A DNA stretch of 64,000 bases from assembly GCA_004431415.1 (NCBI GenBank), contig QPMI01000579.1, positions 124,001-188,000 on the forward strand, written 5' to 3'. This DNA is from Cyanophora paradoxa CCMP329 (Eukaryota; Plantae; Glaucophyta). Positions within the stretch are counted from its first letter, which is position 1, and every line of letters begins with the position of its first letter. The translations under genes and the position numbers were made by a program. Below, piece by piece: positions 1-64,000 of this stretch. The notes under the pieces were generated by a model that was given only the letters and a program-made list of their open reading frames with translations, was not told the DNA's origin and ran no database searches.

Positions 1-40
1 CGCGCACCCGCCCCGCCCCGGCCCGATCAGCACCCCGCAG

Positions 41-1313
41 GCCCGCGACGAGAACCGCAAGGACGACCAGCGTCCGCCCCCCGGCGCCCTCGCCCCGAGC
101 GCCGCGTGCCCACCGGGGGGCGGGGCGCAGTGGACGACAACAAGGACGGCGTGGCGGACGTGAAGCAGATGGACCGCAAGGCCCTCCTCCGCCGCAAGCT
201 CCTCCTCTTCGCCAAGGCGCGTACCCCCGGGCCTCGAACCCCCCCCCCCCTCCCCCCCCCCCCCCCCCCCCGGCCTGAACCCGTCCCCCCGCAGGTGGTG
301 GACCCCGAGGTCGTCGCCGGCGCCCTCGGTACTTCCTCCCCCTTCCTTTCCCTCGCTCCGCGGGGCTGACTCCCCCCGCAGGCGGGATCTATGCCGGTAC
401 CCCTCCCCGCCCCGATGAACTCCGCACTCGTACCCCCGTAAGCCGCGGCAGGGTACGTGGCGGTCATCGCCACCCTGCGCATCCAGTTCGCCCAGGCGCG
501 CATTCTCTGTCCCTCCGTCTGGGAATCGCGTACCCCGCCGGGGGGGCGCCGATGCGGGGGCGCAGGCAATCACGCTGGGGGCGGCCATCGGCGACTTCCT
601 CACGCCCGTGGCGAACAAGGCCCGCGCCGCCCGTCTCTTCCGCCCCTCTCCCGCCCGCCCGAGCCCCCGTGCCGCAGACCGTGACCCCCCTCCTCACGAA
701 GCTCGTCCCCCCCGAGTACGCCAAGTGGCCCGCGTGCGCCGCACTCCCCGCCCGCCCCGCCCCCGCCTCGGCCGGCCCCGCCCCCGCCGAGCGCCGCGCC
801 GGGGGCAGCGTGGGCGTCCGCTACGCGTGCAAGTGCGCGGGGGTCTCCATCGCCTGGTAGCCGCCCCCGCGCCCGCGCCCGCGCCGCCGCGCGGCTGAGG
901 GGCGCGGGGGAAGGTTCGCCCAGAGGGTCATCTCCTCCTTCCACTCCTCCATGCGCGGCGCCCAGCTCTTCGCCTCGGTGCCCCCCACCCGGGCCCGCCC
1001 CCTCTGCCCAGGAACTCACGTCCCGCCCTCCAGGGCACCCTCCACTGGCTCGGGCGCAACGGCTACACGATGAAGGTGCCGGCCGCCCCCTCCGCGCCGG
1101 CCCCACCGTCGCGGGACGGGGCGAGCGGGGCCTGGCGGGGCGCAGTACGACGCGGCGAACCCGCTGACGCTGGCGGCGGTGACGGTGGCGGGCGGCCTCG
1201 GCTTCGCGTACCAGGTCAAGTCGCTCTTCGACATCCCGTGGCTCCTGAAGCTGCTCCTCTGGCCCTGCGACCTCGCCGAGACCGCCCTAATGTACGCCGT
1301 CGGCGTCCAGTGA
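41..1313 (+). CDS. Conserved hypothetical membrane protein (5'-partial, 11 exons in window)
   Basis: Manual splicing with exons 41-71, 131-216, 295-328, 382-396, 452-495, 566-619, 678-733, 809-856, 914-977, 1034-1075 and 1146-1313 gives 642 nt in one frame: ARDENRKDDQLDDNKDGVADVKQMDRKALLRRKLLLFAKVVDPEVVAGALGGIYAGYVAVIATLRIQFAQAITLGAAIGDFLTPVANK...VPPEYAKW...GVSIAWFAQRVISSFHSSMRGAQLF...GLGFAYQVKSLFDIPWLLKLLLWPCDLAETALMYAVGVQ*. All acceptors are AG; 7 donors are GT and 3 are GC. From memory the motifs resemble an unnamed protist/algal membrane protein family. Confidence 0.85.
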
Positions 1314-1626
1314 GCCGCCCCGCGCCCCGGCGCGGGCGAGCCGCGAGCCGCCCCCCCTGCGCCCCCGCGCCCCCGTGCCTCCGCGTACATGTACATGTAC
1401 ATGCTGTAACTCCGATACGTAACGCGCCGAACGTAACTTAGCTATAGTAACTATCTCAGCTGCAGGAGGGGGCGGGCCTGCGCTGGCCGCCCCGCCCTGG
1501 GCGCATGCTCCTCGCACGGAGCGAAGTGCGAGGAAGGGGGCATCGCCCGTGAGTGGAGGGGGTGGACCCCGAGAGAGGAGGACCGTTCACGAGAGGGGGT
1601 GTAGAGACGGGCGCCGGGCAGGGCCG

Positions 1627-2189
1627 TCACTTGGGCGCCAGGGCGAACCTGCGCGGCAAAGTCAGGGCAGGCGGCGCGCGTCGAGGCGGGCGGGGAGGGA
1701 AGCGGGCCAGAGCGCGAAGACGACCATCAGGAGGAAGAGTCCTAGGATCGCAGCCTTCTTCTTCGTCGACGTCTGCTGCAGCGCAACATCCAGCTTCTTG
1801 CTGCGCGGCCGCGGCGGCGTCAGACGAAGCTGGGCGGTTCGGCGGCACGCTTGCGGGCCTAGGCGACCGCGTGCCACGCTTTAAAGGCCTATTCGACATT
1901 AGGCTGGCCGCTGACGCAGGTCGCCGGCACATGGTCGCGTCAAAACGGGCGCGGGGCCGACAGCCAAGCTATCCGACGAGTGCGCGGCGGTAGGTGACGC
2001 TCTCGTTACGGACCTAACATCGAGCAAAAACGCATTCTCCTCGTCGCCGCCCTGCTGCCGCGGCAGAAGCTTCTCCTTCTCTTTTTCCTCTTTGCTCTTC
2101 TTCAAGGCCTGCACTGGCACTGCGGAGGCGACGATAGGCGGCTCGGAGGGCCCGTCGGCTGGCTCTGGCGCCTTCGTCGGCAGCTTCAT
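1627..2189 (-). CDS. Small tail-anchored membrane protein (96 aa), C-terminus resembling Qc-SNARE (syntaxin-6/SYP6-like) tails
   Basis: Exons 2189-2014, 1800-1708 and 1648-1627 (GT-AG, then GC-AG; phases match; 291 nt) give MKLPTKAPEPADGPSEPPIVASAVPVQALKKSKEEKEKEKLLPRQQGGDEENAFLLDVSKKLDVALQQTSTKKKAAILGLFLLMVVFALWFALAPK*. A basic juxtamembrane stretch precedes a terminal TM helix. The first intron choice and start codon are less certain. Confidence 0.6.
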
Positions 2190-3404
2190 GTCGCTAAAGC
2201 TCTGTACCCGTGCCTGCTCGCGTCCCCCCACATATGCATGGCGGGTCTGCGCATGCTCCGGATCCGATCCGGCATGCGCACCGGTAGGTCCGGTACCGTG
2301 CGCGGTGCTGTACATGTGCGCCCCCGTTGGGACCACCGCTGGGCCGGCGGGGCCCGGCGCTGGCACCGCATGCGCAGCGGGCGCAGGCGGCCCGACTGCT
2401 GCGGCTGGGCGACGCGGATCGATATCCGGAGGCGGCGCCGGCGCGCGGCGCACGCGCATACGTACCGCCCCGCGCGGCCGGGGCGAGCGCGCGCGGCCGG
2501 GGCGAGCGCGCGCGGCCCCGGCCCGAGCACTAGCGCTAGCGCGCCCCGGGCCCTCGGCGAGACCGCCGACGCCCACGTCGCCTGCGTCGAGGGCGCGCCG
2601 CCCCGCCCCGTCCGCCTAGCGCAAGCGCTAGCGTCGATCGCGATCAGCACATGTACACTTCTACATGTACAATTGCAACTGCTGGCCCCGGTCCATGCTC
2701 AACACGTAGCTCAACACCCCGCATGGGGGCCCCCCAGTCTGCTGCGCTGGATCATTCAATGATTGTCACATGCATTGATATCGATGTTTGACACCACAGC
2801 TAGTTCTAGGTCTTGCGAAGTTGAATCGATGTCATACTGCGAAAGCAAATAAGCATTTGCAATTGCATGTCTACAGCTATATATATATATTTAGGGGAAA
2901 AAGGCATTTTGACATGAGACTGCTCCCCTTCGAAGCATGAATCATTTGAATGATCATGACTAGGACACCACTTGAAACACAATCTGGCAATAAAACACTG
3001 CCAGGTTGCGCACACTAACGACGCCGCGAAACCAAGGCGAATAATGTAGAAAGACCAACTACAATTAGCAATGCATCTCACTTATTTGATTCACCGAAAA
3101 CAATTCGAGGGGCACCGGTCTTTGCAGCCTTAGCTCCGGAATTTTGAAAGCACTGCGGCAATCGCTGTGGAGTGAAGCTATAGCTATAGCTAACTGACTA
3201 CAGCTAGATATGTATGAAAACAGACTCAGCTTGTCCAGGATCACTTTGCATGCATGTATACGTCATCCTATTAATATTGCTCTATATGTATATGATGGAG
3301 AATAAATACATAGAAATTAAACCTAATCGATCGTCGAATTCATGTGTTGATGCCGAACCACGGCATCGGAGCTTGAGAGCGGGGGGAACTCGACGGGTTC
3401 ATTA

Positions 3405-3934
3405 TCAGCTCTCCTGGACGGGCGGCAGAGGCACGTCGCTGACCTGCGAGCTGCGGCGGCGGTCGAGGCGGGCCTCGGAGCGCGCCGGCTCGGCCTCGCG
3501 GCGCCCGTCGGGGCCCGCCCCGTCGTACTCCTCCTCCTCGCCGACGTCGTCCAGGGGGGCGCCGGCGCCGGCGCCGGGGCCGATCTGCTGGTCGAGGACG
3601 GAGAAGAGGTGCGCGAGGGCCTTGTTCTCCTGCAGGAGCTCCTGCCCCGACTTGCGCCTCCCCTGCCGCCCCGCCCCCGCCGGCGCCGCGCCGCCCGGCT
3701 CCGGCGAGCCGGCCATCACCGGCACCTGCAGCTCCACCGGCTGCAGCGACGCCCGCCGCATCGCCCCTGCGCGCACGCCCCGCCGGCGTGAGCCGCTGCC
3801 CCGCCCACTGAAAGCTCCCCGGGCGGGGTTCGCACCTGGAACCATGGCGCTCAGCACCGAGTTACGGCGCCACGCAGCATCACCGCCGGCCTTTGACTGC
3901 CGAGGCGGTCAGGGGCAGCCGCGAAACAAGTGGG

Positions 3935-3972
<38 letters not shown>

Positions 3973-5049
3973 GGGTAGCCGGCGCACGGTGTTGGAGGCG
4001 GCAGAGGGCGGGCGCTCGCGCTTCGCGATGGAGGGGCGGCGGGGGATCATCGCCGGCTCGACAAGCGTGTCGCCGGGAGCCGCCCCCGGCTGCTCCGGAG
4101 CCCGCCCCTTGCCCTTCCAGGCCTCGGGGTCGTACGCTGCGCCCCGCTCGCGATCGCCAGCCGCCTCCGGCTGGTCCTCGGAGCCGGAGACGGCGCCCCG
4201 CGGGCTCCGCGTCGTCCCCGAGGCGAGGCTCGAGCGGCGCGTCGGGATCGGCGGCAGGTCGATGAGGCTCGTGAGCGAGGGCGTGATCATGCGCGTGACG
4301 TCGGGGTCCCGTGGCGGGGCGAGCGGTGCCGAGGCGGCGATGCTCGCCGCGAGGTCCGCCGCCTCCCGCGCCGAGCGCGCCGCCGCGGAGGCGGCGCGCG
4401 CCGAGAGCTGCGCCGCCTCCGCGGGGGTCGTCGTCACCTCCGGGATGGCCTTGGGGCTCTCCCCGCCCTCCCCGCGCCGCGCCGCCCGGCCCGGCGTGGG
4501 CGTCGTGCGGCCCCGCGAGCCCGGCGAGCGGGGCGAGCCGGAGCCCGAGGCCGAGCCCGGGCGCGGGGAGGCGGCCCTGCCCGCCTTCGCGGCGGGGCCG
4601 GGGTCGGGCCCGAGCATGGCGGCGATGCCCGAGCCGGCGAGGGGGAGGTCGAGCGGGTCGGGCGACTCGGCGCCGCCGCCGCCGTCGGGCATGACGCGGG
4701 GCGTCTTCGCGAGGCGGAGCGAGAAGTTGGAGATGGAGACGGCCATCGGGTTGCCCCCGCGCTTCGAGCTCGTCCCCACCGAGCTGCTCGAGGCGGAGCG
4801 CGAGTCGCGCGCCCCGGCCCCGGCCCCGGCCCCGGCCCCGGCGGCGCTGCCGGAGAGGGCGGCGGCGACCTCGGAGGCGGAAGGGGGCGGCGAGGCCCTC
4901 TCGCTGCGGTTGAGGATCTCGAGGAGGCGCGGGTCGGCGTCGAAGGATGGGTCCTTGAGGTCCCACGGCCCCTGCGGCCCGATCGACCACGTGAAGGCCT
5001 CCGGCTCCCGCACCTCCTCGTGCTTCCTCGGCCTCCGCTTGCGGCGGCG
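3405..5049 (-). other. Cytoplasmic tail of the giant receptor (about 490 aa, low complexity/disordered)
   Basis: Follows the stop-transfer sequence RRRKRRPRK. It is encoded by the 3' part of exon 5276-3988 plus exons 3896-~3836 and 3766-3405. It is A/S/P/G/R-rich with no recognisable catalytic domain. Confidence 0.75.
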
Positions 5050-8000
5050 GTAGATGACGGCCCCCGCGATGCAGAGCGTGCAGCCTCCGGCCGCCACCAC
5101 CGCCACGACGACGGGGATGAGGATGGAGGCGCTGGAGCCGGCCGCCGGCGCCGGCGTCGGCGTCGGCTCCTCGGGCGGCAGCACGGCGGTGCTGTTGAGC
5201 GTCTTGTTCGTCTGCACCACCTCGAGCCCCGCCGCGTACGAGCGGATCGCCGTCAGCACGCCGTCAATTTTGCTCACTGCGCGTTCACCCGTCAGCGCGC
5301 GGAGCCGGTGGGGCCGGAAGCGCGGCCGGCGAGCGCACCGCCGAAGCTCGTGAGATGGTCGGCGGAGCACAGGATGTAGCTGCAACCGGGCATCAGTCAT
5401 CGTACGCCAACCTGAGATTAGCGGGGAGTGCGGGGCAGGCGCGGACCGGGCGAACTTCCCGACCTCCGGATCGTCCACCTCGATCATCTCCTCCTTGAAC
5501 GAGAAGCTGCGCCCGAGGGAGGCCCGGGGTCAGCGGCGCGAGCGCAGAAGCACAGCTGGCAGTGAAAGCATCACTCACCCTGCAAGCCCGTCTTGAGGGA
5601 TCGCCATCCACTGTTTCTGCTCCTCGTTCCAGTACACCAACGCGACTGACGATGGCGTTAGCCGAACGCGCGTCGAGGATCGCCGACCGCGACACAGCCA
5701 ACTCACTCAGGTCATTTTCATTTATGCTGCCGCGCGTGATGGGCATGGCCATCTCGATCCTCGCCGTCAAACCTTTGACGGGAGTTTTCGTTCCGAGCTT
5801 CACTTCGATGACGGGGCTCGTGATCTCCCTGCGTATGCAGGAAGGTGAGCCGTGCGCTGTGATGTCAGGGAACCCGCGGTTGCGCACAGCGTCTTGTTGG
5901 TGCGGATGGCCGGCAGAATGGACCCGTTGACGACGATGGTCTCGTTCGCGGTCTTGATCGTCGTGTTACCCGCCTGGCTGAAGTTCGACAACGCAGTTGC
6001 CGCCTGGCTCAGCGGCATGGGCGATTTCTTGAACTGAACGAACGAAATCGTCCAGCCGGGATCTGCGCCACAGACGCATTCGTAAGCATGGTCGCCGAAA
6101 TGCGGCCTCTGCGACAAATGACTGGGCACCTTCCGGCTCGTGCTTCTGGACGAGTTCCGTCGCCTCCTTCGGGATGCGAACGCGGCTGGCCGGGAGGCCT
6201 TGCGCGCGGGCCTGCCACACCTGCTTCTCCTCCCCCTCCTTGTGGTTCACATGGCAAACTGCGAGCGAAAAGCGAGCAGCGCAGTACGGTGAGCAATGAG
6301 AGCGCTACGAACTGCGCGCGCAACGAGAACGCTGAAGCTCAAACGTACCTTTCCCGTCTGCGTTCGTTTGAAGTACGCCGAAAATGAGCAAAAATAAAAT
6401 AAATCAGTCGATGGCATTATAGCAAGCTCGACACTGCAGCTGTTTGAAAAACCTCTACGCACATGTGAGAGCGAGGTTTGGCGAAGCGTCCTGCTTGAGA
6501 ATATCGGAGCACACGCCGCAGTTGCTGTGAGAACTGATGAACACCTGCTCGACAGCGCCTTTGTGAGCCGATGGCGAGACGCGATCTTGATCTCAAAGAG
6601 GTGATAGGTGCAAAAGCGGACCGAGATGGCTTCCTTGCACATCTTGTACAGCTGGCTCGTGTCCACGAGCTCGGGCTTGAAGAACTGTGAGCTCGCAAAC
6701 GAGTCGAGCGCCGTTGTCACAAGCTGCGAAGAGATTTCAGGTGTCACAGATGTGGTATCTTTGAGCAACGCGACACAAGCAAGCTTCTCGCCTTCCAGAG
6801 CTGGTTCAGCGCCGGGCAACCTTCGACCTTCTTGAAAGACTCCAAAATGATCTCGGCTGCGCACGATCCAGTTATGATCATGAACATCGGTTTCTCGCCC
6901 GCGCATGGCGCCGGGGCGCACCGAGCGTCTGCGTGGTCATGTTGTTGGCGACCTGGGGCACGGGCTTGGCGAGGACGAGGGCGAGGACGGAGGCCTGCTC
7001 GAGGGCGTCCACGTCGCCCCCGTCGACGATGTCGCGGAACGCCTTCGCGAAGGCCGCCACCGAGTCCGCCGCCAGCTTCTCGAACATCTTCCGCTTGGCA
7101 TCGTCCATGGGCGCCGCGCCCGAGCCTGCGCCCGCGCCCGAGCCCGAGCCCGAGCCCGAGGCAGAGCCAGGCAGCGGCGTCGGGGTGGCCCCCGCGCCTG
7201 AGCCGGAGCCTGCAGACCCCGATCCGGATCCCCCGCCAATGACGTCTGGGTCCGGGGGTGCTGGGATCGCGTTAGAGAAGCGGGCTGGGGAGTCTGGAGC
7301 GGGGGCGACGCACCCGAGTCGGCGAGGCTGCGGGCGAAGTCGCCGAGCATGTCGGTGACGCCGGTGACGGCCTGCAGGGCCTCCTCCGCGGAGCCGCCGG
7401 ACGCGGCCGCGGCGACGGCCGCGAGGGCTTGCTCCGGGGTCGCCGCCACGACGCGGACGGGCCGGAGGACCGACAGGACGCTCGCGTTGCGCGTGTCGGA
7501 TATCTCGACGGCGAGCTGTGCCGTCTCGTTGCCGCCGAGGGGCGAGAGCAGCGCGACGATCTCGGAGGAGACCTTGGGGGACGTGAGGGGCAGCCACACG
7601 CCGCTGCGAGGGTCGTATTGCTGCAGCGCGTCAGAGGCGGGCGTGACGACGTCGTTTGGAGGGGCGGGGCTACCTTGAGCTGGTAGCGGAGGGGCGTCTG
7701 CGCGTCGACCCAGTCCTCGCAGGTGGCGCGGAAGAGAGTCTGAAGGGCGACGCCCTCGGCGGGGCTGACGGCGCAGCGGCCGCCGGCGGGCGGCGTGTTG
7801 AGGCCGAACTCGAGGGTCGACTCGCCGGCAGAGAGGGCCCCCACGAGGACCGTCACAGTCGCGCTGTAGCGCACGCCCGGCGAGAGGAGCTCCACCGGCA
7901 GGGTCACGGCCGAGCTGCTCGCCGTGGTGCGCGCGGCGCGGCCCGAGAGGTTGAGGTTCTGGCCGGGCGGCTCGGACCAGACGAGGGGGAGGAGGAGCCC

Positions 8001-11000
8001 CGCGGCGTCGTAGCCCGGCGGCAGCTTCACGGAGGCCTCGAGGACGACGTCCTCGAGGGCGGAGAGGAGCGTCGGGTCGTTCGCCCCGCCGTTCGCCTGC
8101 GCCGCGCCCCTCAGCAGCGCTCGAAGGAATCGAGGAATGCAGCGCGAGCGGCGCGGGGACCTTGATGGAGACGACGGGGACGTCGTTGTTGGAGATGCCG
8201 ATGGTCTGCGTCGTCGTGTCCACCTGGCCGTCCAGGCCGAAGGAGAGGTCCGCCAGCGCGGCCTGCCCGGAGAGCACGCTCTGCAGGCCCGCCTCCGACA
8301 CCGTCTCGTTCGCCTCCGACGCCAGCACCGTAAACGTGTGCAGCGAGCCGATGGGCAGGCCGGAGAGCGCTCGGAGGCGCCTCCCGGCGCCGCCGGTGCC
8401 GAACGTCGCCGGGTTGACGTCGAGGAGCGGCGTCGGGAGCCACTCCGAGCGCCAGAGAATGTTCTCGGCGAGCGGCGGCTTGTTAGGCTCCGTGACGAGC
8501 CAGCAGTAGAGGAGCGGGATGGTGGGGTCGTCGAGCGAGCGGCTGCGGGAGGCGTCGAGGGTGAAGGTCCGCAGAGCGGATATTTTGCGCGACGACCCTG
8601 CCCCGCGCGTCAGCTCCGCCTCCAATTCGCGCATGCACAGGGAACATTCGTACCTCCCTCGAGCTGCGCGACGACGGGCTGGGCGGGGACTTGCAGGTAA
8701 ACGACGGCCTCGGATACCGCCGTCTCGTCCTCCTCCAGCGCCGCCGTGAACTTGAACTTGAACTGCCCGCGCCGCGGCAGCAGCCCCGGCGGGATCTTCA
8801 GCTTGTTCGTCGTCTCCTTGTCGATGATGTCCTGGACCTTCGGCGGGACGGGCATGTTGGCGCTCACGACGGACCAGCCGTAGCGGATCCCGGTCGTCGC
8901 GTTGTCCGACACGATGGCGCCGCCGGCGATGATCGTCCGCTGCGCCGTCGCGCGGAGCTCGACCGCCTTGCCCTTCGTCGACTTGACCGCGGACCCGCCG
9001 AGGATCGCGATGCGCGGGACCTCCTTCTCGGCCTTCAGGACGCTGACGACCTCCCTGTACGTCGTGTTGAAGGCGAGGCTCGTCGTCGTCACTGCCACAG
9101 AGATCCGCGTGCCGGGGGGCAGCGCCCTGGGCACGGTGAGGACTCTGCTGCCCGAGCCGACGAGACCCGAGAGCGCCGCCGTGTTGTTCCTGGCGTTCGC
9201 CTCGGCGACGGCTTCGGCCAGCACCGCGGGGCACGGGTCGTTGAGGCACTCCCACGCGAGGTTCACCGCGTGCCCGCCAAACCCGGCGACCGGCTTTGCC
9301 GTAATCACGATGGGCTCAAGAGGCGACACGATGCCGAGGTACTGCGCACGTGAGACTATCAGCTGGCGGCAGAGGTCTAGAGCGGCGGACAGTGATGGGC
9401 CGCACCGAGACGGCGACTTCCAGAGACGGGACCGAGCCTGGAGCGATGCCCACCCTCCCCTCGAACGGCACGCCGTCCTCGGCGTCCGGCGTCAACTTCG
9501 GCACGAACTCGAGGCTGTCGCCAGGCTTGATCGTGTAGCCTGCAGCCCGGGCGTTAGGCGATCTTCCGCGCGAAAAACGCCGCGTTTTCGCACGCACCGG
9601 CTCCGAAGTCGACCCGGAGAGTGTCGTCCGATAGCCATAAAACCGTTGCTCCTGCGCGCGAGTTTCAACACTTTTGTCCGAATATTTACCGCTGCCATCC
9701 ACGACAAATTGACAGCGCGCGGCGCACCTTCGCCGAGTTTCGCGAGCGTGGACGGCGCGAAAACGTCGCTGGCGGCGCCCTTCTGATTTGCCCCCGGCTC
9801 GCTCGCCTGCTTGACGGGCTTGTCGAACGTGATTTCCAGGCTTGTCCCGAGCGGGCTGTACAGCGCCGACTCCACCTTGAGACCTGAAATGCGAATCATG
9901 ATTAATCAGTCGGGGAAATGAATGGAGCTCGAAAACAATTCCGAACTTGGCAGGACCGACAGCGAGAAGCCGTCCAGAGTCGCCGAGCTGCCATCCGCAA
10001 AGGTGACGGAGATGGGCTTGTCGCCGGCGGTCGTCGGCCCGAGGACAAAGACTAGTGCCGTCTCGTTCAGGAGGTACGCCGACTGGGCGCGCTGGACTCC
10101 AACAAGCACAGTCGGCTCCGAGAAGAAGCCGGTGCCGAAGACCGTCACGGGGCGCGCGCCTCCCGCGCCGATCAATGCGGGCTCAACCGAGGTGATCGCC
10201 GTGTCGACGAGCGTGAGGTTCGACTTCACCGTCGCGACTCCTGTCCTCGGCGAAATAATGGAAATGTCGTGCGTTCCAGCGGCGAGTGTGTTGGCGGGCA
10301 CGCTGAGAGCGACCGCACCAGAAACATTGGCGCCACTCACGGCCTTCCCGCCAATGCTGTACGTGCGCCCCGGGTCCGGGCTGAGGAGCCCGCTCGCAGC
10401 GATGGTGACCGTCATGGACCCGGCGGATGGCCCGCGCTGAGGCCAGACGGAGTCGATGCGTGCCGGCGAATTCAGATCCAGCAAGCCGCTGAGTGGGACC
10501 GTCTTCATGAAGCTCGAGTGCAGAGTAAGAAGAACCGGGCCCTTTGGAAGGGAACCTATGGTGGCCGGGAGGGAGACACGGATAGCGGTCGTGTTTACGA
10601 CTGAAGCTCCGGTTGCGTTCAACCGGGGGGATCCTGATGTCAGGCTCTCCACAGACGCCCAAAGACTGGTGTCTCCTACGGCAAAGTTGGAGCCCGAGAC
10701 AGTCAACTGGAATGCCATGTTGAGCGGCCCATCGGTCGGGGAGATGTTTCTGACGGTGATGTTTCCTGTCGCAAAAAATCAGGATCATGATCAGCGACAT
10801 CGAATTTTGCTGCAAGCGGAATTCGCACCGGCAAGGAGTGAAATTCCATAAGGCAGAACGGCGCGCCCAGTTCTCGCAGAAACAAGTTCGAGGGGGTACA
10901 CGCCGATAGGAATGCTGAGCCGCGGGACGTTAAATCGGACGGCCGACACGTTCAGAACGGAAGCAACGAATGAGAAGCCGCCGATGAAACCAGTCATTGT

Positions 11001-14000
11001 TGCGTCGTTGGGAATGAATGGACCGCCAGCAACAATGACGCTGGTGCCGGCGGTGGCGCTGAAGGCAACGGGCTCGGCACTCGACGCGACGGTGGCAGGG
11101 TTGACTCGGAACGATTGCGCAAAGACGCCGACTCCAGTACCGGGGCTGCGGATTACAACGTCGTACAGCCCCGCCGCGACCGCCACGTTGACGGGCACAG
11201 CAAGGGATGATGCGCTTTGCGGCAGGACGCCACCAGGCGCGGAGACCTCTGTCCGGTTGAAGAAGACGCGGAGACGTTCCGATAGGCTGAAGGGCGTCGC
11301 CTAGAGCGCGGCGTTAGCAACAGGCATTCTTCGTGAGGCAGAGAGACTCGCGCACCGCGTCCGCCACGATCGTGAGAGTCAAGGATAGCGCCTCGGGGCC
11401 GTCGGCTGGTGAGACGCTGGCCGCCGTCCGCGGGCGCTCTCCGACCACGGTGATACTCTGCTGCACGATGCCGACCTCGGGCACAAAGACTCGGATGGGA
11501 TACGTTCCCGGGTGCAAGAACGAAACGGGCAGGACGATTTCAATCCGCAGAGAACCGTTTCCGAAGCGCTCGATATTCGCGCTCGGTGCTAGCCAGGCAC
11601 CTGAGCCGATGTCTACAAGAACGGCTCTGGCGAGAGAGGTCAGATTCTGAGGCAGGCCAACGACGTCGAGGACGATGCGATTCAGCACTGCATTGGATAC
11701 GACAGTGTCGAGCATTGGCGCCAACGCCGGTGGAGGCGTCGCGACGACGAGAACTTGCAGCGCTACGGGCGGGAATCTGAAGCCGGGGAAATAGAGCGTA
11801 ATTGTCTGGAAGCCGGGCTGAGTGCCAGCGCCGATGTTGCAGACAATCGAATCGCTGCCCGCCCGATGGACGGCGGAGATGAAGCCCCCAGAAATGGTGG
11901 CCGTGACGTCGCCGAGGTTGAGGTCAGGCGTGTACTCCAGTCCGCCGAATCGAACCGTGGCGTTCGTACCCACTCCGCTCGAAATGACTTCATCGAAGAA
12001 AAACGTCACCGAAACATTGCGCCCGTAAATCACGACGAATTCAGGGACGACCGAAGCCTCAGTCAGATTGTAGATCATCTGGAGAGGTCGATTGATAATT
12101 AATTGCTGAGGCCATTACTCGAGCAACACTGATACGCACCTCCAAGTCGTATATTCCGACGGGTAGAGGATCCGCTTTGATAAATACCCGGATAAGATTG
12201 CCGGTAATCGAGAAGTCCATGCGATGGCGCGACGCCAGTGTGGTGTGCAAGAGTTGAACGATGAGAAGGTTCGGGTTCCACGGCGAAGGAGGGGTAGCGA
12301 TGGACACATCCAACTGTGTTGTGCTATTTCCAGCCGTTGATCGTATTATTGAACGATGGGCATCCACTGACGTTGCGTTGCGGTCGTTGCTTGCCGACAC
12401 GACGTGAAGAGCGCGAAGCTTCGACATGGCAGGCTGATCGGCTGTGACGATCCGGAGGTCGTATGTGCCTGCTGGAGCGCCTTCCGTCTGGACACGAATC
12501 CTGATCTCATCCGAGCCTGCATAATTGATGCGTAAGTGCATCGCCAAGCGCAGCAATTTAGATATCCGTACCCAGGCGCCGAACTTCGAGGACAGTGAGC
12601 GAAGGAGCCGTGGAGAGGCTTGCGAGTGCAGTCGATGAATCCGGCAAGATGATGGATGGCCTCAGAGTGACAGTGATGGAGCCGTTAAATTCAGGACGAA
12701 GCCCCGTCAAGACAACAACGGTAGTAGAATTCGCTTTATTGCTCACAACAGGGTCCGCCACCGAGACCACCTTCGGCACTGCGCCGCCCGGGCTCAGTCG
12801 GGCGAAACGGTTTACGCTGCCGACGCAGCGGGGCCTGCGCTAGTCTCTCCCCGCGCAGCGCGAGTGGCGGCTTGATCTCACCTTCTGCGTCCACCACCCG
12901 GACGGCGTCGTCGAGCTTCGCCGTCCCCTGCACCGGCGACACGACCTGCGGCACCCCGTCGGCCCAGCCCGCCCACCGCGGAAGCTGCGCCCGGCGCCGC
13001 GCACCCGCAGGTCGTACACGCCGGGCGGGGCGCCGGCCAGCACCGTGAACTCCAGCGTGTCGTTCGTGCCCGGCACCGGCCGCACGCCCGCCACCGCACA
13101 CGGGCCAGCGTGACCGTCGCGTTCGCGAGCGCCGCGGCGTCCTCGACGCCGGCGACGCGGACGTAGGTCGTCAGGTTCGCCTGCGTGGATACAACGCGAT
13201 CCTGCACGCCTCCCGCGGCAAGTCCAAGCGGGCCTAGGCCCGTCACGAGCACCGCGTGCGGGAGCCGCGCAGCCGGCTGCGTTCCATCCGCCGTCGCCAC
13301 CGTGAGGTCGTACTTGCCGGGCTTTGCACCGGCGGTCTCGACCTCCAGCTCGAGCGTGCCGTTGTCTGCCGCGCCGCAGCCGGCAAGCGTCAGCTGCCGC
13401 TTCGCGCGGTCGGACCGGCAGCCCGAGTTTCGCGGGCGCACCGAGGCGGGTCACCCGCAGCACGGGGAGGGCCGGCTCGTCAGGGCTGGGCAGCGAGTGC
13501 GGCGCGGGGGAGCCGTTGGGCAGCGTCGGAGATCTCGTCAGGGAGGCGACGAGCGGCGCGCTCGTGTTCGGCACCAGGCCCGCGACGTTCACGCCAACCG
13601 TCGAGATGTTCGCGCGATTGCTGACGACAGGGTCCGCCACCGAGACCACCTTCGGCACTGCGCCGCCCGGGCTCAGTCGGGCGAAACGGTTTACGCTGCC
13701 AACGCAGCGGGGCCTGCGCTAGTCCCTTAAATAATTCAAGCTGTGCTAAGCCACTCGAAATATTTGCTGATAAAGAAGAACCCAGAACAATGTATACTCC
13801 TTTTGTCTGACATGTGAAACGCCCATCAGCAAACGTTGATGTCCCAAGCCTTGTAAAACCAGTTGTATAACTGTTAAATTTAATAAATGTGCTCCCTGAT
13901 CCTGGCGGCTTGATCTCACCTTCTGCGTCCACCACCCGGACGGCGTCGTCGAGCTTCGCCGTCCCCTGCACCGGCGACACGACCTGCGGCACCCCGTCGG

Positions 14001-17000
14001 CCCAGCCCGCCCACCGCGGAAGCTGCGCCCGGCGCCGCGCACCCGCAGGTCGTACACGCCGGGCAGGGCGCCGGCCAGCACCGTAAACTCCAGCGTGTCG
14101 TTTGTGCCCGGCACCGGCCGCACGCCCGCCACCGCACACGGGCCCAGCGTGACCGTCGCGTTCGCGAGCGCCGCGGCGTCCTCGACGCCGGCGACGCGGA
14201 CGTAGGTCGTCAGGTTCGCCTGCGTGGATACAACGCGATCCTGCACGCCTCCCGCGGCAAGTCCAAGCGGGCCGAGGCCCGTCACGAGCACCGCGTGCGG
14301 GAGCCGCGCAGCCGGCTGCGTCCCATCCGCCGTCGCCACCGTGAGGTCGTACTTGCCGGGCTTTGCACCGGCGGTCTCGACCTCCAGCTCGAGCGTGCCG
14401 TTGTCTGCCGCGCCGCAGCCGGCAAGCGTCAGCTGCCGCTTCGCGCGGTCGGACCGGCAGCCCGAGTTTCGCGGGCGCACCGAGGCGGGTCACCCGCAGC
14501 ACGGGGAGGGCCGGCTCGTCAGGGCCGGGCAGCGAGTGCGGCGCGGGGGAGCCGTTGGGCAGCGTCGGAGATCTCGTCAGGGAGGCGACGAGCGGCGCGC
14601 TCGTGTTCGGCACCAGGCCCGCGACGTTCACGCCAACCGTCGAGATGTTCGCGCGATTGCTGACGACAGGGTCCGCCACCGAGACCACCTTCGGCACTGC
14701 GCCGCCCGGGCTCAGTCGGGCGAAACGGTTTACGCTGCCGAGGCAGCGGGGCCTGCGCTAGTCTCTCCCCGCGCAGCGCGAGTGGCGGCTTGATCTCACC
14801 TTCTGCGTCCACCACCCGGACGGCGTCGTCGAGCTTCGCCGTCCCCTGCACCGGCGACACGACCTGCGGCACCCCGTCGGCCCAGCCCGCCCACCGCGGA
14901 AGCTGCGCCCGGCGCCGCGCACCCGCAGGTCGTACACGCCGGGCGGGGCGCCGGCCAGCACCGTGAACTCCAGCGTGTCGTTCGTGCCCGGCACCGGCCG
15001 CACGCCCGCCACCGCACACGGGCCCAGCGTGACCGTCGCGTTCGCGAGCGCCGCGGCGTCCTCGACGCCGGCGACGCGGACGTAGGTCGTCAGGTTCGCC
15101 TGCGTGGATACAACGCGATCCTGCACGCCTCCCGCGGCAAGTCCAAGCGGGCCGAGGCCCGTCACGAGCACCGCGTGCGGGAGCCGCGCAGCCGGCTGCG
15201 TTCCATCCGCCGTCGCCACCGTGAGGTCGTACTTGCCGGGCTTTGCACCGGCGGTCTCGACCTCCAGCTCGAGCGTGCCGTTGTCTGCCGCGCCGCAGCC
15301 GGCAAGCGTCAGCTGCCGCTTCGCGCGGTCGGACCGGCAGCCCGAGTTTCGCGGGCGCACCGAGGCGGGTCACCCGCAGCACGGGGAGGGCCGGCTCGTC
15401 AGGGCCGGGCAGCGAGTGCGGCGCGGGGGAGCCGTTGGGCAGCGTCGGAGATCTCGTCAGGGAGGCGACGAGCGGCGCGCTCGTGTTCGGCACCAGGCCC
15501 GCGACGTTCACGCCGACCGTCGAGATGTTCGCGCGATTGCTGACGACGGGGTCCGCCACCGAGACCACCTTCGGCACTGCGCCGCCCGGGCTCAGTCGGG
15601 CGAAACGGTTTACGCTGCCGACGCAGCGGGGCCTGCGCTAGTCTCTCCCCGCGCAGCGCGAGTGGCGGCTTGATCTCACCTTCTGCGTCCACCACCCGGA
15701 CGGCGTCGTCGAGCTTCGCCGTCCCCTGCACCGGCGACACGACCTGCGGCACCCCGTCGGCCCAGCCCGCCCACCGCGGAAGCTGCGCCCGGCGCCGCGC
15801 ACCCGCAGGTCGTACACGCCGGGCGGGGCGCCGGCCAGCACCGTGAACTCCAGCGTGTCGTTCGTGCCCGGCACCGGCCGCACGCCCGCCACCGCACACG
15901 GGCCCAGCGTGACCGTCGCGTTCGCGAGCGCCGCGGCGTCCTCGACGCCGGCGACGCGGACGTAGGTCGTCAGGTTCGCCTGCGTGGATACAACGCGATC
16001 CTGCACGCCTCCCGCGGCAAGTCCAAGCGGGCCTAGGCCCGTCACGAGCACCGCGTGCGGGAGCCGCGCAGCCGGCTGCGTTCCATCCGCCGTCGCCACC
16101 GTGAGGTCGTACTTGCCGGGCTTTGCACCGGCGGTCTCGACCTCCAGCTCGAGCGTGCCGTTGTCTGCCGCGCCGCAGCCGGCAAGCGTCAGCTGCCGCT
16201 TCGCGCGGTCGGACCGGCAGCCCGAGTTTCGCGGGCGCACCGAGGCGGGTCACCCGCAGCACGGGGAGGGCCGGCTCGTCAGGGCTGGGCAGCGAGTGCG
16301 GCGCGGGGGAGCCGTTGGGCAGCGTCGGAGATCTCGTCAGGGAGGCGACGAGCGGCGCGCTCGTGTTCGGCACCAGGCCCGCGACGTTCACGCCGACCGT
16401 CGAGATGTTCGCGCGATTGCTGACGACGGGGTCCGCCACCGAGACCACCTTCGGCACTGCGCCGCCCGGGCTCAGTCGGGCGAAACGGTTTACGCTGCCG
16501 ACGCAGCGGGGCCTGCGCTAGTCCCTCCCCGCGCAGCGCGAGTGGCGGCTTGATCTCACCTTCTGCGTCCACCACCCGGACGGCGTCGTCGAGCTTCGCC
16601 GTCCCCTGCACCGGCGACACGACCTGCGGCACCCCGTCGGCCCAGCCCGCCCACCGCGGAAGCTGCGCCCGGCGCCGCGCACCCGCAGGTCGTACACGCC
16701 GGGCAGGGCGCCGGCCAGCACCGTGAACTCCAGCGTGTCGTTCGTGCCCGGCACCGGCCGCACGCCCGCCACCGCACACGGGCCAGCGTGACCGTCGCGT
16801 TCGCGAGCGCCGCGGCGTCCTCGACGCCGGCGACGCGGACGTAGGTCGTCAGGTTCGCCTGCGTGGATACAACGCGATCCTGCACGCCTCCCGCGGCAAG
16901 TCCAAGCGGGCCGAGGCCCGTCACGAGCACCGCGTGCGGGAGCCGCGCAGCCGGCTGCGTTCCATCCGCCGTCGCCACCGTGAGGTCGTACTTGCCGGGC

Positions 17001-20000
17001 TTTGCACCGGCGGTCTCGACCTCCAGCTCGAGCGTGCCGTTGTCTGCCGCGCCGCAGCCGGCAAGCGTCAGCTGCCGCTTCGCGCGGTCGGACCGGCAGC
17101 CGAGTTTCGCGGGCGCACCGAGGCGGGTCACCCGCAGCACGGGGAGGGCCGGCTCGTCAGGGCCGGGCAGCGAGTGCGGCGCGGGGGAGCCGTTGGGCAG
17201 CGTCGGAGATCTCGTCAGGGAGGCGACGAGCGGCGCGCTCGTGTTCGGCACCAGGCCCGCGACGTTCACGCCAACCGTCGAGATGTTCGCGCGATTGCTG
17301 ACGACAGGGTCCGCCACCGAGACCACCTTCGGCACTGCACCGCCCGGGCTCAGTCGGGCGAAACGGTTTACGCTGCCGACGCAGCGGGGCCTGCGCTAGT
17401 CTCTCCCCGCGCAGCGCGAGTGGCGGCTTGATCTCACCTTCTGCGTCCACCACCCGGACGGCGTCGTCGAGCTTCGCCGTCCCCTGCACCGGCGACACGA
17501 CCTGCGGCACCCCGTCGGCCCAGCCCGCCCACCGCGGAAGCTGCGCCCGGCGCCGCGCACCCGCAGGTCGTACACGCCGGGCGGGGCGCCGGCCAGCACC
17601 GTGAACTCCAGCGTGTCGTTCGTGCCCGGCACCGGCCGCACGCCCGCCACCGCACACGGGCCCAGCGTGACCGTCGCGTTCACTAGCGTCGAAGGGTCTT
17701 CCACGCCAATGATGCGAACGTACGTCGTCGTGTTGGTGGAATTTGACATGATCGCGTCTTGTAGACGAGTGGGCAGGAGGATCAGTGGGCCCAGGGGTGT
17801 TACTTGTACGAAATACTTAGGATTGTCTAGTCCGCTTACTGGTCCTTGTCTGTCGCTTGTCAGCTGCACGGGGAATGTTCCGACACTGCCACTGCTCGAT
17901 ATCAGAATCTCGACTACGTCTTCAGTCTCGTCGTATGTAATTCCGAGGACAGTCTGCCCTTGTACATGAGCACTGAATTTCGTCTGGTTTCCGCCGACGT
18001 TAAACATGAGGTTCGCAAGCTTGAAACGGATCGTTGCGTTTGCCAATCCGCTCACAACACGGTCAACATTATCTGCAACACGGGGAACTGCAGATGGAAA
18101 GTTTTAAAAGGTGGCTGTGCCTCTTTGTTTCTTGACTTAGCACTCACCTGGAAGCACGCTGACCGCGTCGAAGATGTACGCGGCACCCTGGAATGGAAGC
18201 CGCACTCGAAGATCATAAGTCCCAGCTGGCGAGCTTGCAGGAATGGCGATGATCGCAGTACTGCTGCCGTCATTGATGCTGAGCACCGTAACATTCAGAC
18301 CAATTAATTCGAACGTCGCATTGCGAATTGTCAGAGCTGGAGGGGAGTCGAGTTAGAAGAGGATCGCATGGCAGTTAAACTGGCGGTGCTCACGTTTCTG
18401 TATGGCAGTGACGGTCACCGAAATGGTCCGGTTTGCCTGTCCGCTGACAAAGAGCTTCACCCAATTCTCCACCAGGGGCACTGCAGGAGAATGGGTCAAA
18501 GTCTCAGCGAGACTTCGTCATTGCGAAAGGCTCATTATCTCGCAGACAACGCGTATGCAGAAGTCTTTTACTACGCACGCGGTAGAAGTGTCAGCGTCAC
18601 CGCCTGAGGCGACACCCAGGCGCCCTGCAGTGCCGACTCCAGAACTAGGTCGTAGTGCTGGTAAGGCGTCTCGAGGTACGTGTCGTACGACTCGTTGGCG
18701 GGGCAGCCCTTGAAGACGACGAATTCGATGACGTTGCGCTGGTTGGGAGTCTCCCTCGGGGGACCCAGGTAGCAGGCCTGCGAGGCGTTGCTGCTTGCGC
18801 GAAGGATTCCGGTGATGTTCGGTGCGGAGCCTGTGCGTGAGCGGGGGCGTTGTTTCAGCTTTCAACTTACGCTCCGAACGCCGAATCGGATATAAAGAAG
18901 CGCACCTGGATGAACATAGTTGAATCCGACCCAGATCAGGCCGTCCGACTTCGCGCTCGTAATTGAATTGGAGGTATCTGTCACAATCAGAGGTGGCAGA
19001 ATGGAGAAGCCTCCCGAAAGAATGCCGGTTCCTTGCCGTGCAGTCGTGGCAAATATATCGTATGCGCCCTCGCTGCAATTGGAAGCGACCGTTACCTCAA
19101 GCTCCACGACGTGCGGAGCTACAAGTCGCAGCGGGCGCGCGCTGGAGAGCTCGCAAGAGCCGATCGCGAGCGCGACGGGCGTGTCCTTGGAGGCATTGAC
19201 GGATGGCGCGAGCTCGATCCAAAGTCGGACGGTGTCGTTCCGGACCATGGCGGCCGTGGGAGGAAGAGCTGCCTTGATGATTGGAACTGCGAGCGAGAAA
19301 GTGTCAGGAGTTCGGATGATTGTGATTTATTACAGAAATACGCACGTGGAAGAATTTCAATGCGCTCGGAGAGGTACACGCGGCCTTCGTCAGCCAAGGT
19401 CGCCTTCAGGCTGTTTGCACAAGACCGGGACGTAATCATTAGCGCAACGATGACAGCATACATCATAGATCAAACATACACGTATAAGCCTGGAGCTATG
19501 CCGGAAGGGAAGGTCGCCTGCAAGCCGGCACTCGAAACCTTGAGAATGCCCAAGGACTTCTCGACGGCCCGAACCCCGCTCGTGTAGGTTTCCAGAACAG
19601 CCGAGACTGCCTGGTCACCAAGCGAGGGGCCGTCCAGCGTGACTACGACAGAGAGGTTCCTCTGAGTAGATTGCTCCAAGGGGTCGGGTGATGCGGACAG
19701 CACATTCCGCACAGGCGCATCGACAACAGAGAGCGCATTCATCAGCCTTGCGGATCCTTGCAACGGTGACCGAATCGTGATTGACGCCACGCCAAGTTCA
19801 ATACCCGCACTGGGGAGAAGATCGACGAAACGAATCTCAGACGACGGAGATACGAGGGCGGCGCTAGCTCCTGCGAGAACGGAAGTAGCCTGTTGCAGGC
19901 CGAGCGGAAGAGCTCCGGAGATAAGAACACGCAGGGGTGAAGTTTCCCGGCGATTGAATATCTCATCGCCGGGAGAGAGGCCGACAATTACTAGGGGCTC

Positions 20001-23000
20001 AATATCTTTTACAAGAACGGCTTGTAGAGTTCGCGCGGCCGGCTGCGTCCCATCCGCCGTCGCCACCGTGAGGTCGTACTTGCCGGGCTTTGCACCGGCG
20101 GTCTCGACCTCCAGCTCGAGCGTGCCGTTGTCTGCCGCGCCGCAGCCGGCAAGCGTCAGCTGCCGCTTCGCGCGGTCGGACCGGCAGCCCGAGTTTCGAG
20201 GGCGCACCGAGGCGGGTCACCCGCAGCACGGGGAGGGCCGGCTCGTCAGGGCCGGGCAGCGAGTGCGGCGCGGGGGAGCCGTTGGGCAGCGTCGGAGATC
20301 TCGTCAGGGAGGCGACGAGCGGCGCGCTCGTGTTCGGCACCAGGCCCGCGACGTTCACGCCGACCGTCGAGATGTTCGCGCGATTGCTGACGACAGGGTC
20401 CGCCACCGAGACCACCTTCGGCACTGCGCCGCCCGGGCTCAGTCGGGCGAAACGGTTTACGCTGCCGAGGCAGCGGGGCCTGCGCTAGTCTCTCCCCGCG
20501 CAGCGCGAGTGGCGGCTAGATCTCACCTTCTGCGTCCACCACCCGGATGGCGTCGTCGAGCTTCGCAGTCCCCTGCACCGGCGACACGACCTGCGGCACC
20601 CCGTCGGCCCAGCCCGCCCACCACGGAAGCTGCGCCCTGCGCCGCGCACCCGTAGGTCGTACACGCCGGGCGGGGCGCCGGCCAGCACCATGAACTCCAG
20701 CGTGTCGTTCGTGCCCGGCACCGGCCGCACGCCCGCCACCGCACACGGGCCCAGCGTGACCGTCGCGTTCGCGAGCGCCGCGGCGTCCTCGACGCCGGCG
20801 ACGCGGACGTAGGTCGTCAGGTTCGCCTGCGTGGATACAACGCGATCCTGCACGCCTCCCGCGGCAAGTCCAAGCGGGCCGAGGCCCGTCACGAGCACCG
20901 CGTGCGGGAGCCGCGCAGCCGGCTGCGTCCCATCCGCCGTCGCCACCGTGAGGTCGTACTTGCCGGGCTTTGCACCGGCGGTCTCGACCTCCAGCTCGAG
21001 CGTGCCGTTGTCTGCCGCGCCGCAGCCGGCAAGCGTCAGCTGCCGCTTCGCGCGGTCGGACCGGCAGCCCGAGTTTCGAGGGCGCACCGAGGCGGGTCAC
21101 CCGCAGCACGGGGAGGGCCGGCTCGTCAGGGCCGGGCAGCGAGTGCGGCGCGGGGGAGCCGTTGGGCAGCGTCGGAGATCTCGTCAGGGAGGCGACGAGC
21201 GGCGCGCTCGTGTTCGGCACCAGGCCCGCGACGTTCACGCCAACCGTCGAGATGTTCGCGCGATTGCTGACGACGGGGTCCGCCACCGAGACCACCTTCG
21301 GCACTGCGCCGCCCGGGCTCAGTCGGGCGAAACGGTTTACGCTGCCGACGCAGCGGGGCCTGCGCTAGTCTCTCCCCGCGCAGCGCGAGTGGCGGCTAGA
21401 TCTCACCTTCTGCGTCCACCACCCGGACGGCGTCGTCGAGCTTCGCCGTCCCCTGCACCGGCGACACGACCTGCGGCACTCCGTCGGCCCAGCCCGCCCA
21501 CCGCGGAAGCTGCGCCCGGCGCCGCGCACCCGCAGGTCGTACACGCCGGGCGGGGCGCCGGCCAGCACCGTAAACTCCAGCGTGTCGTTTGTGCCCGGCA
21601 CCGGCCGCACGCCTGCCACCGCACACGGGCCCAGCGTGACCGTCGCGTTCGCGAGCGCCGCGGCGTCCTCGATGCCGGCGACGCGGACGTAGGTCGTCAG
21701 GTTCGCCTGCGTGGATACAACGCGATCCTGCACGCCTCCCGCGGCAAGTCCAAGCGGGCCGAGGCCCGTCACGAGCACCGCGTGCGGGAGCCGCGCAGCC
21801 GGCTGTGTCCCATCCGCCGTCGCCACTGTGAGGTCGTACTTGCCGGGCTTTGCACCGGCGGTCTCGACCTCCAGCTCGAGCGTGCCGTTGTCTGCCGCGC
21901 CGCAGCCGGCAAGCGTCAGCTGCCGCTTCGCGCGGTCGGACCGGCAGCCCGAGTTTCGCGGGCGCACCGAGGCGGGTCACCCGCAGCACGGGGAGGGCCG
22001 GCTCGTCAGGGCCGGGCAGCGAGTGCGGCGCGGGGGAGCCGTTGGGCAGCGTCGGAGATCTCGTCAGGGAGGCGACGAGCGGCACGCTCGTGTTCGGCAC
22101 CAGGCCCGCGACGTTCACGCCAACCGTCGAGATGTTCGCGCGATTGCTGACGACAGGGTCCGCCACCGAGACCACCTTCGGCACTGCGCCGCCCGGGCTC
22201 AGTCGGGCGAACGGTTTACGCTGCCGAGGCAGCGGGGCCTGCGCTAGTCTCTCCCCGCGCAGCGCGAGTGGCGGCTTGACCTCACCTTCTGCGTTCACCA
22301 CCCGGACGGCGTCGTCGAGCTTCGCCGTCCCCTGCACCGGCGACACGACCTGCGGCACTCCGTCGGCCCAGCCCGCCCACCACGGAAGCTGCGCCCGGCG
22401 CCGCGCACCCGCAGGTCGTACACGCCGGGCAGGGCGCCGGCCAGCACCGTAAACTCCAGCGTGTCGTTTGTGCCCGGCACCGGCCGCACGCCCGCCACCG
22501 CACACGGGCCCAGCGTGACCGTCGCGTTCGCGAGCGCCGCGGCGTCCTCGACGCCGGCGACGCGGACGTAGGTCGTCAGGTTCGCCTGCGTGGATACAAC
22601 GCGATCCTGCACGCCTCCCGCGGCAAGTCCAAGCGGGCCGAGGCCCGTCACGAGCACCGCGTGCGGGAGCCGCGCAGCCGGCTGCGTCCCATCCGCCGTC
22701 GCCACCGTGAGGTCGTACTTGCCGGGCTTTGCACCGGCGGTCTCGACCTCCAGCTCGAGCGTGCCGTTGTCTGCCGCGCCGCAGCCGGCAAGCGTCAGCT
22801 GCCGCTTCGCGCAGCGGGACTGGCAGCCCGAGTTTCGCGGGCGCACCGAGGCGGGTCACCCGCAGCACGGGGAGGGCCGGCTCGTCAGGGCCGGGCAGCG
22901 AGTGCGGCGCGGGGGAGCCGTTGGGCAGCGTCGGAGATCTCGTCAGGGAGGCGACGAGCGGCGCGCTCGTGTTCGGCACCAGGCCCGCGACGTTCACGCC

Positions 23001-26000
23001 AACCGTCGAGATGTTCGCGCGATTGCTGACGACGGGGTCCGCCACCGAGACCACCTTCGGCACTGCGCCGCCCGGGCTCAGTCGGGCGAAACGGTTTACG
23101 CTGCCGACGCAGCGGGGCCTGCGCTAGTCTCTCCCCGCGCAGCGCGAGTGGCGGCTTGATCTCACCTTCTGCGTTCACCACCCGGACGGCGTCGTCGAGC
23201 TTCGCCGTCCCCTGCACCGGCGACACGACCTGCGGCACTCCGTCGGCCCAGCCCGCCCACCGCGGAAGCTGCGCCCGGCGCCGCGCACCCGCAGGTCGTA
23301 CACGCCGGGCGGGGCGCCGGCCAGCACCGTGAACTCCAGCGTGTCGTTTGTGCCCGGCACCGGCCGCACGCCCGCCACCGCACACGGGCCCAGCGTGACC
23401 GTCGCGTTCGCGAGCGCCGCGGCGTCCTCGATGCCGGCAACACGGACGTAGGTCGTGCTGTTCGCTCGTGTGGACAGTACGCTGTCTTGCACGCCGAGCG
23501 GGTTCAGAGCAAGCGGGCCGAGGCTCGTCACCGTCAAGGCATCCGGGAGCCGGGCGGCCGGTTGCTGCCCATCAGCAGAGGTGATCACAAGGTCGTACTT
23601 CCCGGGCTGTGCGCCCGCTGTCTGAGCCTGGATTTCAAGCGTGTCGTTGTCTGCAAAACGAAAACGGCCGGTCAGCTCGGCCGGATCGCGGAGCTTTTCT
23701 GCAAAACAAACGTGTACGAAACCATGCGCACCAATGCGTTCAATCTTCAGAATCGGCAGAGATGGATCCGCGAAAAGCCCATGCGGTGCACGGGACCCGT
23801 CTGGAAGCCGCACTGCAGGCCGCAGGCTGACCTCGAGCGGGGCGCTCGTGTTCGGCACCAAGCCAGCCAGCGCCACGAGCGTCGTGAGGTTTGCGCGATT
23901 GCTGACGACGGGGTCCGCCACAGAAACCACCTTCGGCGCTGCGACGCCCGGCCTCGGTCATGCGAAACGATTCGAGCCGCGGACGCGGCGGGGCCTGCGC
24001 TAGTCCCTCCCCGCGCAGCGCGAGTGGCGGCTTTATCTCACCTTCTGCGTCCACCACCCGGACGGCGTCGTCGAGCTTCGCCGTCCCCTGCACCGGCGAC
24101 ACGACCTGCGGCACCCCGTCGGCCCAGCCCGCCCACCGTGGAAGCTGCGCCTGGGGCCGCGCACCCGCAGGTCGTACACGCCGGGCAGGGCGCCGGCCAG
24201 CACCGTGAACTCCAGCGTGTCGTTCGTGCCCGGCACTGGCCGCACGCCCGCCACCGCACACGGGCCCAGCGTGACCGTCGCGTTCGCGAGCGCCGCGGCG
24301 TCCTCGACGCCGGCGACGCGGGCGTAGGTCGTTGTGTTCGCTCGTGCGGACAGTACGCTGTCTTGCACGCCGAGCGGGTTCAGAGCAAGCGGGCCGAGGC
24401 TCGTCACCGTCAAGGCATCCGGGAGCCGGGCGGCCGGTTGCTTTCCATCAGCAGAGGTGATCACAAGGTCGTACTTCCCGGGCTGTGCGCCCGCTGTCTG
24501 AGCCTCGATTTCAAGCGTGTCGTTGTCTGCAAAACGAAAACGGCCGGTCAGCTCGGCCGGATCGCGGAGCTCTTCCGCTAAACAAACGTGTACGAAACCA
24601 TGCGCACCAATGCGTTCAATCTTCAGAATCGGCAGAGATGGATCCGCGAAAAGCCCATGCGGTGCACGGGACCCGTCTGGAAGCCGCACTGCAGGCCGCA
24701 GGCTGACCTCGAGCGGGGCGCTCGTGTTCGGCACCAAGCCAGCCAGCGCCACGAGCGTCGTGAGGTTTGCGCGATTGCTGACGACGGGGTCCGCCACAGA
24801 AACCACCTTAGGCGCTGCGACGCCCGGCCTCGGTCATGCGAAACGATTCGAGCCGTGGACGCGGCGGGGCCTGCGCTATTCCCTCCCCGCGCAGCGCGAG
24901 TGGCGTCCTGAATCGCACCTTCTGCGTCCACCACCCGGACGGCGTCGTCGAGCTTCGCCGTCCCCTGCACCGGCGACACGACCTGCGGCACCCCGTCGAC
25001 CCAGCCCGCCCACCGCGGAAGCTGCGCCCGGCGCCGCGCACCCGCAGGTCGTACACGCCGGGCGGGGCGCCGGCCAGCACGGTGAACTCCAGCGTGTCGT
25101 TTGTGCCCGGCACCGGCCGCACGCCCGCCACCGCACACGGGCCCAGCGTGACCGTCGCGTTCGCGAGCGCCGCGGCGTCCTCGATGCCGGCGATGCGGAC
25201 GTAGGTCGTGGTGTTTGCTCGTGCGGACAGTACGCTGTCTTGCACGCCGAGCGGGTTCAGAGTAAGTGGGCCGAGGCTCGTCACCGTCAAGGCATCCCGG
25301 AGCCGGGCGGCCGCTTGCTGCCCATCAGTCGGGAAAATGACGATCCCATACTTTCCTGGCTTGGCGCCTTCTGTGCTGATCGTGATGTCTACGCTTTCAG
25401 CATCTGTGCGAAATGTTCGTCAGCAGGGCATGCCGCGCAGTTGCAAAACGTATTCCGGATTCTCTGGGACGTTCTTGATGAGGAATGAATTCGCACCGGT
25501 ACGGTTAACTCTAATTATCTCCAAGGAAGGCGTGTCTAGCAAAGCAACCGGCACTTGTTCGCCACTCGCAAGGTTCTGAGAAGGCTTCGCCTCGAGTAGC
25601 AAAGGCATGCTCAAGTTCGCAATGAGGCCCATGACCGTAACGACAGTGGTCAAATTCGCTCCAGCTTTATTGCTGACAACAGGATCCGCCAGACCAAGTA
25701 TTGTTGGTGCTGTAGAAGGCGAACTAATTACGCACTCGTGCTCTCAGAGAAGACAGAAAAACTCCTCACCACTAGCGGCAGTGATAGTGAAAAGACGCGG
25801 CGCAACTGCTGCACCCTGAGCTGGAGAGCGGAGCTGCACCCCGTTGATTAGATAGAGTACTCTGGACCTTATGACTAGCAAGGTCGAGGCAACGAAGAGC
25901 GAACCTTCAGCTCGTACGTCCCCAAAGGTGCGCCCTCCATGATCGTGAAGCCCACTGTAGCGTTGAATCCTTGCTCCAGCCGCACATCGCGGGTCTCTAT

Positions 26001-29000
26001 GTCTCCAAGGAAAACTGTCGCATTCACGAGAGCGTTGCTGTAGCACGGCGAGGACGAGCTGCAGTTCAGCGTGGCCCAGACGCGCGTTGCGATGGTACTC
26101 GAGACCACGTAGTCCGAAACGCTCGAGATCACCAGCTTCGGGCCGTCGAAGACACGCACAGCCGCTGGGATGCGGGCCGAGGTGCCCATCGAGGATGCGA
26201 GCATCAAGTCCCAGAGGCCGACGGGCGCTCCCGCGGGGACATCGAACAGGATAGTGTCGTTCGATTCTGGATACCGCAGACTCTCAAGTGCCGGTCCAGC
26301 GGAGCCCCAAACAATTTCCGGCCGGAAGTAATGGAGATACTCAGGATCAGCATCGACAAAAAGACGAATCGTTTCCCGCGAGCGGTTGCTGATGACTCCG
26401 TAGTCAAAGTTCAAGATTATGGGCGGAGCCACGACGCGGAGGGCGCTTGAGAAGTTGAATTTGCCCATCAACAAGCCTTCGAAAACAACATCAACCTTGC
26501 CTCGCTGCCGGGTAAGGTTGCTTGGGATGGTCACGCGCATGTGCGTGGAGTTAAACGTGTAGCTCGATCTGGGAATCGGGGCTGTGCCGATCGACAGGGA
26601 GACGTTGGTGTCCGTGGCAAGCATGTTGCCGCCGACAATGTCGAGCACAACGCCGTCCCACTGGTCGACGACGACGGCGGGGGAGATCGACCGCATGTAC
26701 ACGGCCCCGAGCACCTCGAACGAGACCGGCATCGCCCGCTCCGCGATCGTGTCCGACATCACCGAGATGTTATAGAGGCCTGCGAGCGCATGCACGCCGC
26801 AATGAATCCCGGGCGCGCTCGATCGCCGCCAGAGCACCCTCGCACCTTCGACCAGCGAGTCGGGCGGAAGGGGCGCGAGGGCGTACGTCGAGTTGATTAC
26901 TGTCAGCGGAACGGGCGCGATCAGCGCCGGCATGACCAGGACGATGCTGGAGTCGTCGACAGGGAAGTCCTTTCCGCGCAGCGTGAGCGTGTATCCCGCC
27001 TGCGATTTTGGAATCGGGAAAAAAATTGACGGGCGACTGTCAGAGAAAGGATATAAACCTGGCTTGATCCTCGCACAGGAGTCACCGAAGTGACAAGCGG
27101 CGCTGCACCCAAAGTAAGTTGCGAATTTTCTATCGGGTAATAAAGAAAGACAGATGATCGCACGAATATACAGCCGCGCGATATCCGGAACGACGAGATC
27201 ATAGAAACCGTCGGCTGTCACGATCAAAGAGTACGCGCCCTGCCGCAGAGCAGAAATGAGGGCTTTTCACGGGCTGCCAATCTACTTGCTCTCGATCGCA
27301 CCGGCTCATACGCTCCCGGCGGCACAATGACGTTCATTAAAGTGTTGCTAACAACGTTCACTGCAGCGGTCAGACGCGAGCCATTCTGCACCGGTTGATA
27401 AAGAGCAGCAGACACAACGCCCACGCCGATGATGTCGCTCAGAGACGAGCCGATAACAGCGAGGACGATGTCGCGATCGATTGATGCAGTGGTCCGTTCA
27501 ACATAGCTTATGCTGAACACGCGCCGTAGATCTAGACTCTCCGAGATTCCAAATGGCGCGCATATGTCGGACATAAAGTTGACATCGTACACTCCAGGCA
27601 CGATTCGTGCTGTGTCGAGGACGAAAGTGATGAGCGACGAGCTGACGATAGTTAGGTTCTGCGGGGTTGGGAACTTGTTATCCGTTATTCGAAGCGAAGT
27701 GTCCGAACGGATGAAATTGGTTCCGTTGACTGAGACGATAGTCGCCAGCGACCCGTTGAAGGACCCGACGGAAGCGGAAACATTGAGAACACGTGGGTCC
27801 GGAACAACGGTTAAAGCAGAAAGAACCGTCTCGTTTGAGGCCACCAAGGGACTGGAAAGAGTAAGCGACGCGGTGCCTAGAGAGATGGTGACCGGCACGT
27901 TGAACGTAGCAATCTCTGCAGACAGGACCGTGACGTTCATCCGCGTCCCGCCAAGCGTGCACGTGATGTTCGGGTCCGAAGGGGGGAATCCCCTGCCGAA
28001 TACGGTGGCGCTGACTCCAGCCATCGCAAGCGAGCGGCTGATAACCGACGGAGAAATAGCAGCGATGGAAATAGCTGCGACGGGATTAAGGTGCTGATGA
28101 ACATCGAGAGGCGGACTAGAAACAAACGCACGCTCGAACACTTGGAAAGCTTTGTCCAAAGAGAACTCGCCGGCGCGCGTAGCAATCTGGAGATCGTACA
28201 CGTCCGGAGGCAGTGCGCGGCGCGGGATGTCCGCATTGAAGGAAATTAGACGCGAGCTTACGACCGTTCCTGATTGAATGAGGGCGGTTTCATAAATACG
28301 AGTGTTTACCGGACGTTCACTTGATCATTCGTGCATGCGCACCGTTAAACCGCGACGATGCTGTGGAATTGCCTACAACAATCTGAACTCTGTACGAGCC
28401 AGCAGAAGTACCGACTGGCCCTGTATCGAACTTCTCGCCGTAGATGAAGCCTTGGGGCGCATCAACGGAGGAGATTGACGGGCTTTCGAGCACTGTGATG
28501 TTAAGTTGAGACACAGCAGTGCCAAACCGCGACGATACAATTGCGATACTGTAGAAACCAGCCGGCAGCTTAGATGGAGTTATAGAGAAAGCGACTTGCG
28601 TGCTTGAAAGCACAGTCACATTGTCCTGTGCTTTAGTAAGCGATGTCCAGTGACTTCGATTTAGGGTCGAATGCAATTAACAAGCGTACCGCTTGTAGCG
28701 TAGTTGAATTTGCACCAAAGCCGCTGCAAATAACCGCCAGAGGTTGAATAGGACTACGATTGCTTGTGTCGTTGCGGTCCGGGAGGAAGCCACTGCCCAC
28801 GATAGAGCCGACGAGTGTGCGATCGTTCAAGAACACATCAGGGGAGACCGAAGATATCGTGGGCGCTGCGATTCGAACTCGGGATTCAGTGTGGTCGGTA
28901 TCAAGCGAGCTTTAGAAACGGAATTCGAAGCCGTGCACCAGGCAGAATCGTGAAAACGTTCGGGAAGTTATCAGAGCCAGTAGAAGAAGAGTTGAGCAGC

Positions 29001-32000
29001 AGAGAGAACGTTCCCGGCTGGAGGGGTCCCTTGGGGAACACGAGCTCGATTGTCTGTCGCGAGACGATGGACACGTTGACCATCGCGTATCCCCCAATGG
29101 TGACCGAGGCCGTGACGTTCTCTCCGAACGGGAAGTTCTCGCCCACGATCGTGATGGAGGCGCCCCCCTCGTTCGCCACCTCGTTCGCGGGGAGGAACTG
29201 CGTTATGTTCGGAGCCTTGCTTATCCGGATGGCGGATGGCAGCGAAGCCGAGCCGACGCGCGCCGACGTGAACTCGAGCGCGTACGTGCTGCGTTCTGGT
29301 CAACCCCAGAAGCAGCAGGGGGGGGGGTGGGGGGGGGGGTCGCACCCTTCTTCCAGAGCGGGGACGATGAAGGCCACCCGGTCAGCATCGATCACGCTAG
29401 CGTTCTTGACTTTCTCGCTTGCATAGGTTTGTTCATTCGTCTGAATAACGTTATGTCGCAATCAGCAGTCCGGCAAGGTTAAAATACTGCGCGCGCAGCC
29501 TCGCTCCCGCTTTGAACTCACAAGCTCGATGTTGATCGTGACGTCCGGCTTGAGGAAGTTGCGGCCCAGAAGGGTGACCTCCACCCCGCCGGCCTCCCGC
29601 ACGGGGCGCGGGACGAGCAGAGCGGAGAGGTTCGCGACAGGGTTCAGCGTGAACGCGCTGGGAAAGGTGAAAGCCCCCCAGCTCGTGTACACGGTGATCG
29701 GGTAGGTCCCGTTCGCGAGATCGCGCGGCATGTCGAAGCTGATCAACGTCTCCGAGGCTTCGTTGATACCTGTAACGTTGTACGGCCCGACCTGTACCGC
29801 GAAACAATGTAATTCAAACCTGCACAAGAAGAATGTTTTGGATCCGGTACCCGTACCTGAACTGCAAGGCTCGGGTCTGGAGTGCTCAAGGACGACATCG
29901 TCAGGTTCACGCTGTGCGAACGCGTTCAGGGTCAGAGCCGAGTAGGACAAGGCGGCCCGCGACGCGGTATGCGCACGTAAAGCCACCGGACACGGGGCCG
30001 TCGGCAGGAACGGCGCGAATGAGGTTCGGAGCTATAGCGATAACGATAAAGAACGCGGTTCGTTAGAGAAAAGGCTGCCAGTGTAAAACCATCGGCGAGA
30101 ATGCGCACGAGGAACAATTTCGAGATGAATGCGCTCGTTGACCAGGCCTGGGCCAGATAGGCGGCTTTCTACTGTCACGTTGTACATTCCCTGATGGGTA
30201 AGACGTCAATTAGCAAATGCAGCGCTGGCGCAAGGATGAAACGAGAGCAGCTCACCGGCGCCATCGCCGCGAGGTTCAGAGAAACGGAGAGCGTGTCGTC
30301 ATCCACCACCACCGCGCGCAAGGTGACCGCCCCCGTCTCGTTCTTGAAAGTGAGCGTTATATTATCCACGGGAATGACTGCACAAGCGCGCAGAGCGTCA
30401 GTGTCGCGCTTCTGAGTTGCTGGCTGGGAGGCGTACCGTTGAAGGCATCCAAGGTGATCTCACGGACACCCGGCGGCCCAGCGGGCAGGATGATGCGCTC
30501 AGAGCTGATAGAGCTCAAAATAATAACGGGGTTGTACACGAATGCGGAAGGAAGTCGAAGATCCGAGTTCGCGAGAGACATTGCGAATACGGAGACATCG
30601 ACGGGGTTTCCGAGCTCGAGCTCCTCGTTGGGAGGAGGCGCGACGGCGACGATCAGTGAGTCGCTGATGATGCGAACCGTACTGCACGCATCGGACCCAA
30701 TGTAGACGGTCAGGGGGTCGCCGAGAGCCGATAAGGCGGAGAACCCGCTGCCAGACAGGGTCACATTGTAGCCTCCGAGCGCTGATCCGTTGCCCGGCGC
30801 AACACCTGACACAACAACCTCTGCGGCACGTGCAAGCGCACTCTCAGGATCTTCGCGTACTGTTTCTGCTCGGGTGATCGAGAAATGTCTACTCACGCGG
30901 CTTTTGCAGAACGGTGAGGCGAGAAGGAACAGCAGCAATGGACGAAGGTTCAAGGTCCCAGCGAAGGTTTACGCTGTAGCTCCCCGCAGGTTTTTCGACA
31001 GGCACAGCGAAATACACGCTGCTCCTGTTCGCGACGTCGTTGAAGATAACTTGAACAGCGTCTACCGCGGATCCATTCAGAGTAACAACGAGATCCGAAG
31101 CCAGCTCCGGCGGCACATAAGCTTAGAAAACGGTCAGGCCTGGGGGGGGAGGGGGGGCGAATATGCACTTCGAAAAGAGATACACGACATACTTTGCATT
31201 GGAATCTCAATGGAAGATCCCAGACCGGCATATATAGCGGACGGCGCCAGCGATGTAGGTTGAAGAGCTGTAGAAGAAATTGAAATTGTCAAACAACGTT
31301 GCCCCCGAGCTCGAACACGAATACGGAAGAGCAAGAATGCACCCGAATAGAAGACAACTTTGCCGGAGAAGGTAAATATGGATGACTCGGCGATGAGCTG
31401 ATAGATGCCGGGAAGCAAGCTAGCAGGCTTCTCGACTATGACCAGAGTCGAGCTCACGACAGTCGCTCCTGCGGGGTAAGCGGTTCCTGCGGTACTCACG
31501 AGCTGTACCCGAAGGCTACCATCCGGGACCACGAAGTCCGTGCCGGAGATGTTCAGGGCGCTCGGGCCGAAGGCGACTCCTGCGCGCGGGGTCGCGGTTT
31601 CATTTTTATCAATCTGAATGAGCGTCTTTCATTATTCAGGTGCACCTGCTACGGTCGCCTCCGGCACGAAATTTGTTGCATCGGGAATGCTGATCACGTC
31701 AGTCCTGTCGCCCACGGTCTGTGTGATTGTTATGCCCGCAGAGCCAGGCTCCACAGTGGCAGCAGCGAGGTCTCCCGACTCGACGTCAGAACCAGATGCC
31801 GTCGCATTTATGACGATCGTGAAGATGATCTCAATTGTTCGGGGCGGGCCGTCATGGACTGTGACTTCGACGAGAGTTCCAACCAGCGGGCCCACAGTGA
31901 TCTCGATGGGGAACAGCGGGTCAATTGTCTCCGCGGTAAAGTTCAGAGAGATGACTATCGGTCTATCGCTGCTGGGTTCGACGGCGCCAATCGATGTGGG

Positions 32001-35000
32001 TGAAACGGTCCAGTTGGCGGGCACGACGGTAGATCCCGAGCTAGTGGATTCAAGACACGCCACGCAGATCGAATCTGCGAAACCTGGAGTGCGGAGCCGA
32101 ACTGAGTGCGTGCCAGGAGGCAGAGTGCCCGGCCGGATCACGACCGCTGCTGTTGTTCCATCGCCAGCGACCACCGCGGGAAGCACAAGCGACGCAATTT
32201 GAACGGTTGTACCAGCATTCGCAAGCAGGTTCTGTCCTTGTATTTCAATAGTTACCCCAAACGTGTAGACGAAGCTCGCCGGAGAAACGGATGCAACAAC
32301 GGGCTGAGGAAGAATGCTGAAGTTGTTCGAGCTGTCAAAGCTCGCAGAGATAGGCGTGTTGAATACAAGCTAGCGAAAATGAAATCAAGACGGATTCCGA
32401 TATACTGAAGAATGTAAGATCGCCATAGGCGAGCAACGAAACGCACGCGAACGATGTAGGCACCAGATGCCAGAGTGCTTGGTACGTCGACAAACCCAGA
32501 GGAGACAGACGCAAAACGGAACTTGGCAGCCGGCACAGTGTTCGCGGGGTCGCCCACAGGTACGAACTCTACGGCGTCGGGCTGCAGCATCTCGCGACCG
32601 CGAAGGGCAATTGTGCCGTTGAATCCAGGGAACGCGTTTGGCGGGCTCACCAGGAACGCCGGCTCTGAGTACGAATCGCCCATGAATATTGAGAGAAGCC
32701 TTTGAAAACAACCCGATAACAGCTCGCTTACTTCCGGCAATAACACCAGCCTGAGAAAGCAGAGTACCGTTGTCGTAAACCTGGATGTGGCCTCTCCCAA
32801 TCGGGTCTGTGCTCTGATTCACGTATGAGTACGCGTCGAGTGTTTCAACGCGGAGATTGTCGACAGCTTGATCCGCCGATGCGGACTGCGCCCCGGTCGA
32901 GGCGTGTAAGCAGTATGTCCAATTTAGATTGTCGGGAGACCAGTTCTTCAGGAGCAGCTGGTTAATCTGCGTGGTGTTCTGAACGCTGACGGAGAGGCGA
33001 GCAGATGTCGACGCATTGGTGCCTGCGGGGCGTATGGCGATGACGATGCGCCGCCAAGCGCGCGTCGGCGTGGATGCCGTGAACGCTTGGCGGAAGAGCA
33101 GGGTCGGTCCAGGATAGTAGACGTGAATAGACTTGTCGGCCGGGGTCACAACAAAACGAACGGTGAGCACGGCCCCAGGGTGGTACAGGAGCCCGTAGTT
33201 CGCTCGCCGGACGAGCTCGGAAACATTCGCCCGCAGCGGAATGTTGCCCATTGAGAAACTCAACCCCTCGCCAGCAGTGGCGCTGGAAGCACCTGAAATG
33301 AGCATGTCGAAGCTGATTGTCTGGAAGCGCGGGATCTTGGCCGGTGAAAAAACGAGCATTCCCGCCTGGTTCACGAGAAGCGTGGTCAGCGACAGGTAGC
33401 CGCCGTCGTTCTCCGAGCGGGCGGCGTGTCCGGAGAGGGCGGCCCGGAAATCCTTGATGAAGGGCAGGGAAAAGTCGGACTGGAAGACAACCGGCGACGG
33501 GAAGAAATCGAAGTCAAAGTCGGCAGCAACATCTCCCCAGTCCGATACGCTCCCGACAAGATTGCCGGTTAGCACAACCCGGGAAGAAGTCGCATCCATG
33601 ATTACGCTTTGGCCCGCCCGTCTAGGAAGTAGTTGCGCCGTCGTGGGCTTGAGAGCCGATGGAGAAACGACGCTCGGCGATACAGTGAGAACCGAAGACG
33701 AGTCCGGCAGGGAACGCGTGGTATTCAGCTCTCGATACGTGCAGCTTGCGCCAGCAGCCGATGCAAACGCAAGTTTCATCGTGTTCGTGGCGTTTGTGGG
33801 TATAGGATCAAGGTCGATGATCTTGAAATCGTCGATCCAGTGCTCGCCCACATAGTACGTGTCGTAGAGCCCGAGGCCTGTGTCGCCAATGACAGCAAAG
33901 TTCCAGTCGCTCGTTGGATTGAAGCCGGGTAGCTGGACACCGTTCATGATGATCTTGCCGTCCCGCCACATTTTCAGCGACGCATAACGCTCGGTCCTGC
34001 CGTACCACGTTCTCCGAACGATGTCGCTCTGGACACGGATGCGGATGTTCATCCACTTGCCGGCAGCCGGCCGGACTCCTCCCCAGGCAAAGCCGCGGTA
34101 GCGCTCGGCCGGGTAGTAAGCGTAAATGTAGTCCCAAATCGTCATCCAAGAGATGCTCAGGCCGTTACCAGCCGCGTTGAGATTCGCGAGCCACCACCTA
34201 CGCGTGCTCAAATAGCGGTTGATGTTCGCACAGGGGGTGAGGGTCGAACCAGTTCCACGAGAATTTCATCTGAGCATCGATGCTGGGTTCGAGCGAGATT
34301 CCGGGTCCGTCTGCAATTTCGATTTCAGCTTCAGCCTGTTCCAAGGAAGCGGGAAGAGGCTGTCTACCACTTACATGCAAATACAACACCCTTGCCACGC
34401 CCGACAACGCGCATCTTGAACGAAACTAGCGGGAAACAAAGTTCGATTGCGAAAGCTGCGAAAATGGCGCGGCGAGTTGCAGACCTTCGAAAGAGCGTGG
34501 CTTCACCGGCGGGCTGACGACGAACCATCCCTGCTGCTTCTCCTTAAACTCCGTAAGGCGGAGCGATCCGTTGACGACCTTTGCTGAGCCGAACATCGAC
34601 GAGCGGTAGTAGCGGGAAAGCCACTCCACGCTCGGACTGCTCGTGTTGAAGTCGGCTTCGTACAAGACGCGAGTTGAGGAGATGCCGAGGGTGAAGTTGA
34701 AACTGGGAGGCGCATCGCTCGAGCGGTTCAGCGGGAGGATCTCGGAGACGAGGCCCCTGTAGAAGCCGCCTACGGTGATCTCCAGGGCGCGGCCCTCCCC
34801 GTTGGTGGGCACGTTGTCCAGCCGCGGCTCGAAGGAGCACATCATCGCCGACCGCGGCACGTCCATCGACGCCGCGGCCTGCAGCGAGATCCGGGAGGCG
34901 GACCAGCCGCGGAGCCCGCAAGTGAGGACGCTCGTCTCGTCCGCTTCGCAGGGAGTGAGCGGCAGAAGTACACAATCGCAAAGAGGGAGACGCACCTCCC

Positions 35001-38000
35001 TGGCCGACAGACGTCGCCACAAAGGCTGTGTTGTTGTAGAGAACGGAGAAGGGCCCTTCGCGGCACGACGCTGCAGCCTTAATGTCCGTATTCAGGTAGC
35101 GGTCGCCGCTTTTGACGCTCATGTTCGAAAGCGCGACTCCACCGTACCACCACCAGGGCGCGAAAGCGGACCAAGAGAATGTCCAGTCGGAGCGCGGGCT
35201 CCAGTCCTTCAGTTCAGCCCAGAGGGCGTCGATGCCGGACACAGAGACGTAGAGCCGCGCTCCCGTCCGATCCGTCTCGTGCGGCATGACCGACACCGTC
35301 ACTTTGGCGTCCCTCCAGCCGCGGTACGAGTACGCCCAGAAGCTCCAGTGGACATAGCCCCACCTCCACTGGTACCACCGATCCCGCGGTCCCCGGTACG
35401 CCATCGCCACCCAGTAGCTGCAAACCGGCGGCATCGTTGATCGAACTCGAGCTTTTGAGCGTCGATCAAAATTACCTTCGGAACTGTATGAGAAGCTCGT
35501 AGGATCCGTCAATGGACCCTGCCCCCCACGACCACCAATCGGTCACCGGATCCATAGAGGAGCCGCGCGGGAGCCCACTTCCATATCTGCGCCCGACCAG
35601 TGAATGCCAGCAGGGCCATAACCAAACAAATTGCAGCAAAGCGCAAGCGAACCTGAACGTAAAGCCATCGTACCAACTTGAGCTTGTCACGGTCTGGGTC
35701 ACAGTGAAATACGTGACCGCCCGTGGGGCCTCTACGATGAGCATGCCCGCTTGGCCAGAGAGCGCCTCCTCTGAGGTCTTCGGCAGGGTCGCAAGGTAGA
35801 GGTACCCATTTTCAATGCGGGCGGAGCCGGCCATGGATGCGCCAAACGGCACTGGATAGGAGCTGTTGAAGGCCGACGCAAACACTTGGTTGCTGAGAGC
35901 GACCAGGAACTCGTACGTGCTCCCGAAGCCTCCGAAGGCTCTCACGTGGCCCACTAGCGAGCTGTTCATGCGGAATGCGAGCGCGTCGGAGTCAATCACG
36001 ACGGGAGCATTCGACGCGTCCCTGATCCTCAGAGTGCAAAGCGCGGTCTGCTCGGTGAACGCGCCGGGGTCGACAGGACTGCACGAGACTGAGGACTGAC
36101 TTCTGTCTGGCGTGCCGGTAGGGACCGTGTAGTTGGCCAGCGTCGTTGCTGTGCGAGATTGCCCACTCCTGACCTCGATGCTGCCTTGCCCGATGTCTGC
36201 TGCATCGTATGAGTAGAAGGTGATATCGTCAATTGCGTGCTCCGTGGCGGGTACGCTCCGCGCGTAGTAGTAGAAATAATACCACCTGCGCGGAGAAGGT
36301 CAGTCTGGTAGAACGCTATCGCTTCTTGATATATTCGGCAAAGGTGCAGACCACCACCTGCCGAATGATTAAGAAGGCTACTAATGACATCGATGGAAGC
36401 ACATACCAGTAATAATGGTTTGCGCGGAAGCCTGTCGATGCGCCCCACAGTAGAATCGAGTCGGCAGGTGGCTGCAGGCAACAGCAATCGGATGAGCATG
36501 CCGAGGGCAAATAGAATTGGAAGGAAGCGCAAAGGGCGCACATTCCACCAGTAGAGGGGGTAGTTCTGCAAAATGGTGCGGTCGTCCAGCACGACGGTGA
36601 TTGCGGCCGTCTCGCGGTAGAACGAGCCGTAGCGCCAGTACGGTCTGTACCAGATGTACGGCGTGACGGATATCGTGATCGTGTGCCACTTGGCGGGGGC
36701 GTTGGGCGGCTCGTAGGTCGAGTACCACGACCAGGCCCACTGCGGCCAACGGGGCCACTTTGCGTGCATGCGGTTGAAGACTCGCACGTAAGTCCAGCCA
36801 TTAGCGCGGATCAGCACGCTCAAGCCGTCACCTGATTACGCAGGCTCGTTCTGAAAGCACTCTAATGAAAATGTTTGCAGAAAACCGGACGCACCGGCCG
36901 CGCTGAGAGGATGGTCCCACCACTGGTCCCAGATAAGCGGGTCGTTGGGCGTGGTGCCAACGGTCATGTTTGAGCCCTGCAAGGAGAACCCTCTCAGCTC
37001 GTTTTTGCGCGCAGCTAGCGAAAATGGTGCAAGCAGCGAGACGCACGTAGCTGAACGAGATGCCGTCGCCCTTGTCGGCCTTCAAGCGGTACCTGAAAGA
37101 AATAGTGAAGTACCTTGGGGAGCCCCCTGGGCGGACTGTGTACGTCCCAAGCGTGTTCGCGACCTCCGGCGTGAGCGCAAGGTACTTGCCAGTCCCGTTT
37201 ATGCGTGCGGCTCCGCCTAGGGCGGAACGGTACTTCAAGCCGCGCAGAGTGGTTGCCGGATCCGCGCTGAAGTCTTCTTCAAACAGGACACGACTCGGCT
37301 TGGGTCGGATCGAGAACTTGAACGACCCATCACCGAGGGCCTGCAGATCGGACGTAACGCGACCCTGAAGGCTGCCGTTGATTCGCAGGAATAGCGTGCC
37401 GGGGTCGACGACGAGCGGGACCCCCATGTAGCGCGGCGTAAACGTGCAGTCCACTGACGAGTCGGCGGGAACCGCGCCCGTGCTGACGGACCACGGCGCC
37501 GTATGCGCGCACTGGAGCCCGCTGGTCGACGCATCGCCGTTCGTCACCACGACCGTCTTCGACGCCAGAAGCTGAGTGAAGGATCCGAATCCTGAGTACA
37601 CTCCGATGGTGCCGCTGCCGACGGGCGCGTCCCAGTTGTCGTTGCTGCGGATGAGCAGGTCGTCCACGCCCCACTCGGTGCCGTACCAGAGGCTGTCCGC
37701 CTCCAGACTGAACCGCCAGGTCGGCTTCGGCTCCCACGTCCTGAATTCGGCCCAGATGCGCGTTGTGCCGTCCTGCTCGGCAGTAAGCAGCAACTTCGAA
37801 TTCGGCACTGTGGAGAGAAATTTCCAGAGCGATCAAGGAATCAAGTGCACCTGCTTCACGTGCAGAGTTGTCTTGCCAGCGGGACCGTACGGGTGCGGTA
37901 CGATGTGGATCTCGATGTTGGACCATCGGTCTGGCATGTACGAGAGCCAGCTTGAGCTGACATACATGTGGTACTTGTAGACTGGGTCTGCATAAAAGAT

Positions 38001-41000
38001 ACTTCAGCACACTGAATTGAGCTCGGAGATGGAAGTAGAAATTGCACACCGTACAGCCAAGCTATTACGTAACCGCTACAAGCGCAACAGACTAGTGTTA
38101 GAGCAACAAGACGAGACGCACGAGAAAACGGCGTCGGCACATGTGCACCATCCGAATCGAACGAGCAGCGACTCTGGCCCTTGAATGTAGTTCCCGCCGC
38201 CGTACCACCACTCGATGTTCTCGATGCCCTTGTTGGGGCTGGTGCCGGCGCCGTAACGGAAGCTCATCCCGTAGGAGCACCACCATGCCCACGAGGAGTC
38301 GGTCCGCATCTTCCAGGACGCCGAAAAGTGCCGCGGCGCCTTGGGAACCTATTTTACGAACGCGATCGGCGAGCGAATTTTCGTGAGATGTGGGAAGCGG
38401 TGAACAGTCTTTGATAAATACCTGAAGATGGAAAATTCCTGCTGCATCGGTGGAAGAAGAGCGCGGGGTGAGGGCGAGGTATCCGTCGCGGATCAACGCC
38501 ATCCCCACGAGCATTCCCATGCTCGACTTGGCGTAGTTCGAGTCGAAGTCTTCGAAGTATATTGTTCGCGTAGGAATGAACGAGAAGACAAAGCTGGAGC
38601 CGAAGCCTGAAAGCAAAGTTTACGTCTATTTTTGACAACTTCATTGCCACGCTGCCAAGAGGCGCACCTCCAAAAGAGGTTGTGATGGCGTTAAGGGTTC
38701 CGTTTATGAAGACGTTGATCGAGTCGGCGTCAATTGGAATAGGATCAGCACCGCGTCGTGGCACGAACGTGCACGAGACCTCTGTGTCCGTCCCGGCCGC
38801 CAGGACGTATTGCGCGCAGTCAAGCGTACCGTTGTTGGGAGCTGCAACCGCGGACATGTCAGCTTCAGTTGCGAGCTCAAAAAAATCTTTCGAACTCTAA
38901 AATCGTGCGCCAGCAATCGAAACGCACCGAGGGGCGAGAACTGATAGCGAGCGAGAACGTTGACGGACGGATTCCCGCGGCTTATCGCGATCTGGCCGCC
39001 GCCGATCTCGTAGTCGTCGTACCTGCAAGCTCATGTCAAATGCAATTGCGAGCAGGTGCACACAGGTCTCGCTGCTGTGTACGCACGAAATGATCTCAAC
39101 GTTGTCGAGTTCGTGGTAAGAGGGCTCGCTCCGCCACCACCAAGTGGGAACGCCAGCAGCAGCTGCAGCGGTCCAGACGAACACGGACGAAGATGCGGGC
39201 TCCCAGTCGTAGATAGGCATGTACCAGCTTAGTAAATCATGAGAATTAGGTAAACGTTTAATCTCATGATCATTATCCATACAATCAATTTGGAGGCTTA
39301 CACTGCGGGGTAGCCGTCGACCGTGACTGTGAGGAGCGCGTCACGACGGGTCCGCCAGTACCAGCGTATGTTCGGCTGCACTTGAATGGAAACATTGTGC
39401 CAGACTGTTGCAGCGTCGCTGCGCCAATAGAAAGGCACCCAGCCCCAGCCGTACTGCGGCCGTGGAGTTGTAGGGCTGTATGGAGACTCCGAGTGCAGCG
39501 AGACGCGAATGTAGGAGTATCCCCTGGCTCGGAAGAGGATCGAGAGGCCAGCACCGGCCGACGTAAACCGGTGCTCCCAGAAGTTGTCCCACATGGCCCA
39601 GTGGTCGGGGCCCATGCCGACCGACATGTTCGACCCGTAATGGAACGCGAACCCGTCGCCCTTGCGGTAGTCCATCCGGAAGCGGAAGTTGGCAGCAAAG
39701 TAGCGAGGCGCGTGCGCAGTCTTCACCTGCGGTGCGCGTATTAGCTAAGTAGTTTGTTCGAAAATCGAAACATTTCGAACCGCATAGACGCCGTCCGCAT
39801 CCGACACAGGCGGTGTGAGGACAAGGTACTGTCCAGTCGAATTTACGTATGCGGCGCCGGTCAGAGATGCACGAGATTGGAGCCCCAGAGATTCAGTCGG
39901 CCTGGAGCCTTGAGCAGGAGTGCCGTCGAAGCTCTCATAAAACAGAGTGCGGCTTGGTTTGGTCTGCGCGGCGCATTTTCTCTCGGTAAATCGTAGCGGA
40001 CGCGGACGCTGAAAAGAAGCGGCTTACAAGAATCGTGAAAGCGAATTTCCCATCCTCAACAGGGGCGATGTCTGCGATTACCGATCCACGTAAGCTTCCG
40101 CTCGCGTCGACGAAAAGCTCTGCCGTCTTCGTTGCAATCGGCTCTCCCCGCAGAAGCGGCGTAAACGTGCATCTCCACTGGTTTGCAGAGGGTCCGGAGC
40201 CCTCAAAGGTAGACCAGGCCTGCAGTGGGAGATGCTTACTAAGCTGAAAAAGAAGCGATGTGCATCGCACAGAAAGACGTGACAAGACGTGTGCGCACCC
40301 CCGGAACAGAGCAGTTCACGTAGGAGGTGTTGTCCGGAGCCATGATCTCGATGGCGGAGGACGCGAGGGTGACGTTGCCGTTGAGGAGGGCTGTGATGGC
40401 GCCCGCGCCCGAGTTCAGGAGGAGGCTGGAGGCCACGTCGCTGTAGCTTTCGATCGAGACGTCGTCGATCTGCACATTCGAGTCGTAGTAGAGCGACTCG
40501 CCCCAGAAGCTGAACCGGTGGTTCGCGGTCACCATGAAGTTTGGGATGGTCTGCGAGAAGTACGTCACTCCGTCGACCTGCAGGCGTGCGTGCGGCCGCT
40601 AAACGTTAGCCAGGCGAGACCAAGGAGCTCGAGGCATGAAAGGACGGCGCGCCTTCACAATCAGCCGCGTCCTCGTCGGCAGATACATGTCCGGCACGCA
40701 GTGGATTTGCACGCCTCGCCACGTGCCCTTTGGGAACGAGCTGTAGATGTACCCCGCGCCGATCCAGGACTTGCTGGGCGCGTAGACGAATATGTAGCCT
40801 CCCGAAGGCCAAAGGGCTATCTTGACCGAGAAGGAGGCGCCGGGGATGTTCATGACGCCCCAACCGGACTCCAACTGCATGACGCTCTCCACGTTGGAGC
40901 TGAGCGACACGGACGGGCCAAAGCTGACGCCGGCGCCCGCCCAGAAGTAGTGCGGGTAGATCGATCGGGCGACGCGCAGCTTGAAGTCAACCCTGAACGA

Positions 41001-44000
41001 GCGCGAAAGGCGCGGCGGGTCGACGACGAACAGACCGATTTTCCACGAGCCAGCACCGATTCGCGTGAGGGACAGCGAGCCATCCTCGACCTTCGCGAAA
41101 TCGGAGAAGGCCGTGCGGTGGCTCGTGACGCCCTCGGGGCCGGAGAAGTCCTCCTCGAAAAGCTTGTGAGAGGGCCGGTACAGGAACTCGAAGCGGCGCC
41201 CGATGCCGCCGAACTCTGTGACGGTTCCGACGAGCGAGCCGGACAGGCCGATACTGCACGTTTGCCGCTCGTCAGTGCAGACATCAACAGGGCGTAAAAA
41301 CAAACCGGAACGCACAAAATGGCATCTCCGCTGATGGCTTCGCCGCTTTCAAGCAGGAGCGAACAACGGACGTCCCGGAGTGCGTAGCTCATGAGCTGCG
41401 TCGCGTCGCACTCCATTTTCATGGCGGCTGAGAATTCCGAACAACGAATCACGCATTCGATTGAAAAACTGCGTATCGAAACGATGAAGACGCACCGCCA
41501 TCCGGTGCAATTGCGGCCGAGCCGCGCGGGAAGGGCGAATTTCGCGATCCGGTGAACGCATCGAGGCTAGTTGCGACAGCGCTGGATGTGCTCGACCCAA
41601 GCGACTCGACCAGAATTGACCGCACGGCGAACAAGCCGAAATCCGGCGCGTCGCCGTTTGAGGCCCAAAGCAGGAACTGGTACTTCGAGCTGGCACTCCA
41701 CGTGCCGATGAACGTGTTGTCGTACAGGGGCTTGCCCCCGAAGGTAGCCGACAGGGTCGCGTAGCGCTCTTTCCTGTAGCTCGCGTACCACAGATAGGAG
41801 TCGACGGTAATCACGAGTTCGCGCCACGCCGGTGCAGGGCCGCGTCCCTGCGGATCGTACGCGTAGCCGAAGACGCGGTGATAGCCTCCTGCGCCGAGCG
41901 AGAGTTACTTCCATATCCTCTACTGCTCGCAGACGACGCGCTCGGGCGCTAACCGTAGTACATAGAGTTCGAGGCAAACGCGTAAACTGTTCGAAACTCG
42001 TTAGACGTTCTCAAAGACAATCCGTAAAAAGAAGTGAAAGTAAAGTACGGTAGGGGCCCTGGCGGTAGAGGAAAATAGACAGTCCGTACAGTGCTCGCAT
42101 GGGGACGCGATAATACCAGTAGGAGTCGACGTGGAAGTAAGGCTGCTCGGCGGGGCGATCGGACGGGACGTTGGAGCCGTACGAGATGCCCAGGCCCTGC
42201 CCGTCGCCAATGGACACTTTGAGCGACATGCGGAAGAACCCGGGGGTCGTCGATCCCGAAAACGTGAAGTGCCCAGCTTCCTGCGGCAGCGAGCAGAGGC
42301 AAAGCGAGCCGTTCTGCAGGGACGCCGACCCGCCGAGGACGCTTCGGTGCGAGTCGATGCGCCCGGAGGCGAAGTCCTGCTCGTACACGACGCGGCGGCC
42401 GGCGGGGCGGACGGTGGCGTGCCAGTCGTACGTGTTGGGGACGCGCTGGAAGGCGGACATGGAGCCGACGAGGGTGCCCGAGGCGACGAAGAAGAGCTTG
42501 GTGGCGTCGGCGTCCTCCGAGGGAATGTACGCGATCGAGGGCGAGAGAACGCAGGCCGAGTCGAAGGGCGCCTCGCCGAGCACCGCGGACCACGAGCGGC
42601 CGGAGCAGGCCATCGTCGTCGTCTCGTCCATGTCGCCGTACGCGAGCGGCCGCGAGATGATCGGGTCGTCGTTCAACATAACCTGCACGTACCCCGAGGC
42701 GCTGTCGGGGGGCAGCGTGTCCAGCGAAGAGATAACCAAGTCGTCGACCGCAAACTCGCAGTCGGCCGAAAAGGTCTGCATGCGCATGATCATACTCTAT
42801 TCTTTATCAAAATAACAGGAGAGATGCAAAGCGCACCTCGGCGAAAAGAGAGTAGACGTTAGGCGGGTTCATGGGCCAGTTCTTTATTGTGTGCACGAGA
42901 ATGACCACGTTATTTATCAAGATTCGCAGCTCGGCATCCGTCGACGCGAACGTTGGCATCACCTGTATGTTCACGGTTCGCCACTTACCCAGCGTCCGCA
43001 GGTCCGCCCCCCGCGCCGTGATGTACGTGGGCCCCGCTCCGTACACGTAGACGGCCCAGTACGCGCTGCATGGCTCTCTCGGTCAGCTGGGGATAAGCAC
43101 ATTCACCTCGTTTGTTCTGCTTACAGCGAGAACCGAATGGTGAGCAAGGAAGCCGTAGAGTAGCCACTGTAGCCCCAGATCCAGCTGCGCCAAGCTTGCT
43201 CAGGCAACTGTTTTAAAGTACGGCCCGAAAATCTGCACAATCTCGTCCAGGCACCTGTATTGCAGAACGTCCGTTCCAGCTCCGAGCGGTATACCGCCCA
43301 CCGCGAATGACAACCCATACCCTTCCCACGAGTCGGGGCTCGGAGTGGAGCGGTACCGGAACTGCGCTGAGAAGAAGCGCGCTCTGCTTGGCGTCTGCGC
43401 GGTAAAGATGCCGGCCTTGTTCGTCCCGAGTCCCCGAGGGGTGAGGATCAGCATGCCGTTCTCTATGCGCGCGTGAGTGCCGTAGGCCGCCCGATGGTTT
43501 TCGAACTGGTCGCTGTCGAAAGAAGCGGCAAAGATGGTTGTCCCAAACTTCAGGGAGAACGTCCACTCATTGCCCCAGCCTCCTATCTCGCCCATCCTAC
43601 AGTATAGTTAGCATCGTAAAAGAGCTGTAATGGGATTTCGGGACATCGCGCCTTCCAACGAGCGTGTTGGTGAAGCGAAGGCGAAGAGCCGTTGAAGCGT
43701 CGGCGGAGATCGGGATCAGAGACTCGCGAGGGCAGCTCGCGGCTACGGGGGCTTTGGAACGCGCCGTCAGCGAGACAAAACGTGCAGCGTGCAGCTTGGA
43801 GCTTCAACGGCGCACCTCGAATGCCCAGTACCTCAGCGTACAGAGCGAGGATAGATGTGGTCGATGCTGCCGCGTAGACTCGAACGGTAAGGAGATTGCG
43901 GGACATGCCCAGAGATGCCACTTCCAACGCGGAGAAAGCGAACGAAGAGAACACGCCAGCTCCAATTGACTGTGTGCAACAGTAAGAGTGCGTTCGCAAA

Positions 44001-47000
44001 TGTTGAACCATGATAGAGTCGAACACGTGCACACCGTAGGCTTAGAGAGACGGCCAGAAGCGAAAATTGAAAGGCCGTTGACGAGGATGTCGTCGACTCG
44101 CTGCTGGGCGAGGACCGAAATGTTCACGTAGGCGGACGACTGCAGCAGGCCAGACAAGTCGATCGCAGTCGTGAAGTCTACGTTCCCTGCCTGTGAAGCC
44201 TGCTCGGAGATCGCAGTCAAAGGCAATGCATGATGACATGAAGGCAAAAGAAGGCAAAATGCTTCTGACGCACAACACCAGACGAAGATTGAGAGATGTA
44301 GTAAAGCCGGGGGTTGTACGATGTCAGTCTAGACGCCCTGGCGTGCACAGATTGGTTCACAAGCGCGTAAAGAAATCTTTACACGAAACATGAAGACGAA
44401 TGCAAACCCAGCCGAGTAGAGTGAGTCGATACCAACGAAAGCTGGCGCAGGTGATGCGCTGGCCCCCGTCCAGAGGCCCGTCCAGTTGAAAGCCGCATCC
44501 TTGTACTGACCGGAGCTTGTCGGTGTGCCGCCGTTGTTTGGATCAAGCGCCCAACCTACGTGCTGACGTCACGCGAATCCAAGTTTGACAGCAAATGAGA
44601 CTTCAAAATGCATCAATACCAGTTCCGTAGCGATTGACAACCTCTGCACGCGCCCCCAGCGCTCCGCTTAAAGGATCGCACGCTGGGGAGCGCGAGAATG
44701 ATTTGATGAGATGCACAGCACGCGGCAAGAAGTGCACGTTAGAAGATTTACCGGATAGCGTCAGATGACAGTCTATCGTGAGATTCGAGATAGTCTTTGA
44801 GCGCGGAGTGCAGCTTATTGTCGATGAAGCATCCGGAACTGACCCGCGTCCGCGATCAGAGAGAGACAGAAACAAAGAAACAAGACGGTATTCTGCAGAA
44901 GCGCGTCGCACCGACGGGGATGCGCGGTAAGATTTTGCCGCCAACCTCGACGTACACAGCAAGCATGGAGGGATTCCAGCCACCGAAGTTCGAATTCCAA
45001 GTTCGGATTGTCAGCGTATTAGTTCCCATGGCGAGGTTGTCTACATCTTCCGCGGTGAACTCCAGCTTTGCCAGCGCTTTGCCGCCCATGCTCGCCCCCT
45101 CCGGACGAGGAAGGGCGCCCGAATTGAAGATTGAGACGCCGTTCACAGAAATGTCGTCCACGAGGTCATCCGCGAGGAACTGCAGCTGGACATACGCCGT
45201 CTCGCGCGGCAGGCCTGCAACAAGAATCAATCTAGCTTAGCTTGCGTATATACTTCGTTCAATTTCATATCAACTTGCCGGTGAGGTCGATTGTCGTTGA
45301 GTACTCAACAAGACCATGTGGAGGAGACTGAGCAGTGATGAAATTAAGTGATCGAATGAACGGAATGCTAATTACGAGGCACGCACAATTCCGTTCGCGT
45401 ACGGTGCGATCCATGACAAAGGCGTTTCGAAGCGCCCGTACGCGTTGTAATGTAGACTGCGAGCTGTGTGAGTCGCGGAACTCGAGACTTGGGCGGGTCA
45501 CCCACAGCAGCCCGGACGCAGGAAGAACGTAGGCTTGAGTGCTGTAGGTCCCGGTCCACGACGTCCTGAAAGTCCAGGTGTTGTCGCGGACTGGATTTGT
45601 TGCGGTCTTGCTCCATCCGCTTCCCCATCTCCTTGCAACCGTGCTGTTCAAAGATCCTGAAACAGATTGATGCGTGAGATCTTCGGCCTAAACGCCGGCG
45701 ACATCAGCGCACCCGTGAAGCGGCTGAATGGAGAAAAGGTTGCAAGAACCGGAGCGGCCGCCTCAGGCCCATTAACTGCTGTGATCGACCCTCTTGACAA
45801 TGTCCTGGCGGTGTAGCTGTGAACTGCCGCGTCCGCAATTGCGAACTCTGAGAAGTGCTGTGCGCTGGTCGATGCTGCCAGAGCATAGGACCATGAGCGA
45901 TCAGGCACGAAGTTGTTGAGAGTTACGTCTTGGACACGCTTTACGCCATCCACAATCACTGTCAACGAAGCAGTCGTCCGGTGCGCGCCACTCTGCGCGA
46001 GGCGCAAGTTGTCGCATTCAATGATTAATAAATAGAACGATATGGTGGGAAAATTTGGACACTACGCCCGCGCTTACCCAGTACGATGGGCCGAGCTCAA
46101 TCACACAATTCTGCCATCTGCCAGTGAAGAGTCCGTAGACGTAGACGCGCGATTGGAGGCGCTGGCGCGGCCAGCGAATGTCAATGTAGCCGCCGTTTGC
46201 GTCCGACCCGAGGCATCTTCCGACAAATTGAATAGATAGACCAGTTCCAACAACGAAAAGCGAGTCCGTGAAGTCAGCGAACGCGAAGTCTTTGCGCGAG
46301 ACGGTTGTCGGGATCTCTCCGCCAAAGCTGAAAACAAGTTGGTCGCCCTGGCACTTGGACCTCGTGCTGTTAGCCACCGCGCGGAACTGGAACCGGAACT
46401 GCGAGAAGCTTGGCAGCGCTGGCGGCTTAATCACATAGAAGCCAAGCTCGTTTGGCTCGGGCGCAGTAAGACGGAGGTAGCTCCTTTCAGCAGAGGTCAC
46501 AAGTGCCGCCGAGCCGGCCAAATATCCGCTGGAGCTTCCCAGCTGTGCGACAGATTGCGGCACAGTGAAGTTGCGTGCAAACAGCGTTCGCTGCCTTGCC
46601 AGCAACCTGAAGGTGCCGCGCAAACCGCTCGAGTCGAAGTTCATTGCCGAGGCCGGTCCGGCCAACGACCCGCCAAGCTGCAGCGCAAGGTTGGAGCCGT
46701 CCACTTTGAAAGAGTCTCCATCAACGCGCGGATGCAGTTCGCAGTCGAACTCGAACGCAGGAGCCGGCTTTGCCGTCTGAATGTCGGTGGAGACAGCGTA
46801 CGGCCCGACGGTGGCATCGCATTCCATGCGCGACGTGTCGTCACCTGTCATTGCGGAAGATTGAGTAGATTCATGGGATGTTGAAATTTATTTCATAGAG
46901 GAAATCAAACCATCTAAAAAGTAGAATTGAGTGGCGGCGACGGGGCCAAGACCGGTGACGTTCATGTAGATCAGACCGGACCCAGCGAGCGGCGTATCCC

Positions 47001-49260
47001 ACGCGTCGATCTGGAGCTCCTGGATCGCGATGTCGCCGGTGACGCCTGCCAGCGAGTCGCCCCAGAACAGCATCTTCCACGAGTTGTCCGGGTTGAAGTT
47101 CGCGATCGGAGCCTCGTCGATCGATGTGACGTTGTTGATCTTGACCGTGACGAGTGCGTTGGCAGACGAGTCGGGGTCCTCCCGCACGTGGATGGCCAGC
47201 GTCTGCCATGTCCGCCCCGTCGTCGACGTCTTGGCGTAGCCGTGACGGATGTACGAGGTGCGATCAATCACCGAGGCACTTTGGCCCGCGTAGGATTGCA
47301 GGCGGACGTTCAGCCGGTTCTGCGACAAGCTCGAGAGACCCCACCAGGGGGCGTAAAAATTGCTGCGCGTCACGAGAGCAGTGGACGCCGGTCCGTAAGA
47401 GAAGCCGAGACCTGTCCCGAGGACCTTCTCTGTGACGCAAAAACCATGATGCATTCAGCCGCGCGCCATGCATATGGTTACGACTGGAACGCAAATCGAT
47501 GTCCGCGCACCGGGCGTGTTGCAGCAGATTCGGAACTTTGCATAAACGCTGCAATGCGCAAATAAGTAATTTAATCGCCCATGAAAACGGATGGGTTCTG
47601 AAAGCACCTGAAGAACCTCGGGCTTCTGGGCAAATCTACAATGAAGGCCCCCAGACTGTTTTCAACCCCGTTCGGATGAAGCTGCAGGTACCCCGGTGCG
47701 GTTGAAGCAAGTCCAGCAAGGAAAGTGCGATAGGGGTGGGGGCTGGTTCCATCGAAATTTGAGTACCAAAGCGTCCGTCCAGGCTGGAAGGAATGCGTAA
47801 GTGCGAGTGCAGAATCGACGGCGAATACATGCAAAACTCAAACCTTGAAAGTAACAACGAAACCGACGTTCCACGAATCATCCAAGCCAGTCAGTTGTCC
47901 TGAGATTGTCGGAGCGAGCCAGATAGAAACGTTCGACCCATAAACCTGCAGACGATACATGTTTAATATCCGAGCTTAAGCGATCGTTGGAACAGGCCAG
48001 GTGTCGTTAGATGAAAATATGAAAGAAATCACGAACCGGGAACGCTACGCCATTCCGGACAACGGACACGTTGCAGATGGTCGATGCAGTGGGCGACGGC
48101 GCGACGATCGCAGGCGCGCAGGCGATCGTCGAGCTGTTCGATCGGACCACCGAGACGTAACGGAAGCCTAGTGGAAGGATGGCGGTTCCGAAACGCCCGC
48201 TCTGCAAAGCCACGTCAAAGAGGCCCGGAACGTTTTCGCGTCCATTCAGCTGAGCCGAGATTGCAGTTGAATTGATGAATGTAATCTGAACAGAAAACGT
48301 GAATATTGTTGCTAGAAGCGATATCTAATTTGCAGACCTTGGAAATGAGCGTCCCGCCGATGTAAAGAGAAAGAGAAGTGTCATTCAAAAAGTTTGTGCT
48401 GTGCACGTGCTGTCAAAATCGGCTGGACGAGAGCAGTGGAACGTATTCGCATACCCGGTGATCGTGACAGTGATTGCATTGCCCCAATTCGTCCGCCTTG
48501 GACTCACGTTGTCAATTGTGGCCTCTGTGCGCTGCGATCAAAGGAGGCGCAGACCATTGATTGTGAGAACGTACTTGGGTTGACAATGTAGAGTGTGGGG
48601 CAGACTTCGTTGATCTCGCTTCCGAATATGAGACGTACAGCGTACTTTCCTGGCGTCAGGCTTCGCGGCGGAAACACGCGGACGGCGCGGGAGCCCAGCC
48701 CGATGAACGTGATGTCGCTGCTCTCCGCCGCGGTCGAGTTGAAGAAGACCGAGCCGGCGTAGAGGTCCACGCCCTGTACTTGGATGAACCTGCCCCCGAC
48801 GGGGCCGTCGAAAGGGGCGAGGCCAGTGAGGCGCGGCTCGCCGACTGTGATCTCGGTCGAAGCAATGGACGTGCCGCGGTAAGCAACCTTCAGCGCTCCA
48901 GCGCCAAGAGGGATGTGCCCTTTCAAAAAAGTTAGAATAAAAGAATTGACGCTATGTGGTTTGTGGATAAGCCGCACAGTATTCTGTCGATTCTAATCTG
49001 AAGTCCGAAATGCCAACTTCGTCCGCATATCCATAAACAGCATTTGAACCAAAGAGGGCGAAGTTCCTGATCATGATCGAAGGAAAATAAGGACACAGGC
49101 AGTGACAGTCAGAATGCATAACCACTCAAGCAAAATTCACCAGTCGGCAGCAGGTTGCCAGGAAGGCAGGGGTATTGAAGGGACCAGTACTCGGCTGCGC
49201 CACGTGACACGAAGGAGAGCGCCTGCATCCTTTCCTGAATCGGGCAAGATCTCAACCTGG

Positions 49261-49293
<33 letters not shown>

Positions 49294-52200
49294 CGCGATC
49301 AGGAGCTGCATGGCCTTTCCCCGCTCATGATCATACATCCACACCTCCATAGGGTACGTTGGGCTATTCGTCAGCGCATTGTCGGTGCCGCTCGTGTACA
49401 TTGTCGTCGACTTATAGATCGGTGTGGCGGTATTTGAATCGAACACTACGACAAATTGTCCGCCTGCGTACGCCCAGCTTGTCCAGAGGCGAATCTGTGA
49501 GCATGCGATGATCTGAACATCCTTCACAGCAGCTGGCACTTGAAAAAGTACACGCACGGTAATCGCGGAGCCAGGAAGGCGTCGGTGTCCATATGACGCC
49601 ACGATCGGCCCGGACACATTAGCTCCAAAAGCGTGTCGCCCTATTGAGAACGAAAACCCATCGCCCCCTGCTCCAATGTTGAAGGAAGGCCCATTGCCTG
49701 ACGAGCCGCAGCACAGCTTGTACCGCCACGAGGCCTTGAAGAACCGCGGCACGCGTGCCGGCACGAACACCCAAGCTCCGCCCGCCCGCGGCAACGCCGG
49801 CACAAGCTGAAGGTACGGGCCGGTGGCTGCCGAGACCACGCGCGCAGTGCCCGTGAGCGAGGATCCTGACCGGGTGAATCTCCACGCGCTCGTGAAGTTC
49901 TCGGCGAAGACCAGCGAAGTCGGCGCAAACGCGAAGCTGAAGCGCGACGCGAAGCCGCCGAAAGTGGAGACGGACCCGACGAGCGTCCCGTCAGCGATGA
50001 CGCGCAGGTCGCCCGCGTCGACGGCCACCGGAGCACCGCTCCGGCGCAGCTCGAGGGTGCAATTCGCAGCATTAGTGCTTGCAAAACGCTTTGGTGAGCA
50101 AAGAAGCGATGATGTGAAGTCTGGCTCTGCATCCAAATTTTTTGAAAACGAAAATCTCAAATTCTAATTTGACAACGATAATCACCTTCCTTAAGAAGCC
50201 ACGAAGCGATGGTAGAGCCGTTGCCGGCGGATCCGTCGGTCAACGCCACGACGGCGGCTCCGGCAGCCGCGGGCGCTGCAGGGTGCCGGTCCTGGCTCTC
50301 GACTCGGACTAGAGACGCGGGAAGAAAAGACAGCATCAGATGCGTGCAAACTCCACCGCACAATCACGAGAATTTAACACAACAGAAGAGCGCGAACCAG
50401 ACTGGACTACCACCTCGTTCGTGGCTGCCGTAGACGTGCCCGGATCAGACAGCAGAAGGAAGCCCCTGCGAGATGTCGAGCAGGCCGACGCCAGTCCACG
50501 TCAGATGGAGGACGAGCGATTGGCAGACTCATTTCAAGGATCGCACCAGTTCGGCGACGGCGACCAGCCAGTGAAGCGTTGATGGATTGCCCCGTCGGGG
50601 GAAGAAGCATAGGAATCTGGAGTGATGCTAACCCCATCTGCTCGCGCAAGAAATCGATTTCTCGACAGAAATCAGAACAATCGAGCAGCGATGGCGAACC
50701 CATCTCAATCGAATACACAGCATCCGCATCAGCATTTCTATGCAAAAAAGATCGTCAGCTTTCGAATATTCGTCTACTTGAAGCACAAAAAGCAAGCCGC
50801 CGCACGAGTCGCGATGGATCGAGAACTTCACCACGCGCCATCCGCTCGCCGGAACTGGCACCTGGGCGCGGAGTCGAGGACACGATTACGCTCGAAGCCA
50901 ATTCGCGAGGAAGGAGGCGGCGCAGCGCACCGCTCCGTAGTGGTGGTTGTTGATGAGCGTCTGCTGCTTCCAAACGTAAACGTACTTATTCGGCTCGTTG
51001 ATGAAGAAATTGATCCCCACGTCGGAGGCGAAGAAGAGCGTGTGCGCCGAGCTCAGCGATCTCGATTGGAATATCTGATCGTTGACGTCCGCGAAATCCA
51101 CAGGCACGTTCCCGTAAACGAACGCCATCGGCACGGTGGAAATCTTGAATGTGACGGTCGCTGCGTGAACGCTTCAGTTTCCAGGCGCCAGTCCAAGCCA
51201 TGCATGTGCGAGATGCACCTATGAACGTGTCCGGCGAGCCTGCCTGCGGCCGGAACGTGTAGAAGCCGCGGCATGCCGACCCGGACGCGCCCCTCGGGCA
51301 CAGCGTCAGGTTCTGGTCCGCCGCCACCGCCGAGCCCGCCATCGACTCCCCGCGGGCGTACTGCCAAGGCCCGCCCCGCGAGAAGTTGCGCTCGAAGACC
51401 AACCGAGGTTCCCCCAGCGACACGTTGAACGAGACGGTCCCCGCTCCGCCCCACCGAGGGAGAAGGGGCGACGGCACGCCCGCGAGCATACCGGCCGCCT
51501 GCACCGACATGAATGCAGGCGACCCAAGCGATGGGGCCCCCTCCAGGCGCAGCGTCGCGTTGCAAGAGAAGCTCGTTCCAGCCGCGGGGCCGGCTGGCCC
51601 CCAGGATGCGATGTCGAGGCCCGCGCCGCAGCTCAGCGAGGACGTCGCATCGGCGCCTGTTGGAGCGCGGAGCTGTGCATAAGCAACGATCGGCAAGCGC
51701 GCGGCGGACGCGCACCGCCGACGACGATGCGGTTGGATGAGACGGCCGCCGGGAGCCGCACAGTCAGGGTCCCGTTGCGCAGCACGGAGTCTCTCAGGCT
51801 CGCGTCGTACTCCTCGACCATCAGGTCGGTAATCAACGTCTCTTCCGGGTACGAAGCCACCGTGTCGGCGTAGAGCTGTCCCCAAGACACTCAGCGAGTC
51901 CAGTCGCACATGAGCCACTTCGAAGGTAGCGCGAACGCTCACCCGGAACGTCCAGCCAGGCGCGGGGTCCCAGGTGGTGCGGTCCGTGATCAGGACGTCC
52001 TCGAGCGTCGTCTCGCCATCAACCACGACGGACACGACGACGCTGCCCGCAGCCGCGCCGGGCCGGACGTGCACTGCCGCCGAGCGCCACACGCCTGCAG
52101 CCACAATGAGCATGCCAGCGTGGAAAAAACTCGAGCCACGATCAAGGCGGGTGTCCGCGGGCGCCCGCTATCGTACACGCATGCGCACCACCGGCAGCAC

Positions 52201-55200
52201 CGGACGCGATGCTGCTCGTCGCAGTTCCGCCTTGTGCGTGCCGCGTCGTCGGATGCCATATCGACAAATAGCCGTATTTATAGCCTGCAAGCGCGCGATG
52301 ATCATCATGGCATGAGTTGAAAACTAATCGAATCTCAACACAGGGCGGGTCGGCGAGATCGCCGTGAGTGCTTTCTGGCGTGTTCCCGCGCTTCTAAATA
52401 CGTAGCATTTCAAGTACAGGGCGCACCCACGTAAGTTGCGAAATGAACTGCGCAATTATGCACGTTGGTCGCAGCCATGGAACACATGATTATTGCAGCG
52501 GATCGAGACGGGTTCGCGGCCAGCTACAGCCTGTGCGCACCGGACAATCGATCGCCCTGCATGGCGAGACAGCCAAGAGCTCCGGTGCAGTACGGAGCGG
52601 ACGACGCTGTCGGCCCGTTGAACGTGTCGTTGATACGCCGCGCTGTGCCGTACGCGAACGTGAACCCGGTCCCCCCGTCTGGTTGGCGGCCCGCGTCAGA
52701 TTCAGCAGCGGCGCACGGCGCGAGTGCACACTCGTGAGGGAGTTGATGGACATGAAGCGAAAGCTCGCAGTGAAGAAGCGCGGCGGCGGCCCTGCCGGCT
52801 CGAAGACGAACATGCCCTCGCTCGGCGCGCCGCGCACGAGCCGAAGCGCGCCGTCTTCGGGCGACAGGGCGGCGGAACCCGTGATCGACCACCTGCGAGT
52901 TGAAGGAAGAGCTCAATAAGCTCAATGTGCAGGCTCTCGTATCTGCGACGAGCCCATCAGCACACACCGGTACGAGGTGGGAGGGCCCGCGGTGGTGTTG
53001 AAGCTCTCCTTGAAGACCACGAATCCGTAGGGGCCGCGCTCGAAGGCAACAGAGAAGTCGAAGCTCGGCGAGGCTGCTACACGAGCGAGGTCCTGCACAA
53101 CGCGTCCGCGGAGCCCTCCCGAGAGCTCCGCCGTGAACGGCAGCAGGACGGGATCGAAATGGATGCTGTTGCTCGCCAGCCGCGTCTCCAGCCGGCAGGT
53201 CGCCACAGCTGCCTCTCTGATGGCGGGGAGTGGAAGAACTGCAGGAGTGCACTGCAGCGTGCTCGAGGCGTCCGGAGGGCGCACAACCCAGAGCGGGTAC
53301 GGCGTGCTCTGCACTTGCGTTCCGGACGCGGCGTGGCTGTAGAACAGGGTCACGCTCCCGCTGGTGATGGATGCGGCCGCGGTGAAGTTGAACCGATACT
53401 CGCTGATGATCTGGGACCCCAAGCCTGACGCGAACGGGACGAAGGCCCCAATGGAGCCCAGGCCCGCGGAAGAGAGGCTCGCATTGACGGTGCCGAGCGG
53501 AGCAAAGATCGGCGTCCCCTGCCGGGCCGGCCGGGCCGAGCACAAGACGCTTGCGTTCACCTGCACGGCAATCTTTGCGCAGTGCACGACGACCTCCGTA
53601 GGCAGGTCTGCCGGCCGATTAATATTCCAGTGCGAGAAGGATGCACGCAACGGGCCCGACAAACAGGGGTATGCACCAGAAACGATGAAGCTCGTGGAGA
53701 GGGCCACAGCTGCGCCGCGCATCATTGTGACGGTCACGCGCCCTGTCTGCGCGATCGACGGCACGACTGGCGCAAAGGTCGCATTTGAGTACGCCATCCC
53801 GAATTCGTCCCCGCTCGTGAAAACGACGTTCGCAACCAAGGAACCAACTTGCAGGCCCTCCGCCGGGATCGTCACCCTTGCCTCCGCATAGACATTTGCG
53901 GGAGTAACGTCGACAAATATCGGCCCGCCCGCCTTCTTTGCGGCATATGTGCACACCACGGCTTCCGCAATCCTCGCCTGCTGCGGGCACAGCAGCTGCG
54001 ACGTAACTGTCGCGGGTCGCGGGGTAGCCGCGTCATCCGGCGTGTCTGCACTCGCGGTTAGGCAGATCCTTTCAGATATGCAACGGTCCGATGGTCACGC
54101 GCGCTGTTCACTCACCAGGGTAAAGGAAGACGCCGATGGCAGCTCCGGCGGGCCAGCCCGCCACCCCGAACCGCAGGCTCGGGTAGTTCTCCGGCAAAGT
54201 GTAGTGCATGCCTGCGCATTGACCATCGACTTCCGGATCTCCAGGGATCACGATCGTCTGCACGACCGCGTCAGCTCCCCGGCCCGTGAGAAACGCAGCA
54301 AGCATTGCGCTCACCTGGTTCGCATTCGTCCTATTTATCAGGTAGACCGGAGGTGTTCCAGCAATCGTATGATGCTTCCAGGATGTGTGGATTGCGAACG
54401 GCGTGCCCCGCAGATCAAGGTTCAGGATGCCGTCGGTATCGCAAGGTCCACCCCACGCTGGATAGTAGGCGTTGGACCCGGTAACAGCGCTGACGAAATC
54501 CATGGCGTTGACAGCAAAAGTGGGTCCGAGAGCTGTTGCGGGGTAGTCAAATCGCAGTCCCCAGAAATAATACCGGTAGGTGCCGCTGTAGATGTTGGCA
54601 TAGTTTGATACCCCATACGCTCCGCCCATTGGGAGAGCAAGGAAGTCGTTCGTCGAAAAATAAAAGAAGCGGTGTTGAACGTACTCGCCCGTCTCCTGCG
54701 CGACGGCACGATGGCGTGAGATAATCCAATGCAAAATCCATTGCCAGAAGCTCGAGGCAACGAGAGTACCGAGTTCCTGAAAGCGTACATGCGCGCAGTG
54801 CCTGCTCGGAGAAATCGTGAGCGAACGGACGCGGGCACGAATTCCGATGATATCCCCTTGACGTCTCACCCGTGACATTCACGAGAACAGAAGCTATTAC
54901 GCCCACGGAAGCAAATGAAGCGGTAAGCGGGGCTGTTCTCAGAGCATCCGCGATTGACGCCGGCGATCCGACGAACGTGTACGTGACCTCGAAAACGAAG
55001 CTCGACCCCGAGGCCGCCATCAAAGAGCGATCAACGACCGCCGTCAGTTTCGTCGCCAACATGCCAGGGTGGCTGAGCGTGACGTTCGACGCGAGCACCG
55101 AGACGGGCTCCTCGCGCCACCGCGTGGTCAGGTTACACCTGATTGCACGGCCATCATCGTGAGCGACAAAAGCACGAATAACGACTCTGCAGACTGCAGA

Positions 55201-58200
55201 CGTCAGCGCACCTCAGGGTTTCGCCGGTGGTCACTAAGAAGAAGTTCCGGCCGGTCTGTGGTGCGCACTGCGCAGGCGCACATGGTCATAGCCGAGCACG
55301 CGGAATCGATCATCAGCCGCACGCGTGCGAGCGCAAAGTTCATTATATTAACACGGACCTGCATTATGCTTGTCGAATCCGGCTCGCCAAGAACGACGAG
55401 GGCGCGGGGCTGAACCAGAGTCCGCTCGACAGAGACGGTGCTCCCGCTCGAACTCGTAAGCACGAATGTGCCTCGCAGCACCAGGTCCCATTTGCTCTGC
55501 TCGCAAGACGCTCGTCTTAAAAACAGCACTTGGAATGCACATGCTGCTACCAGAGAGCGACTGCAGCTGCAGCTAAAATACGCACCGGCAAAAGCTCGCG
55601 TCCCGTCGCATTGAGAGGGAAAGAAAAGGAGTTGCTTGCTGTGGTGATAGGACCCGCCTGGAGCCGGACGATGCCAGTCGTGTTCGCCACAGATACATTG
55701 AAGATGCCACTCGCGCTCCCTTCCAACGTGGCCCCTGAGCCGACATGATTAGACAATTATCCTCAAGTGCAGGAGCTGGATGTTCCGTCATCACTGCACA
55801 GCATTCGCACCTCGGACTGTCGCGATGAGAGCTGCTGGGAGGGAGACGTACGACAGGCGCGGGATTGAGAGCTCTGCCGACACCGTCCAGATTGAAATGG
55901 CCGCGCTTGTCACGACGGCAGCCGGGATGGCGTCCGGGTCGCTGAAAGCGGCTGCCACATCGCAGCTGGTCGGCGAGCCCGTGGCGTTGAGCGTGAATCG
56001 CAGCTCCGGGAGACCGCTCGTGCCATTCACAACGACGATGTGTCCGGCAGCAATCGATCCCGCCACGCAGGACGTAATTTGCACTGAGAGCAGGGCCGGA
56101 GGCACGAAAGTGCGGATTCCGCTCTTCGAAGGCACGATGGTGCAATCGACAGTGGAGTTGACCGCAATCAGGTCACTCCCGCAGGAAGCATTGACAGCGT
56201 CCGGCACATCTGCACGAAAGGTCGGCGAGCGGCATATAAAAATACCAACAGCGAAGTATCGCGATCCAGACCCGAGACAGCGATGACCGACGTGTTCGCG
56301 ATGGGTGAGCCTCGATAAAGGGCTACAAGCCGGCCGCTCCCCAACGGCGCGAAGACTGGTGCGGACCCGCGTGCGCGCGGTAAATGAGCAAGAAATCCAG
56401 ATATACAAAGGCTGCAGCGCCAGCTTAAGCGCACCCGGCTCTGTTGCCGAAATCTGCACGTCGGAAATCCCCGCCTCGGTTGCGTACCCGTACCCGGCGT
56501 TGGATCCAAAAAAGGCGAACGCCCTGTGCGGCGCGGTGAGTAGGCATTGAAATTGAGTGAATGGCGGCAACGGAGTTCAACGGAGGTTTCACCAGTCAGG
56601 CCGAGGGCTCCACCGCGGGATCGAAATGCTCGGGACCACAATGCGTCCCCGCCACGTCACCCTCAGCGATGCTCCCGCGGGATTCGCTCTATCAGGAGAG
56701 ACCTCAACCTGGCAGGGGGGCATAATCAAACACTGTGAGGACTGTTTCCCCGCCCAGGAGCGCCACACCTCCATGGAATACATCGGGTCATTCGTCAGAG
56801 CGTTGTCCGTTGCAGACGTGTAGAGACCGGCGGACTGGTAATGGACGATGTTGCCGAGGTCATCGTATACATGGACGTAATGCTGTCCCGCTCGCGCCCA
56901 CAGCGTGTAGAGGCGGACCTAGACGCCGACATCAATGTCGTACCTCACAACGCCCGCACCGCACACAGCCGATAATGGTTCGAACGAAGCCCATCATAAC
57001 GCACCGTGAGCCCTGCATTTCGCGAGCGAATGTGCCCTTTTCCGTCGTTGGCGAGAACCGAATCCGGCGCCGTCACGTTCCACCCTAGAGGAAACGCGCC
57101 GATGGAGAACGCGAATCCATCAGACGAGTATCCGACGGAGAAGCTCGGCCCGGTGCCGGTCTTGCCGCAGCACAGCTTGTACCGCCACGAGGCCCTGAAG
57201 AACCGCGGCACGCGTGCTGGCGCAAACACCCACGCCCCGCCTGCCCGCGGTAACGCCGGCACAAGCTGAAGGTACGGGCCGGTGGCTGCCGAGACCACGC
57301 GCGCAGTGCCCGTGAGCGAGGATCCTGACCGGGCGAAGCTCCACGCGCTCGTGAAGTTCTCGGCAAAGACCAGCGAGGTCGGCGCAAACGCGAAGCTGAA
57401 GCGCGACGCGAAGCCGCCGAAAGCGGAGACGGACCCGACGAGCGTCCCATCGGCGATGACGCGCAGGTCGCCCGCGTCGACGGCCACTGGAGCACCGCTC
57501 CGGCGCAGCTCGAGGGTGCAGTTGTTCGCAGAGATGTCACTGCTGGAGGCCAGCAGCCGTCTGAGGGGACAGTGCAGTCGCGATGACAAGTCCGGCGCTG
57601 CGCAGTCGGAGCACACGCGCGCGCTTTCGTCAGCCGCAAGGTGCGCTTTCGAAACCCAAGCGCGCATCAGGCACCTCCATCGAGCCTTACGGCGGCAATG
57701 GTAGAGCCGTTGCCGGCGGATCCGTCGGTCAGCGCCACGACGGCGGCTCCGGCAGCCGCGGGCGCTGCAGGGTGCCGGTCCTGGCTCTCGACTCGGACTG
57801 GCAACGGAAGAATAAAAAGAATCAGATGCACGCAAACTCCACCACACAATCGCGAGAATTTAACACAACAGAAGAGCGCGAACCAGACTGGACTACCACC
57901 TCGTTCGTGGCTGCCGTAGACGTGCCCGGATCAGACAGCAGAAGGAAGCCCCTGCGAGATGTCGAGCAGGCCGACGCCAGTCCACGTCAGATGGAGGACG
58001 AGCGATTGGCAGACTCATTTCAAGGATCGCACCAGTTCGGCGACGGCGACCAGCCAGTGAAGCGTTGATGGATCGCCCCGTCGGCTCCAGCATAGGAATC
58101 TGGAGTGATGCTAACCCCATCTGCTCGCGCAAGAAATCGATTTCTCGACAGAAATCAGAACGATCGAGCAGCGATGGCGAACCCATCTCAATCGAATACA

Positions 58201-61200
58201 CAGCATCCGCATCAGCATTTCTATGCAAAAAAGATCGTCAGCTTTCGAATATTCGTCTACTTGAAGCACAAAAAGCAAGCCGCCGCACGAGTCGCGATGG
58301 ATCGAGAACTTCACCACGCGCCATCCGCTCGCCGGAACTGGCACCTGGGCGCGGAGTCGAGGACACGATTACGCTCGAAGCCAATTCGCGAGGAAGGAGG
58401 CGGCGCACCGCTCCGTAGTGGTGGTTGTTGATGAGCGTCTGCTGCTTCCAAACGTACACGTACTTATTCGGCTCGTTGATGAAGAAATTGATCCCCACGT
58501 CGGAAGCGAAGAAGAGCGTGTGCGCCGAGCTCAGCGATCTCGATTGGAATATCTGATCGTTGACGTCCGCGAAATCCACAGGCACGTTCCCGTAAACGAA
58601 CGCCATCGGCACGGTGGAAATCTTGAATGTGACGGTCGCTGCGTGAACGCTTCAGTTTCCAGGCGCCAGTCCAAGCCATGCATGTGCGAGATGCACCTAT
58701 GAACGTGTCCGGCGAGCCTGCCTGCGGCCGGAACGTGTAGAAGCCGCGGCATGCCGACCCGGACGCGCCCCTCGGGCACAGCGTCAGGTTCTGGCCCGCC
58801 GCCACCGCCGAGCCCGCCATCGACTCCCCACGGGAGTACTGCCAAGGCCCGCCCCGCGAGAAGTTGCGCTCGAAGACCAACCGAGGCTCCCCCAGCGACA
58901 CGTTGAACGAGACGGTCCCCGCTCCGCCCGACCGAGGGAGAAGGGGCGACGGCACGCCCGCGAGCATACCGGCCGCCTGCACCGACATGAATGCAGGCGA
59001 CCCAAGCGATGGGGCCCCCTCCAGGCGCAGCGTCGCGTTGCAAGAGAAGCTCGTTCCAGCCGCGGGGCCGGCCGGCCCCCAGGATGCGATGTCGAGGCCC
59101 GCGCCGCAGCTCAGCGACGACGTCGCATCGGCGCCTGTTAGAACGCGGAGCTGTGCATAAGCAACGATCGGCAAGCGCGCGGCGGACGCGCACCGCCGAT
59201 GACGATGCGGTTGGATGAGACGGCCGCCGGGAGCCGCACAGTCAGGGTCCCGTTGCGCAGCACGGAGTCTCTCAGGCTCGCGTCGTACTCCTCGACCATC
59301 AGGTCGGTAATCAACGTCTCTTCCGGGTACGAAGCCACCGTGTCGGCGTAGAGCTGTCCCCAAGACACTCAGCGAGTCCAGTCGCACATGAGCCACTTCG
59401 AAGGTAGCGCGAACGCTCACCCGGAACGTCCAGCCAGGCGCGGGGTCCCAGGTGGTGCGGTCCGTGATCAGGACGTCCTCGAGCGTCGTCTCGCCATCAA
59501 CCACGACGGACACGACGACGCTGCCCGCAGCCGCGCCGGGCCGGACGTGCACTGCCGCCGAGCGCCACACGCCTGCAGCCACAATGAGCATGCCAGCGTG
59601 GAAAAAACTCGAGCCACGATCAAGGCGGGTGTCCGCGGGCGCCCGCTATCGTACACGCATGCGCACCACCGGCAGCACCGGACGCGATGCTGCTCGTCGC
59701 AGTTCCGCCTTGCGCGTGCCGCGTCGTCGGATGCCATATCGACAAATAGCCGTATTTATAGCCTGCAAGCGCGCGATGATCATCATGGCATGAGTTGAAA
59801 ACTAATCGAATCTCAACACAGGGCGGGTCGGCGAGATCGCCGTGAGTGCTTTCTGGCGTGTTCCCGCGCTTCTAAATACGTAGCATTTCAAGTACAGGGC
59901 GCACCCACGTAAGTTGCGAAATGAACTGCGCAATTATGCACGTTGGTCGCAGCCATGGAACACATGATTATTGCAGCGGATCGAGACGGGTTCGCGGCCA
60001 GCTACAGCCTGTGCGCACCGGACAATCGATCGCCCTGCATGGCGAGACAGCCAAGAGCTCCGGTGCAGTACGGAGCGGACGACGCTGTCGGCCCGTTGAA
60101 CGTGTCGTTGATACGCCGCGCTGTGCCGTACGCGAACGTGAACCCGGTCCCCCCGTCTGGTTGGCGGCCCGCGTCAGATTCAGCAGCGGCGCACGGCGCG
60201 AGTGCACACTCGTGAGGGAGTTGATGGACATGAAGCGAAAGCTCGCAGTGAAGAAGCGCGGCGGCGGCCCTGCCGGCTCGAAGACGAACATGCCCTCGCT
60301 CGGCGCGCCGCGCACGAGCCGAAGCGCGCCGTCTTCGGGCGACAGGGCGGCGGAACCCGTGATCGACCACCTGCGAGTTGAAGGAAGAGCTCAATAAGCT
60401 CAATGTGCAGGCTCTCGTATCTGCGACGAGCCCATCAGCACACACCGGTACGAGGTGGGAGGGCCCGCGGTGGTGTTGAAGCTCTCCTTGAAGACCACGA
60501 ATCCGTAGGGGCCGCGCTCGAAGGCAACAGAGAAGTCGAAGCTCGGCGAGGCTGCTACACGAGCGAGGTCCTGCACAACGCGTCCGCGGAGCCCTCCCGA
60601 GAGCTCCGCCGTGAACGGCAGCAGGACGGGATCGAAATGGATGCTGTTGCTCGCCAGCCGCGTCTCCAGCCGGCAGGTCGCCACAGCTGCCTCTCTGATG
60701 GCGGGGAGTGGAAGAACTGCAGGAGTGCACTGCAGCGTGCTCGAGGCGTCCGGAGGGCGCACAACCCAGAGCGGGTACGGCGTGCTCTGCACTTGCGTTC
60801 CGGACGCGGCGTGGCTGTAGAACAGGGTCACGCTCCCGCTGGTGATGGATGCGGCCGCGGTGAAGTTGAACCGATACTCGCTGATGATCTGGGACCCCAA
60901 GCCTGACGCGAACGGGACGAAGGCCCCAATGGAGCCCAGGCCCGCGGAAGAGAGGCTCGCATTGACGGTGCCGAGCGGAGCAAAGATCGGCGTCCCCTGC
61001 CGGGCCGGCCGGGCCGAGCACAAGACGCTTGCGTTCACCTGCACGGCAATCTTTGCGCAGTGCACGACGACCTCCGTAGGCAGGTCTGTCGGCGATTGCA
61101 GTGTGAGGTGGCTGTGCCCAACGAGCCCGACAAACAGGGGTATGCACCAGAAACGATGAAGCTCGTGGAGAGGGCCACAGCTGCGCCGCGCATCATTGTG

Positions 61201-64000
61201 ACCGTCACGCGCCCTGTCTGCGCGATCGACGGCACGACTGGCGCAAAGGTCGCATTTGAGTACGCCATCCCGAATTCGTCCCCGCTCGTGAAAACGACGT
61301 TCGCAACCAAGGAGCCCGCCTGCAGCCCCTCCGCCGGGATCGTCACCCTCGCCACCGCGTAGACATTTGCGGGAGTTACGTCGACAAATATCGGCCCGCC
61401 CGCCTTCTTCGCGGCGTATGTGCACACCACGGCTTCCGCAATCCTGGCCTGCTGCGGGCACAGCAGCTGCGACGTAACTGTCGCGGGCAGCGGGGTTGCA
61501 GCATCATCCGGCGTGTCTGCACTCGCGGTTAGGCAGATCCTTTCAGATATGCAACGGTCCGATGGTCACGCGCGCTGTTCACTCACCAGGGTAAAGGAAG
61601 ACGCCGATGGCAGCTCCGGCGGGCCAGCCCGCCACCCCGAACCGCAGGCTCGGGTAGTTCTCCGGCAAAGTGTAGTGCATGCCTGCGCATTGACCATCGA
61701 CTTCCGGATCTCCAGGGATCGCGATCGTCTGCACGACCGCGTCAGCTCCCCGGCCCGTGAGAAACGCAGCAAGCATTGCGCTCACCTGGTTCGCATTTGT
61801 CCTATTTATCAGGTAGACCGGAGGTGTTCCAGCAATCGTATGATGCTTCCAGGATGTGTGGATTGCGAACGGCGTGCCCCGCAGATCAAGGTTCAGGATG
61901 CCGTCGGTATCGCAAGGTCCACCCCACGCTGGATAGTAGGCGTTGGACCCGGTAACAGCGCTGACGAAATCCATGGCGTTGACAGCAAAAGTGGGTCCGA
62001 GAGCTGTTGCGGGGTAGTCAAATCGCAGTCCCCAGAAATAATACCGGTAGGTGCCGCTGTAGATGTTGGCATAGTTTGATACCCCATACGCTCCGCCCAT
62101 TGGGAGAGCAAGGAAGTCGTTCGTCGAAAAATAAAAGAAGCGGTGTTGAACGTACTCGCCCGTCTCCTGCGCGACGGCACGATGGCGTGAGATAATCCAA
62201 TGCAAAATCCATTGCCAGAAGCTCGAGGCAACGAGAGTACCGAGTTCCTGAAAGCGTACATGCGCGCAGTGCCTGCTCGGAGAAATCGTGAGCGAACGGA
62301 CGCGGGCACGAATTCCGATGATATCCCCTTGACGTCTCACCCGTGACATTCACGAGAACAGAAGCTATTACGCCCACGGAAGCAAATGAAGCGGTAAGCG
62401 GGGCTGTTCTCAGAGCATCCGCGATTGACGCCGGCGATCCGACGAACGTGTACGTGACCTCGAAAACGAAGCTCGACCCCGAGGCCGCCATCAAAGAGCG
62501 ATCAACGACCGCCGTCAGTTTCGTCGCCAACATGCCAGGGTGGCTGAGCGTGACGTTCGACGCGAGCACCGAGACGGGCTCCTCGCGCCACCGCGTGGTC
62601 AGGTTACACCTGATTGCACGGCCATCATCGTGAGCGACAAAAGCACGAATAACGACTCTGCAGACTGCAGACGTCAGCGCACCTCAGGGTTTCGCCGGTG
62701 GTCACTAAGAAGAAGTTCCGGCCGGTCCGTGGTGCGCACTGCGCAGGCGCACATGGTCATAGCCGAGCACGCGGAATCGATCATCAGCCGCACGCGTGCG
62801 AGCGCAAAGTTCATAATATTAACACGGACCTGCATTATGCTTGTCGAATCCGGCTCGCCAAGAACGACGAGGGCGCGGGGCTGAACCAGAGTCCGCTCGA
62901 CAGAGACGGTGCTCCCGCTCGAACTCGTAAGCACGAATGTGCCTCGCAGCACCAGGTCCCATTTGCTCTGCTCGCAAGACGCTCGTCTTAAAAACAGCAA
63001 TTGGAATGCACTTGCTGCTGCCAGAGAGCGACTGCAGTTGCAGCTAAAATACGCACCGGCAAAAGCTCGCGTCCCGTCGCATTGAGAGGGAAAGAAAAGG
63101 AGTTGCTCGCTGTGGTGATAGGACCCGCCTGGAGCCGGACGATGCCAGTCGTGTTCGCCACAGATACATTGAAGATGCCACTCGCGCTCCCTTCCAACAT
63201 GGCCCCTGAGCCGACATGATTAGACAATTATCCTCAAGTGCAGGAGCTGGATGTTCCGTCATCATTGCACAACATTCGCACCTCGGACTGTCGCGATGAG
63301 AGCTGCTGGGAGGGAGACGTACGACAGGCGCGGGATTGAGAGCTCTGCCGACACCGTCCAGATTGAAATGGCCGCGCTTGTCACGACGGCAGCCGGGATG
63401 GCGTCCGGGTCGCTGAAAGCGGCTGCCACATCGCAGCTGGTCGGCGAGCCCGTGGCGTTGAGCGTGAATCGCAGCTCCGGGAGACCGCTCGTGCCATTCA
63501 CAACGACGATGTGTCCAGCAGCAATCGATCCCGCCACGCAGGACGTAATGTGCACTGAGAGCAGGGCCGGAGGCACGAAAGTACGGATTCCGCTCTTCGA
63601 AGGCACGATGGTGCAATCGACAGTGGAGTTGACCGCAATCAGGTCACTCCCGCAGGAAGCATTGACAGCGTCCGGCACATCTGCACGAAAGGTCGGCGAG
63701 CGGCATATAAAAATACCAACAGCGAAGTATCGCGATCCAGACCCGAGACAGCGATGACCGACGTGTTCGCGATGGGTGAGCCTCGATAAAGGGCTACAAG
63801 CCGGCCGCTCCCCAACGGCGCGAAGACTGGTGCGGACCCGCGTGCGCGCGGTAAATGAGCAAGAAATCCAGATATACAAAGGCTGCAGCGCCAGCTTAAG
63901 CGCACCCGGCTCTGTTGCCGAAATCTGCACGTCGGAAATCCCCGCCTCGGTTGCGTACCCGTACCCGGCGTTGGATCCAAAAAAGGCGAACGCCCTGTGC
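3405..64000 (-). CDS. Giant polycystin-1/REJ-like single-pass cell-surface receptor/adhesin (lectin-like + Ig/IPT + REJ + GAIN/GPS + 1 TM), 5'-partial, >100 short introns
   Basis: Beta-rich, NxS/T-rich exon fragments lie continuously on the - strand from 64000 to a TGA at 3405-3407 (...PLPPVQES*). Wherever I spliced manually (parts of 3.4-5.7, 12.8-25, 41.3, 44.4-45, 47.8-48.2 and 50.2-52.5 kb), short introns restore the frame, apart from two 1-nt deletions in repeat copies. I saw no internal promoter, signal peptide or true terminal exon. Not every junction was checked. Confidence 0.8.
3936..3971. repeat. Poly-G/poly-C tract in an intron
   Basis: About 36 consecutive G inside intron 3987-3897. 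Similar tracts lie at about 239-271, 29317-29339, 31142-31156 and 49262-49293. Confidence 0.9.
5050..5124 (-). other. Single transmembrane helix
   Basis: ILIPVVVAVVAAGGCTLCIAGAVIY, preceded by a PEEPTPTPAPAAGSSAS stalk and followed by RRRKRR (type I topology). Confidence 0.9.
5339..7450 (-). other. GAIN domain with GPS motif (HL|TSF)
   Basis: Spliced micro-exons give ...VIEVKLGTKTPVKGLTARIEMAMPITRGSINENDLIALVYWNEEQKQWMAIPQDGLAGFSFKEEMIEVDDPEVGKFARYILCSADHLTSFGV. The H-L-T codons are at 5357-5349 in exon 5379-5339. A helical region lies upstream (6100-7450). Confidence 0.8.
7450..9900 (-). other. REJ (PKD/REJ-like) module
   Basis: Characteristic motifs LAWEC, YGWSVVS, FTLDASRSRSLDDP..LLYCW, LLSPGVRYSATVTV and NTPPAGGRCAVSPAEGVALQTLFRATCEDWVDAQTPLRYQ. 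Confidence 0.8.
12748..17681. repeat. Intragenic tandem array 1: about 5.6 near-identical 880-bp units (3 exons + 3 introns, 214 codons each)
   Basis: Unit starts (PKVVSVADP) at 12779, 13658, 14697, 15577, 16457 and 17335, giving periods 879, 1039, 880, 880 and 878. Introns are 76+59+103 nt, so 880-238=642 nt is coding. Confidence 0.97.
13728..13902 (-). other. 175-bp AT-rich foreign insertion in one repeat intron, encoding a C1q-like peptide fragment
   Basis: Replaces the 16 nt CCCCGCGCAGCGCGAG present in sister copies (net +159). 66/175 = 38% GC, versus about 70-80% in the flanks. Stop-free on -: GSGSTFIKFNSYTTGFTRLGTSTFADGRFTCQTKGVYIVLGSSLSANISSGLAQLELF. Confidence 0.85.
20032..25330. repeat. 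Intragenic tandem array 2: about 4 units of the same 880-bp type plus about 2 units of a diverged 876-bp subtype
   Basis: Unit starts at 20424, 21304, 22184 and 23063 (type 1) and at about 23930 and 24806 (type 2; ...NRANLTTLVALAGLVP...). Type 2 shares the second half of the unit with type 1. Confidence 0.95.
32830..47790 (-). other. Array of 11 divergent L-type (legume/ConA-like) lectin-like domains, each nested in a Cys-containing Ig-like domain
   Basis: Domain starts at about 47780, 46590, 43540, 42390, 41165, 39950, 38565, 37290, 35890, 34670 and 33490. They share F.E.F...(L)GG.A.I.NG.L.LT....G.F....P..F...F.F.....GDG.SFSYG...W..V.I........W.P...W.F...A.TG......IDN..I. Confidence 0.7.
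43825..45650 (-). other. Two galactose-binding-like (jelly-roll) domains
   Basis: YSTTIDLTG..RETAYVQLQFLADDLVDDISVNG...MGTNTLTIRTWNSNFGGWNPSMLAVYVEV (about 44940-45650) and paralog FTTAIDLSGL..SAYVNISVLAQQRVDDILVNG...SRNLLTVRV (about 43825-44640). Confidence 0.6.
54330..54690 (-). other. GON-like domain (copy 1)
   Basis: DFLALP.....SNYANIY.....FWGLRFD.......VNAMDF....G.....AWGGPC...GILNLDLRGTPFAI..SW matches the GON pattern by eye. Confidence 0.55.
61801..62161 (-). other. GON-like domain (copy 2)
   Basis: Duplicate of 54330-54690 at offset 7471. Confidence 0.55.

Follow-up and report, generated by a model that had tools for sequence, protein, structure and literature searches.

The closest described systems to the locus characterized here are the sea-urchin receptors SpREJ1, SpREJ8 and SpREJ9 of the PKD1/REJ family, which carry REJ and GPS domains and one transmembrane (TM) helix and have no channel, SpREJ1 also possessing lectin domains (PMC1934368). 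SpREJ1 comprises 1,450 aa with two C-type lectins, and the family maximum is 3,716 aa. Human polycystin-1 (PC1; 4,303 aa) has a long Ig-fold ectodomain with a PKD-repeat stalk, REJ, a GAIN domain that is cleaved at HL/T (PMC4810088), PLAT and 11 TMs. Among algae, Chlamydomonas MST3 is likewise a giant single-chain surface protein that has lectin domains and a long tail, is anchored by a polycystin-related part and owes its length to repeats, but it differs in its poly-proline shaft, PKD2-like multi-pass domain and C-type lectins, and no REJ or GAIN has been reported in it. REJ/GPS or GAIN proteins are also known outside animals from Ectocarpus (Esi0130_0068), ciliates and Dictyostelium (PMC4700764, PMC3321182); unlike the protein described here, Esi0130_0068 has 1,427 aa, 6-7 TMs and no lectin. 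Finally, in bacterial PF18483 proteins and predicted protist TIG+L-lectin proteins, Ig/TIG domains space the lectin domains, as they do in Cyanophora. One of the latter, P0082 (marine metagenome, predicted protist), has 4,739 aa, 7 lectin domains and a signal peptide, and lacks REJ, GPS and TM. A literature search for a polycystin or REJ protein of Cyanophora yielded no paper.

In this work, we analyzed 64,000 nt of Cyanophora paradoxa contig tig00021234 (the window), which appears to hold a gene with the SpREJ1 plan at about ten times its size. Its predicted product, from an archaeplastid, exceeds 15,400 aa and combines 18 L-type lectin folds with GON-like domains, ~50 IPT repeats and a long tail. 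The protein resembles PC1 in its ectodomain, REJ and HL/T-bearing GAIN, but has no PLAT or 11 TMs and an IPT/TIG stalk in place of PKD repeats. The original prediction knew of no described protein with this architecture. The plan itself has precedent in SpREJ1; the novelty lies in the scale, in lectin and GON parts of bacterial type, and in the host being a glaucophyte. The protein would rank among the largest membrane proteins predicted, at about four times PC1. The features are as follows, from the upstream end of the gene to its stop.

3405..64000, minus strand: giant gene model with 201 exons, coding for ~15,400 aa within the window
57695..64000, minus strand: upstream copy of a ~7.48-kb internal tandem repeat, 98.5% identical to 50206-56529
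50206..56529, minus strand: downstream copy of the ~7.48-kb repeat
48978..64000, minus strand: lectin-fold domains 1 (C-terminal end only) to 7, by colinear exon-by-exon profile matches
61587..62272, minus strand: GON-like domain 1 (hhalign 92%, E 6.6e-7 to bacterial Pfam-GON domains)
54116..54801, minus strand: GON-like domain 2, counterpart of domain 1 in the downstream 7.48-kb copy
32835..47783, minus strand: lectin-fold domains 8-18, with an Ig-like spacer ahead of each, by exon-by-exon profile matches
43816..45656, minus strand: two mutually related beta-rich domains
32835..33497, minus strand: lectin domain 18, contained in a single exon, legume-lectin beta-sandwich
9406..32664, minus strand: IPT/TIG-Ig stalk, ~5,900 aa, ~50-55 repeats, N-glycosylation-rich, by Pfam TIG, motif count and composition
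20032..25379, minus strand: 880-bp tandem array A, unit of 214 aa with two Ig-like domains
12730..17734, minus strand: 880-bp tandem array B
16783..16784, minus strand: 1-nt deletion in a GGG run, frame shifted as assembled
13722..13902, minus strand: AT-rich insertion in an intron (262 nt vs. 103 nt in sister copies)
13105..13106, minus strand: identical 1-nt deletion in another copy that is not a sister of the first, frame shifted as assembled
7314..9341, minus strand: REJ module, ~620 aa, Pfam REJ E 7.7e-18 (7674-8096) and 3.5e-4 (8654-9341)
5339..7260, minus strand: GAIN-like region, ~400 aa, helical then beta, GPS motif at its end, by position and by inspection of the motif
5349..5357, minus strand: predicted H-L/T autoproteolysis site, motif by inspection
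5050..5124, minus strand: single TM helix, hydropathy peak 2.6, followed by a basic stop-transfer patch
3405..5049, minus strand: cytoplasmic tail, 518 aa, Pro/Ser/Ala-rich, low complexity, with many SP/TP and RxxS sites

The exon chain runs from 64000 down to a TGA stop at 3405-3407, and the splice model assigns to it 46,201 coding nt (76%), 15,400 codons and 1.6 MDa, in line with the ~15,000 aa originally predicted. Introns have a median of 67 nt and a maximum of 262 nt, with 196 GT and 4 GC donors and the consensus GTGCG/GTGAG...CAG. Since such a model is able to thread non-coding DNA, controls were run. With parameters trained on the gene's other half, the minus strand scored above both the plus strand and shuffled sequence in each of the 3.2-kb blocks. 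When a zero-cost gene break was permitted, breaks appeared at 3404 and throughout 1-3400, with 0 within 3405-64000. One giant gene is thereby supported, and the single minus-strand chain first proposed stands except for two assembled frameshifts, which we assume to be sequencing errors. As foreseen, the chain is still open at 64000, so that the window holds no N-terminus; no convincing internal signal peptide occurs within the modelled chain, and a third repeat copy beyond the window suggests a full protein of >16,000 aa. Domain searches were made exon by exon or via stored protein ids, and the joined spliced sequence was used for length, hydropathy, position and motif counts. No Rfam RNA was matched in the window.

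The order along the chain is 18 L-type (legume) lectin-fold domains, two GON-like domains, ~50 IPT/Ig domains, REJ, GAIN with HL/T, TM and tail. REJ was matched by Pfam in two exons in model order, which places the protein in the PKD1/REJ family as predicted. The modelled REJ region has 5 Cys vs. the six conserved REJ cysteines, a count made without alignment to SpREJ/PC1, and no REJ relatives were found in metagenomes. The GPS motif (Y-W..W..G-L..C-x-x-x-H-L-T-S-F) lies 55 aa ahead of the TM with HL/T intact, its first cysteine apparently missing. The predicted GAIN/GPS thus holds as a motif but drew no Pfam match on the separate exons, the region being split over 11 small exons, which accounts for the lack of HMM confirmation. 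The TM is the sole strong hydropathy peak of the modelled chain and is followed only by the tail; no PLAT was matched by Pfam in the window, and neither 11 TMs with a channel domain nor the 7TM domain of adhesion GPCRs follows GAIN. A channel-less, single-pass protein with a tail was indeed the expectation, although the accompanying statement that REJ and GAIN are normally followed by PLAT and 11 TMs is overstated in view of the single TM of SpREJ1, 8 and 9 (PMC1934368).

Dozens of Ig/IPT domains had been proposed for the stalk, and Pfam IPT/TIG matches in six exons, with ~50 repeats overall by motif count, bear this out; the gene model contains 276 N-glycosylation sequons. The ~18 lectin-like domains were recovered by exon profiles as 17 complete domains plus the C-terminal end of one more, and the loops of domains 8-18 are Trp/Tyr-rich (W+Y 8.3%). 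An AF2 model of domain 18 (pLDDT 90) matched soybean agglutinin (Foldseek E 5.5e-10, TM-score 0.65), and a profile of the lectin repeats with their bacterial relatives matched the PDB (E 6e-13). By these models, the domains have the concanavalin-A-like beta-sandwich of the L-type (legume) lectin fold. Profiles built from window sequences alone found nothing meaningful in the PDB, single-sequence AlphaFold gave a pLDDT of 33, and single-exon homolog searches returned blank or self only, being uninformative on longer relatives. The nearest relatives of the repeats are bacterial L-type lectin (PF18483) adhesin-like and predicted protist TIG+L-lectin proteins. None of the complete copies in the window has a metal-binding acidic loop (E/F-x-D-T-Y type); the bacterial relatives retain the ADG and F-D-T-Y motifs, whereas the Asp of F-D-T-Y is gone from every complete Cyanophora copy, and the loop-A Asp (Asp-Gly of the sugar site) occurs in ~6 of the 17. 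As read from the sequence, these domains have a lectin fold but are no canonical Ca/Mn lectins, and carbohydrate binding by them is at most putative; the suggestion of glycan sensing is overstated. In a quick tree, the Cyanophora copies clustered together with weak support; the tree did not resolve where the domains came from, and we make no claim of horizontal transfer.

The ~7.48-kb unit contains three lectin-fold domains, one GON-like domain and Ig-like domains. Codon differences between its copies comprise 28 synonymous vs. 16 non-synonymous changes, divergence is 1.0% in exons vs. 1.8% in introns, and frame-breaking indels are confined to introns. Judged by these differences, the copies are under purifying selection. 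The idea that they are assembly duplicates was rejected on the 1-1.5% differences with a synonymous excess. The exact repeat copy number may be wrong. Two GON-like domains, as predicted, are moderately supported via bacterial GON domains, but window exons gave no direct Pfam match; the hhalign support is indirect (102 columns) and partly circular, the relatives having been chosen by motif. The two beta-rich domains, taken originally as galactose-binding-like, had no match in Pfam, PDB or plasmid sets, so that label gained no support.

On balance, we lean towards a giant type-I membrane glycoprotein of the REJ/polycystin-1 family that acts as a long-reach tethered recognition or adhesion filament. 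Going by what is known of the family, the protein would enter the ER via a signal peptide lying beyond the window, be N-glycosylated at its sequons, and cleave itself at HL/T, the resulting ectodomain (>14,800 aa) and membrane fragment (597 aa) staying joined non-covalently. The ~50 IPT/Ig repeats would form a stalk of ~200-250 nm (at an estimated ~4 nm per domain). This stalk would hold the lectin-fold domains, whose aromatic loops are variable, several hundred nm off the cell or flagellar membrane, where they could bind surfaces, polymers or other cells in a multivalent, metal-free manner. Tension on a bound ectodomain would load the GAIN joint, upon which the ectodomain might be shed, or a signal passed via the disordered tail or a partner channel. 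Reach and valency may keep changing through tandem duplication of the 880-bp and 7.48-kb units. SpREJ1 (lectin-REJ-GPS-1TM) binds fucose sulfate polymer (PMC1934368), and PC1 undergoes cleavage and shedding (PMC4810088). The single-pass lectin-REJ-GAIN receptor plan of sea-urchin sperm would then be shared by a glaucophyte, with a bearing on the role of polycystin-1-like proteins before their joining to a channel domain.

It is possible, if unlikely, that the same protein constitutes Cyanophora's long, narrow flagellar hair (mastigoneme), a single chain with a polycystin-type anchor at its base and a length given by repeat number; the original prediction had not raised this possibility. Such mastigonemes are present on C. 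paradoxa flagella (PMC6704402), and in Chlamydomonas the ~800-nm hair length is set by one 8,572-aa chain, MST3, in which C-type lectin domains are combined with a PKD-like membrane domain and a cytoplasmic tail that is likewise long (PMC11015965). The predicted length of the Cyanophora protein is of the same order as the MST3 hair, but it has neither the poly-proline nor the PKD2-like domain of MST3 (Pro 7%, one TM). On this reading, and still doubtfully, the hair would be a single 1.7-MDa polycystin-1-like chain serving as a self-cleaving, lectin-tipped mechanical and chemical antenna. If so, the glaucophytes, a branch of the plant kingdom, would have a PKD1-type ciliary receptor, and the Cyanophora hair would be built quite differently from the green-algal MST1/MST3 hair. 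The protein is also a testable candidate for the unexplained thin flagellar hairs of an easily cultured model alga.

As assembled, frameshifting 1-nt deletions hit 2 of the 12 copies of the 880-bp repeat. The splice model had bypassed them by two 50-nt "introns" with GAG acceptors, which we reject as artefacts because the acceptors are poor and a conserved strand present in ten sister copies would be lost. Were both frameshifts real, the gene would be recently disabled in the cultured strain, or its product truncated and unanchored. Recurrence of an identical deletion despite Illumina correction of the assembly, the recent AT-rich insertion in one intron (without relatives in viral or phage sets) and the failure to find expression evidence fit such a history. 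Nevertheless, all four 1-nt indels among near-identical copies are deletions, three of them in GGG runs, the usual PacBio error pattern. Moreover, the two broken copies are not sisters, one sharing three private substitutions with an intact copy, and ~3,000 codons downstream of the frameshifts show no disablement. The deletions at 16783 and 13105 are probably PacBio sequencing errors, and real disablement seems improbable.

We give little credence to a stage-specific mate-recognition receptor resembling SpREJ1 and silent in vegetative culture, a reading drawn by analogy with sea urchin, Ectocarpus (PMC4700764) and Cryptosporidium (10.64898/2026.10.13.757955), whose male gametes bear REJ-type proteins. 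Loops that are aromatic and variable would suit such a receptor, and its silence would account for the missing transcript evidence. Against it, SpREJs are mostly expressed somatically, gamete contact does not need extreme length, and we know of no description of sex in glaucophytes.

In the published annotation, the giant gene appears as g19425, g19427, g19429, g19430, g19432 and other pieces, AUGUSTUS models whose termini lie within lectin domains or extend into introns. No transcript support turned up for the gene, the clusters of published pieces having no transcript-derived members, and the Cyanophora genome paper cautions that its gene models require curation by hand (PMC6704402). Being annotated in fragments, the protein is absent from the current proteome, and similar genes in other protists have therefore probably been overlooked. 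The giant algal genes PKZILLA-1/-2 of Prymnesium were likewise concealed by fragmented automatic models (10.1101/2024.01.29.577497); they encode cytosolic polyketide synthases and are much larger (45,212 aa), so that the Cyanophora protein sets no size record. That the region holds several independent genes, as annotated (g19425-g19434), is very improbable, for although an RNA-seq-trained AUGUSTUS run predicts separate genes and gene packing in this genome is dense, the published models break off in the middle of lectin domains, the pieces are without signal peptides or anchors, the largest gap is 262 nt vs. a mean intergenic distance of ~770 bp with ~1.2 kb following the true stop, and the zero-cost break test left the chain from 3405 to 64000 whole.

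The splice model, a dynamic program trained on the window with four places patched by eye from paralogous repeats, yielded a single minus-strand gene with 201 exons; its coding sequence in the window comprises 46,201 nt, or 15,400 codons, and closes with a TGA at 3405-3407. The window DNA is GC-rich and eukaryotic with short introns; those of the giant gene have a median of 67 nt and a maximum of 262 nt, and the product encoded within the window amounts to ~1.62 MDa. Since non-coding DNA can be threaded by a permissive splice model, continuity alone is little proof. When each half of the gene was scored with parameters trained on the other half, the minus strand exceeded both the plus strand and shuffled sequence in all blocks, with 64-87% coding. 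When stop-intergenic-ATG breaks were permitted at zero cost, none was placed within 64000-3405, and breaks were placed at 3404 and across 1-3400. Moreover, the two copies of the 7.48-kb repeat diverge by 1.0% in exons vs. 1.8% in introns, differ by 28 synonymous vs. 16 non-synonymous codon changes and confine frame-breaking indels to introns. Together, these three results support a single chain. No convincing signal peptide was found behind any internal ATG, and the modeled chain contains one strong transmembrane segment (TM). The gene of ~15,000 aa originally predicted is real, mis-annotated and striking in scale.

The C. paradoxa assembly was built from PacBio RSII reads with Quiver and Illumina correction and annotated with BRAKER1/AUGUSTUS, and its authors cautioned that gene models need manual curation (PMC6704402). 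When a profile of the lectin-like repeat was searched against 1.84 billion proteins, the three best matches were published models from this very locus (tig00021234_g19425, g19427, and g19429); g19430, g19432, and g19434 likewise belong to it. There is little support for splitting the locus into these models: g19425 begins with a Met close to where lectin domain 13 ends and terminates by read-through into an intron, g19427 ends inside an intron, and g19430 and g19432 both terminate mid-lectin domain. PKZILLAs provide a precedent for giant algal genes fragmented in annotation. The model g19434 matches the same 7.48-kb repeat segment and carries private substitutions which, given the gene order, imply a probable third copy past 64000 and a total length above ~16,300 aa; the gene start lies outside the window. 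No transcript-derived members were found in the sequence clusters of the published pieces, which is weak negative evidence.

In 2 of 12 copies of the 880-bp repeat, one G is missing from a GGG run (~16783 and ~13105), causing a frameshift. Sequencing error is favored over a real lesion in the gene as the cause: each of the four single-base indels seen among near-identical copies is a deletion, GGG runs hold three of these, and the two frameshifted copies are not each other's sisters. G/C homopolymer runs at 49262-49293 (32 nt) and 3932-3975 (~44 nt) are intronic and directly precede acceptors, and their lengths are likely unreliable.

Domains were scanned exon by exon with profiles, and comparisons used exons or stored protein records. 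Of the ~18 lectin-like domains anticipated, 17 were recovered complete and an 18th by its tail; their order is colinear. None has a direct Pfam match; L-type lectin domains of bacteria (PF18483) are closest to them. Once these relatives were included in the alignment, AlphaFold predicted a beta-sandwich with high confidence (pLDDT 90), for which the structural matches include legume lectins, VIP36, and ERGIC-53 (E 5.5e-10, TM-score 0.65), and a sequence profile also points to the legume-lectin fold. The bacterial relatives retain the ADG and F-D-T-Y motifs; in Cyanophora, the first Asp is retained in ~6 of 17 domains and the metal-binding Asp in none. Variable, aromatic loops characterize the Cyanophora domains instead (W+Y 8.3% vs. 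1.3-3.7% in the stalk). Each is a lectin-fold domain rather than a canonical metal-dependent lectin. Some loops at 33000-42000 (minus strand) are extremely Trp/Tyr-rich and different in each copy, resembling a variable binding repertoire inside one chain. Two GON-like domains are supported indirectly, through sequence relatives, and two more domains carry the provisional label 'galactose-binding-like.' Across loci L004-L023, GON domains are frequent in secreted proteins of myxobacterial, actinobacterial and chloroflexal origin, in some cases as tandem pairs.

The expected dozens of Ig/IPT domains number ~50-55 across 5,900 aa by Pfam TIG matches and motif count, and a Pfam match confirms REJ. 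A GAIN-sized region follows, ending in a polycystin-1 (PC1)-like GPS with the motif H-L|T-S-F, 55 residues upstream of the TM; by motif and position, it is a putative GAIN/GPS. The 518-aa cytoplasmic tail is low-complexity and contains neither PLAT nor channel, which together with the one strong TM bears out the channel-less, single-pass prediction. Within this otherwise disordered tail, a short amphipathic helix (~3570-3635, minus strand) may serve to bind a partner or act as a coiled-coil-like element; in PC1, a C-terminal coiled coil mediates binding to PC2.

The giant protein has the REJ and the GPS motif of the PKD1/REJ family and lacks the PLAT and 11 TMs of canonical polycystin-1, the usual sequel cited in the original prediction. 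Sea-urchin SpREJ1, SpREJ8, and SpREJ9, however, have one TM each, and SpREJ1 has lectin domains and binds sulfated fucan (PMC1934368). The combination is therefore already known, and the giant protein is built on a known plan, sharing lectin domains, a single TM and family membership with SpREJ1. REJ/GPS proteins occur in brown algae (PMC4700764), GAIN in ciliates and Dictyostelium (PMC3321182) and REJ-like folds in Cryptosporidium (10.64898/2026.10.13.757955). In the literature surveyed, we found no described protein combining all these parts, no PKD1/REJ member above ~4,300 aa and no publication on the locus. Arrays of TIG with L-lectin domains are present in predicted proteins of other protists, among them P0082, a 4,739-aa secreted protein predicted from a marine metagenome and lacking REJ and TM. 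Its gene (L001:3315-17534; also L003:10001-14839) is intron-poor, comes from a marine picoeukaryote, encodes 7 L-type lectin domains interspersed with TIG repeats and recurs in Tara-type metagenomes; in these copies, the last lectin domain, at least, retains ADG.

In GAIN proteins, autoproteolysis at HL|T occurs in the ER and leaves the two parts associated, with an ectodomain that is able to come off (PMC3321182, PMC4810088). By analogy, the giant protein would cut itself at the predicted HL|T, its halves staying associated and its ectodomain detachable. If extended, the stalk would hold the binding-domain array ~400-500 nm out (estimated at ~4 nm/domain), and the GAIN joint could be a load-sensitive release or signaling point. 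The protein most likely serves in recognition or adhesion, as a tethered filament of long reach; ligand, location and signaling alike are inferred. In a more specific version of this role, the protein might form the long, narrow mastigonemes present on C. paradoxa flagella (PMC6704402). Chlamydomonas MST3 offers a parallel: this PKD-anchored chain of 8,572 aa bears lectin domains and determines how long the hair is (PMC11015965). We consider the mastigoneme version fairly unlikely.

Three further features lie in the window:
1-1330, plus strand: 3′ exons of a convergent gene, apparently for a small multi-pass membrane protein
~1620-2190, minus strand: small gene downstream of the giant gene, with an apparent charged N-terminus and C-terminal hydrophobic anchor
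13722-13902, minus strand: AT-rich insertion of ~180 nt replacing ~20 nt of one intron copy, with a stop-free 59-codon frame

The product of the small downstream gene is SNARE-like by appearance, and its first exon has no Pfam match. The insertion has no viral or phage match; its frame faintly resembles C1q (Pfam E 0.07), reminiscent of a captured piece of some foreign gene.
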